Shown: positions 1 to 64,000, numbered from the stretch's first letter. The stretch: DNA of 64,000 bases from Mobula hypostoma (GCF_963921235.1 NC_086108.1:8370001-8434000), one strand, 5' to 3'. The notes: generated from the letters alone by a model not told the origin. Made by a program: numbers and translations.

Positions 1-125
1 CCCCAGTTTGTGACGCTTGTTCGTACCACTGGACCCGGACTTCCGAGGTCAAGAGAGTGGAACTGCCCAGTGCAGTGGCTTTTCCATTTTAAAAGACTCT
101 CCTACACGGGTCTCCTGTCATCGTT
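1..125 (+). repeat. Fragment of a dispersed repeat; same family as 9965-10450 in the opposite orientation
   Basis: CCCCAGTTTGTGACG...GGAACTGCCCAGTGCAGTGGCTTTTCCA...GTCTCCTGTCATCG matches the reverse complement of ~9970-10092. Confidence 0.6.
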
Positions 126-544
126 GGGCCACTTTGTCTCTCTGGGTCATAGACTCCAAAGCACAACCTGAAAGATTGTGCTGGTCCATTTCAGAGGGTG
201 TATAAGTGCCAGCAACACTCTTGGGGCTGGAGTCACATCCAGAGTCATCGTCGGAATAATGCAGTGTGAAAACAGGCTGTTCGGTCCATCCAATCCATAC
301 ACACTAAGACACAAATCTGAGCTCGTCCTGTTCACCCACATTTGGTCCGTAGCCCTGGGTAGAGTGGACATGGAATTAAATCTAGATTTTAAAAGTCTTA
401 ACAGTAGTGAATAAACTGCCGAAACACATCTGTTTTTGTTTACTGGCATTCTTCGGGGCAGTAAGCCTGCAATACTCATTCAGTCTGGGCTGTGTGCGAC
501 TCCCAGGTCATTTGTGAGGCTTGAGTTGTGGCTGCTGTCCCTAC

Positions 545-965
545 CTGGAGTGTTCAGAGCAATTGATGGTTCTGGGCCTGTACTCACAGGAGATTAGGGG
601 GATCTCACTGAAACCCATAAAAACATCAAGAGGTCTATTTCAAGGGACGTGGAGAGGGTGCTTCCTACAGTGGAGGAATCTAGGACCAGAGGGCACAGCC
701 TCTGAATAGAAGGATATCCCTTTAGACCAGAGATGAGGTGGAATTTCTTTAGCCAAGGAGTGTGGAATTTATTGCCACAGGTGGAGGCCTGTCATTGGGT
801 ATGTTCAAAGCGGAGGTTGATAGGTTCTTGATTACTCAGGGTGCCAAAGGTGTATGGGGAGAAGGCAGGAGAATGGTGCTGAGAGGGATAATAAATCAGC
901 TGTGATGGAATGGTAGAGCAGACCTGAAGGGCTGAATAGCCTCATTCTGCTCCTGTGTCCTGTGG
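545..965 (+). mobile_element. Decayed CR1 LINE 3' fragment (end of ORF2 plus 3' UTR)
   Basis: Degenerate LGLYS...SRTRGHSL...RNFFSQ coding trace and 3' stem-loop region, similar to the 3' end of the CR1 at ~16800-17222. Confidence 0.7.
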
Positions 966-1184
966 TCCCTCTAAATCTTTCCTACCCGTGTACCTGTACG
1001 TGTCTGGCAGCTCGTTCCCTGATGGATGACGCGTGGGTGAACGCTCACAGGTGATAGGTAAGACCAGGTGAGGCGGGGGGGGGGGGATGGTGGGTGGGTG
1101 ATGGAGGCTTCACCTATCACCTATCAGCTTGTACTCCTTCCCCTCCCCCTCCCTTCCTATTCCGGCTTCTTCCCGCTTCCTTTC

Positions 1185-1222
1185 CAGTCCTGATGAAGGG
1201 TCTCGGCCCGAAACGTTGACTG
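1185..1222 (+). ncRNA. Minimal type-I hammerhead ribozyme in a Penelope-like repeat
   Basis: CAGTC-CTGATGA-AGGGTCTCGGCCC-GAAA-CG-TT-GACTG: stem I CAGTC/GACTG, CUGANGA and GAAA cores, GGG/CCC stem II, palindromic ACGT stem III. Confidence 0.65.
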
Positions 1223-2329
1223 TTTATTCCTCTCCAGAGATGCTGCCTGACCTGCTGAGTTCCTCCAGCATTTTGTGTGTGTTGCTCTGGATTTCCAGCA
1301 TCTGTAGAATCTCTCATCTCTATAACAACACACGCTAAGCACTGGGAGAACTCAGCAGGTCAGGCAGCATTGATGGAAAAGAATAAACAATGAATTTTTC
1401 AGGCCGAGACCCTTCTCCCAGACTCTCATCTCTAGCTCAGTGTCCTAACTGTGATCATCATAGCTGTGCTGTGGCCTCAGACTTGCCTTCGTAGTGGACG
1501 TGGTTTCCTTTTGTAGTGATACCAGTGGTTTTGGGAGGTCTCCCAGTGCGCCCCTTGAACTTCCAGACACAAAGCAAGGCGGATCCATGGGCTGCCATTA
1601 CAGAATTAGTTCGACATGGAACAGTAATTGGGCAAGGAGAGATATTTGGGTCCCCGCAGACTGAGGGCTGATGTCATAGCCCAGTAACTTACTAGCCTGA
1701 CAAGGAAAGACTCGGATTTTCAATGAATTACCAGTCAAGGAGCAGCTGATTGACACGTATCCAAATATGGGCAAATTCTGTCAGGCACTGAAGCGTATAG
1801 TGCATGCGTATTCCTTCAGTCTTCAGCCCCCTCTCCACTTACACAGTGCTCCCACACAAAAATCTCTCATCTCTCGCCAAACCACTGACATTCAAAATTT
1901 AGTCTGAAAAATTAAACTAAAAATTCCCCACTATGACACTAAACAGCTGTGATCTTTTGGATATCGCATCAGTCTGCCAACATCCGTGTTCAATAGACCG
2001 AGGGGCCGGTCATTAGGAGGGGTCATAAAGGAGCCTTTGTCTCCAGACGTGTTTCCCCTGAAGTTTAAACCCTTTTTTCCTATTTTTGTGCGTTCATTAT
2101 CCGCTCCAGCTACTGAGTCATATTAACCTGCTACCTCTAGTGCCCTCTTGAACATGCACCATTGTCTGAGGAAACTCCATCAAATACACTTTTCACAGGC
2201 TCACATCGGGAGACGAGGTGGGAGGGTGATCTGGAGTGTCCTCAGGGAGGAGGGAGGAGGTTTAAAAAGAGTCTTGCAGAAGGTGAGGGAAGAGGAGAGG
2301 TGTGAACAGAGTAACACATATTCAGGTGG

Positions 2330-3610
2330 GGGTTGACAGAGACAGGGAGGGGTGTCAGGGAGGGAGAGGGTTACAGAGACAGGGAGGGGTGTAGGGGTGG
2401 GAGTGGTTACAGAGACAGGGAGAGGTGTAGGGGATGGAGGGGGTTACAGAGACAAGGAGGGGTAAAGGGGATGGAGGGGGTTACAGAGACAGGGAGGGGT
2501 GAAGGGGAGGGAGGGGTTTACAGAGACAGGGAGGGGTGTAGGGGATGGAGGGGGTTACAGAGACAGGGAGGGGTGTAGGGGTGGGAGTGGTTACAGAGAC
2601 AGGGAGGGGGGTAGGGGAGGGAGGGGGTTACTGAGACAGGGAGGGGTGTAGGCGTGGGAGGGGTTACAGAGACAGGGAGGGGCGTTGGGGAGGGAGGGGG
2701 TTACTGAGACAGGGAGGGGTGTAGGCGTGGGAGGGGTTACAGAGTGGGAGGTTGTTGGGGAGGGGATTAGAGAGACAGGGAGGGGTGTCGGGGAGGGAGG
2801 GGGTTACATCGACATGGAGGAGTGAAGGGGCCAGAGGGGGCTACAGAGTCAGGGAGGGGTGTAGGGGAGGGAGGGGTTTATAGAGAAAGGGAGGCATGTA
2901 GGGGAGGGGTGTAGGAGAGGGAGAGGTATAGGAGAGGGAAGAGGTTACAGAGACAGGAAGGGGTGTTGGGGAGGGAGGGGGTTACTGAGATGGGGGTGTA
3001 GGAGAGGGAAGGAGTTAAGAGACAGGGAGGGAGTTACAGAGACAGGGAGGGGTGTCGGGGAGGGAGGGGGTTACAGAGATAGGGAGAGGTGTAGGAGAGG
3101 GAGGGGTTTATAGAGACAGGGAGTTGTGTAGGGAAGGGAGAGGGTTACATCGACATGGAGGAGTGAAGGGGCCAGAGGGGGCTGCAGAGACAGGGAGGGG
3201 CGTCAGGGAGGGAGGGGGTTACTGAGACAGGGAGGGGTATAGGGGTGGGGGGGGTTACAGAGACAGGGAGGGGTGTCGGGGAGGGAGGGGGTTACTGAGA
3301 TGGGGGTGTAAGAGAGGTAGGGGGTTACAGAGACAGGGAGGGAGGGAGTTACAGAGACGGGGAGGGGTGTCGGGGAGGGAGGGGGGTTACAGAGACAGGG
3401 AGGGGTGTAGGAGAGGGAGGGGTTTATAGATTCAGGGAGTTGTGTAGGGAAGGGAGAGGGTTACATCGACATGGAGGAGTGAAGGGGCCAGAGGGGGCTA
3501 CAGAGACAGGGAGGGGTGTAGGGGAGGGAGGGGTTTATAGAGAAAGGGAGGCATGTAGGGGAGGGGTGTAGTGAAGGAGGGGTTACACATCAGAGAGGGG
3601 TGTAGGGGCC
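2330..3610 (+). repeat. G-rich minisatellite (~33-35 bp unit, GGGTTACAGAGACAGGGAGGGGTGTAGGGGAGGGA-like)
   Basis: Dozens of degenerate tandem copies with strong G-strand asymmetry. Confidence 0.9.
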
Positions 3611-3619
3611 AGCGGTTGG

Positions 3620-4470
3620 TCATTCTATACATTTGCTGATGGGGCAACAGTGGCTGGCAGAATCTCAGATGGTGATAAGAGGGCGTACAGGACCAAGGTA
3701 TACCCACTGGTTGAGTGGTGTCGCAGTAACAATCTCACACTCAGTAAAACCAAAGAGCTGATGTGGACTTCAGAAAAGGGAAGACGAGGGAACACACTCC
3801 ACTCCTCATAGAGGGATCAGAAATGGAGAGAGTGAGCAATTTCAAGTTCCTGTGAGGCAACATCTTTGAGGATCTAACCTGGTCCCAACATATCGATGCA
3901 GCTACAAGGAAGGCAGGACAGTGGCTGTATTTCGTTAGGAGTTTGAGGAGATTGGAATGTCACATAGGGCACTCGCAAATTTCTACAGATTTACCGTGGA
4001 GAGCATTCTAACTGGCTGCATCTCCACCTGGTATGGGGTGGGACTACTGCACAGGATGGAAGTAAGCTGCAGAGAGTTGTAAACTCAGTCAGCTCCATCC
4101 GGAGTATCCAGGACATCTTCAAGGAGCGATGCCTCAAAAAGGCAGCGTCCACCATTAAGGACCCCCAGCACCCAGGTCATGCCCTCTTCTCATTGCTACC
4201 ATCAGGGAGGAGGTATAGGAGCCTGAAGACACACACTCAACGATTCAGGAACAGCTTCTTCCCCTCTGCCATCAGATTTCTGATTGTACGTTGAACCCTT
4301 GCACTAACTCACTACTTTTTTATTTCTATTTTGTACTAATTTAACTATTAAAATATTTACTTCTTTCTGTAATTTACAGTTTTTTATTATTATATATTGC
4401 ATTGTACCGCTGCCGCAAAGACAACAAATTTCACAACATACACCGATGATATTAAACCTGATTCTGATTC
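3620..4470 (+). mobile_element. Decayed Rex1/Babar-type LINE 3' fragment
   Basis: Broken FAD...NNLTLSKTKEL...FKFL...HPGHALFSLLPSGRRYRSLKTHT...FRNSFFPSAIR trace, ending in an (ATTCTG)n tail. Confidence 0.7.
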
Positions 4471-5464
4471 TGCAATGTGTCATTTTGCATCAATTAAAAT
4501 CAGCAAGGTTGTGTTGGGGGCAGCCTGCAAGTATTGCCACACTCCCGGCATCATCACAGCCTGCACACAACTCACTGACACCAACCCGTACAAACTCCTC
4601 ATCAACAGTGGCAGGAATCGAACCTCGATCTGACAGCTGACAGTGCAATTGCATTTCCTACCTAATTACTCTAGGTGGCTGGGTGGAGATACGTCTTTAC
4701 CGAAGGAGGTGTAAAATTCTCCTTCCCTCTGCCAGCCTGCAGGTCACCCTTGGGCAGGTGTAGTACCTGCTGAGCACCTCCCCCACCCCCCACCCCGGAT
4801 CAGGTGGTGGATGGTCGTATGAGCAGCTGGTTCACATCACAAGTCCTGGTTATGTGACCACTGATACCAGGCAGACAATCTCTGAAGAGTATTGATAATA
4901 GCTGGGGTCACCCGTCTTGCAAAGACACTGCCCAGAAGAAGGCAATGGCAAACCACTTCCTGTCAAAATATTTTCCAAGAACAATCACGGTCATGGAAGG
5001 ACCATGATCGCCCACGTCTCACGACATGGCACATAGCAAACAAACAAATCTAATTACCTGTTTCCTCTCTAATGACCTCCTGGCTGGTCAGAGTCTCCAA
5101 GGTAGAATCTGAACCAGAACCTCCCCCTGAAGGGTTAATGAAAGGCCTCCCCAGGTCAGAGAGTCAGACATCTTATCTTGATCTCCACAGCCCGTCTGTC
5201 TGATACTTATCTGGTGTGGCTGCACTGAAGCAAGAACGCTGGATAGAGATGCAGCCACCCAGAGAATGAGGAACTTCCTCCCTCTCGTAAATCCTTGGAA
5301 TTCTGTTCTCTCCCCTCCCCACCCACCAAAGGTTCAGTCACTGAGACCCATGGGCGTTCAGATAGCACAGGGATCTGAAGGGGCCGCGATCAGGGTGGTT
5401 GCGGGGGGGATCTCACCCATAACATTGAATTCTGTTTTACACAGGGGGTGGGTGCATGGAAAAT

Positions 5465-5835
5465 TGAAGAGAGCTAGGGCCTTTCCCGTTGGAGCAAAGG
5501 AGGAGGGGAGGTGACTTGATGGAGGTGTACAAGGTGAAAAGAGGGACTTTCCCAGGGCGGAAATGGCTCTTACAATGCGGCATAATTTTCTGTTGATTGG
5601 AGGAAAGTATAAAGGGGGTTGCTAGAGATAGATTTTTAATACACAGAGTGGTGGGTGCATGGAACATGCTGTCAGTGGGTGGTAGAGGCAGTGAATTTAA
5701 GAAACTCTTAGATAAGCACATGGGCGATGGAAAAATGGAGGGTTAAGTAGGAGGGAAGGGTTAGATTGATATTGGGATGGGTTAAAAGGTCGGCAGAATA
5801 TTGTGGGCTGAAGGGCCTGTACAGTGCTTCATTCT
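5465..5835 (+). mobile_element. Decayed CR1-type 3' fragment
   Basis: RGDLMEVYK / FLIHRVVGAWN coding remnants followed by the GGGCTGAAGGGCCTGT 3' motif. Confidence 0.55.
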
Positions 5836-5924
5836 TCTATCAAGCAGGCTCAAGGGAGCAAATGGAGTCCCACTTGACCAGCACAGGTTCACTGGCCAGA
5901 GTGGCCTCCTAAACACAAGAGATT

Positions 5925-6830
5925 CAAGAATCAAGATTCAGAATTCATGTATTATCAGAGAATGTATGAATTATACAACCTGGAGATCTGCTCGCTCACA
6001 ATTAGCCACAAAGCAAGAAACCTGAAAGAACCCAATTGGAGAGAAAAAGAATAAAAATAAAAGACCTGATACACAAGAGAAAGAAAAAAATACAAATCAT
6101 GCAAACAACAGCAGCATTCTGAAACAAAACTGAGTCCTCAGGTCCGCAGCCTGGAGTAGGCCCAAAACCTCTCTTACCAGATCATCATGTTAGCAGGCAC
6201 GCAGCACAGCAGCTGGGGCAGACTGCACAGCCTCAGCGGCATGGAGATGACCATCGCGGAGACGAGCGAAATCGGCCCTTGTCCCGACCAATACCCTGCC
6301 TTTTCAGTCTATCTGGGCTGGCTTTTAAATTTACCTAATGATAGAATCCTGGAGCCCTGGAGAGAGGAGTGAAGATCGTTTAGAGAGCAAGTGAAATCAG
6401 CTCTCGCCTCCGATCTGGTCCAGCATTAAAATTGTCTAAATAGTGAATCGTTTCTCACAGTAGGACCTGGCTGCAGCGAAAGGCTTCGGGCCTAGACCAT
6501 GGCACTCAGTGGCTCACTCTGGGCCCAGATTCCGTTGTCCAGCTCGAAGCCACTCTCAAGCTCTTCAGATCGGCTCAGTGCCCAGAGTGATCCAACCTCG
6601 CTCCCGAGCCGGCTGTGCAGTCATCGGAAATCCAACTGCAACGATCCTGCAACACACCATTTCAGCTCATCCTCCGAACTTACCTCGCCTTCGCTCACTG
6701 TTTACGGCGATAATTTAACACAATTTACCACAGGGAAGATATTTTTAGTGATGTTTTAGTCGGATTTCTTATCTTTTTGACCACCAGAAGCTGTCGCACA
6801 CGTTCGATAGCGCTATCTTAACCAGAAGTT
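5925..6830 (-). mobile_element. Probable non-autonomous retroelement with a Rex1-like 3' tail
   Basis: On the minus strand it starts CTTCTGGTTAAGATAGCGCT and ends in a tail like other LINE tails here ((TCTTGAA)n); no coding capacity. Confidence 0.35.
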
Positions 6831-7429
6831 AGGTTCAGCAGGTGTTGAAAATCCAGAGCAACACACACAAAATGCTGGAGGAACTCAGGAGGTCAGGCAG
6901 CATCAACGGAAGTGAAGAGACAGGCAACGTATCGGGCTGAGACCCTTCTTCAGGGTCATTACATCAGTACATAGTGCAAAAGCAACAACAGAATGTAGAA
7001 TAAAGTGTTACAGTTACAGAGAAAGGGCAGTGCAGGCAGGCAGTAAGGTGAACGGGCCACAACGAGGTAGATTGTGAGGTCAAGACTCCAGCTTATCCTC
7101 AGTAGGGGACCACTGAAGAGCCTGATAACAGAGGGGTAGAAGCTGGCCTTCAGCCTGGTGGGACGTGCTTTCAGGCTTTTGTATCTGCTGCCCAGTGGGA
7201 GGGGGGAGAAGAGAGAATACCCAGGGTGGGGGTGGGGGGGTATTTGATGTTTTTATTTGTTTATTTACTGATACAGAGTGCTACCGGCCCATCCAGCCCA
7301 CCCAGCAACCCACCAATTAAGCCCCAACCTAGTCACCAGACAATTTACAATGACCAGTTAATCTACTAACTGGTGCATCTTTGGACTGTGGGAGGAAACC
7401 AGGGCACCTGGAGGAAACCCACGCACGTT

Positions 7430-8095
7430 CAGAGGTTGAGTCGGTGGTGAGAAAGGCAAACACAATGTTAGCATTAAAACATTTTAAGAGGTCTAGAATA
7501 TAAAAGCAAGGATGTAATGTTGAGGCTTTATAAAGCACTAGTGAGGTCTCACTTGGAGTACTGTGATCGATTTTGGGCTTCTTATCTATGAGTGTTCTGA
7601 CACTGGAAAGGGTTCAAAGGGTCATGAAAATGATTCTAGGATTGAAAGGCTCATCATATTATCAGCGATTGAAGGCTCTGGGCCTGTACTCACTGGAATT
7701 CAGAAGAACTGGGGGGGGGCACACAGGAATCTCATTGAAACCTATTGAATGTCGAAAGGCCTAGATAGAGTGGATGTGGAGAGGATGTTTCCTATAGTGG
7801 GGGAGTCAAGGAACAGAGAACACTGCCTCAGAATAAGGGGACATCCTTTTAGAACGGGGATAAGGAGGAATGTTGTTAGCCAGAGAGTGGTAAAACTGTG
7901 GAATTCATTGGCTGTGGAGGCCAAGTCATTGGGTGTATTTAAAGCAGTGGTTGATAGATTCTTGATGGGTCGGGGTATGAAAGGTTATAGGGAAAAGGCA
8001 GGAGATTGGGGTTGAGAGGAAATAGGATCAGCCATGATGAAATGATGGAGCAGACTCAAGGGGCCGAATGGCCTAATTCTGCTCCCATGTCTTAT
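7430..8095 (+). mobile_element. CR1 LINE 3' fragment
   Basis: KANTMLA...LYKALVRSHLEYC trace; ORF 7749-8015 KGLDRVDVERMFPIVGESRNREHCLRIRGHPFRT...VVKLWNSL is the CR1 ORF2 C-terminus. Confidence 0.8.
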
Positions 8096-9379
8096 TGTTT
8101 TGGAGGCTTGCGTGCTTTGGTGACCCAGAGATCTCTGCTGGCTGGAGCCAGGGCTTTGTGCTTCGGCTTTCCATAGGGTCACCCATGCCAAATAGGTCAA
8201 AGGGTCACAGGGTAGAGGCCAGGCTAAGAGTGGTCCACCGGTCCTCCAGGTTCAGGGGTTCTGCTCAGGTAAAACAAAACGGTAAAACAGAATTCTTACA
8301 GGAACATCAATGAAGAATCCTTCTACATCTGAGTGTGAGGGTATTCCTGAGTCTCCACCCGGGACTCGCATGACTGACAGTAGTGAAAACCGAGAGGAAG
8401 CTACTGACACGATGAACACCAGCAGTTGCTGCCCTAAACACTAGCGGTGTAACAGGCCGTTAAAAATAACCCAATGCCACCTGATGCTAGCTGTCCTGCA
8501 ATACATGCCAGACACAGGTGAATGGGAGCAGCTGGTTTGCACGGCCTAGATGGGCCAAAGGGCCTCTTCCTGTATGGTATGATTCTGGGTTCACTGACGA
8601 ACTTGCTCTGTACATTCAGCAGAATTCCTCACATTACCTTTCTGTTTACACATGATTCAAGCCGTCCACTTCTCTCCCACTATCAGGGGACAAAATATGC
8701 GACATTGTCTGGCCAGGAAATGCCAGGCAGAGAGCACACCCCCCCTCCTCCCCGCCACCTCTCCAACTAAATTAATTCCCAATGGAAATGGTTCTGCTGT
8801 TCCAGATTTTACTCAGAGACTCAATCTCCTTTTTTAGCCATGGCTTGGTTTGGTAATGAATACATTACTCTCAGAAAAGCCGTGGGAACCTGTCACTTGG
8901 CTCTGGGTGTTTGGACTCCAGGATAACTCGGTTTGACTGAGCTGGGGAGGTATCCAATCATCTCCCCGCTCACCCGCTTGCCGAACTGACATCTGAGCCG
9001 GTTGCTCTGGGGGTGATTAAGGGGAAACCAAGCCTGAAATCCACTCCCTTGGCTGAGTTATTAATCCTACTGAATACAGGGCCAATAACACCACGTAGGA
9101 TCCCACCCTCCCTGCTCGTGGACTGTTTATCCCACTCCCATCAGGGAGGAGGCTATGTAGCATCCACACCAGGACCACCAGACTCAAAAACAGTTCCTTT
9201 CCCCAAGCAGTAAGGCTGATCAACACCTCCACCCATTAACCCACCCCTCCACACCCCCAACCACGACTACTTTATCATTTCCTGTCAGAGTCACCTTATG
9301 TACAGACCTTATGTCCTGTGCCTAGCACCACCTTATGCACATACAATCTGTATATATAAACTATCTTACGCTTTGTGTT

Positions 9380-9643
9380 GGCACATGGCCAAGTGGTTAA
9401 GGCATTGGACTAGCGACCTGAAGGTCGTGAGTTCGAGCCCCAGCCGAGGCAGCGTGTTGTGTCCTTGAGCAAGGCACTTAAGCACACATTGCTCTGCGAT
9501 GACACTAGTGCCAAGCTGTATGGGTCCTAATGCCCTTCCCTTGGACAACATTGGTGTCGTGGAGAGGGGAGACTTGCAGCATGGGCAACTGCCGGTCTTC
9601 CATACAACCTTGCCCAGGCCTGCGCCCTGGAGAGTGAAGACTT
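9380..9643 (+). mobile_element. tRNA-derived SINE with a CORE-like body
   Basis: A box TGGCCAAGTGG (9386-9396), B box GAGTTCGAGCC (9429-9439), then GTGTCCTTGAGCAAGGCACTTAA resembling the CORE domain. Confidence 0.65.
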
Positions 9644-9964
9644 TGAAAGTGAATCCATTGGCTATGGGAAAGAGTTCAGTGATGGACAGAGTGAAGTTAT
9701 CATTTTGGTTCAAGAACCTGGTGCTGTGGGTCCTGAGGCTCCTGTACCTCCTTCCTGATGGGAGCAGCGAGAAGAGAGCATGGCCTGGGTGCTGGGGGTC
9801 CCTGACGGTGGATGCTGCTTTCCTGCGACAGCGTTTCATGTTGACAAGGTGAAAGGGAGAGCGGGAACTGAAACTGGTTTATTATTGTTACATGTACCCA
9901 CGTACAGTGATAAACGTGCCATACAGATCAGATCGTTACAGAATGCATTGGTGGTTGTCTGACG

Positions 9965-10450
9965 TGTCTGACGATGACAGGAGACCTGTGTGCAGAGTTT
10001 TTAAAGTGGAAAAGCCATTGCACTAGGCAGTTCCACTCTATTAACCTTGGACGTCCGGGTGCGGTGTTACAGTCAAACGTCACAAACTGGGGTCTTCCCT
10101 GGTTGCAGTGGATGACCGTGACGCCTTCTGTGCCTCGTCGTGCCCTTTGCTCTCCACGGAGCATTGCAGAACCACCCTCCTGGTCTTTGGCTCTCACTGT
10201 AGATCTCAACCGCCCAGGCTGCCCGAGCTGACTTCACACGCTGGGACAGGTATGTCCCTATCTCACTGGGGTCTGAGTCCCGCCAGCTACCCCCACCTGG
10301 TTTAGCTGGCCTGTCAGAGGTGCTGTGGAGTGCGGCCGCTGTCACATGCGAACCGTTACTTGGAGCCACAAGGGAGAGCTGAGTGTCCAGTGGGGCCCAC
10401 AGGTGAGCGAGCTGCCCCAGATGGTTCAGTACAAGCCCCTCCCTCGACCC
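9965..10450 (-). repeat. Dispersed repeat, possibly a non-autonomous RTE derivative
   Basis: Shares sequence with 1-125; the family assignment is weak inference. Confidence 0.4.
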
Positions 10451-11471
10451 CACAGACAAAATTTTGGAGATGCCTAGCATGTCAGGCAGTACCTATGGCG
10501 GGGAATAAACACAGGGGTGAGTGAGAAATGGAGGGTTAGACAGCAGGGAAGTGTTCGATTGATCTTGGAGAAGGTTAAACAGTCTGCACCACGTCATGGG
10601 CTGTAATGTTCTCTGTTCAAAACTGTAACAGCGACAGAGAAAGTGTGGTGCAGATAGGCAAAAAGGTGCAGGATCATAATCAGGTAAATTGTGTATCATC
10701 AACCTTGGGTCATTGATAGAGTTTTCTGAGGGCTTGGATTTATTTTGCTGTTGGGATTATTGTTGTATTCTCTGCATTCTATTATCTGTATTGTGCTGCT
10801 TCAGAGATTTTATGTCTTATTGTTAGGTTTTCCCTAGTTCACAGTTAAGTTCCAATTGTCCTTGGATACTTCCAATTAGTTCTCCAAGACTTTGCAGGTG
10901 TCCAATTAAGTATCCTTGGACTTTTGTCTCTTATGAGAACAGTTATTTGTTAGCTTGTAATTATCTGGGGTTTATTAGCAGGGCACAGATTCTTTCGTGC
11001 CCTGGAGTATATTTAAAGGGGCAGTGCTACCTCTTCGTTGGGTCTGTTGTCTTGAGCCTTGCCTGGTGGCATTCCGGCTGAGTTATCCTAGACTTTGTAA
11101 GTTCTACTCCTTTGTTTTGTCTCTTAGGTTAGTAAGATTCCTAGCTTTGTTTAACCCTTCTGACTCATTGTGTGATCCTACGATTGAGTCTGAAGATGCA
11201 GTGTGACATTTTGAGGTCAAGAGTACGTCTTGTCTCCTGGGAAACCATTCAACAGTCTTATAACAGGAAGATAGAAGCTGTCTTTGAGCCTGGTAGTGTG
11301 TGCTTTCAGGCTTTTGTAGCTTCTGCTCACTGAGAGAGGGGAGAAGAGAGAATGTCTGGGGTGGATGGGATCTTTGATTCTGCCAGAAACCATTATTGTC
11401 CACTTTTGTAATTGATCATGTTTTTATGTATTGCTCTAAACTACTGCTGCAAAGTGACCAATCTTACCACA

Positions 11472-11542
11472 TACGGTGCTGTGCCAAAGTCTTAGGCACA
11501 TATACACAGCCAGGGTGCCTAAGACTTTTGCACAGGACTGTA
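11472..11542. mobile_element. Tiny Tc1/mariner-like MITE (~70-bp hairpin)
   Basis: TA-CGGTGCTGTGCCAAAGTCTTAGGCAC...GTGCCTAAGACTTTTGCACAGGACTG-TA: ~26-bp TIRs flanked by TA. Confidence 0.6.
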
Positions 11543-11954
11543 TTTGTCAACGTGGAGCAGAGAGAGAGCTTGTAAATCTGACAGGAGCAAAGGATGTTGG
11601 GGATTGAGTGTGGAGTGCGGGACAGGAAGGGAGTGCGAGGGGCAAGAGATGGTGCAGGTACAGACACACCCAGCCCTGAGACACCAGGCAAGGTCATTTC
11701 ATTCCAAACAACTGGTTTATTGATCATTACAGAATGTCTCTCTGATGCTTCCTGCTCCCTCCCCTCCCTCCTCTCCACGATTCCCCTCTCCCTGTCCCCC
11801 TCCCACTCTCAGTCATCGTCCATAATAGAGACCCATATCAGAATCAGGTTTATCATATGTCATGAACTTGCTCTTTATTTTGCGGCAGCAGTACAGTGCG
11901 ATACATAAAATTGCTGTAGTACGCTGCAGAAGTCTTGGGAACCCGGGCTATTGT

Positions 11955-12844
11955 AGACACCACTGTTGCTGACCATATCAAAGGTGGTGAAGAGTCAGCA
12001 TAGAGGAGGGAGATGGAAAATCTGACTCAGTGGAGCCACAACTACAACCTCTCACTCAGTGTCAGCAAGCTGAAGGAGCCGATTATTGACTTTGGGAGAA
12101 GGAAACCAGAGGTCCCTAAGCCAGTCCTCACTGAAAGGTCAGAGCCGGGGTCGGGGGGGGGGCGGTATTAGCAACTTTAAATTCCTCAGTGTTATTATTT
12201 CGGAGAACCCGTCCTGCTCCCAGCATGCAGGGGCAACTACAGAGAAAGCATGGCATCATCTCTCCTTCCTTAGGAGTTTGAAGAGAGTCAGCATGACATC
12301 TAAAACTTTGACAGACTTCTATAGATGTGTAGTGGAGAATGTATTCTCTGGCTTCATCATGGCCTGGTATGGACACACCAATGCCTCTGAATGGAAAATC
12401 CTACAAAAAGTAGTGAATATGGTTCGGTCCATTATGGGTAAAGGCCTCCCTACCACTGAGCACATCTACATGAAACGCTGTCGTAGGAAAGCAGCATCCA
12501 TCGTCGGAGGTCCCCAACACCCAGACCATGCTCTCTTCTCACTGCTGTCATCAGGTAGAAGGTACAGGGGTCTCTGGACCCACACCACCAGGTTCAGGAA
12601 CAGTTATTACCCCTCAACCATCAGGCTCCTGAATCAAAGGGGATAACTTCACTCACCCCATCACTGAAATGTTCCCACACCAATGGACTCACTTTCAAGG
12701 ATTCTTCATCTCATGTTCTCAATATTTTTTGCTTATTTACCCATTATTATTTCTTCTTTTTGAATTTGCACAGTTTGTTGCACTCTGGTTAAACACCCAA
12801 GTTGGGTGGTCTTTCATTGATTCTGTTATAGTTATTATTCAATT
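11955..12844 (+). mobile_element. Rex1/Babar-type LINE 3' fragment (amplified module). Other copies: ~19830-20326(-), 20773-21218(+), 29452-30342(+), 37080-38053(-), 47243-48216(-), 49770-50753(+), 54432-55402(-), 56955-57940(+), 62130-62612(-), 63060-64000(+)
   Basis: RT C-terminal trace FKFLSVIISE...FYRCVVENVLTGCIMAWYG...HPGHALFSLLSSGRRYR...RFRNSYYPSTIRLLN; frameshifted, with no EN domain or RT core. Confidence 0.8.
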
Positions 12845-12954
12845 CATCCTGCTTCGGTTTTGATTCGAAGAAGGAGTCTGAGAGTCTGAGTGGGAGTGCC
12901 GAGAAAGACATTTTTGAAATTTTCGTTATTTTTTTTCTCCAACGGCTTTCTGAG

Positions 12955-13012
12955 AGGCGGGACTGTGCAGGCGTGTGACGTCGGGCAGTGCAGCGCGGCA
13001 GATTTAAAAGGA
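12955..13012 (+). promoter_or_regulatory. Putative internal Pol II promoter of the CR1 5' UTR
   Basis: GC box GAGGCGGGAC, CRE-like TGACGTC and TATA-like ATTTAAAA in CpG-rich sequence; same motifs at ~30452-30510. Confidence 0.4.
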
Positions 13013-13149
13013 ACAGAGCCTCATAGAGCGGGCAGCGTAGTTTGCGGGCTGCGGAGTGAGCCGGGAGCAGAGTGAAGACCTAAGGGCTTCGGCTCAACGG
13101 GCTTAGGCGGAAGCGGGCGAGGCGAGGAAGGTTTGGCATTCATTTTCTG

Positions 13150-14091
13150 TTGCTATTTGAGGTGAGGGCAGTTTGCTGTTCTCGGTGTCGGATGTGGGAG
13201 GCCCTGGAGTCTCCAAGCCTCCCGGACGTCTACATCTGCGCCAAGTGCATCGAGATGCAGCTCCTAAGGGACCGCGTTACGGAACTGGAGCTGCAGCTCG
13301 ATGACCTTCGTCTGGTCAGAGAGAGTGAGGAGGTGATAGAGAGGAGATGCAGGCAGGTGGTCACGCCGGGGCCACGGGAGGCAGACAAGTGGGTCACGGT
13401 TAGGAGGGGGAAGAGGAAAAGTCAGGTAATAGAGAGTACCCCGGTGGCTGTGCCCCTTCACAACAGGTACTCCTGTTTGAGTACTGTTGGGGGGGACAGC
13501 TTACCCGGGGGAAGCAACAGTGGCCGTGCCTCCGGCACAGAGTCTGGCCCTGTAGCTCAGAAGGATAGGGCAAGGAAGAGGAGGGCAGTTGTGATAGGGG
13601 ACTCGATAGTAAGGGGGTCAGATAGGCGATTCTGTGGACGCAGTCCAGAGACCCAGATGGTAGTTTGCTTCCCTGGTGCCAGGGTCCGGGATATTTCTGA
13701 TCGTGTTCAAGATATCCTGAAGTGGGAGGGTGAGGAGCCAGAGGTCGTGGTACATATAGGTACCAATGACATAGGTAGGGAAAGGGATGAGGTCCTGAAA
13801 GGAGAATATAGGGAGCTAGGAAGGGAGTTGAGAAAAAGGACCGCAAAGGTAGTAATCTCGGGATTACTGCCTGTGCCACGCGACAGTGAGAGTAGGAATG
13901 TGATGAGGTGGAGGATAAATGCGTGGCTGAGGGATTGGAGCAGGGGGCAGGGATTCAAGTTTTTGGATCATTGGGACCTCTTTTGGCGCAGGCGTGACCT
14001 GTACAAAAAGGACGGGTTACACTTGAATCCTAGGGGGACCAATATCCTGGCAGGAAGATTAGCGGGGGCTACTGAGGTGACTTTAAACTAG
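13150..14091 (+). CDS. CR1 ORF1p (Zn finger, coiled coil, SGNH/GDSL esterase); likely natural ATG removed by an 18-bp deletion
   Basis: CSRC...CAKC, heptad LRDRVTELELQLDDL, VIGDSIVRG, HIGTND, DGLHLN; copy 2 has an extra GAGAGGGGCATTATGACT containing ATG. Confidence 0.8.
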   Translation: MLFEVRAVCCSRCRMWEALESPSLPDVYICAKCIEMQLLRDRVTELELQLDDLRLVRESEEVIERRCRQVVTPGPREADKWVTVRRGKRKSQVIESTPVAVPLHNRYSCLSTVGGDSLPGGSNSGRASGTESGPVAQKDRARKRRAVVIGDSIVRGSDRRFCGRSPETQMVVCFPGARVRDISDRVQDILKWEGEEPEVVVHIGTNDIGRERDEVLKGEYRELGRELRKRTAKVVISGLLPVPRDSESRNVMRWRINAWLRDWSRGQGFKFLDHWDLFWRRRDLYKKDGLHLNPRGTNILAGRLAGATEVTLN

Positions 14092-14092
14092 A

Positions 14093-17000
14093 ATGGTTGG
14101 GGGGGGTGGGAATCAAATTAAAGAGGCTAGGCGTGAGGAGGTTAGTTCACAACAGGGGGATGGGAACCAGTGCAGAGAGACAGAGGGGTGTAAAGTGAGG
14201 GTAGAAGCAAAAAGTACAAAGGAGAAAAGTAAAAGTGGCAGGCCGACAAATCCAGGGCAAGCATTAAAAAGGGCCACTTTTCAACATAATTGTATAAGGG
14301 CTAAGAGAGTTGTAAAAGAGCGCCTGAAGGCTTTGTGTGTCAATGCAAGGAGCATTCGTAATAAGGTGGATGAATTGAAAGTGCAGATTGTTATTAATGA
14401 TTATGATATAGTTGGGATCACAGAGACATGGCTCCAGGGTGACCAGGGATGGGAGCTCAACGTTCAGGGATATTCAATATTCAGGAGGGATAGACATGAA
14501 GGAAGGGGAGGTGGGGTGGCGTTGCTGGTTAAAGAGGAGATTAACGCAATAGAAAGGAAGGACATAAGCCGGGAAGATGTGGAATCGATATGGGTAGAGC
14601 TGTGTAACACTAAGGGGCAGAAGACGCTGGTGGGAGTTGTGTACAGGCCACCCAACAGTCGTAGTGAGGTTGGGGATGGTATTAAACAGGAAATTAGAAA
14701 TGTGTGCAATAAAGGGACAGCAGTTATAATGGGTGACTTCAATCTACATGTAGATTGGGTGAAGCAAATTGGTAAAGGTGCTGAGGAAGAGGATTTCTTG
14801 GAATGTATGCGGGATGGTTTTTTGAACCAACATGTCGAGGAACCAACTAGAGAGCAGGCTATTCTGGACTGGGTTTTGAGCAATGAGGAAGGGTTAATTA
14901 GCAATCTTGTCGTGAGAGGCCCCTTGGGTAAGAGTGACCATAATATGGTGGAATTCTTCATTAAGATGGAGAGTGACATAGTTAATTCAGAAACAAAGGT
15001 TCTGAACTTAAAGAGGGGTAACTTTGAAGGTATGAGACGTGAATTAGCTAAGATAGACTGGCAAATGACACTTAAAGGATTGACGGTGGATATGCAATGG
15101 CAAGCATTTAAAGGTTGCATGGATGAACTACAACAATTGTTCATCCCAGTTTGGCAAAAGAATAAATCAAGGAAGGTAGTGCACCCATGGCTGACAAGAG
15201 AAATTAGGGATAGTATCAATTCCAAAGAAGAAGCATACAAATTAGCCAGAGAAAGTGGCTCACCTGAGGACTGGGAGAAATTCAGAGTTCAGCAGAGGAG
15301 GACAAAGGGCTTAATTAGGAAGGGGAAAAAAGATTATGAGAGAAAACTGGCAGGGAACATAAAAACTGACTGTAAAAGCTTTTATAGATATGTAAAAAGG
15401 AAAAGACTGGTAAAGACAAATGTAGGTCCCCTGCAGACAGAAACAGGTGAATTGATTATGGGGAGCAAGGACATGGCAGACCAATTGAATAATTACTTTG
15501 GTTCTGTCTTCACTAAGGAGGACATAAATAATCTTCCAGAAATAGTAAGGGACAGAGGGTCCAGTGAGATGGAGGAACTGAGCGAAATACATGTTAATAG
15601 GGAAGTGGTGTTAGGTAAATTGAAGGGATTGAAGGCAGATAAATCCCCAGGGCCAGATGGTCTGCATCCTAGAGTGCTTAAGGAAGTAGCCCAAGAAATA
15701 GTGGATGCATTAGTAATAATTTTTCAAAACTCGTTAGATTCTGGACTAGTTCCTGAAGATTGGAGGGTGGCTAATGTAACTCCACTTTTTAAAAAAGGAG
15801 GGAGAGAGAAACCGGGGAATTATAGACCGGTTAGCCTAACGTCGGTGGTGGGGAAACTGCTGGAGTCAGTTATCAAGGATGTGATAACAGCACATTTGGA
15901 AAGCAGTGAAATGATCGGACAAAGTCAGCATGGATTTGTGAAAGGAAAATCATGTCTGACGAATCTCATAGAATTTTTTGAGGATGTAACTAGTAGAGTG
16001 GATAGGGGAGAACCAGTGGATGTGGTATATTTGGATTTTCAAAAGGCTTTTGACAAGGTCCCACACAGGAGATTAGTGTGCAAACTGAAAGCACACGGTA
16101 TTGGGAGTAAGGTATTGGTGTGGGTGGAGAATTGGTTAGCAGACAGGAAGGAAAGAGTGGGAATAAACGGGACCTTTTCAGAATGGCAGGCGGTGACTAG
16201 TGGGGTACCGCAAGGCTCAGTGCTGGGACCCCAGTTGTTTACAATATATATTAATGACTTGGATGAGGGAATTAAATGCAGCATCTCCAAGTTTCCGGAT
16301 GACACGAAGCTGGGTGGCAGTGTTAGCAGTGAGGAGGATGCTAAGAGGATGCAGGGTGACTTGGATAGGTTGGGTGAGTGCGCAAATTCATGGCAGATGC
16401 AATTTAATGTGGATAAATGTGAAGTTATCCACTTTGGTGGCAATAATAGGAAAACAGATTATTATCTGAATGGTGGCCAATTAGGAAAAGAGGAGGTGCA
16501 ACGAGACCTGGGTGTCATCATACACCAGTCATTGAAAGTGGGCATGCAGGTACAGCAGGCGGTGAAAAAGGCGAATGGTATGCTGGCATTTATAGCAAGA
16601 GGATTCGAGTACAGGAGCAGGGAGGTACTACTGCAGTTGTACAAGGCCTTGGTGAGACCACACCTGGAGTATTGTGTGCAGTTTTGGTCCCCTAATCTGA
16701 GGAAAGACATCTTTGCCATAGAGGGAGTACAAAGAAGGTTCACCAGATTGATTCCTGGGATGGCAGGACTTTCATATGAAGAAAGACTGGATGAATTGGG
16801 CTTGTACTTGTTGGAATTTAGAAGATTGAGGGGGGATCTGATTGAAACGTATAAGATCCTAAAGGGATTGGACAGGCTAGATGCTGGAAGATTGTTCCCA
16901 ATGTTGGGGAAGTCCAGAACGAGGGGTCACAGTTTGAGGATAGAGGGGAAGCCTTTTAGGACCGAGATTAGGAAAAACTTCTTCACACAGAGAGTGGTGA

Positions 17001-17131
17001 ATCTGTGGAATTCTCTGCCACAGGAAACAGTTGAGGCCAGTTCATTGGCTATATTTAAGAGGGAGTTAGATATGGTCCTTGTGGCTACGGGGGTCAGGGG
17101 GTATGGAGGGAAGGCTGGGGCGGGGTTCTGA
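14093..17131 (+). CDS. CR1 ORF2p (APE endonuclease + reverse transcriptase), uninterrupted 1012-aa frame
   Basis: NARS, ITETW, VYRPP, MGDFN, SDHN (EN); NYRPVSL, QHGF, LDFQKAFD, GVPQGSVLGP, FPDD (RT). Confidence 0.9.
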   Translation: MVGGGGNQIKEARREEVSSQQGDGNQCRETEGCKVRVEAKSTKEKSKSGRPTNPGQALKRATFQHNCIRAKRVVKERLKALCVNARSIRNKVDELKVQIVINDYDIVGITETWLQGDQGWELNVQGYSIFRRDRHEGRGGGVALLVKEEINAIERKDISREDVESIWVELCNTKGQKTLVGVVYRPPNSRSEVGDGIKQEIRNVCNKGTAVIMGDFNLHVDWVKQIGKGAEEEDFLECMRDGFLNQHVEEPTREQAILDWVLSNEEGLISNLVVRGPLGKSDHNMVEFFIKMESDIVNSETKVLNLKRGNFEGMRRELAKIDWQMTLKGLTVDMQWQAFKGCMDELQQLFIPVWQKNKSRKVVHPWLTREIRDSINSKEEAYKLARESGSPEDWEKFRVQQRRTKGLIRKGKKDYERKLAGNIKTDCKSFYRYVKRKRLVKTNVGPLQTETGELIMGSKDMADQLNNYFGSVFTKEDINNLPEIVRDRGSSEMEELSEIHVNREVVLGKLKGLKADKSPGPDGLHPRVLKEVAQEIVDALVIIFQNSLDSGLVPEDWRVANVTPLFKKGGREKPGNYRPVSLTSVVGKLLESVIKDVITAHLESSEMIGQSQHGFVKGKSCLTNLIEFFEDVTSRVDRGEPVDVVYLDFQKAFDKVPHRRLVCKLKAHGIGSKVLVWVENWLADRKERVGINGTFSEWQAVTSGVPQGSVLGPQLFTIYINDLDEGIKCSISKFPDDTKLGGSVSSEEDAKRMQGDLDRLGECANSWQMQFNVDKCEVIHFGGNNRKTDYYLNGGQLGKEEVQRDLGVIIHQSLKVGMQVQQAVKKANGMLAFIARGFEYRSREVLLQLYKALVRPHLEYCVQFWSPNLRKDIFAIEGVQRRFTRLIPGMAGLSYEERLDELGLYLLEFRRLRGDLIETYKILKGLDRLDAGRLFPMLGKSRTRGHSLRIEGKPFRTEIRKNFFTQRVVNLWNSLPQETVEASSLAIFKRELDMVLVATGVRGYGGKAGAGF

Positions 17132-17394
17132 GTTGGATGATCAGCCATGATCATAATAAATGGCGGTGCAGGCTCGAAGAGCCGAATGGCCTACTCCTGC
17201 ACCTATTTTCTATGTTTCTATGATTTATTAAGTATGCCTGCAAGAAAATCAACTTCAGGATTGTATATGGTGACATATATGTAATTGATAATAAAATTTA
17301 CTTTGAACTTGATATATAAGCACAGTGCTGTGTATGAATGATAATAAATGATTGGGATTCAGCTGAGTTTCCAGCACACAGACATAGACATAGG

Positions 17395-17660
17395 ACCTCT
17401 CTCCTCTCCCCACTCACCTCTCTTCCCCTTCCTCTCTTCTCTGCATCTCTTCCCCCTCTCCGTTCCCTCTTCTCCCCCACTCCTCTACCCCCTCTCTCCC
17501 CACCCCCTCTTCTACCTACCCCCCTCTCCTCTCCCTCTCCCCTCTCCTTTCCCCTCCCCACTCTCTCCCCTACCCCTCTCCCCAACACCCTACCCTACCC
17601 CCCTCGCTCCCCTATCCTCTCTCCCCTCCACCTCCCCCTCCCCTCCTCTCTCCCTGACTT
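17395..17660 (+). repeat. Polypyrimidine/polypurine low-complexity tract adjoining each CTCF core
   Basis: Almost pure C/T for ~265 bp; variable-length copies lie next to all 10 cores. Confidence 0.9.
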
Positions 17661-17693
17661 TGATCCCCAAACCTGGTAAAGAGCTGCCCCTTG

Positions 17694-17707
17694 GCGCCCT
17701 CTGGTGG
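17694..17707 (-). promoter_or_regulatory. CTCF binding motif (copy 1)
   Basis: Reverse complement CCACCAGAGGGCGC matches the CTCF core consensus CCASYAGRKGGCRS; binding itself not shown. Confidence 0.75.
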
Positions 17708-17739
17708 AGGAAGCAGGAGCCACCTCAGTTCAGAAGCGG

Positions 17740-18120
17740 AATGGTATTTGCAATTTTCCAGCCCCCAGGAACCATTCCAGTGTTCGGTGGTTCTTGAACG
17801 ATCAAGACTAATGCCTCCACTCTCTCTTCTGCTACCTCTTTCAGACCCTGCAGGTGTAGTTCAACTGGTCCAGGTGACTTGTCCACCTTCAGGCTTTTCA
17901 GTTTCCCAACCATTCCTCCTCAGTAACAGTGTGGCACTAACTTCTGCCCCTGACACTCCTGCTTTCCTGGCATTCTGCTGTCTCTCGCAGTGTAGACTGA
18001 TGCAAAAGACTTATTAAGTTCATCCACCATTTCTTTTCCCCCTGTTACTACCTCTCCAGTGTCATTTTTCCAGCGGTCCGATATCCACTCTCGTCTCTCT
18101 TTTACTCTTTATACATCTGA
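17740..18120 (-). mobile_element. Old CR1 ORF2 fragment (EN-RT linker), part of the amplified unit
   Basis: Minus-strand MVGKLKSLKVDKSPGP...LKEVAEERVEALVLI...GMVPGGWKIANTIPL is homologous to CR1 ORF2 KLKGLKADKSPGP...DWRVANVTPL. Confidence 0.8.
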
Positions 18121-18716
18121 GAAAAGTTCAGCAGGGCAGGCAGCATCTATGGAGGGGAATAAACAGTTCACGTTTCGAGCCGACACCCTTCATCAGGACT
18201 GGAAAGGAAGGGGGAAGATGCCTGAAAAAGAAATGAGGGGGTGGGGAGGAGGGCAAACTGGCAGGGGATGGGCGAGAGCAGGTGGGTGGTAAAGAAAGAA
18301 GTCGGGAGGTGACAGGTGGAAGAGGGCAAGGGCTGGAGAAGAAGGAATATGACAGGAAGGGACATGGACCATGGGAGAAAGGGAAGGAGCAGGGAAACCA
18401 AAGGGAGGTGATAGGCAGGTGAGGAGAGCGGGAACCAGAATGGGGAATGGGAAAAAGGGAACAGAGAAATTACCAGAAGTTAGAGAAATCTAATTTAAAC
18501 AGTCTACGCTTTGGAATAGAAAGATTGATGGTTTTATAAACGGGGAAAAAAATAAAATTCTGAGGTGCAGATGGACTTGTGCAGGATTCCCTAAAGGTTA
18601 AATTGCAGGTTGAGTCAGTGGTGAGGACGGCAAATGCAATGTTAGCATTCATTTCAAGAGGAGTAGAATATAAAAGCAAGGATGTAATGCTGAGGTGTTA
18701 CAATACATTGGTGAGG
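18121..18716. repeat. Palindrome spacer (Penelope-like repeat + CR1 RT fragment); copies at 35701-36288 and inverted at ~60740-61337
   Basis: Flanked by inverted arms ...TTTATACATCTGA / TCAGATGTATAAAG... Confidence 0.85.
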
Positions 18717-19129
18717 TCAGATGTATAAAGAGTAAAAGAGAGGCGAGAGTGTATATCGGACCGCTGGAAAAATGACACTGGAGAGGTAGTAACAGGGGGA
18801 AAAGAAATGGTGGATGAACTTAATAAGTCTTTTGCATCAGTCTACACTGCGGGAGACAGCAGAATGCCAGGAAAGCAGGAGTGTCAGGGGCAGAAGTTAG
18901 TGCCGCACTATCACTAAGGAGGAATGGTTGGGAAACTGAAAAGCCTGAAGGTGGACAAGTCACCTGGACCAGTTGAACTACACCTGCAGGGTCTGAAAGA
19001 GGTAGCAGAAGAGAGAGTGCAGACATTAGTCTTGATCGTTCAAGAACCACCGAACACTGGAATGGTTTTTGGGGGCTGGAAAATTGCAAATACCATTCCG
19101 CTTCTGAACTGAGGTGGCTCCTGCTTCCT

Positions 19130-19143
19130 CCACCAGAGGGCGC
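19130..19143 (+). promoter_or_regulatory. CTCF binding motif (copy 2)
   Basis: CCACCAGAGGGCGC. Confidence 0.75.
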
Positions 19144-19480
19144 CAAGGGGCAGCTCTTTACCAGGTTTGGGGAACAAAGTGAGGGAGAGGGGAGGGAAGG
19201 GGGAGGTGGAGGGCAGAGAGGATAGGCGAGCGAAGGGGTAGGGTAGGGTGTAGGGGAGAGGGGTAGAGGAGAGAGTGGGGAGGGGAAAGGAGAGGGGGAG
19301 GAGAGGGGGGTAGGTAGAAGAGGGGGTGGGGAGAGAGGGGGTAGAGGAGAGGGGGAGAAGAGAGAACGGAGAGGGCGAGGAGATGCGGAGTAGAGAGGAA
19401 GGGGAAGAGAGGTGAGTGGGGGGAGGAGAGAGGTCCTATGTCTATGGTTGTGTGCTGGAAACTCAGCTGAATCCCAATCA

Positions 19481-19812
19481 TTTTTTTTCTTTTTATTGAA
19501 TAAGTATACAAAAAGGTAAACCATATAAACATTAATACAATGTTAAAATATAATAAAATTCCAGAAGGTATCAATACCAAAAAAAATACTACAAACAATG
19601 TAATTTAAACATAAAAAACCAAGATAACATAATAGTATACTAAATTTTATATATATATCAATGGAAAAAAAAGAAAAAAAAAACCCCAAAAAAAAACCCA
19701 CCGTGCAACTAACTAAAAGCAAAGCAAAGCAATGGGCTAACTTGAAACCAAACAGAGTTAAACTTAAAATCACGTCCTCAATCCCGACCTCCATTAAAAA
19801 CAGTGAAAAAAA
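19481..19812 (-). mobile_element. 5'-truncated poly(A) retroelement insertion (L1-like 3' UTR), private to this unit copy
   Basis: Minus strand ends AATAAAAAGAAAAAAAA; replaces ~16 bp (TTTATTATCATTGATA) present in the other copies. Confidence 0.55.
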
Positions 19813-21415
19813 ACACAGCACCGTACTGATATATCAAGTTCAAAGTAAATTTTATTATTAGTTACATATATGTCACCATATACAATCCTGAAGTTGATTT
19901 TCTTGCAGGCATACTTAATAAATCAATTGAATAATAACTATAACAGAATCAATGAAAGACCACCCAACTTGGGTGTTTAACCAGAGTACAACAAACTGTG
20001 CAAATTCAAAAAGAAGAAATAATAATGGGTAAATAAGCAAAAAAGACATTGAGAACATGAGATGAAGAATCCTTGAAAGTGAGTCCATTGGTGTGGGAAC
20101 ATTTCAGTGATGGGTGAGTGAAGTTGTCCCCTTTGATTCAGGACCCTGATGGTTGAGGGGTAATAAATGTTCCTGAACCTGGTGGTGTGGGTCCAGAGAC
20201 CCCTGTACCTTCTACCTGATGACAGCAGTGAGAAGAGAGCATGGCCTGGGTGTTGGGGATCTCTGACGATGGATGCTGCTTTCCTACGACAGCGTTTCAT
20301 GTAGATGTGCTCAGTGGTAGGGAGGCAGGGTGCCTAAGACTTTTGCACAGGACTGTATTTGTCAACGTGGAGCAGAGAGTGAGCTTGTAAATCTGACAGG
20401 AGCAAAGGATGTTGGGGATGGTGAGTGTGGAGTGTGGGACAGGAAGGGAGTGCGAGGGGCGAGGGATGGTGCAGGTACAGACACACCCAGCCCTGAGACA
20501 CCAGGCAAGGCCATTTCATTCCAAACAACTGGTTTATTGATCATTACAGTATGTCTCTCTGATGCTTCCTGCTCCCTCCCCTCCCTCCTCTCCACGATTC
20601 CCCTCTCCCTGTCCCCCTCCCACTCTCAGTCATCGTCCATAATAGAGACACATATCAGAATCAGGTTTATCATATGTCATGAATTTGCTCTTTATTTTCC
20701 GGCAGCAGTACAGTGCGATACATAAAATTGCTGTAGTACGCTGCAGAAGTCTTGGGAACCCGGGCTACTGTAGACACCACTGTTGCTGACCATATCAAAG
20801 GTGGTGAAGAGTCAGCATAGAGGAGGGAGATGGAAAATCTGACTCAGTGGAGCCACAACTACAACCTCTCACTCAGTGTCAGCAAGCTGAAGGAGCCGAT
20901 TATAGACTTCGGGAGAAGGAAACCAGAGGTCCCTGAACCAGTCCTCACTGAAAGGTCAGAGCCGGGGTGGGGGGTGATATTAGCAACTTTAAATTCCTCA
21001 GTGTTATTATTTCGGAGAACCCGTCCTGCTCCCAGCATGCAGGGGCAACTACAGAGAAAGCATGGCATCATCTCTCCTTCCTTAGGAGTTTGAAGAGAGT
21101 CAGCATGACATCTAAAACTTTGACAGACTTCTATAGATGTGTAGTGGAGAATGTATTGACGGGCTGCATCATGGCCTGGTATGGACACACCAATGCCTTT
21201 GAATGGAAAATCCTACAATTCCTCTACCCCCTCTCTCCCCACCCCCTCTTCTACCTACCGCTCTCCTCCCCCTCTCCCCTCTCCTTTCCCCTCCCCACTC
21301 TCTCCCCTACCCCTACCCTACCCCCTCGCTCCCCTATCCTTGATCCCCTCCACCTCCCCCTCCCCTCCTCTCTCCCTCACTTTGTTCCCCAAACCTGGTA
21401 AAGAGCTGCCCCTTG

Positions 21416-21429
21416 GCGCCCTCTGGTGG
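21416..21429 (-). promoter_or_regulatory. CTCF binding motif (copy 3)
   Basis: GCGCCCTCTGGTGG on + strand. Confidence 0.75.
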
Positions 21430-22012
21430 AGGAAGCAGGAGCCACCTCAGTTCAGAAGCGGAATGGTATTTGCAATTTTCCAGCCCCCAGGAACCATTCC
21501 AGTGTTTGGTGGTTCTTGAACGATCAAGACTAATGCCTCCACTCTCTCTTCTGCTACCTCTTTCAGACCCTGGAGGTGTAGTTCAACTGGTCCAGGTGAC
21601 TTGTCCACCTTCAGGCTTTTCAGTTTCCCAACCATTCCTCCTTAGTAATTGTGCGGCACTAACTTCTGCCCCTGACACTCCTGCTTTCCTGGCATTCTGC
21701 TGTCTCCCGCAGTGTAGACTGATGCAAAAGACTTATTAAGTTCATCCACCATTTCTTTTCCCCCTGTTACTACCTCTCCAGTGTCATTTTTCCAGCGGTC
21801 CGATATCCACTCTCGCCAGAGGATGGGCATGATTCCCCGCCCCCCTTTTCTTTCTCCCTAGGCCTCCTGTCCCATGATCTTCTCATATCCCCTTTTGCCA
21901 ATCACCTGTCCAGCTCTTGGTTCCATCCCTCCCCCTCCTGTCTTCTCCTATCATTTTGGATCTCCACCTCCCCTTCCCACTTTCAAACCTCTTACTAGTT
22001 CTTCCTTCAGTT

Positions 22013-22048
22013 AGTCCTGACGAAGGGTCTCAGCCCGAAACGTCGACT
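22013..22048 (+). ncRNA. Minimal hammerhead ribozyme (Penelope-like repeat)
   Basis: AGTC-CTGACGA-AGGGTCTCAGCCC-GAAA-CG-TC-GACT with a GUC cleavage triplet. Confidence 0.65.
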
Positions 22049-22156
22049 GTACCTCTTCCTAGAGATGCTGCCTGGACTGCTGCGTTCACCAGCAACTTTG
22101 ATGTGAGTTGAGTGAATTTCCAGCATCTGCAGAATTCCTCGTGTTTATGCTTATCA

Positions 22157-22907
22157 CCCTGGACAACAAAGATTTTGCTTCCTGAATACTTTTGGGTGTT
22201 ATCTTAAAACTCCCTATCACACAGCATTTTTATTAAAAATCACCTATATTTGTTATTTCAATTCATAATTCAAGTCAGAATAACTGATGCCAAGATTAAG
22301 GAAGGCATTTCTGTTGGTTCACAAATCAAACAGGTTATCAATATTAGGCAATTTAAAGAACTTCTAGTGGGACCAGAGAAAATTGCATAGAAGGCATTCA
22401 AGGATGTTGTTGAAAACTTTCTTAGCAACTACAGACATCAAACTACGTGTAGCTGGTTAACATGCTTCAGGCATACAAAACCATGAAGTGCGACATGTCA
22501 CTAAAGATTAATTTTCTGCATTCCCATTTAGACTTCTTCCCTGTAAATGTTGGTGCTGTCAGTGACAAGCATGGTGAAAAACGGACATGGAGAAACGGTA
22601 TCAGGGTGACTGGAATCCATCAATGCTGGCTGATTATTGTTGGACACTTAAGTGAGAAACCTCAGACACTGAGTGCAAATGAAAATCATTGACAAAACAC
22701 TTTTTGCTCGGTTGAAATACTGCAAAGTGTCAGCACTGTTGTGTAATTAAATGCATTATATTCAATAAAAGTTAATTTTTTGTTTCTCCAAATCTCCACA
22801 TGATACAAGTAGTCTGAAATTCTATCTGTGTTCAGCTTCAAGTGGCCTATCATAAACAAAAAATCCTGAGGAAGGGAAACTTTAAAAAAAGAATTTGTTG
22901 TCCAGTG
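22157..22907 (+). mobile_element. Internally deleted Chapaev3-type (CMC) DNA transposon. Copies: 51859-52622(+), 58535-59304(+); partial 44680-45207(+), 48792-49330(-), 55979-56520(-)
   Basis: TIRs CCCTGGACAACAAA / TTTGTTGTCCAGTG; transposase C-terminus DAKIKEGI...MSLKINFLHSHLDFFP..GAVSDEHGERFHQDI..MEKRYQG.W.PSMLADYCWTL; superfamily assigned from recalled motif similarity. Confidence 0.65.
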
Positions 22908-23110
22908 TTGTCAAATATATTAGATACAACCTTGAGATTCATTTTCCAAGCAGCCACAAAACAAAGAAACACAATCCATGAAAACCGCACACAAGAAAGA
23001 CCAACAAACATCCAATGTGCGAATAAAGACCAAATCAAGTAAACAGTAAAAAATAAACAAGTACGACACGTGATATGAATCGTCGGGTTCCCGAAAGCAA
23101 GTACACAGTC

Positions 23111-23253
23111 ACAGAGTCAGTTCAGTGCAGAGTGAGTGACGATGGCTGCAGGCCACAGGTACAGAGTCAGTTCAGTGCAGAGTGAGTGACGATGGTGACA
23201 GGCCACAGGTACAGAGTCAGTTCAGTGCAGAGTGAGTGACGATGGTGACAGGC
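23111..23253 (+). repeat. 50-bp VNTR (ACAGAGTCAGTTCAGTGCAGAGTGAGTGACGATGGTGACAGGCCACAGGT)
   Basis: About 3 copies here, 2 at ~45412, 1 at ~52827 and 5 at ~59508-59775. Confidence 0.9.
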
Positions 23254-23714
23254 ATCCTGTCTGATGTCTGTAGTTGCTAAGAAAGTTTTCAACAACATCC
23301 TTGAAAGTTTTCACAACATCATGCCCGTCCTCTGGGTTCCCCCCTCCCCATTTTCCTTCTCCCTGGGCCTCCTGTCCCATAGTCCTCTCATATCCCTTTT
23401 GACAATCACCTATCCAGATCTTGGCTCCATCCCTCCCCCTCCAGTCTTCTCCTATCATTTTGGATCTCCCACTCCCACTTTCAAATCTCTTACTAGCTCT
23501 TCCTTCAGTTACTCCTGACGAAGGGTCTTAGCCCAAAACGTTGACTGTACCTCTTCCTAGAGATGCTGCCTAGCCTGCTGTGATAAACATACGCTGACTT
23601 TGACTCTGGCGAGCCAGTGTTCAACACCCCTCCCCCAATAATCTAACACCAAACACATCCAACTCCAATTGACTATCCACTGGGGAGGGGCAGCCCTCTT
23701 TCAAAAGAAAATGG

Positions 23715-23910
23715 GGGCATCACGGTAGCATAGTGGTCAGCCCAACCCTACTATAGGTCGGGGCGTTAGAGTTCCATCCTGTGCATTCCTTTCCGTGAGC
23801 AGATAGGTTTTCTCCCACATTCCAAAGACGCACCGGGTAGTAGGTTAATAGGTCATTGTAATCGGAGGATTGCTGGGTGGCGTGGCTCGAAGGGCCTAAT
23901 CTGTAAATAA
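23715..23910 (+). mobile_element. Decayed V-SINE-like element (inverted copy at ~44070-44270)
   Basis: Degenerate tRNA-like head and TTTTCTCCCACATTCCAAAGACG...GTAGGTTAATAGG body. Confidence 0.45.
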
Positions 23911-24041
23911 ATATATATGTACTTTGATAATAAAATTTACTTTGAACTTTTGAAAATCAGACAGAAACTGGAGATTCAGGTGTTGAACTGATAATTTTGC
24001 CCTGCCCTTTGGATGAGACAATGTCAGAAGTAGAATTGCTT

Positions 24042-24620
24042 TGAAATGTTAAGAACTTCATTAAAATCGATCGTGGATATTGGTCATCTTTTGGTTTTGG
24101 TCTTAGAGCTCTATGTGCCCGCTCAATTTCAATTGGTCGAACCTCCTCTTCCATTTGCAAAACATCCGGGATCTATCTTTGAAAAAATTCTATTGGTTTT
24201 TCTCCCTCCGTACCTTCTTTAATACCAACAATTTTAATATTATTACGTCTACTGAAATTTTCCAACATGTCCACTTTCTCCAAGAGTCGATTTCTTTCCA
24301 AGTTCCAGACAAGCAGATCATTTTCTGTTTTTTCCACTCTATCATTCATATGCCCCATTGCTCCTTCCATCTTCTGAAGCTTCTTATCCATTTTGTCCTG
24401 TCTTTCCATAACTCTATTATAGCACATCTTCATATCGCTAAGCTCTTCTCTTACTTTTCTTAGTTCAGCCGTTAATTGCAATATAGCCTCTCTTATGTCT
24501 CTATCATCTCCTTTATTTCCAATTGCTTCCAATTCTTCCTCCTCTTCTTCATCTGTGTTCTCTGCAGAATCCAAATCTGACTCTGAGTCATTTTCAATTG
24601 CAGTGGCTGTCGGTTCTTGT
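24042..24620 (-). pseudogene. Inverted L1 ORF1p fragment (coiled coil + RRM start)
   Basis: LENFSRRNNIKIVG..EGTEG and IEIERAHRAL...PRSIL.KF motifs; frameshifted here but open in the 42908-43525 copy. Confidence 0.8.
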
Positions 24621-27013
24621 AGTTTACAAAGTAATAAATCTCCAGGAGAGGATGGTTTTCCACCTGAATTTTATAAAAAATTTAAAGATTTATTATTTCC
24701 TCTCTTTATGGAACTAATACGTCAAGCAGAAAAAATACATAAACTTCCAGAATCTTTTTCAACAGCGATTGTAATAGTATTGCCAAAAAAAGACAGAGAT
24801 CCTATGAAATCAACATCATACAGGCCTATTTCTTTATTGAATACGGATTATAAAATAATAGCAAAAATTTTATCGAATAGATTATCTAAATATTTACCAA
24901 AATTAATACATATGGATCAAACAGGATTTATTAAAACTAGACAATTGGCAGATAATGTAACCCGGCTACTCAGTATAATTCATTTGGCACAAAAAAGGGA
25001 CGAGAAGAGTATAGTAGTAGCTTTGGATGCAGAAAAAGCATTTGATAGATTAGAATGGAATTTTTTATTTAAAGTATTAGAAAAATATGGGTTAGGAACA
25101 TCTTTTATAAATTGGATTAAAACTTTAAATTCTAACCCTAAGGCTAAAGTAGTGACAAACTCTCAAATTTCAACACCATTCCAGTTAAAAAGGTCAACTA
25201 GACAAGGTTGTCCATTATCACCTGCTTTATTTGTACTGGCGATAGAGCCATTAGCAGAACTAATCAGAATTGATCCAGATATCATGGGTTTTAGAGTTAA
25301 TCAGGAGGAATATAAAATGAATCTTTTTGCCGATGATGTTTTGATCTACTTAACAAACCCACAACATTCGTTACATAAATTATCTTCTAGATTGGATGAA
25401 TATGGGAAGGTATCAGGTTACAAAATAAATTGGGATAAAAGTGAAATTTTACCTCTTACTAAAGGAGACTATAGTCAATGTCGATTAGTAACCCAATTTA
25501 GATGGCCGGTAAATGGTATAAAGTATTTATGTATCAGACTTGATAATGATGTAAAGAATTTATATAAATTTAATTATTTACCACTATTGAAAAAAATTCA
25601 AGAAGATTTTGACAAATGGATGATACTACCAATAACATTAGTAGGTAGAGTCAATGTTGTAAAAGTGAATATATTTCCTCGATTACAGTATTTGTTTCAA
25701 ACATTATCAATACAATTGCCACAGCAGTTTTTTCAAGAGTTAAATAAATGTGTGAGAAAATTTCTTTGGAAAGGTAAAATGTCAAGAATATCATTGGAAA
25801 AATTGACATGTAAATTTGGGTTAGGAGGGTTTCAACTTCCAAACTTCAAAAACTATTATAAAGCAAATCAACTTAGATTTATTGCATCTTTCTTCGATGA
25901 TCGAAAACCAGCATGGATTAAAATAGAATTAGACAAGATAGGAGAAAATAGACCTGAAGATTTTATATATAAATGGGAATCTAAATGGATACGGGAAAAG
26001 AAAGAATCTCCTATATTAACACATTTGATTGATCTATGGAATAAGATAAATGTTGATAATGAAACACAGAAATCTCTATTAGCAAGGAGACCTTTGTTCC
26101 AAAACAGACTTATTCCTTTTACAATGGACAAACAATTTTTATATAATTAGTACCAAAAAGGGATTAAATTTATAGGAGATTGTTTTGAACAAGGTATATT
26201 GATGTCATTTGAACAATTAAAGGATAAATATAAAATATCAAATAATATTTTCTTTTGTTACTTTCAATTAAGGGCTTACTTAAAAGGTAAGCTGGGTCAA
26301 ACAATGTTTTTGCCAAAACCTAATGAAATTGAAATTTTAATTCAAAAAGGGAAAATTAAAAAATTTATTTCTTGTATGTATAATTTGATTCAAGAACAGA
26401 CAATTAAACAAGGAACCCATAAGTCAAAGCAAAAATGGGAAACAGATCTGAATATTAATATTGATGAAACAAATTGGTCAAGACTCTGTCTTGACAGTAT
26501 GACAAATACAATAAATGTTCGACTAGATCAGTACAATATAATTTTTTACACCAATTATATATTACACCACAAAAAATAAATAGATTAAATTCAAATCTAT
26601 CCGATAAATGCTTTCGGTGTAATCAAGAAATTGGTACTTTTTTACATTCTACTTGGTCTTGTTTTAAAATTCAACCCTTTTGGATAAATTTAAGAGTCTT
26701 ATTGGAACAAATTACTGGAACTCAACTTCCACATAACCCTGTATTATTTCTATTAGGTGATATTGAAGGGATAAAACTGAAACTTAAATTGAATAAATAT
26801 CAGAAAGAATTTATAAAAATTGCATTGGCAGTAGCTAAGAAGACTATAGCAGTTACTTGGAAATCTGATTCGTATTTAAGTATGGATCGTTGGAATAATG
26901 AAATGGCTAGTTCTATTCCACTCGAAAAAATTACTTATAATTTAAGAGATAAATATGTAACATTTTTGAATATTTGGCACCCTTATTTACAAAAGATAGG
27001 ATGGCATATTTAA
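24621..27013 (+). pseudogene. L1 ORF2p fragment (RT + C-terminal CCHC region, no EN), with a stop and a frameshift
   Basis: NKSPGEDG, YRPISLLNTDYKI, DQTGF, LDAEKAFD, TRQGCPLSP, LFADD; TAG at 26148-26150. Confidence 0.85.
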
Positions 27014-27374
27014 ATGCTCCGATAAAGAGCTTGGTCCCTTGGGGAAAGTAACGAATAATTATACCAAATTTATTTTGAATCCCATGGAGCATGTGGAAAC
27101 CTTCCAATACCCAGGCGGCTCTTTTCTTTTTTTTCTCTTTTCTTTCCTTTTAGGTAGGACTATATATGGGGGGGGGGTTAAGGGGAGGGGGGAGGGTAGA
27201 TTTTATCTTTTCATGTATTCTTTTTGAAAACTCAATAAAAATTACAAAAAAAAGTAGAATCGCTTAGATTTTCAAAGTGCCGAGCTCCTTCCCTCTATGA
27301 CCCCTACCACACAACAAGTCAGGACTATCCACTCATTCCTCCCCAAAGCCACAAGGACACAGAGGGTGGAGGAC

Positions 27375-28030
27375 ATCTGGAGTATTGCGTTCAGTTCTGG
27401 TCGCCTCATTATAGGAAAGATGTGGAAGCTTTAGAGAGGGTGCACGCAAGTTTGCCATCATCCTGTCTCCATTAGAGAGCGTGTGTTTATGTGGCTAGAT
27501 TGAGCGAGGTACAGCTTCGCTCTTTGGAGCAAAGGAGGATGAAAGGTGACTTGATAGAAGTGTACAAGATGAAAAGAGGCATGGATCAAGTGGACAGCTA
27601 GAAACTTTTTCCCAGGGTGGAAATGGCTAATACCAGGGGGCATAATTTTAAGGCATTTGGAGGAAAATATAGGTGAGGACAATGTCAGAGGTAGCTTTTT
27701 TAAAAACACAGGCGTTATGGAGCGCCTGGAATCCACTGGCACAGGCGGTGGTAGAAACAGATCGATTAGGAAGATTTAAGAGATCCTTAAAGATAGGCAC
27801 ATGGATGACAGCCATGTGGGAGGGAGGGATTAGACTGGTTTTGAAAATTAGGCACAACATTGTTAACTGAAGAGGCTAGACTGTGCTGGAATGTTCTACA
27901 TTCTAGGTTTTGCTATTTTGGATCTTCCTGTCTAGAAGGGTTAGATTGATCTTCGAGTAGGGTAAAAGGTCAGGACAACACTGTGGACTGAAGGGCCTAG
28001 ACGGTGCTGTAATGATTTGTGTTCTATGAT
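27375..28030 (+). mobile_element. Decayed CR1 3' fragment (inverted copy at ~39475-40130)
   Basis: HLEYCVQFWSPHYRKDVEALERV trace followed by the 3' tail. Confidence 0.7.
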
Positions 28031-28214
28031 AGTTCTTTGTTCCAGAACGGGGGACGGATTGGTGGACCAGAACATCAAGAAAATACCGAAAATGAAAACA
28101 AAAGTTTGAGGAGACAAGATTGAAGGTCAGAGCAGACAGAATATTTACTGGTGATCTTCCCTCAGTAAGTGGAGCCCAAACCTGCTTTTTGATATTGGAT
28201 ATCACCGTCGGAAT

Positions 28215-28490
28215 GCATCTGAACATTTCCAATCATCGTCACGAGGGGTTGATGCAAGCTGTGTCTCCAAGAGGACATGGCCACCGTCATCAGGAGGAAA
28301 CGTTGGATACGGATCGGGCACGTGATGAGAAGAGAGGTCAGCTCCATCTTCAAGGCAGCACCTCACTGGACCTCAGAAGGGCGAAGGAAACACGGGAAAC
28401 CAAAGACAACTCAGCACCGCACCGGAGAGGCAGAAATGAGGACCCTGAACCTCAGCTGACACACAATAGAGAAGACAGCCAAGGACAGCT
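28215..28490 (+). mobile_element. RTE-clade LINE 3' fragment (inverted copy at ~39010-39290)
   Basis: IRRKRWIRIGHVMRRE...WTSEGRRKHGKPKTT resembles the RTE ORF C-terminus. Confidence 0.65.
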
Positions 28491-28966
28491 GACTCATATC
28501 ACCAAATCATATCGTTTCCTCGCGGCCCGGTGGTTGGGGACCGCTGCAGTAGAGGCTCGACTCAGACTTCACACTAAAATGGGCAATGCCATGGCAGATT
28601 AAAACTAACCTCTGTCTCTTTGCTTAGTAACATTCCTAGTTTTGTTTAACCCTTCTGAGTCATTGTGTGATCCTGCGGTTGAGTCTGAAGATGCAGTGTG
28701 ACATTTTGAGGTCAAGAGTACGTCTTGTTTCCTGGGAAACCATTCAACAGTCTTATAACAGGAAGATAGAAGCTGTCTTTGAGCCTGGTAGTGTGTGCTT
28801 TCAGGCTTTTGTCGCTTCTGCTCACTGAGAGAGGGGAGAAGAGAGAATGTCTGGGGTGGATGGGATCTTTGATTCTGCCAGAAACCATTATTGTCCACTT
28901 TTGTAATTGATCATGCTTTTATGTATTGCTCTGAACTGCTGCTGCAAAGTGACCAATATTACCACA

Positions 28967-29037
28967 TACAGTGCTGTGCAAAAGTCTTAGGCACATATAC
29001 ACAGCCAGGGTGCCTAAAACTTTTGCACACGACTGTA
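28967..29037. mobile_element. Tc1-like MITE copy (another at 38466-38536; half copies at ~20327 and ~62615)
   Basis: TA-CAGTGCTGTGCAAAAGTCTTAGGCAC...GTGCCTAAAACTTTTGCACACGACTG-TA. Confidence 0.65.
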
Positions 29038-30671
29038 TTTGTCAACGTGGAGCAGAGAGTGAGCTTGTAAATCTGACAGGAGCAAAGGATGTTGGGGATG
29101 GTGAGTGTGGAGTGTGGGACAGGAAGGGAGTGCGAGGGGCAGGGGATGGTGCAGGTACAGACACACCCAGCCCTGAGACACCAGGCAAGGTCATTTCATT
29201 CCAAACAACTGGTTTATTGATCATTACAGAATGTCTCTCTGATGCTTCCTGCTCCCTCCCCTCCCTCCTCTCCACGATTCCCCTCTCCCTGTCCCCCTCC
29301 CACTCTCAGTCATCGTCCATAATAGAGACCCATATCAGAATCAGGTTTATCATATGTCATGAATTTGCTCTTTATTTTGCGGTAGCAGTACAGTGCGATA
29401 CATAAAATTGCTGTAGTACGCTGCAGAAGTCTTGGGAACCCGGGCTATTGTAGACACCACTGTTGCTGACCATATCAAAGGTGGTGAAGAGTCAGCATAG
29501 AGGAGGGAGATGGAAAATCTGACTCAGTGGAGCCACAACTACAACCTCTCACTCAGTGTCAGCAAGCTGAAGGAGCCGATTATTGACTTCGGGAGAAGGA
29601 AACCAGAGGTCCCTGAGCCAGTCCTCACTGAAAGGTCAGAGCCGGGGTCGGGGGGTGGGGCGGTATTAGCAACTTTAAATTCCTCAGTGTTATTATTTCG
29701 GAGAACCCGTCCTGCTCCCAGCATGCAGGGGCAACTACAGAGAAAGCATGGCATCATCTCTCCTTCCTTAGGAGTTTGAAGAGATTCAGCATGACATCTA
29801 AAACTTTGACAGACTTCTATAGATGTGTAGTGGAGAATGTATTGACGGGCTGCATCATGGCCTGGTATGGACACACCAATGCCTTTGAATGGAAAAACCT
29901 ACAAAAAGTAGTGAATATGGTTCAGTCCATTATGGGTAAAGGCCTCCCTACCACTGAGCACATCTACATGAAACGCTGTCGTAGGAAAGCAGCATCCATC
30001 GTCAGAGATCCCCAACACCCAGGCCATGCTCTCTTCTCACTGCTGTCATCAGGTAGAAGGTACAGGGGTCTCTGGACCCACACCACCAGGTTCAGGAACA
30101 GTTATTACCCCTCAACCATCAGGCTCCTGAATCAAAGGGAATAACTTCACTCACCCCATCACTGAAATGTTCCCACACCAATGGACTCACTTTCAAGGAT
30201 TCTTCATCTCATGTTCTCAATATTTTTTGCTTATTTACCCATTATTATTTCTTCTTTTTGAATTTGCACAGTTTGTTGCACTCTGGTTAAACACCCAAGT
30301 TGGGCGGTCTTTCATTGATTCTGTTATAGTTATTATTCAATTCATCCTGCTTCGCGTTTGATTCGAAGAAGGAGTCTGAGAGTCTGAGTGGGAGTGCCGA
30401 GAAAGACATTTTTGAAATTTTCGTTATTTTTTTTCTCCAACGGCTTTCTGAGAGGCGGGACTGTGCAGGCGTATGACGTCGGGCTCTGCAGCGCGGCAGA
30501 TTTAAAAGGAACAGAGCCTCATAGAGCGGGCAGCGTAGTTTGCGGGCGACGGAGTGAGCCGGGAGCAGAGTGAAGACCTAAGGGCTTCGGCTCAACGGGC
30601 TTAGGCGGAAGCGGGCGAGGCGAGGAAGGTTTGGCATTCATTTTCTGTTGCTATTTGAGGAGAGGGGCATT

Positions 30672-31607
30672 ATGACTGTGAGGGCAGTTTGCTGTTCTCG
30701 GTGTCGGATGGGGAAGGCCCTGGAGTCTCCAAGCCTCCCGGACGTCTACATCTGCGCCAAGTGCATCGAGATGCAGCTCCTAAGGGACCGCGTTACGGAA
30801 CTGGAGCTGCAGCTCGATGACCTTCGTCTGGTCAGGGAGAGCGAGGAGGTGATAGAGAGGAGTTGCAGGCAGGTGGTCACACCGGGGCCACGGGAGGCAG
30901 GCAAGTGGGTCACGGTTAGGAGGGGGAAGGGGAAAAGTCAGGTAATAGGGAGTACCCCGGTGGCTGTGCCCCTTAACAACAGGTACTCCTGTTTGAGTAC
31001 TGTTGGGGGGGACAGCTTACCCGGGGAAAGCGACAGTGGCCGTGCCTCCGGCACAGAGTCCGGCCCTGTAGCTCAGAAGGGTAGGGCAAGGAAGAGGAGG
31101 GCAGTTGTGATAGGGGACTCGATAGTAAGGGGGTCAGATAGGCGATTCTGTGGACGCAGTCCAGAGACCCGGATGGTAGTTTGCCTCCCTGGTGCCAGGG
31201 TCCGGGATATTTCTGATCGTGTCCAAGATATCCTGAAGTGGGAGGGTGAGGAGCCAGAGGTCGTGGTACATATAGGTACCAATGACATAGGTAGGAAAAG
31301 GGATGAGGTCCTGAAAGAAGAATATAGGGAGCTAGGAAGGGAGTTGAGAAAAAGGACCGCAAAGGTAGTAATCTCGGGATTACTGCCTGTGCCACGCGAC
31401 AGTGAGAGTAGGAATGTGATGAGGTGGAGGATAAATGCGTGGCTGAGGGATTGGAGCAGGGGGCAGGGATTCAAGTTTTTGGATCATTGGGACCTCTTTT
31501 GGAGCAGGCGTGACCTGTACAAAAAGGACGGGTTACACTTGAATCCTAGGGGGACCAATATCCTGGCAGGAAGATTAGCGGGGGCTACTGAGGTGACTTT
31601 AAACTAG
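30672..31607 (+). CDS. CR1 ORF1p (Zn finger, coiled coil, SGNH esterase), intact from ATG (MTVRAVCC...)
   Basis: Same motifs as copy 1; ATG at 30672. Confidence 0.8.
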   Translation: MTVRAVCCSRCRMGKALESPSLPDVYICAKCIEMQLLRDRVTELELQLDDLRLVRESEEVIERSCRQVVTPGPREAGKWVTVRRGKGKSQVIGSTPVAVPLNNRYSCLSTVGGDSLPGESDSGRASGTESGPVAQKGRARKRRAVVIGDSIVRGSDRRFCGRSPETRMVVCLPGARVRDISDRVQDILKWEGEEPEVVVHIGTNDIGRKRDEVLKEEYRELGRELRKRTAKVVISGLLPVPRDSESRNVMRWRINAWLRDWSRGQGFKFLDHWDLFWSRRDLYKKDGLHLNPRGTNILAGRLAGATEVTLN

Positions 31608-34600
31608 AATGGTTGGGGGGGTGGGAATCAAATTAAAGAGGCTAGGCGTGAGGAGGTTAGTTCACAACAGGGGGATGGGAACCAGTGCAGAGAGACAGAG
31701 GGGTGTAAAGTGAGGGTAGAAGCAAAAAGTACTAAGGAGAAAAGTAAAAGTGGCAGGCCGACAAATCCAGGGCAAGCATTAAAAAGGGCCACTTTTCAAC
31801 ATAATTGTATAAGGGCTAAGAGAGTTGTAAAAGAGCGCCTGAAGGCTTTGTGTGTCAATGCAAGGAGCATTCGTAATAAGGTGGATGAATTGAAAGTGCA
31901 GATTGTTATTAATGATTATGATATAGTTGGGATCACAGAGACATGGCTCCAGGGTGACCAGGGATGGGAGCTCAACGTTCAGGGATATTCAATATTCAGG
32001 AGGGATAGACATGAAGGAAGGGGAGGTGGGGTGGCGTTGCTGGTTAAAGAGGAGATTAACGCAATAGAAAGGAAGGACATAAGCCGGGAAGATGTGGAAT
32101 CGATATGGGTAGAGCTGTGTAACACTTAGGGGCAGAAGACGCTGGTGGGAGTTGTGTACAGGCCACCCAACAGTAGTAGTGAGGTTGGGGATGGTATTAA
32201 ACAGGAAATTAGAAATGTGTGCAATAAAGGGACAGCAGTTATAATGGGTGACTTCAATCTACATGTAGATTGGGTGAAGCAAATTGGTAAAGGTGCTGAG
32301 GAAGAGGATTTCTTGGAATGTATGCGGGATGGTTTTTTGAACCAACATGTCGAGGAACCAACTAGAGAGCAGGCTATTCTGGACTGGGTTTTGAGCAATG
32401 AGGAAGGGTTAATTAGCAATCTTGTCGTGAGAGGCCCCTTGGGTAAGAGTGACCATAATATGGTGGAATTCTTCATTAAGATGGAGAGTGACATAGTTAA
32501 TTCAGAAACAAAGGTTCTGAACTTAAAGAGGGGTGACTTTGAAGGTATGAGACGTGAATTAGCTAAGACAGACTGGCAAATGACACTTAAAGGATTGACG
32601 GTGGATATGCAATGGCAAGCATTTAAAGGTTGCATGGATGAACTACAACAGTTGTTCATCCCAGTTTGGGAAAAGAATAAATCAAGGAAGGTAGTGCACC
32701 TGTGGCTGACAAAAGAAATTAGGGATAGTATCAATTCCAAAGAAGAAGCATACAAATTAGCCAGAGAAAGTGGCTCACCTGAGGACTGGGAGAAATTCAG
32801 AGTTCAGCAGAGGAGGACAAAGGGCTTAATTAGGAAGGGGAAAAAAGATTATGAGAGAAAACTGGCAGGGAACATAAAAACGGACTGTAAAAGCTTTTAT
32901 AGATATGTAAAAAGGAAAAGACTGGTAAAGACAAATGTAGGTCCCCTGCAGACAGAAACAGGTGAATTGATTATGGGGAGCAAGGACATGGCAGACCAAT
33001 TGAATAATTACTTTGCTTCTGTCTTCACTAAGGAAGACATAAATAATCTTCCAGAAATAGTAAGGGACAGAGGGTCCAGTGAGATGGAGGAACTGAGCGA
33101 AATACATGTTAATAGGGAAGTGGTGTTAGGTAAATTGAAGGGATTGAAGGCAGATAAATCCCCAGGGCCAGATGGTCTGCATCCTAGAGTGCTTAAGGAA
33201 GTAGCCCAAGAAATAGTGGATGCATTAGTAATAATTTTTCAAAACTCGTTAGATTCTGGACTAGTTCCTGAAGATTCGAGGGTGGCTAATGTAACCCCAC
33301 TTTTTAAAAAAGGAGGGAGAGAGAAACCGGGGAATTATAGACCGGTTAGCCAAATGTCAGTGGTGGGGAAACTGCTGGAGTCAGTTATCAAGGATGTGAT
33401 AACAGCACATTTGGAAAGCGGTGAAATGATCGGACAAAGTCAGCATGGATTTGTGAAAGGAAAATCATGTCTGACGAATCTCATAGAATTTTTTGAGGAT
33501 GAAACTAGTAGAGTGGATAGGGGAGAACTAGTGGATGTGGTATATTTGGATTTTCAAAAGGCTTTTGACAAGGTCCCACACAGGAGATTAGTGTGCAAAC
33601 TTAAAGCACACGGTATTGGGAGTAAGGTATTGGTGTGGGTGGAGAATTGGTTAGCAGACAGGAAGCAAAGAGTGGGAATAAACGGGACCTTTTCAGAATG
33701 GCAGGCGGTGACTAGTGGGGTACCGCAAGGCTCAGTGCTGGGACCCCAGTTGTTTACAATATATATTAATGACTTGGATGAGGGAATTAAATGCAGCATC
33801 TCCAAGTTTCCGGATGACACAAAGCTGGGTGGCAGTGTTAGCGGTGAGGAGGATGCTAAGAGGATGCAGGGTGACTTGGATAGGTTGGGTGAGTGGGCAA
33901 ATTCATGGCAGATGCAATTTAATGTGGATAAATGTGAAGTTATCCACTTTGGTGGCAAAAATAGGAAAACAGATTATTATCTGAATGGTGGCCGATTAGG
34001 AAAAGGGGAGGTGCAACTAGACCTGGGTGTCATTATACACCAGTCATTGAAAGTGGGCATGCAGGTACAGCAGGCGGTGAAAAAGGCGAATGGTATGCTG
34101 GCATTTATAGCGAGAGGATTCGAGTACAGGAGCAGGGAGGTACTACTGCAGTTGTACAAGGCCTTGGTGAGACCACACCTGGAGTATTGTGTGCAGTTTT
34201 GGTCCCCTAATCTGAGGAAAGACGTCCTTGCCATAGAGGGAGTACAAAGAAGGTTCACCAGATTGATTCCTGGGATGGCAGGACTTTCATATGAAGAAAG
34301 ACTGGATGAACTGGGCTTGTACTCGTTTGAATTTAGAAGATTGAGGGGGGATCTGATTGAAACGTATAAGATCCTAAAGGGATTGGACAGGCTCGATGCA
34401 GGAAGATTGTTCCCGATGTTGGGGAAGTCCAGAACGAGGGGCCACAGTTTGAGGATAGAGGGGAAGCCTTTTAGGACCGAGATTAGGAAAAACTTCTTCA
34501 CACAGAGAGTGGTGAATCTGTGGAATTCTCTGCCACAGGAAACAGTTGAGGCCAGTTCATTGGCTATATTTAAGAGGGTGTTAGATATGGCCCTTGTGGC

Positions 34601-34646
34601 TACGGGGGTCATGGGGTATGGAGGGAAGATTGGGGCGGGGTTCTGA
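31608..34646 (+). pseudogene. CR1 ORF2 interrupted by a nonsense codon in the endonuclease domain
   Basis: AAG>TAG at 32127-32129 relative to copy 1; the remaining 833 aa are open. Confidence 0.85.
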
Positions 34647-35272
34647 GTTGGAGGATCAGCCATGATCATAAGAAATGGCGGTGCAGGCTCGAAGGGCCGA
34701 ATGGCCTACTCCTGCACCTATTTTCTATGTTTCTATGTAAGAAAGAATTGGCAAGAATACCAAATTGGGCGGTCTTTCATTGATTCTGTTATAGTTATTA
34801 TACAATTGATTTATTAAGTATGCCTGCAAGAAAATCAATTTCAGGATTGTATATGGTGACATATATGTAATTGACAATAAAATTTACTTTGAACTTGATA
34901 TATAAGCACAGTGCTGTGTATCAATGATAATAAATGATTGGGATTCAGCTGAGTTTCAGCACACAGACGTAGACATAGGACCTCTCTCCTCTCCCCACTC
35001 ACCTCTCTTCCCCTTCCTCTCTTCTCTGCATCTCCTCCCCCTCCCCGTTCTCTCTTCTCCCCCTCTCCTCTACCCCCTCTCTCCCTACCCCCTCTTCTAC
35101 CTACCCCCCTCTCCTCCCCCCCTCTCCTTTCCCCTCCCCACTCTCTCCTCTACCCCTCTCCCCTACACCCTACCCTACCCCTTCGCTCGCCTATCCTCTC
35201 TGCCCTCCACCTCCCCCTCCCCTCCCCTCTCCCTCACTTTGTTCCCCAAACCTGGTAAAGAGCTGCCCCTTG

Positions 35273-35286
35273 GCGCCCTCTGGTGG
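35273..35286 (-). promoter_or_regulatory. CTCF binding motif (copy 4)
   Basis: GCGCCCTCTGGTGG on + strand. Confidence 0.75.
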
Positions 35287-36701
35287 AGGAAGCAGGAGCC
35301 ACCTCAGTTCAGAAGCGGAATGGTATTTGCAATTTTCCAGCCCCCAGGAACCATTCCAGTGTTCGGTGGTTCTTGAACGATCAAGACTAATGCCTCCACT
35401 CTCTCTCTTCTGCTACCTCTTTCAGACCCTGCAGGTGTAGTTCAACTGGTCCAGGTGACTTGTCCACCTTCAGGCTTTTCAGTTTCCCAACCATTCCTCC
35501 TTAGTGATAGTGCGGCACTAACTTCTGCCCCTGACACTCCTGCTTTCCTGGCATTCTGCTGTCTCCCGCAGTGTAGACTGATGCAAAAGACTTATTAAGT
35601 TCATCCACCATTTCTTTTCCCCCTGTTACTACCTCTCCAGTGTCATTTTCCAGTGGTCCGATATCCACTCTCGCCTCTCGTTTACTCTTTATACATCTGA
35701 GAAAAGGTCAGCAGGGCAGGCAGCATCTATGGAGGGGAATAAACAGTTCACGTTTCGGGCCGAAACCCTTCATCAGGACTGGAAAGGAAGGGGGAAGATG
35801 CCTGAAAAAGAAATGAGCGTGTGGGGAGGAGGGCAAACTGGCAGGTGATGGGCGAGAGCAGGTGGGTGGTAAAGAAGGAAGTCGGGAGGTGACAGGTGGA
35901 AGAGGGCAAGGGCTGGAGAAGAAGGAATATGACAGGAAGGGACATGGACCGTGGGAGAAAGGGAAGGAGCAGGGAAACCAAAGGGAGGTGATAGGCAGGT
36001 GAGGAGAGCGGGAACCAGAATGGGGAATGGGAAAAAGGGAACAGAGAAATTACCAGAAGTTAGAGAAATCTAATTTAAACAGTCTACGCTTTGGAATAGA
36101 AAGGTTTTATAAACGGGGAAAAATATAAAATTCTGAGGTGCAGATGGACTTGTGCAGGATTCCCTAAAGGTTAATTTGCAGGTTGAGTCAGTGGTGAGGA
36201 CGGCAAATGCAATGTTAGCATTCATTTCAAGAGGAGTAGAATATAAAAGCAAGGATGTAATGCTGAGGTGTTACAATACATTGGTGAGGTCAGATGTATA
36301 AAGAGTAAACGAGAGGCGAGAGTGGATATCGGACCGCTGGAAAATGACACTGGAGAGGTAGTAACAGGGGGAAAAGAAATGGTGGATACATTTAATAAGT
36401 CTTTTTCATCAGTCTACACTGCGGGAGACAGCAGAATGCCAGGAAAGCAGGAGTGTCAGGGGCAGAAGTTAGTGCCACACTATTACTAAGGAGGAATGGT
36501 TGGGAAACTGAAAAGCCTGAAGGTGGACAAGTCACCTGGACCAGTTGAACTACACCTGCAGGGTCTGAAAGAGGTAGCAGAAGAGAGAGTGCAGACATTA
36601 GTCTTGATCGTTCAAGAACCACCGAACACTGGAATGGTTCCTGGGGGCTGGAAAATTGCAAATACCATTCCGCTTCTGAACTGAGGTGGCTCCTGCTTCC
36701 T

Positions 36702-36715
36702 CCACCAGAGGGCGC
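36702..36715 (+). promoter_or_regulatory. CTCF binding motif (copy 5)
   Basis: CCACCAGAGGGCGC. Confidence 0.75.
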
Positions 36716-39700
36716 CAAGGGGCAGCTCTTTACCAGGTTTGGGGAACAAAGTGAGGGAGAGGGGAGGGGAGGGGGATGTGGAGGGGAGAGAGGATAGGGG
36801 AGTGAGGGGGTAGGGTAAGGGTACGGGAAACAGTGGGGATGGGAAAGGAGAGAGGAGAGGAGAGGAGAGGGGGTAGGTAGAAGTGGGGGTGGGGAGAGGG
36901 GGGGTAGAGGAGAGGGGGAGAAGAGGGAACGGAGAGGGGGAGGAGATGCAGAGAAGAGAGGAAGGGGAAGAGAGGTGAGCGGGGGGAGGAGAGAGGTCCT
37001 ATGTCTATGTCTGTGTGCTGGAAACTCAGTTGAATCCCAATCATTTATTATCATTGATACACAGCACTGTGCTTATATATCAAGTTCAAAGTAAATTTTA
37101 TTATCAATTATATGTCACCATATACAATCCTGTAGTTGATTTTCTTGCAGGCATACTTAATAAGTCAATTGAATAATAACTATAACAGAATCAATGAAAG
37201 ACCACCCAACGTGAGTATTTAACCAGAGTGCAACAAACTGTGCAAATTCAAAAAGAAGAAATAATAATGGGTAAATAAGCAAAAAAAAAGAACATGAGAT
37301 GAAGAATCCTTGAAAGTGAGTCCATTGGTGTGGGAACAGTTCAGTGATGGGGCGAGTGAAGTTGTCCCCTTTGATTCAGGAGCCTGATGGTTGAGGGGTA
37401 ATAAATGTTCCTGAACCTGGTGGTGTGAGTTCTGAGACCCCTGTACCTTCTACCTGATGACAGCAGTGAGAAGAGAGCATGGCCTGGGTGTTGGGGATCT
37501 CTGACGATGGATGCTGCTTTCCTACGACAGCGTTTCATGTAGATGTGCTCAGTGGTAGGGAGGCCTTTACCCATAATGGACCGAACCATATTCACTACTT
37601 TTGGTAGGATTTTCCATTCAGAGGCATTGGTGTGTCCATACCAGGCCATGATGCAGCCAGATGTAGGCCATTCTCCACTACACATCTATAGAAGTCTGTC
37701 AAAGTTTTAGATGTCATGCTGACTCTCTTCAAACTCCTAAGGAAGGAGAGATGATGCCATGCTTTCTCTGTAGTTGCCCCTGCATGCTGGGAGCAGGACG
37801 GGTTCTCCGAAATAATAACACTGAGGAATTTAAAGTTGCTAATACCCACCCCCAACCCCGGCTCTGACCTTTCAGTGAGGACTGGCTTAGGGACCTCTGG
37901 TTTCCTTCTCCCGAAGTCTATAATCGGCTCCTTCAGCTTGCTGACACTGAGTGAGAGGTTGTAGTTGTGGCTCCACTGAGTCAGATTTTCCATCTCCCTC
38001 CTCTATGCTGACTCTTCACCACCTTTGATATGGTCAGCAACAGTGGTGTCTACAATAGCCCGGGTTCCCAAGACTTCTGCAGCGTACTACAGCAATTTTA
38101 TGTATCGCACTGTACTGCTGCCGCAAAATAAAGAGCAAGTTCATGACATATGATAAACCTGATTCTGATATGGGTCTCTATTATGGACGATGACTGAGAG
38201 TAGGAGGGGGACAGGGAGAGGGGAATCGTGGAGAGGAGGGAGGGGAGGGAGCAGGAAGCATCAGAGAGACATTCTGTAATGATCAATAAACCAGTTGTTT
38301 GGAATGAAATGACCTTGCCTGGTGTCTCAGGGCTGGGTGTGTCTGTACCTGCACCATCCCTCGCCCCTGGCACTCCCTTCCTGTCCCACACCCCACACTC
38401 ACCATCCCCAACATCCTTTGCTCCTGTCAGATTTACAAGCTCACTCTCTGCTCCACGTTAACAAATACAGTCGTGTGCAAAAGTTTTAGGCACCCTGGCT
38501 GTGTATATGTGCCTAAGACTTTGGCACAGCACTGTATGTGGTAATATTGGTCACTTTGCAGCAGCAGTTCAGAGCAATACATAAAAACATGATCAATTAC
38601 AAAAGTGGACAATAATGGTTTCCGGCAGAATCAAAGATCCCATCCACCCCAGACATTCTCTCTTCTCCCCTCTCTCAGTGAGCAGAAGCTACAAAAGCCT
38701 GAAAGCACACACTACCAGGCTCAAAGACAGCTTCTATCTTCCTGTTATAAGACTGTTGAATGGTTTCCCAGGAGACAAGACGTACTCTTGACCTCAAAAT
38801 GTCACACTGCATCTTCAGACTCAACCGCAGGATCACACAATGACTCAGAAGGGTTAAACAAAACTAGGAATGTTACTAAGCAAAGAGACAGAGGTTAGTT
38901 TTAATCTGCCATGGCATTGCCCATTTTAGTGTGAAGTCTGAGTCGAGCCTCTACTGCAGCGGTCCCCAACCACCGGGCCGCGAGGAAACGATATGATTTG
39001 GTGATATGAGTCAGCTGTCCTTGGCTGTCTTCTCTATTGTGCGCCAGCTGAGGTTCAGGGTCCTCATTTCTGCCTCTCCGGTGCGGTGCTGAGTTGTCTT
39101 TGGTTTCCCGTGTTTCCTTCGCCCTTCTGAGGTCCAGTGAGGTGCTGCCTTGAAGATGGAGCTGACCTCTCTTCTCATCACGTGCCCAATCCGTATCCAA
39201 CGTTTCCTCCTGATGACGGTGGCCATGTTCTCTTGGAGACACAGCTTGCATCAACCCCTCGTGACGATGATTGGAAATGTTCAGATGCATTCCAACGGAG
39301 TTACAGAATATCAAAAAGCAGGTTTGGGCTCCACTTACTGAGGGAAGATCACCAGTAAATATTCTGTCTGCTCTGACCTTCAATCTTGTCTCCTCAAACT
39401 TTTGTTTTCATTTTCGGTATTTTCTTGATGTTCTGGTCCACCAATCCGTCCCCCGTTCTGGAACAAAGAACTATCATAGAACACAAATCATTACAGCACC
39501 GTCTAGGCCCTTCAGTCCACAGTGTTGTCCTGACCTTTTACCCTACTCGAAGATCAATCTAACCCTTCTAGACAGGAAGATCCAAAATAGCAAAACCTAG
39601 AATGTAGAACATTCCAGCACAGTCTAGCCTCTTCAGTTAACAATGTTGTGCCTAATTTTCAAAACCAGTCTAATCCCTCCCTCCCACATGGCTGTCATCC

Positions 39701-40237
39701 ATGTGCCTATCTTTAAGGATCTCTTAAATCTTCCTAATCGATCTGTTTCTACCACCGCCTGTGCCAGTGGATTCCAGGCGCTCCATAACGCCTGTGTTTT
39801 TAAAAAAGCTACCTCTGACATTGTCCTCACCTATATTTTCCTCCAAATGCCTTAAAATTATGCCCCCTGGTATTAGCCATTTCCACCCTGGGAAAAAGTT
39901 TCTAGCTGTCCACTTGATCCATGCCTCTTTTCATCTTGTACACTTCTATCAAGTCACCTTTCATCCTCCTTTGCTCCAAAGAGCGAAGCTGTACCTCGCT
40001 CAATCTAGCCACATAAACACACGCTCTCTAATGGAGACAGGATGATGGCAAACTTGCGTGCACCCTCTCTAAAGCTTCCACATCTTTCGTATAATGAGGC
40101 GACCAGAACTGAACGCAATACTCCAGATGTCCTCCACCCTCTGTGTCCTTGTGGCTTTGGGGAGGAATGAGTGGATAGTCCTGACTTGTTGTGTGGTAGG
40201 GGTCATAGAGGGAAGGAGCTCGGCACTTTGAAAATCT

Positions 40238-43200
40238 AAGCGATTCTAGTTTTCTTTGTAATTTTTATTGAGTTTTCAAAAAGAATACATGAAAAGATAA
40301 AATCTACCCTCCCCCCTCCCCTTAACCCTCCCCCCCCCCCATATATAGTCCTACCTAAAAGGAAAGAAAAGAGAAAAAAAAGAAAAGAGCTGCCTGGGTA
40401 TTGGAAGGTTTCCACATGCTCCATGGGATTCAAAATAAATTTGGTATAATTATTCGTTACTTTCCCCAAGGGACCAAGCTCTTTATCGGAGCATTTAAAT
40501 ATGCCATCCTATCTTTTGTAAATAAGGGCGCCAGATATTCAAAAATGTTACATATTTATCTCTTAAATTATAAGTAATTTTTTCGAGTGGAATAGAACTA
40601 GCCATTTCATTATTCCAACGATCCATACTTAAATACGAATCAGATTTCCAAGTAACTGCTATAGTCTTCTTAGCTACTGCCAATGCAATTTTTATAAATT
40701 CTTTCTGATATTTATTCAATTTAAGTTTCAGTTTTATCCCTTCAATATCACCTAATAGAAATAATACAGGGTTATGTGGAAGTTGAGTTCCAGTAATTTG
40801 TTCCAATAAGACTCTTAAATTTATCCAAAAGGGTTGAATTTTAAAACAAGACCAAGTAGAATGTAAAAAAGTACCAATTTCTTGATTACACCGAAAGCAT
40901 TTATCGGATAGATTTGAATTTAATCTATTTATTTTTTGTGGTGTAATATATAATTGGTGTAAAAAATTATATTGTACAGATCTAGTCGAACATTTATTGT
41001 ATTTGTCATACTGTCAAGACAGAGTCTTGACCAATTTGTTTCATCAATATTAATATTCAGATCTGTTTCCCATTTTTGCTTTGACTTATGGGTTCCTTGT
41101 TTAATTGCCTGTTCTTGAATCAAATTATACATACAAGAAATAAATTTTTTAATTTTCCCTTTTTGAATTAAAATTTCAATTTCATTAGGTTTTGGCAAAA
41201 ACATTGTTTGACCCAGCTTACCTTTTAAGTAAGCCCTTAATTGAAAGTAACAAAAGAAAATATTATTTGATATTTTATATTTATCCTTTAATTGTTCAAA
41301 TGACATCAATATACCTCGTTCAAAACAATCTCCTATAAATTTAATCCCTTTTTGGTACCAATTATATAAAAGTTGTTTGTCCATTGTAAAAGGAATAAGT
41401 CTGTTTTGGAACAAAGGTCTCCTTGCTAATAGAGATTTCTGTGTTCCATTATCAACATTTATCTTATTCCATAGATCAATCAAATGTGTTAATATAGGAG
41501 ATTCTTTCTTTTCCCGTATCCATTTAGATTCCCATTTATATATAAAATCTTCAGGTCTATTTTCTCCTATCTTGTCTAGTTCTATTTTAATCCGTGCTGG
41601 TTTTCGATCATCGAAGAAAGATGCAATAAATCTAAGTTGATTTGCTTTATAATAGTTTTTAAAGTTTGGAAGTTGTAACCCTCCTAACCCAAATTTACAT
41701 ATCAATTTTTTCAATGATATTCTTGACATTTTACCTTTCCAAAGAAATTTTCTCACACATTTATTTAACTCTTGAAAAAATTTCTGTGGCAATTGTATTG
41801 GTAATGTTTGAAACAAACACTGTAATCTAGGAAATATATTCACTTTTACAACATTGACTCTACCTACTAATGTTATTGGTAATATCCATTTGTCAAGATC
41901 TTCTTGAATTTTTTCAATAGTGGTAAATAATTAAATTTATATAAATTCTTTACATCATTATCAAGTCTTATACCTAAATACTATATACCATTTACCGGCC
42001 ATCTAAATTGGGTTACTAATCGACATTGACTATAGACTCCTTTAGTAAGAGGTAAAATTTCACTTTTATCCCAATTTATTTTGTAACCTGATACCTTCCC
42101 ATATTCATCCAATCTAGAAGATAATTTATGTAATGAATGTTGTGGGTTTGTTAAGTAGATCAAAACATCATCAGCAAAAAGATTAATTTTATATTCCTCC
42201 TGATTAACTCTAAAACCCATAATATCTGGATCAATTCTGATTAGTTCTGCTAATGGCTCTATCGCCAGTACAAATAAAGCAGGTGATAATGGACAACCTG
42301 GAATGGTGTTGAAATTTGAGAGTTTGTCACTACTTTAGCCTTAGGGTTAGAATTTAAAGTTTTAATCCAATTTATAAAAGATGTTCCTAACCCATATTTT
42401 TCTAATACTTTAAATAAAAAATTCCATTCTAATCTATCAAATGCTTTTTCTGCATCCAAAGCTACTACTATACTCTTCTCGTCCCTTTTTTGTGCCAAAT
42501 GAATTATACTGAGTAGCCGGGTTACATTATCTGCCAATTGTCTATTTTTAATAAATCCTGTTTGATCCATATGTATTAATTTTGGTAAATATTTAGATAA
42601 TCTATTCGATAAAATTTTTGCTATTATTTTATAATCCGTATTCAATAAAGAAATAGGCCTGTATGATGTTGATTTCATAGGATCTCTGTCTTTTTTTGGC
42701 AATACTATTACAATCGCTGTTGAAAAAGATTCTGGAAGTTTATGTATTTTTTCTGCTTGACGTATTAGTTCCATAAAGAGAGGAAATAATAAATCTTTAA
42801 ATTTTTTATAAAATTCAGGTGGAAAACCATCCTCTCCTGGAGATTTATTACTTTGTAAACTACAAGAACCGACAGCCACTGCAATTGAAAATGACTCAGA
42901 GTCAGATTTGGATTCTGCAGAGAACACAGATGAAGAAAAGGAGGAAGAATTGGAAGCAATTGGAAATAAAGGAGATGATAGTGACATAAGAGAGGCTATA
43001 TTGCAATTAACGGCTGAACTAAGAAAAGTAAGAGAAGAGCTTAGCGATACGAAGATGTGCTATAATAGAGTTATGGAAAGACAGGACAAAATGGATAAGA
43101 AGCTTCAGAAGATGGAAAGAGCAATGGGGCATATGAATGATAGAGTGGAAAAAACAGAAAATGATCTGCTTGTCTGGAACTCGGAAAGAAACCGACTCTT

Positions 43201-43454
43201 GGAGAAAGTGGACATGTTGGAAAATTTCAGTAGACGTAATAATATTAAAATTGTTGGTCTTAAAGAAGGTACGGAGGGAGAAAAACCAATAGAATTTTTT
43301 CAAGGATGGATCCCGGATGTTTTGCAAATGGAAGAGGAGGTTCGACCAATTGAAATTGAGCGGGCACATAGAGCTCTAAGACCAAAACCAAAAGATGACC
43401 AATATCCACGATCGATTTTAATAAAATTCTTAAGATTTCAAAGCAATTCTACTT
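40238..43454 (-). mobile_element. Inverted duplicate of the 5'-inverted L1
   Basis: Same inversion junction, TSD (40238-40251 and 43441-43454) and flanks as 24028-27265; private deletion removes the TRQG motif near 42300. Confidence 0.85.
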
Positions 43455-45899
43455 CTGAAATTGTCTCATCCAAAGGGCAGGACAAAATCATCAGTTCAAC
43501 ACCTGAATCTCCAGTTTCTGTCTGATTTTCAAAAGTTCAAAGTAAATTTTATTATCAAAGTACATATATGCTACTGTGAGATTCATTTTCCTGAGGGAAG
43601 TTGTCTTCCTTGTTTTGGATGGTGTCTTTGCCCACCGTGAGGCCTAGCGGGCTGCTCAGGTTGGGTATTTACCCTATGATGGAATTGGGGTGGCAGCTCC
43701 AGCAAACTCCTCTGATTCAGGGGGCTTTCACAGAATTTCCGATGTTCCATTTCCATCATCTAATCTCTGTGAGATCTCTCCCGCATTGTACAAAGTCTCA
43801 CAAATCAGCAAAATGGGACGTTAGTTTTTCTGCTCCAGGCTTGTAAGCTGTAGCATGACGTAGAAGGCGGGTGGGGAACTGTTTTATTCCAAAATTAAGG
43901 CGTTCTTTTGTGCGCAGTTTCATTTTGACAACGGCCTATGTAAAAATTTTCAGGTGATTGGGACTCTGTTTATCTGATAAATTTTAATAAAATCGTTTTA
44001 GAGTAGATGGCTTTGGTTGCTTTATTTTTAACAGTAATTGGCTGCCCCTCCCTTGTGGATTGTTACCTTATTTATTTACAGATTAGGCCCTTCGAGCCAC
44101 GCCACCCAGCAATCCCCCGATTACAATGACCTATTAACCTACTACCCGGTGCATCTTTGGAATATGGGAGGAAACCTATCTGCTCACGGAAACGAATGCA
44201 CAGGATGGAACTCTAACGCCCCGACCTATAATAGTGTTGGGCTAACCACTATGCTACCGTGATGCCCCCATTTTCTTTTGAAAGAGGGCTGCCCCTCCCC
44301 AGTGGATAGTCAATTGGAGTTGGATGTGTTTGGTGTTAGATTACTGGGGGAGGGGTGTTGAACACTGGCTCGCCAGAGTCAAAGTCAGCGTATGTTTATC
44401 ACAGCAGGCCAGGCAGCATCTCCAGGAAGAGGTACAGTCGACGTTTCAGGCCGAGACCCTTCGTCAGGAGTAACTGAAGGAAGAGCTACTAAGAGATTTG
44501 AAAGTGGGAGGGGGAGTGGGAGATCCAAAATGATAGGAGAAGACAGCAGGGGGAGGGATGGAGCCAAGAGCTGGACAGGTGATTGTCAAAAGGGATACGA
44601 GAGGATCATGGGACAGGAGGCCCAGGGAGAAGGAAAAGGGGGAGGGGGGAACCCAGAGAATGGGCATCATGTTGTTGAAAACTTTCAAGGATGTTGTTGA
44701 AAACTTTCTTAGCAACTACAGACATCAAACTACGTGTAGCTGGTTAACATGCTTCAGGCATACAAAACCATGAAGTGCGACATGTCACTAAAGATTCATT
44801 TTCTTCATTCCCATTCCGACTTCTGCCCTGTAAATGTTGGTGCTGTCAGTGACGAGCATGGTGAAAAGTTTCACCAGGACATTGCAGTCATGGAGAAACG
44901 GTATCAGGGTAACTGGAATCCATCAATTCTGGCTGATTATTGCTGGACACTTAAGTGAGAAGCCTCAGACACTGAGTGCAAATGAAAATCATTGACAAAA
45001 CACTTTTAGCTCGGTTGAAATATTGCAAAGTGTCAGCACTGTTGTGTAATTAAATGCATTATATTCAATAAAAGTTAATTTTTTGTTTCTGCAAATCTCT
45101 ACATGATACAAGTAGTCTGAAATTATATCTGTGTTCAGCTTCAAGCAGCCTATCATAAACAAAAAATCCTGAGGAAGGGACACTTTCAAAAAATTTGTTG
45201 TCCAGTGTTGTCAAATATATTAGATACAACCGTGAGAGTCATTTTCCAGGCAGCCACAAAACAAAGAAACACAATCCATGAAAACCCCACACAAGAAAGA
45301 CCAACAAACATCCAATGTGCGAATAAAGACCAAATCAAGTCAACAATAAAAAAATAAACAAGTACGACACGTGATATGAATCGTCGGGTTCCCGAAAGCA
45401 AGTACACAGTCACAGAGTCAGTTCAGTGCAGAGTAAGTGACGATGGTGACAGGCCACAGGTACAGAGTCAGTTCAGTGCAGAGTAAGTGACGATGGTGAC
45501 AGGCCACAGCTGTGAGTCAGTTCAGTGCTAAGGTGAGCAAAGCCTCCCAGATTAGTGAGCCTCCACCCTCAGCTTCGATGCTTTAATCTTTTTAATCTGG
45601 CTCGGCGCTTAAATTGGCTAATTACCGATTTGTTTTCACTCCCTGGTCCGGGTCCCCCGGCCCAATCTGGCCCAAAGTTGCGGCCTAGCCCCAAGTCTGC
45701 TCCAGCGATGTCCACTATGGCCGTCCCTGCATTCTTGAGAGAAAGAAAGGGTGCTGCACCCCTTCACAAGATTTGGCTGCCGGTGAAACAATCACATCCT
45801 TTCATTTGCTATACCCCTGCCCTTTAGTAGAGATTTACTTACCATTAGTTGTGTTTTGAATTCTGCTATCTGCCCGCCACTGGTCTCTGGTCTACTCAG

Positions 45900-46053
45900 C
45901 GGCCACTCATTTCAAGTCCACTTCCTCTTCACATTCCCATATGTCGGTCCATGGCTTCCTCTACTGTTATGAGGAGGCCACACTCGGGGTGAAGGAGCAA
46001 CACCTCATATTCCATCTGGGTAGCCTCCTACCTCACAGCATGAACATGGATTT
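45900..46053 (+). mobile_element. Penelope-like element GIY-YIG C-terminal fragment (also ~53267-53420 and ~60147-60300)
   Basis: ATHFKSTSSSHSHMSVHGFLYCYEEATLGVKEQHLIFHLGSL.PHSMNMDL resembles a PLE ORF end. Confidence 0.6.
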
Positions 46054-46423
46054 AAGACCATAAGACATCGGATCAGAATGGGGCCATTCGGTCCCTCAAG
46101 CCCACTTTGCCATTTCATCATGGCTGACCCATTTCCCTCTCAAACCCATTCTCCTGCCTTCTCCCCATAACTTTTCACTCCCTGACTTATCCAGGATCTA
46201 TCAACCTCTGCTTTGAATGCATTCATTTACCTGACCTCCACAGGCGCCTGTGGCAATGAATTCCACAGATTCACCACCCTCGAGCTAAAGAAATTCTTCC
46301 TCATCTCCGTTATATTCTGAAAATTACACTGGAGAGGTAGTAACAGGGGGAAAAGAAATGGTGGATGAACTTAATAAGTCTTTTGCATCAGTCTACACTG
46401 CGGGAGACAGCAGAATGCCAGGA

Positions 46424-46648
46424 CACATAGAAACATAGAAAATAGGTGCAGGAGTAGGCCATTCGGCCCTTCGAGCCTGCACCACCATTTATTATGATCA
46501 TGGCTGATCATCCAACTCAGAACCCCGGCCCAGCCTTCCCTCCATACCCCCTGACCCCCGTAGCCACAAGGGCCATATCTAACTCCCTCTTAAATATAGC
46601 CAATGAACTGGCCTCAACTGTTTCCTGTGGCAGAGAATTCCACAGATT
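46424..46648 (-). mobile_element. 5'-truncated insertion of the same young CR1 family, private to this unit copy
   Basis: Reverse complement of the CR1 3' end (~17000-17222); CAGGA is repeated on both sides; absent from the other copies. Confidence 0.85.
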
Positions 46649-46911
46649 GCAGGAAAGCAGGAGTGTCAGGGGCAGAAGTTAGTGCCACACTATTACTAAA
46701 GAGGAATGGTTGGGAAACTGAAAAGCCTGAAGGTGGACAAGTCACCTGGACCAGTAGAACTACACCTCCAGGGTCTGAAAGAGGTAGCAGAAGAGAGAGT
46801 GCAGACATTAGTCTTGATCGTTCAAGAACCACCGAACACTGGAATGGTTCCTGGGGGCTGGAAAATTGCAAATACCATTCCGCTTCTGAACTGAGGTGGC
46901 TCCTGCTTCCT

Positions 46912-46925
46912 CCACCAGAGGGCGC
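46912..46925 (+). promoter_or_regulatory. CTCF binding motif (copy 6)
   Basis: CCACCAGAGGGCGC. Confidence 0.75.
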
Positions 46926-48350
46926 CAAGGGGCAGCTCTTTACCAGGTTTGGGGAACAAAGTGAGGGAGAGGGGAGGGGGAGGGGGAGGTGGAGGGGAGA
47001 GAGGATAGGGGAACGAGGGGATAGGGGAGAGGGGAAAGGAGAGGGGAGAGGGGGAGCTGAGGGGTGGGGAGAGGGGGGAGAAGAGGGAATGGAGAGGGGG
47101 AGGAGATGCGGAGAAGAGAGGAAGGGGAAGAGAGGTGAGCGGGGGGAGGAGAGAGGTCCTATGTGTATGGTTGTGTGCTGGAAACTCAGCTGAATCCCAA
47201 TCATATATTATCATTGATACACAGCACTGTGCTTATATAATAAGTTCAAAGTAAATTTTATTACCAATTACATATGTGTCACCATATACAATCCTGAAGT
47301 TGATTTTCTTGCAGGCATACCTAATAAATCAATTGAATAATAACTATAACAGAGTCAATGAAAGACCGCCCAATTTGGGTGTTTAACCAGAGTGCAACAA
47401 ACTGTGCAAATTCAAAAAGAAGAAATAATAATGGGTAAATAAGCAAAAAAATATGGAGAACATGAGATGAAGAATCCTTGAAAGTGAGTCCATTGGTGTG
47501 GGAACATTTCAGTGATGGGGCGAGTGAAGTTGTCCCCTTTGATTCAGGAGCCTGATGGTTGAGGGGTAATAAATGTTCCTGAACCTGGTGGTGTGTGTTC
47601 TGAGACCCCTGTACCTTCTACGTGATAACAGCAGTGAGAAGAGAGCATGGCCTGGGTGTTGGGGATCTCTGACGATGGATGCTGCTTTCCTACGACAGGG
47701 TTTCATGTAGATGTGCTCAGTGGTAGGGAGCCCTTTACCCATAATGGACCGAACCATATTCACTACTTTTTGTAGGATTTTCCATTCAAAGGCATTGGTG
47801 TGTCCATACCAGGCCATGATGCAGCCCGTCAATACATTCTCCACTACACATCTATAGAAGTCTGTCAAAGTTTTAGATGTCATGCTGAATCTCTTCAAAC
47901 TCCTAAGGAAGGAGAGATGATGCCATGCTTTCTCTGTAGTTGCCCCTGCATGCTGGGAGCAGGACGGGTTCTCCGAAATAATAACACTGAGGAATTTAAA
48001 GTTGCTAATACCACCCCCACCCCGGCTCTGACCTTTCAGTGAGGACTGGCTTAGGGACCTCTGGTTTCCTTCTCCCAAAGTCTATAATCGGCTCCTTCAG
48101 CTTGCTGACACTGAGTGAGAGGTTGTAGTTGTGGCTCCACTGAGTCAGATTTTCCATCTCCCTCCTCTATGCTGACTCTTCACCACCTTTGATATGGTCA
48201 GCAACAGTGGTGTCTACAATAGCCCGGGTTCCCAAGACTTCTGCAGCATACTACAGCAATTTTATGTATCGCACTGTACTGCTGCCGCAAAATAAAGAGC
48301 AAGTTCATGACATATGATAAATCTGATTCTGATATGGGTCTCTATTGTGG

Positions 48351-48503
48351 ACCGGATACATGTATAGGGAATGTGTCGGGTGCAGACTGGATACATGTAT
48401 AGGGAATGTGTCGGGTGCAGACCGGTTACATGTACAGGAATGTGTCGGGTGCAGACCGGATACATGGATAGGGAATGTGTCGGGTGCAGATTGGATACAT
48501 GTA
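48351..48503 (+). repeat. 35-bp minisatellite (ACCGGATACATGTATAGGGAATGTGTCGGGTGCAG) x ~4; second array at ~55536-55690
   Basis: Direct tandem copies. Confidence 0.9.
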
Positions 48504-51116
48504 CCATCGTCACTCCCTCAGCACTGATCCGACCCCATACCTGTAGCCTGCAGCCATCGTCACTCACTCTGCACTGAACTGACTCTGTGACTGTCTACTT
48601 GCTTTCAGAAACCCGACGATTCATATCACATGTCGCATTTGTTTTTGTTTTATTGTTTACTTGATTGGGTCTTTATTCGCACATTGGATGTTTGTTGGTC
48701 TTTCCTGTGTGGGGTTTTCATGGATTGTATTTCTTTGTTTTGTGGCTGCCTAGAAAATGAATCTCAAGGTTGTATCTGATATATTTGACAACACTGGAAA
48801 ACAAACTCTTTTTGAAAGTGTCCCTTCCTCAGGATTTTTCGTTTATGATAGGCTGCTTGAAGCTGAACACAGATAGAATTTCAGACGACTTGTATCATGT
48901 AGAGATTTGGAGAAACAAAAAATTATCTTTTATTGAATATAATGCATTTAATTACACAACAGTGCTGACACTTTGCAATATTTCAACCGAGCTAAAAGTG
49001 TTTTGCCAATGATTTTCATTTGCACTCAGTGTCTGAGGCTTCTCACTTAAGTGTCCAGCAATAATCAGCCAGCATTGATGGATTCCAGTCACCCTGATAC
49101 CGTTTCTCCATGTCCGCAATGTCCTGGTGAAACCTTTCGCCATGCTCGTCACTGACAGCACCAACATTTACAGGGAAGAAGTCGGAATGGGAATGCAGAA
49201 AATTAATCTTTAGTGACATGTCGCACTTCATGGTTTTGTATGCCTGAAGTATGTTAACCAGCTACACGTAGTTTGATATCTGTAGTTGCTAAGAAAGTTT
49301 TCAACAACATCCTTGAATCCTTCAACAATATCCTTGAAAGCTTTCAACAACATGATGTCCATCCTCTGGGTTTTTCCCCCCTTGTAAATCTGACAGGAGC
49401 AAAGGATGTTGGGGATGGTGAGTGTGGAGTGCGGGACAGGAAGGGAGTGCGAGGGGCGAGGGATGGTGCAGGTACAGACACACCCAGCCCTGAGACACCA
49501 GGCAAGGTTATTTCATTCCAAACAACTGGTTTATTGATCATTACAGAATGTCTCTCTGATGCTTCCTGCTCCCTCCCCTCCCTCCTCTCCACGATTCCCC
49601 TCTCCCTGTCCCCCTCCCACTCTCAGTCATCGTCCATAATAGAGACCCATATCAGAATCAGGTTTATCATATGTCATGAATTTGCTCTTTATTTTGCGGC
49701 AGCAGTACAGTGCGATACATAAAATTGCTGTAGTACGCTGCAGAAGTCTTGGGAACCCGGGCTATTGTAGACACCACTGTTGCTGACCATATCAAAGGTG
49801 GTGAAGAGTCAGCATAGAGGAGGGAGGTGGAAAATCTGACTCAGTGGAGCCACAACTACAACCTCTCACTCAGTGTCAGCAAGCTGAAGGAGCCGATTAT
49901 TGACTTTGGGAGAAGGAAACCAGAGGTCCCTGAACCAGTCGTCACTGAAAGGTCAGATCTGGGGTGGGGGGTGGTATTAGCAACTTTAAATTCCTCAGTG
50001 TTATTATTTCGGAGAACCCGTCCTGCTCCCAGCATGCAGGGGCAACGACAGAGAAAGCATGGCATCCTCTCTCCTTCCTTAGGAGTTTGAAGAGATTCAG
50101 CATGACACCTAAAACTTTGACAGACTTCTATAGATGTGTAGTGGAGAATGTATTGACGGGCTGCATCATGGCCTGGTATGGACACACCAATGCCTTTGAA
50201 TGGAAAATCCTACAAAAAGTAGTGAATATGGTTCGGTCCATTATGGGTAAAGGCCTCCCTACCACTGAGCACATCTACATGAAACGCTGTCGTAGGAAAG
50301 CAGCATCCATCGTCAGAGATCCCCAACACCCAGGCCATGCTCTCTTCTCACTGCTGTCATCAGGTAGAAGGTACAGGGGTCTCAGAACTCACATCACCAG
50401 GTTCAGGAACAGTTATTACCCCTCAACCATCAGGCTCCTGAATCAAAGGGGATAACTTCACTCACCCCATCACTGAAATGTTCCCACACCAATGGACTCA
50501 CTTTCAAGGATTCTTCATCTCATGTTCTCAATTTTTTTTTGCTTATTTACCCATTATTATTTCTTCTTTTTGAATTTGCACAGTTTGTTGCACTCTGGTT
50601 AAACACCCAAGTTGGGCGGACTTTTATTGATTCTGTTATAGTTATTATTCAATTGATTGCAAGATGTATTTACAACATGGCTGCAAGAAAATCAACTTCA
50701 GGATTGTATATGGTGACATATATGTAATTGACAATAAAATTTACTGTGAACTTGATATATAAGCACAGTGCTGTGTATCAATGATAATAAATGATTGGGA
50801 TTCAGCTGAGTTTCCAGCACACAACCATAGACATAGGACCTCTCTCCTCCCCCCGCTCACCTCTCTTCCCCTTCCTCTCTTCTCCGCATCTCCTCCCCCT
50901 CTCCGTTCCCTCTTCTCCCCCTCTCCTCTACACCCTCTCTCCCCACCCCCTCTTCTACCTACCCCCCTCTCCTCCCCCTCTCCCCTTTCCTTTCTCCACC
51001 CCACCATCTCCCCTACCCCTACCCTACCCCCTCGCTCCCCTATCCTCTCTGCCCTCCACCTCCCCCTCCCCTCCCCCTCACTTTGTTCCCCATACCTGGT
51101 AAAGAGCTGCCCCTTG

Positions 51117-51130
51117 GCGCCCTCTGGTGG
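51117..51130 (-). promoter_or_regulatory. CTCF binding motif (copy 7)
   Basis: GCGCCCTCTGGTGG on + strand. Confidence 0.75.
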
Positions 51131-51714
51131 AGGAAGCAGGAGCCACCTCAGTTCAGAAGCGGAATGGTATTTGCAATTTTCCAGTCCCCAGGAACCATTC
51201 CAGTGTTCGGTGGTTCTTGAACGATCAAGACTAATGCCTCCACTCTCTCTTCTGCTACCTCTTTCAGACCCTGCAGGTGTAGTTCAACTGGTCCAGGTGA
51301 CTTGTCCACCTTCAGGCTTTTCAGTTTCCCAATCTCTTCCTCCTTAGTAATTGTGCGGCACTAACTTCTGCCCCTGACACTCCTGCTTTCCTGGCATTCT
51401 GCTGTCTCCCGCAGTGTAGACTGATGCAAAAGACTTATTAAGATCATCCACCATTTCTTTTCCCCCTGTTACTACCTCTCCAGTGTCATTTTTCCAGCAG
51501 TCCGATATCCACTCTCGCCAGAGGATGGGCATGATTCCCCGCCCCCCTTTTCTTTCTCCCTAGGCCTCCTGTCCCATGATCTTCTCATATCCCCTTTTGC
51601 CAATCAACTGTCCAGCTCTTGGTTCCATCCCTCCCCCTCCTGTCTTCTCCTATCATTTTGGATCTCCACCTCCCCTTCCCACTTTCAAACCTCTTACTAG
51701 TTCTTCCTTCAGTT

Positions 51715-51750
51715 AGTCCTGACGAAGGGTCTCAGCCCGAAACGTCGACT
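51715..51750 (+). ncRNA. Minimal hammerhead ribozyme (duplicate of 22013-22048)
   Basis: AGTCCTGACGAAGGGTCTCAGCCCGAAACGTCGACT. Confidence 0.6.
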
Positions 51751-54048
51751 GTACCTCTTCCTAGAGATGCTGCCTGGACTGCTGCGTTCACCAGCAACTT
51801 TGATGTGAGTTGAGTGAATTTCCAGCATCTGCAGAATTCCTCGTGTTTATGCTTATCACCCTGGACAACAAAGATTTTGCTTCCTGAATACTTTTGGGTG
51901 TTATCTTAAAACTCCCTATCACACAGCATTTTTATTAAAAATCACCTATATTTGTTATTTCAATTCATAATTCAAGTCAGAATAACTGATGCCAAGATTA
52001 AGGAAGGCATTTCTGTTGGTTCACAAATCAAACAGGTTATCAATATTAGGCAATTTAAAGAACTTCTAGTGGGTCCAGAAAAAATTGCATAGAAGGCATT
52101 CAAGGATGTTGTTGAAAACTTTCTTAGCAACTACAGATATCAAACTACGTGTAGCTGGTTAACATGCTTCAGGCATACAAAACCATGAAGTGCGACATGT
52201 CACTAAAGATTAATTTTCTGCATTCCCATTTAGACTTCTTCCCTGTAAATGTTGGTGCTGTCAGTGACGAGCATGGTGAAAGGTTTCACCAGGACATTGT
52301 GGCCATGGAGAAATGGTATCAGGGCAACTGGAATCCATCAATGCTGGCTGATTATTGCTGGACACTTAAGTGAGAAGCCTCAGACACTGAGTGCAAATGA
52401 AAATCATTGACAAAACATTTTTAGCTCGGTTGAAATACTGCAAAGTGTCAGCACTGTTGTGTAATTAAATGCATTATATTCAATAAAAGTTAATTTTTTG
52501 TTTCTCCAAATCTCCACATGATACAAGTAGTCTGAAATTCTATCTGTGTTCGGCTTCAAGCGGCCAATCATAAACAAAAAATCCTGAGGAAGGGACACTT
52601 CCAAAAAATTTGTTGTCCAGTGTTGTCAAATATATTAGATACAACCGTGAGAGTCATTTTCCAGGCAGCCACAAAACAAACAAACACAATCCATGAAAAC
52701 CCTACACAAGAAAGACCAACAAACATCCAATGTGCGAATAAAGACCAAGTCAAGTACACAATAAAAAAATAAACAAGTGCAACATATGATATGAATAGTT
52801 GGGTTCCCAAAAGCAAGTACACAGTCACAGAGTCAGTTCAGTGCAGAGTGAGTGACGATGGTGACAGGCCACAGCTGTGAGTCAGTTCAGTGCTAAGGTG
52901 AGCAAAGCCTCCCAGAATAGTGAGCCTCCACCCTCAGGTTTGATGCTTTAATCGTTTTAATCTGGCTCGGCGCTTAAATTGGCTAATTACTGATTTCTTT
53001 TTCACTCCCTGGTCCGGGTCCCCCTGGCCCAAACTGGCCCAAAGTTGCGGCCTAGCCCCAAGTCTGCTCCAGCGATGTCCACTATGGCCGTCCCTGCATT
53101 ATTGAGAGAAAGAAAGGGTGCTGCACCCCTTCACAAGATTTGGCTGCCGGTGAAACGATCACATTATTTCATTTGCTATACCCCTGCTCTTTAGTAGAGA
53201 TTTACTTACCATTAGTTGTGTTTTGAATTCTGCTATCTGCCCGCCACTGGTCTCTGGTCTACTCAGCGGCCACTCATTTCAAGTCCACTTCCTCTTCACA
53301 TTCCCACATGTCGGTCCATGGCTTCCTCTACTGTTATGAGGAGGCCACACTCGGGGTGAAGGAGCAACACCTCATATTCCATCTGGGTAGCCTCCAACCT
53401 CACAGCATGAACATGGATTTAAGACCATAAGACATCAGATCAGAATGGGGCCATTCGGTCCCTCAAGCCCACTTTGCCATTTCATCATGGCTGACCCATT
53501 TCCCTCTCAAACCCATTCTCCTGCCTTCTCCCCATAACTTTTCACTCCCTGACTTATCAAGGATCTATCAACCTCTGCTTTGAATGCATTCATTTACTTG
53601 ACCTCCACAGCCTGCCTGTGGCAACGAATTCCACAGATTCACCACCCTCGAGCTAAAGAAATTCTTCCTCATCTCCGTTATATTCTGAAAATTACACTGG
53701 AGAGGTAGTAACAGGGGGAAAAGAAATGGTGGATGAACTTAATAAGTCTTTTGCATCAGTCTACACTGCGGGAGACAGCAGAATGCCAGGAAAGCAGGAG
53801 TGTCAGGGGCAGAAGTTAGTGCCGCACTATCACTAAGGAGGAATGGTTGGGAAAGTGAAAAGCCTGAAGGTGGACAAGTCACCTGGACCAGTTGAACTAC
53901 ACCTCCAGGGTCTGAAAGAGGTAGCAGAAGAGAGAGTGGAGACATTAGTCTTGATCGTTCAAGAACCACCGAACACTGGAATGGTTCCTGGGGGCTGGAA
54001 AATTGCAAATACCATTCCGCTTCTGAACTGAGGTGGCTCCTGCTTCCT

Positions 54049-54062
54049 CCACCAGAGGGCGC
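54049..54062 (+). promoter_or_regulatory. CTCF binding motif (copy 8)
   Basis: CCACCAGAGGGCGC. Confidence 0.75.
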
Positions 54063-57000
54063 CAAGGGGCAGCTCTTTACCAGGTTTGGGGAACAAAGTG
54101 AGGGAGAGGGGAGGGGAGGGGGAGGTGGAGGGGAGAGAGGATAGGGGAGCAAAGGGGTAGGGTAGGGGTAGGGGAGAGAGTGGGGAGGGGAAAGGAGAGG
54201 GGAGAGGGGGAGGAGAGGGGGTAGGTAGAAGAGGGGGTGGGGAGAGAGGGGGGTAGAGGAGAGGGGGAGAAGAGAGAACGGAGAGGGCGAGGAGATGCGG
54301 AGAAGAGAGGAAGGGGAAGAGAGGTGAGTGGGGGGAGGAAAGAGGTCCTACGTCTATGGTTGTGTGCTGGAAACTCAGCTGAATCACAATCATTTATTAT
54401 CATTGATACACAGCACTGTGCTTATATATTACGTTCAAAGTAAATTTTATTATCAATTATATGTCACCATATACAATCCTGAAGTTGATTTTCTTGCAGG
54501 CATACTTAATAAATCAATTGTATAATAACTATAACAGAATCAATGAAAGACCGCCCAGTTTGGGTGTTTAACCAGAGTGCAACAAACTGTGCAAATTCAA
54601 AAAGAAGAAATAATAATGGGTAAATAAGCAAAAAAATATTGAGAACATGAGATGAAGAATCCTTGTAAGTGAGTCCATTGGTGTGGGAACATTTCAATGA
54701 TGGGGCGAGTGAAGTTGTCCCCTTTGATTCAGGAGCCTGATGGTTGAGGGGTAATAAATGTTCCTGAACCTGGTGGTGTGAGTTCTGAGACCCCTGTACC
54801 TTCTACCTGATGACAGCAGTGAGAAGAGAGCATGGCCTGGGTGTTGGGGATCTCTGACGATGGATGCTGCTTTCCTACGACAGCGTTTCATGTAGATGTG
54901 CTCAGTGGTAGGGAGGCCTTTACCCGTAATGGACCGAACCATATTCACTACTTTTTGTAGGATTTTCCATTCAGAGGCATTGGTGTGTCCATACCAGGCC
55001 GTGATGCAGCCCGTCAATACATTCTCCACTACACATCTATAGAAGTCTGTCAAAGTTTTAGATGTCATGCTGAATCTCTTCAAACTCCTAAGGAAGGAGA
55101 GATGATGCCATGCTTTCTCTGTAGTTGCCCCTGCATGCTGGGAGCAGGACGGGTTCTCCGAAATAATAACACTGAGGAATTTAAAGTTGCTAATACCACC
55201 CCCACCCCGGCTCGGACCTTTCAGTGAGGACTGGCTCAGGGACCTCTGGTTTCCTTCTCCCAAAGTCTATAATCGGCTGCTTCAGCTTGCTGACACTGAG
55301 TGAGAGGTTGTAGTTGTGGCTCCACTGAGTCAGATTTTCCATCTCCCTCCTCTATGCTGACTCTTCACCACCTTTGATATGGTCAGCAACAGTGGTGTCT
55401 ACAGTAGCCCGGGTTCCCAAGACTTCTGCAGCGTACTACAGCAATTTTATGTATCGCACTGTACTGCTGCCGCAAAATAAAGAGCAAATTCATGACATAT
55501 GATAAACCTGATTCTGATATGGGTCTCTATTGTGGACCGGATACATGTATAGGGAATATGTCGGGGTGCAGACTGGTTACATGTATAGGGAATGTGTCGG
55601 GGTGCAGACCGGATACATGTACAGGAATGTGTCGGGTGCAGACTGGATACATGGATAGGGAATGTGTCGGGTGCAGATTGGATACATGTACCATCGTCAC
55701 TCCCTCAGCACTGATCCGACCCCATACCTGTGGCCTGCAGCCATCGTCACTCACTCTGCACTGAACTGACTCTGTCACTGTCTACTTGCTTTCGGGAACC
55801 CAACGATTCATATCACATTTCGCACTTGTTTATTTTTTATTGTTTAATTGATTTGGTCTTTATTCGCACATTGGATGTTTGTTGGTCTTTCTTGTGTGCG
55901 GTTTTCATGGATTGTGTTTCTTTGTTTTGTGGCTGCCTAGAAAATGAATCTCAAGGTTGTATCTAATATATTTGACAACACTGGACAACAAATTCTTTTT
56001 GAAAGTGTCCCTTCCTCAGGATTTTTTGTTTATGATAGGCTGCTTGAAGCTGAACACAGATATAATTTCAGACTACTTGTATCATGTAGAGATTTGGAGA
56101 AACAAAAAATTAACTTTTATTGAATATAATGCATTTAATTACACAACAGTGCTGACACTTTGCAATATTTCAACCGAGCTAAAAGTGTTTGTCAATGATT
56201 TTCATTTGTACTCAGTGTCTGAGGTTTCTCACTTAAGTGTCCAGCAATAATCAACCAGCATTGATGGATTCCAGTCACCCTGATACCGTTTCTCCATGTC
56301 CGCAATGTCCTGGTGAAACCTTTCGCCATGCTCGTCACTGACAGCACCAACATTTACAGGGAAGAAGTCGGAATGGGAATGCAGAAAATTAATCTTTAGT
56401 GACATGTCGCACTTCATGGTTTTGTATGCCTGAAGCATGTTAACCAGCTACACGTAGTTTGATGTCTGTAGTTGCTAAGAAAGTTTTCAACAACATACTT
56501 GAATCCTTCAACAATATCCTTGAAAGCTTTCAACAACATGATGTCCATCCTCTGGGTTTTTCCCCCCTTGTAAATCTGACAGGAGCAAAGGATGTTGGGG
56601 ATGGTGAGTGTGGAGTGCGGGACAGGAAGGGAGTGCGAGGGGCGAGGGATGGTGCAGGTACAGACACACCCAGCCCTGAGACACCAGGCAAGGTCATTTC
56701 ATTCCAAACAACTGGTTTATTGATCATTACAGAATGTCTCTCTGATGCTTCCTGCTCCCTCCCCTCCCTCCTCTCTACGATTCCCCTCTCCCTGACCCCC
56801 TCCCACTCTCAGTCATCGTCCATAATAGAGACCCATATCAGAATCAGGTTTATCATATGTCATGAACTTGCTCTTTATTTTGCGGCAGCAGTACAGTGCG
56901 ATACATAAAATTGCTGTAGTACGCTGCAGAAGTCTTGGGAACCCGGGCTATTGTAGACACCACTGTTGCTGACCATATCAAAGGTGGTGAAGAGTCAACA

Positions 57001-58291
57001 TAGAGGAGGGAGATGGAAAATCTGACTCAGTGGAGCCACAACTACAACCTCTCACTCAGTGTCAGCAAGCTGAAGGAGCCGATTATAGACTTTGGGAGAA
57101 GGAAACCAGAGGTCCCCGAACCAGTCCTCACTGAAAGGTCAGATCTGGGGTCGGGGGTGGTATTAGCAACTTTAAATTCCTCAGTGTTATTATTTCGGAG
57201 AACCCGTCCTGCTCCCAGCATGCATGGGCAACTACAGAGAAAGCATGGCATCATCTCTCCTTCCTTAGGAGTTTGAAGAGATTCAGCATGACATCTAAAA
57301 CTTTGACAGACTTCTATAGATGTGTAGTGGAGAATGTATTGACGGGCTGCATCACGGCCTGGTATGGACACACCAATGCCTTTGAATGGAAAATCCTACA
57401 AAAAGTAGTGAATATGGTTCGGTCCATTATGGGTAAAGGCCTCCCTACCACTGAGCACATCTACATGAAACGCTGTCGTAGGAAAGCAGCATCCATCGTC
57501 AGAGATCCCCAACACCCAGGCCATGCTCTCTTCTCACTGCTGTCATCAGGTAGAAGGTACAGGGGTCTCAGAACTCACATCACCAGGTTCAGGAACAGTT
57601 ATTACCCCTCAACCATCAGGCTCCTGAATCAAAGGGGACAACTTCACTCGCCCCATCACTGAAATGTTCCCACACCAATGGATTCACTTTCAAGGATTCT
57701 TCATCTCATGTTCTCAATATTTTTTTGCTTATTTACCCATTATTATTTCTTCTTTTTGAATTTGCACAGTTTGTTGCACTCTGGTTAAACACCCAAGTTG
57801 GGCGGACTTTTATTGATTCTGTTATAGTTATTATTCAATTGATTGCAAGATGTATTTACAACATGGCTGCAAGAAAATCAACTTCAGGATTGTATATGGT
57901 GACATATATGTAATTAACAATAAAATTTACTGTGAACTTGATATATAAGCACAGTGCTGTATATCGGTGATAATAAATGATTGGGATTCAACTGAGTTTC
58001 CAGCACACAACCATAGACATAGGACCTCTCTCCTCCCCCCGCTCACCTCTCTTCCCCTTCCTCTCTTCTCCGCATCTCCTCCCCCTCTCCGTTCCCTCTT
58101 CTCCCCCTCTCCTCTACACCCTCTCTCCCCACCCCCTCTTCTACCTACCCCCCTCTCCTCCCCCTCTCCCCTTTCCTTTCTCCTCCCCACCATCTCCCCT
58201 ACCCCTACCCTACCCCCTCGCTCCCCTATCCTCTCTCCCCTCCACCTCCCCCTCACTTTGTTCCCCATACCTGGTAAAGAGCTGCCCCTTG

Positions 58292-58305
58292 GCGCCCTCT
58301 GGTGG
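58292..58305 (-). promoter_or_regulatory. CTCF binding motif (copy 9)
   Basis: GCGCCCTCTGGTGG on + strand. Confidence 0.75.
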
Positions 58306-58390
58306 AGGAAGCAGGAGCCACCTCAGTTCAGAAGCGGAATGGTATTTGCAATTTCCACTTTCAAACCTCTTACTAGTTCTTCCTTCAGTT

Positions 58391-58426
58391 AGTCCTGACG
58401 AAGGGTCTCAGCCCGAAACGTCGACT
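58391..58426 (+). ncRNA. Minimal hammerhead ribozyme (duplicate)
   Basis: AGTCCTGACGAAGGGTCTCAGCCCGAAACGTCGACT. Confidence 0.6.
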
Positions 58427-61400
58427 GTACCTCTTCCTAGAGATGCTGCCTGGACTGCTGCGTTCACCAGCAACTTTGATGTGAGTTGAGTGAATTTCCA
58501 GCATCTGCCGAATTCCTCGTGTTTATGCTTATCACCCTGGACAACAAAGATTTTGCTTCCTGAATACTTTTGGGTGTTATCTTAAAAACTCCCTATCACG
58601 CAGCATTTTTATTAAAAATCACCTATATTTGTTATTTCAATTCATAATTCAAGTCAGAATAACTGATGCCAAGATTAAGGAAGGCATTTCTGTTGGTTCA
58701 CAAATCAAACAGGTTATCAATATTAGGCAATTTAAAGAACTTCTAGTGGGACCAGAGAAAATTGCATAGAAGGCATTCAAGGATGTTGTTGAAAACTTTC
58801 TTAGCAACTACAGACATCAAACTACGTGTAGCTGGTTAACATGCTTCAGGCATACAAAACCATGAAGTGCGACATGTCACTAAAGATTAATTTTCTGCAT
58901 TCCCATTTAGACTTCTTCCCTGTAAATGTTGGTGCTGTCAGTGACGAGCATGGTGAAAGGTTTCACCAGGACATTGTGGTCATGGAGAAACGGTATCAGG
59001 GTGACTGGAATCCATCAATGCTGGCTGATTATTGTTGGACACTTAAGTGAGAAACCTCAGACACTGAGTGCAAATGAAAATCATTGACAAAACACTTTTA
59101 GCTCGGTTGAAATACTGCAAAGTGTCAGCACTGTTGTGTAATTAAATGCATTATATTCAATAAAAGTTAATTTTTTGTTTCTCCAAATCTCCACATGATA
59201 CAAGTAGTCTGAAATTCTATCTGTGTTCAGCTTCAAGTGGCCTATCATAAACAAAAAATCCTGAGGAAGGGACACTTTCAAAAAAAAAAATTTGTTGTCC
59301 AGTGTTGTCAAATATATTAGATAAACCCGTGAGATTCATATTCCAGGCAGCCACAAAACAAAGAAACACAATCAATGAAAACCGCACACAAGAAAGACCA
59401 ACAAACATCCAATGTGCGAATAAAGACCAAATCAAGTAAACAATAAAAAATAAACAAGTGCGACATGTGATATGAATCGTCGGGTTCCCGAAAGCAAGTA
59501 CACAGTCACAGAGTCAGTTCAGTGCAGAGTGAGTGACGATGGTGACAGGCCACAGGTACAGAGTCAGTTCAGTGCAGAGTGAGTGACGATGGTGACAGGC
59601 CACAGGTACAGGGTCAGTTCAGTGCAGAGTGAGTGACGATGGCTGCAGGCCACAGGTACAGGGTCAGTTCGGTGCAGAGTGAGTGACGATGGCTGCAGGC
59701 CACAGGTACAGGGTCAGTTCGGTGCAGAGTGAGTGACGATGGTGACAGGCCACAGCTGTGAGTCAGTTCAGTGCTAAGGTGAGCAAAGCCTCCCAAATTA
59801 GTGAGCCTCCACCCTCAGCTTCGATGCTTTAATCTTTTTAATCTGGCTCAGCACTTAAATTGGCTAAATACCGATTTGTTTTTCCCTCTTGGGTCCGGGT
59901 CCCCCAGCCCAAACTGGCCCAAAGTTGCGGCCTAGCCCCAAGTCTGCTCCAGCGATGTCCACTATGGCCGTCCCTGCATTCTTGAGAGAAAGAAAGGGTG
60001 CTGCACCCCTTCACAAGATTTGGCTGCTGGTGAAACGATCACATCCTTTCATTTGCTATACCCCTGCCCTTTAGTAGAGATTTATGTACCATTAGTTGTG
60101 TTTTGAATTCTGCTATCTGCCCGCCACTGGTCTCTGGTCTACTCAGCGGCCACTCGTTTCAAGTCCACTTCCTCTTCCCATTCCCACATGTCGGTCCATG
60201 GCTTCCTCTACTGTTATGAGGAGGCCACACTCGGGGTGAAGGAGCAACACCTCATATTCCATCTGGGTAGCCTCCAACCTCACAGCATGAACATGGATTT
60301 AAGACCATAAGACATCGGATCAGAATGGGGCCATTCGGTCCCTTGAGCCCACTTTGCCATTTCATCATGGCTGACCCATTTCCCTCTCAAACCCATTCTC
60401 CTGCCTTCTCCCCATAACTTTTCACTCCCTGACTTATCAAGGATCTATCACCCTCTGCTTTGAATGCATTCATTTACTTGACCTCCACAGCCTGCCTGTG
60501 GCAACGAATTCCACAGATTCACCACCCTCGAGCTAAAGAAATTCTTCCTCATCTCCGTTGTATTCTGAGGCTGTGCCCTCTGATCCTAGACTCTCCCTCT
60601 ATCGGAATCACCCTCTCCATATCCACTCTAAGGAGGCCTTTCAACATTTGATTGGTTTCATTGAGATCCCCCATTCTTCTGAATTACGGTGAGTACAGGC
60701 CCAGAGCCATGAAAAACTCCATGAAAAACTGGTGAGTGAGACCTCACCAATGTATTGTAACACCTCAGTATTACATCCTTGCTTTTATATTCTACTCCTC
60801 TTGAAATGAATGCTAACATTGCATTTGCCGTCCTCACCACTGACTCAACCTGCAAATTAACCTTTAGAGAATCCTGCACAAGTCCATCTGCACCTCAGAA
60901 TTTTATTTTTTTCCCCGTTTATAAAACCATCAAACGTTCTATTCCAAAGCGTAGACTGTTTAAATTAGATTTCTCTAACTTCCGGTAATTTCTCTGTTCC
61001 CTTTTTCCCATTCCCCATTCTAGTTCCCGCTCTCCTCACCTGCCTATCACCTCCCTTTGGTTTCCCTGCTCCTTCCCTTTCTCCCACGGTCCATGTCCCT
61101 TCCTGTCATATTCCTTCTTCTCCAGCCCTTGCCCTCTTCCACCTGTCACCTCCCGACTTCTTTCTTTACCACCCACCTGCTCTCGCCCATCCCCTGCCAG
61201 TTTGCCCTCCTCCCCACCCCCTCATTTCTTTTTCAGGCATCTTCCCCCTTCCTTTCCAGTCCTGATGAAGGGTGTCGGCTCGAAACGTGAACTATTTATT
61301 CTCCTCCATAGATGCTGCCTGCCCTGCTGACCTTTTCTCAGATGTATAAAGAGTAAACGAGAGGCGAGAGTGGATATAGGACCGCTGGAAAAATGACACT

Positions 61401-61748
61401 GGAGAGGTAGTAACGGGGAAAAGAAATGGTGGATGAACTTAATAAGTCTTTTGCATCAGTCTAAACTGCGGGAGACAGCAGAATGCCAGGAAAGCAGGAG
61501 TGTCAGGGGCAGAAGTTAGTGCCGCACTATCACTAAGGAGGAATGGTTGGGAAACTGAAAAGCTTGAAGGTGGACAAGTCACCTGGACCAGTTGAACTAC
61601 ACCTGCAGGGTCTGAAAGAGGTAGCAGAAGAGAGAGTGCAGACATTAGTCTTGATCGTTCAAGAACCACCGAACACTGGAATGGTTCCTGGGGGCTGGAA
61701 AATTGCAAATACCATTCCGCTTCTGAACTGAGGTGGCTCCTGCTTCCT

Positions 61749-61762
61749 CCACCAGAGGGCGC
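61749..61762 (+). promoter_or_regulatory. CTCF binding motif (copy 10)
   Basis: CCACCAGAGGGCGC. Confidence 0.75.
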
Positions 61763-64000
61763 CAAGGGGCAGCTCTTTACCAGGTTTGGGGAACAAAGTG
61801 AGGGAGAGAGGAGGGGAGGGGGAGGTGGAGGGGATCAAGGATAGGGGAGCGAGGGGGTAGGGTAGGGGTAGGGGAGAGAGTGGGGAGGGGAAAGGAGAGG
61901 GGAGAGGGGGAGGAGAGGGGTAGGTAGAAGAGGGGGTGGGGAGAGAGGGGTTAGAGGAGAGGGGGAGAGGAGGGAACGGAGAGGAGGAAGAGATGCGGAG
62001 AAGAGAGGAAGGGGAAGAGAGGTGAGTGGGGGGAGGAGAGAGGTCCTACGTCTATGGTTGTGTGCTGGAAACTCAGCTGAATCTCAATCATTTATTATCA
62101 TTGATACACAGCACTGTGCTTATATATTAAGTTCAAAGTAAATTTTATTATCAATGATATGTCACCATATACAATCCTGAAGTTGATTTTCTTGCAGGCA
62201 TACTTAGTAAGTCAATTGAATAATAACTATAACAGAATCAATGAAAGACCACCCAACGTGAGTATTTAACCAGAGTACAACAAACTGTGCAAATTCAAAA
62301 AGAAGAAATAATAATGGGTAAATAAGCAAAAAAAATTGAGAACATGAGATGAAGAATCCTTGAAAGTGAGTCCATTGGTGTGGGAACATTTCAGTGATGG
62401 GGCGAGTGAAGTTGTCCCCTTTGATTCAGGAGCCTGATGGTTGAGGGGTAATAAATGTTCCTGAACCTGGTGATGTGGATCCTGAGGCTCCTGTACCTTC
62501 TACCTGATGACAGCAGTGAGAAGACAGCATGGCCTGGGTGTTGAGGATCTCTGACGATGGATGCTGCTTTCCTACGACAGCGTTTCATGTAGATGTGCTC
62601 AGTGCTAGGCAGGCAGGGTGCCTAAGACTTTTGCACAGGACTGTATTTGTCAACGTGGAGCAGAGAGAGAGCTTGTAAATCTGACAGGAGCAAAGGATGT
62701 TGGGGATGGTGAGTGTGGAGTGTGGGACAGGAAGGGAGTGCGAGGGGCGAGGGATGGTGCAGGTACAGACACAACCAGCCCTGAGACACCAGGCAAGGCC
62801 ATTTCATTCCAAACAACTGGTTTATTGATCATTACAGTATGTCTCTCTGATGCTTCCTGCTCCCTCCCCTCCCTCCTCTCCACGATTCCCCTCTCCCTGT
62901 CCCCCTCCCACTCTCAGTCATCGTCCACAATAGAGACCCATATCAGAATCAGGTTTATCATATGTCATGAATTTGCTCTTTATTTTGCGGCAGCAGTACA
63001 GTGCGATACATAAAATTGCTGTAGTACGCTGCAGAAGTCTTGGGAACCCGGGCTATTGTAGACACCACTGTTGCTGACCATATCAAAGGTGGTGAAGAGT
63101 CAGCATAGAGGAGGGAGATGGAAAATCTGACTCAGTGGAGCCACAACTACAACCTCTCACTCAGTGTCAGCAAGCTGAAGGAGCCGATTATAGACTTCGG
63201 GAGAAGGAAACCAGAGGTCCCTGAGCCAGTCCTCACTGAAAGGTCAGAGCCGGGGTGGGGGGTGGTATTAGCAACTTTAAATTCCTCAGTGTTATTATTT
63301 CGGAGAACCCGTCCTGCTCCCAGCATGCAGGGGCAACGACAGAGAAAGCATGGCATCATCTCTCCTTCCTTAGGAGTTTGAAGAGATTCAGCATGACACC
63401 TAAAACTTTGACAGACTTCTATAGATGTGTAGTGGAGAATGTATTGACGGGCTGCATCACGGCCTGGTATGGACACACCAATGCCTCTGAATGGAAAATC
63501 CTACAAAAAGTAGTGAATATGGTTCGGTCCATTATGGGTAAAGGCCTCCCTACCACTGAGCACATCTACATGAAACGCTGTCGTAGGAAAGCAGCATCCA
63601 TCGTCAGAGATCCCCAACACCCAGGCCATGCTCTCTTCTCACTGCTGTCATCAGGTAGAAGGTACAGGGGTCTCTGGACCCACACCACCAGGTTCAGGAA
63701 CATTTATTACCCCTCAACCATCAGGGTCCTGAATCAAAGGGGACAACTTCACTCACCCATCACTGAAATGTTCCCACACCAATGGACTCACTTTCAAGGA
63801 TTCTTCATCTCATGTTCTCAATGTCTTTTTTGCTTATTTACCCATTATTATTTCTTCTTTTTGAATTTGCACAGTTTGTTGTACTCTGGTTAAACACCCA
63901 AGTTTGGTGGTCTTTCATTGATTCTGTTATAGTTATTATTCAATTGATTTATTAAGTATGCCTGCAAGAAAATCAACTTCAGGATTGTATATGGTGACAT

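What the first reader, a model, noticed from the sequence alone, without database searches (positions are those of the whole stretch)
17671..61785. Amplified array of ten CTCF sites in an invariant 86-bp core: candidate chromatin super-anchor or insulator
Seen: the amplicon is nearly all TE debris, but each unit carries ACCTGGTAAAGAGCTGCCCCTTG-GCGCCCTCTGGTGG-AGGAAGCAGGAGCCACCTCAGTTCAGAAGCGGAATGGTATTTGCAATTT. This stretch reads identical in all 10 copies (motifs at 17694-, 19130+, 21416-, 35273-, 36702+, 46912+, 51117-, 54049+, 58292-, 61749+), including both CpGs. Adjacent sequence differs between copies by substitutions and indels. The window ends part-way into another unit. Known: CCACCAGAGGGCGC matches the CTCF core consensus, and clustered CTCF sites act as strong loop anchors (mammalian DXZ4, FIRRE, IgH 3' CBEs). 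Inference: the CTCF site may be the selected cargo of a lineage-specific amplification that builds an architectural boundary.
Basis: partly seen in the sequence, partly recalled or inferred. Interest (0 to 1): 0.8.

Follow-up and report, generated by a model that had tools for sequence, protein, structure and literature searches.

The report
Ten-copy CTCF motif in scrambled amplicon
In what is probably a ray genome, one DNA motif matching the binding site of the genome-folding protein CTCF stands in ten copies, five each way, inside a scrambled patch of duplicated transposon debris; it most likely rode along with faulty DNA copying, but its unusually clean conservation leaves open that the copies act as a chromatin boundary.

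Summary
In detail: ten perfect CTCF-consensus motifs at the stated places, in an 86-bp stretch identical in all ten. It is the longest invariant run (91 columns) in a 1.8-kb segment that is present in 8-10 copies throughout, so the motif is not a unique copy-number peak. The excess is modest: p about 0.001-0.05 that the motif sits in such a run, and 0.002-0.54 for a run anywhere, depending on the model. CpG retention is ordinary (12 of 23 invariant). About 37 bp of the core is old LINE sequence; the motif itself is not in a dispersed repeat. The amplicon is a patchwork of inverted and direct fragments with 0-4 bp junction overlaps and mosaic copies, not a head-to-tail macrosatellite; orientations are 5+/5-. 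A relative (run X10) holds one copy whose core diverged like its flank, including one motif base. Best reading: an older CTCF-type site amplified as a passenger, likely bound and weakly constrained; a selected super-anchor is about 15%. No binding, methylation or Hi-C data could be tested. The scan noted a different CTCF-motif array in another fish (e1-7791257), not this sequence.

The parts
11118..64000 (.). Patchwork amplicon: direct and inverted fragments of a few ancestral segments; runs past the window end
36290..38900 (-). Uninterrupted copy of the ancestral unit, used as reference (2.6 kb; about 1.8 kb of it present in 8-10 copies)
17671..17756 (-). 86-bp core copy 1; CTCF-consensus motif 17694-17707
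19081..19166 (+). Core copy 2; motif 19130-19143
21393..21478 (-). Core copy 3; motif 21416-21429
35250..35335 (-). Core copy 4; motif 35273-35286
36653..36738 (+). Core copy 5; motif 36702-36715; the copy on which public runs were laid
46863..46948 (+). Core copy 6; motif 46912-46925
51094..51179 (-). Core copy 7; motif 51117-51130
54000..54085 (+). Core copy 8; motif 54049-54062
58269..58354 (-). Core copy 9; motif 58292-58305; cut by a junction at 58354, which sets the right edge of the 86 bp
61700..61785 (+). Core copy 10; motif 61749-61762
36739..36996 (+). Homopurine tract with G-quadruplex consensus directly downstream of the motif (example copy); 173-274 bp long and present in 10 of 10 copies, G4 consensus starting 39-81 bp after the motif
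18768..19118 (+). Old degenerate LINE ORF2 fragment (example copy), ending about 12 bp before the motif and supplying about 37 bp of the core
   Evidence: tblastn E 6e-24, 42% identity; blastn 61% over 18925-19117
12444..12844 (+). Motif-free LINE-derived fragment that also reaches ten copies (second copy-number peak)
12845..17221 (+). Near full-length LINE (esterase-type ORF1, endonuclease-RT ORF2; 'CR1' label recalled) inserted in the unit; second copy 30343-34737, 97.8% identical
23913..28612 (+). Two-copy block with another LINE RT; inverted copy 38891-43569, 98.1% identical

Best explanation
One pre-existing CTCF-consensus motif, lying between an old LINE fragment and a G-rich purine tract, stands in ten copies of both orientations because the 1.8-kb segment around it was repeatedly re-copied, likely by template switching or end joining, and the copies have likely exchanged sequence by gene conversion; the motif is likely a real CTCF site that came along as a passenger and is probably under weak constraint now. 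Shown: copy number and patchwork layout, junctions with little or no homology, mosaic copies, a single-copy counterpart in organism D. Inferred: the repair mechanism, a role of the G4/purine tract in stalling forks, CTCF binding (about 65%), and constraint. If bound, the mixed orientation would make a two-sided insulating cluster as a by-product, not a one-way anchor.
For: Copy number is a plateau of 8-10 over unit positions about 713-2560, with two peaks of 10, only one holding the motif. Ten distinct informative junctions show 0-4 bp overlap or 1-22 inserted bases and none shows long homology (rows dropped are named in the full report). Orientation is 5+/5-, spacing 1.4-13.9 kb. 164 of 561 pairs of shared sites fail the four-gamete test, and left and right distances are uncorrelated (Spearman 0.17, p 0.33, 35 pairs). 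A purine tract with G4 consensus is in 10 of 10 copies. Organism D has one 515-bp contig at depth 13.3 (other listed contigs of that run 12.8-19) spanning LINE fragment, motif and far flank; 5 listed substitutions in about 54 visible core bases against at most 19 in 171 flank bases, Fisher p 0.81. Perfect consensus match. A CTCF orientation code exists in skate (PMC10115646, passages). 111 of 144 motif-predicted IgH sites were occupied (PMC6746451, passages).
Against: The motif lies in the single longest invariant run of 1803 columns. Under neutral mutation plus uniform conversion this happens in 0.7% of 2500 simulations, and in 3.4-4.7% with regional rate variation; permutations give 0.0001-0.025. 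A pure passenger does not predict that. All ten copies keep motif and purine tract together, and the cut at 58354 spares the motif. Breakpoints are not concentrated in the purine tract (one of the junctions seen, 21219, lies in it), so the G4 trigger is unsupported by position. No excess of incompatibility across the core, so a conversion hotspot at the core is not shown.
Confidence: 0.55

Rival explanations
1. Selected cargo: extra CTCF copies were favoured because they build a strong boundary or super-anchor, and purifying selection keeps every core intact.
For: Zero events in the core against 6-7 expected; motif-anchored p 0.001-0.05. Motif plus G4 tract kept in 10 of 10 copies, and G4s are reported to reinforce CTCF insulation (PMC6691997, abstract). 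Conservation extends to 34-57 bp around DXZ4/ICCE motifs (PMC6125249, passages). The single copy of organism D lacks the perfect consensus at one base.
Against: Equal copy number of a motif-free fragment. The invariant run reaches 55 bp upstream of the motif, about 37 bp of it LINE debris that CTCF is not expected to read (footprint size recalled). Four listed changes in the 18 bp upstream of the motif in organism D. Mixed polarity. No gene found in the window for a boundary to serve. A fixed motif +/-20 bp window gives only p 0.01-0.04 and the 14-bp motif alone 0.33-0.37, before any correction for the many windows scanned.
Confidence: 0.15
2. Nothing functional: the motif is unbound or irrelevant, and the invariant run is the tail of a patchy neutral process (conversion plus uneven mutation rate) picked after the fact.
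For: A run of 91 or more somewhere in the unit occurs in 11% of uniform and 38-54% of rate-heterogeneous simulations, and in 25-33% of coarse event permutations. Other runs of 64, 62, 56 and 52 columns exist. 12 of 23 CpGs are invariant. The core diverged at the flank rate in organism D.
Against: The run falls on the only match with at most two mismatches inside the high-copy unit. A perfect match is rare by chance (0.04 per shuffled window). 13 of 14 motif bases appear kept in organism D among the rows listed (uninformative alone, p 0.55).
Confidence: 0.2
3. Cause rather than cargo: a bound loop anchor with an adjacent G4 tract is a recurrent break site, so the segment is amplified and homogenised because breaks and their repair start there.
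For: Loop anchors are enriched for breaks, SV breakpoints and some recombination hotspots (PMC6066925, abstract). Most skate rearrangements fall at TAD boundaries (PMC10115646, passage). The core lies within the high-copy plateau and the copies are mosaic.
Against: Fragment ends are spread over the unit, not piled at the core. Site pairs spanning the core are not more incompatible than pairs at like distance elsewhere (12/37 vs 74/218 at 300-600 bp; 30/107 vs 38/185 at 600-1000 bp). Break repair would be expected to add indels at the site, and there are none.
Confidence: 0.1

Closest known systems
DXZ4/Dxz4, ICCE and FIRRE tandem repeats (PMC6985041 passages; PMC6125249 passages)
   Same: Many copies of one CTCF motif in a repeated unit of fast-changing sequence; conservation reaching beyond the motif core.
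   Different: Those are tandem arrays, with a CpG-rich 3-kb unit (DXZ4), common polarity (Dxz4) and motif conservation across mammals. This is an irregular CpG-poor patchwork of TE debris, 5+/5-, and the core is not spared in the one relative seen.
IgH 3'CBE superanchor (PMC7930373 passages)
   Same: Ten CTCF motifs in one cluster.
   Different: The ten 3'CBEs all converge on the VH sites and insulation is shown. Here orientation is mixed, the sites are near-identical paralogues spread over 44 kb, and no partner array or gene is known.
Dynamic CTCF clusters at TAD borders (Kentepozidou 2020, PMC6945661 passages)
   Same: Lineage-specific gain of sites beside an older one; most neighbours here are under 10 kb apart, the paper's cluster distance (7 of 9 gaps).
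   Different: There the gains are separate new sites, 70% in the orientation of the old site, and the word 'duplication' does not occur in the main text. Here the gains are duplicates of one site, half of them inverted.
Complex rearrangements by iterative template switching (DUP-TRP/INV-DUP, FoSTeS/MMBIR; search listing only; features recalled)
   Same: Nested direct and inverted copies, junctions with little or no homology and short inserts.
   Different: Here many rounds, apparently old (large two-copy blocks about 98% identical), overlaid with LINE insertion and sequence exchange; end joining cannot be excluded.
TE-borne CTCF sites such as rodent B2 SINEs (recalled, not read)
   Same: Motif multiplied together with transposon sequence.
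   Different: The motif is not part of a dispersed family; it spread by local duplication.

Membership tests
CTCF binding site | Match to the core consensus | tested here: met
   14/14 to CCASYAGRKGGCRS in 10 copies; consensus as printed in PMC6746451. No position weight matrix was on hand.
CTCF binding site | Occupied by CTCF/cohesin in vivo | not testable with these tools
   No ChIP, CUT&Tag or ATAC run could be recognised; library descriptions were blank.
CTCF binding site | Motif CpG unmethylated | tested here: inconclusive
   Only by proxy: both core CpGs invariant, but so are 12 of 23 CpGs in the unit.
CTCF binding site | Constraint above flanks | tested here: inconclusive
   Within the array p 0.001-0.05; against organism D none, Fisher p 0.81.
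CTCF binding site | Upstream M2/U motif | not tested
   No matrix or printed consensus was obtained.
DXZ4/ICCE/FIRRE-type macrosatellite anchor | Head-to-tail tandem organisation | tested here: not met
   Patchwork of direct and inverted fragments, spacing 1.4-13.9 kb.
DXZ4/ICCE/FIRRE-type macrosatellite anchor | Common motif polarity | tested here: not met
   -,+,-,-,+,+,-,+,-,+; Dxz4 polarity.
DXZ4/ICCE/FIRRE-type macrosatellite anchor | CpG-rich unit | tested here: not met
   CpG observed/expected 0.22-0.55 in 32 of 32 2-kb bins.
DXZ4/ICCE/FIRRE-type macrosatellite anchor | Array and motif conserved across species | tested here: inconclusive
   Flanks appear amplified in organism B; single copy with one motif change in organism D; motif not covered in B or C.
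IgH 3'CBE-type superanchor | About ten sites all facing a partner array | tested here: not met
   Count fits, orientation does not.
IgH 3'CBE-type superanchor | Hi-C insulation or stripe | not testable with these tools
   No contact data can be analysed here.
Dispersed TE carrying a CTCF motif | Motif inside a high-copy family | tested here: not met
   Summed contig depth 73.6 in the motif bin of run X1 against up to 10^4-10^6 in TE-derived bins; only the upstream 37 bp is LINE.
Template-switch type complex duplication | Mixed-orientation nested fragments with short or no junction homology | tested here: met
   does not separate template switching from end joining.

The most novel reading that the evidence does not exclude
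A single ancestral CTCF site with an adjacent G-quadruplex tract was multiplied in one ray lineage by scrambled inverted duplication and is kept intact in every copy because the resulting ten-plus, two-way array is a new strong chromatin boundary: an architectural element born from rearrangement debris rather than from a tandem macrosatellite or a transposon family.
Probability: 0.15. Interest if true: 0.75.

Novelty: new variant of a known kind. Interest (0 to 1): 0.4.

Why it matters
CTCF clusters are known to arise from tandem repeats, transposons or separate new sites. A cluster made by local inverted duplication of one site, with a single-copy relative at hand as the 'before' state, is a ready natural test of whether copying a CTCF site builds a boundary and whether selection then protects it. 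I found no such case in the searches (a library that lacks most subscription papers). If binding and insulation fail, it is an ordinary patchwork duplication that happens to carry a motif.

Tried and rejected
No whole genome is held for this window, so flanking genes and copies outside it could not be read. No Rfam match and no tRNA gene. Pfam scan of 142 of 142 stop-free frames from 1-2300 and 3570-11118 and of 150 of 183 frames from the non-redundant amplicon parts: no match reached a curated cut-off, so no host exon was identified; short exons would be missed. Core as a small exon: considered because it follows a pyrimidine tract, set aside because the splice signals look weak by eye and copies face both ways; not tested on RNA. 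No RNA holder listed: no evidence either way. The motif bin has no cover in runs X5 (organism B, 84% read) and X9 (organism C): a hole proves nothing and is not used. Assembly artefact: rejected, since the large duplicates are 97.8-98.1% identical; only 457 bp at 99.8% and 100 bp at 100% are near-identical. A second, overlapping CTCF-like match with three mismatches lies in each core, but such matches are at chance level (121 vs 108 +/- 11). Conversion hotspot at the core: not supported. CpG retention as a sign of hypomethylation: not significant. Look-ups of earlier findings by sequence and by the word CTCF in this genome gave nothing. PMC5973138 was seen in a listing only. No supplements were read.

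Full report
1. The observation. All ten descend from one site, so this counts once. With up to two mismatches there are 12 further matches, at chance level and none in the high-copy unit. Orientation is -,+,-,-,+,+,-,+,-,+ and gaps run from 1.4 to 13.9 kb.

2. What the array is. From 11118 to the window end the DNA is a patchwork of direct and inverted fragments. Mapped on one uninterrupted copy (36290-38900), 1803 columns have 8 or more copies. Copy number is a plateau with two peaks of ten: the motif region and a motif-free LINE-derived fragment at 12444-12844. The motif is thus not singled out by copy number. Large two-copy blocks are 97.8-98.1% identical, which argues against a haplotype artefact. 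Of 40 approximate junction positions, 16 had both donors resolved, 23 had at most one side and 1 was skipped. I dropped six of the 16: three LINE-insertion ends (12844, 17221, 63945), two in short tandem repeats (48352, 59655) and one duplicate (53688). The other ten show 0-4 bp of overlap or 1-22 inserted bases. That fits template switching or end joining, not recombination between long repeats; the two cannot be told apart here. No host exon was found (142 of 142 and 150 of 183 frames scanned). The scan's notes call this a devil-ray genome and describe a Kunitz-exon gene with conversion-homogenised introns 37 kb beyond the window (e1-7814524) and another patchwork duplication 8 Mb away (e1-9841337). 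Both are unchecked AI notes, used as leads only.

3. Anatomy of the core. On the motif-forward strand the order is: old LINE ORF2 fragment, 12 bp, motif, about 23 bp, purine tract. The LINE match (42% amino-acid identity to the intact ORF2 in the window, E 6e-24) ends about 12 bp before the motif and supplies about 37 of the 86 bp. The purine tract is 173-274 bp long and carries a G4 consensus 39-81 bp after the motif in 10 of 10 copies. The upstream edge of the 86 bp is a junction in copy 58292; without it the run is 91 bp.

4. Is the invariance more than chance? The core has 0 variable columns; the other four regions have 8.1%, 14.2%, 24.9% and 9.5%. It is the longest invariant run of the 1803 columns; the next are 64, 62, 56 and 52. 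Permutations give, for a run of 91 or more anywhere, 0.002-0.013 (columns), 0.014-0.043 (events defined by carrier set) and 0.25-0.33 (coarse clusters); for the motif lying in such a run, 0.0001-0.001, 0.0008-0.003 and 0.015-0.025. The copies are mosaics: 164 of 561 pairs of shared sites fail the four-gamete test, and left and right distances do not correlate; the purine tract, where repeat mutation is likely, contributes to that count, but pairs outside it are also incompatible at 21-43% in eight of nine distance bins (0 of 6 in the ninth). I therefore simulated neutral mutation with conversion over 26 parameter sets and refined one that fits the singleton and incompatibility shares (2500 runs each): motif in a run of 91 or more in 0.7% (uniform rate) and 3.4-4.7% (gamma-distributed regional rates, shapes chosen by me, not fitted); a run anywhere in 11% and 38-54%. 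A window fixed beforehand gives 0.01-0.04 for motif +/-20 bp and 0.33-0.37 for the 14 bp. Both core CpGs are kept, but so are 12 of 23 in the unit. The signal is real but modest, and the window was picked from many.

5. Relatives. One search listed 24 runs; organisms A (share 0.56-0.60) and B (0.28-0.35) hold the stretch. I laid 4 of the 24 on 36290-37500. In X1 (organism A, possibly the window's own source) one 166-bp contig without differences covers the core at depth 62, where other listed contigs have 8-17; the motif bin has summed depth 73.6 against up to 10^4-10^6 in TE-derived bins. Depth is only a rough guide, but it fits a handful to ten local copies and not a dispersed family. In X10 (organism D) one 515-bp contig at depth 13.3 (others 12.8-19) aligns to 36513-36743 with 24 substitutions and 9 gaps, and to 36995-37122: a single-copy counterpart. 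Five of its differences are listed in the part of the core not hidden by LINE reads: four in the 18 bp upstream of the motif and one in the motif (36713 C>A, the CpG C). 111 rows were not shown, so five is a minimum. Five in about 54 against at most 19 in 171 is no difference (Fisher p 0.81). The site therefore predates the amplification, and its surroundings were not spared between species. Either D's site is relaxed, or the upstream bases are not under base-specific constraint. In X5 (organism B) flank contigs have depth 78-201 where its long contig has 42, so the flanks seem amplified there too; the motif bin is uncovered, which proves nothing.

6. How it most likely works. A CTCF-type site next to a G-rich tract lay in a segment that was re-copied many times in both orientations and then mixed by conversion. 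The motif is a perfect consensus, skates use a CTCF orientation code (PMC10115646, passages), and 111 of 144 motif-predicted IgH sites were occupied, so binding of at least some copies is likely (about 65%, my estimate). Weak selection or protection of bound copies, helped by conversion and chance, would give the clean core. With five sites each way a bound cluster would block loop extrusion from both sides (inference from the convergence rule). That selection drove the amplification is possible but not required by anything seen (15%). A wholly neutral reading stands at about 20%, and the site as the source of breaks at about 10% (PMC6066925, abstract; not supported).

7. Comparison and novelty. 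It could work like DXZ4, ICCE or the IgH 3'CBEs but is not a member of either kind: not tandem, not of one polarity, not CpG-rich (papers seen as passages). Clusters at mouse TAD borders gain separate sites, 70% in the old orientation (PMC6945661, passages). G4s are reported to reinforce CTCF insulation (PMC6691997, abstract). Searches for a CTCF cluster made by inverted duplication, or for one in rays, gave no such case (listings only; the mobulid genome preprint listed has no occurrence of 'ctcf'). PMC13399162 was seen as passages and bioRxiv 10.64898/2026.10.19.759930 as abstract; neither changed the reading. The scan noted an 11-copy same-direction CTCF minisatellite in another cartilaginous fish (e1-7791257), a different sequence and layout. 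TE family labels (CR1, L2/Rex, L1-like), the CTCF footprint size and the B2 example are recalled, not from calls.

8. Verdict. Observation confirmed; interpretation partly supported. A lineage-restricted ten-copy, two-way cluster of one CTCF-consensus site, most likely amplified as a passenger, with a modest hint of constraint and a clear test available. Interest 0.4; new variant of a known kind.

Noticed in passing
window 12845-17221 and 30343-34737: Near full-length LINE with esterase-type ORF1 and a 1014-aa open ORF2 frame in the first copy, inserted into the unit before the 6-kb duplication; the empty site is present in other copies.
   Followed up: partly
window 19870-20326 vs 63544-64000: 457 bp at 99.8% identity between otherwise 95-97% copies, and 58255-58354 identical to 51080-51179: likely recent conversion tracts.
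   Followed up: no
window 24107-26150 and 42259-43525: A LINE RT frame with an inverted 5' piece (coiled-coil frame on the other strand) fused in front of it, like a 5'-inverted LINE insertion.
   Followed up: no
window 2325-3566: 37-bp G-rich minisatellite with higher-order structure and many G4 consensus matches.
   Followed up: no
window 23104-23253, 45405-45528, 59501-59774; 48350-48504, 55535-55691: Short 50-bp and 35-bp tandem repeats with different copy numbers between duplicates, sitting at fragment junctions.
   Followed up: no
window 36743-36995 vs run X10 record 11: The purine tract is about 250 bp in this genome but about 160 letters in organism D's single copy, so it seems to have grown in the amplified lineage.
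   Followed up: no
each core, e.g. window 36712-36725: A three-mismatch CTCF-like match overlaps the main motif, 10 bp downstream of its start; chance level on its own.
   Followed up: partly
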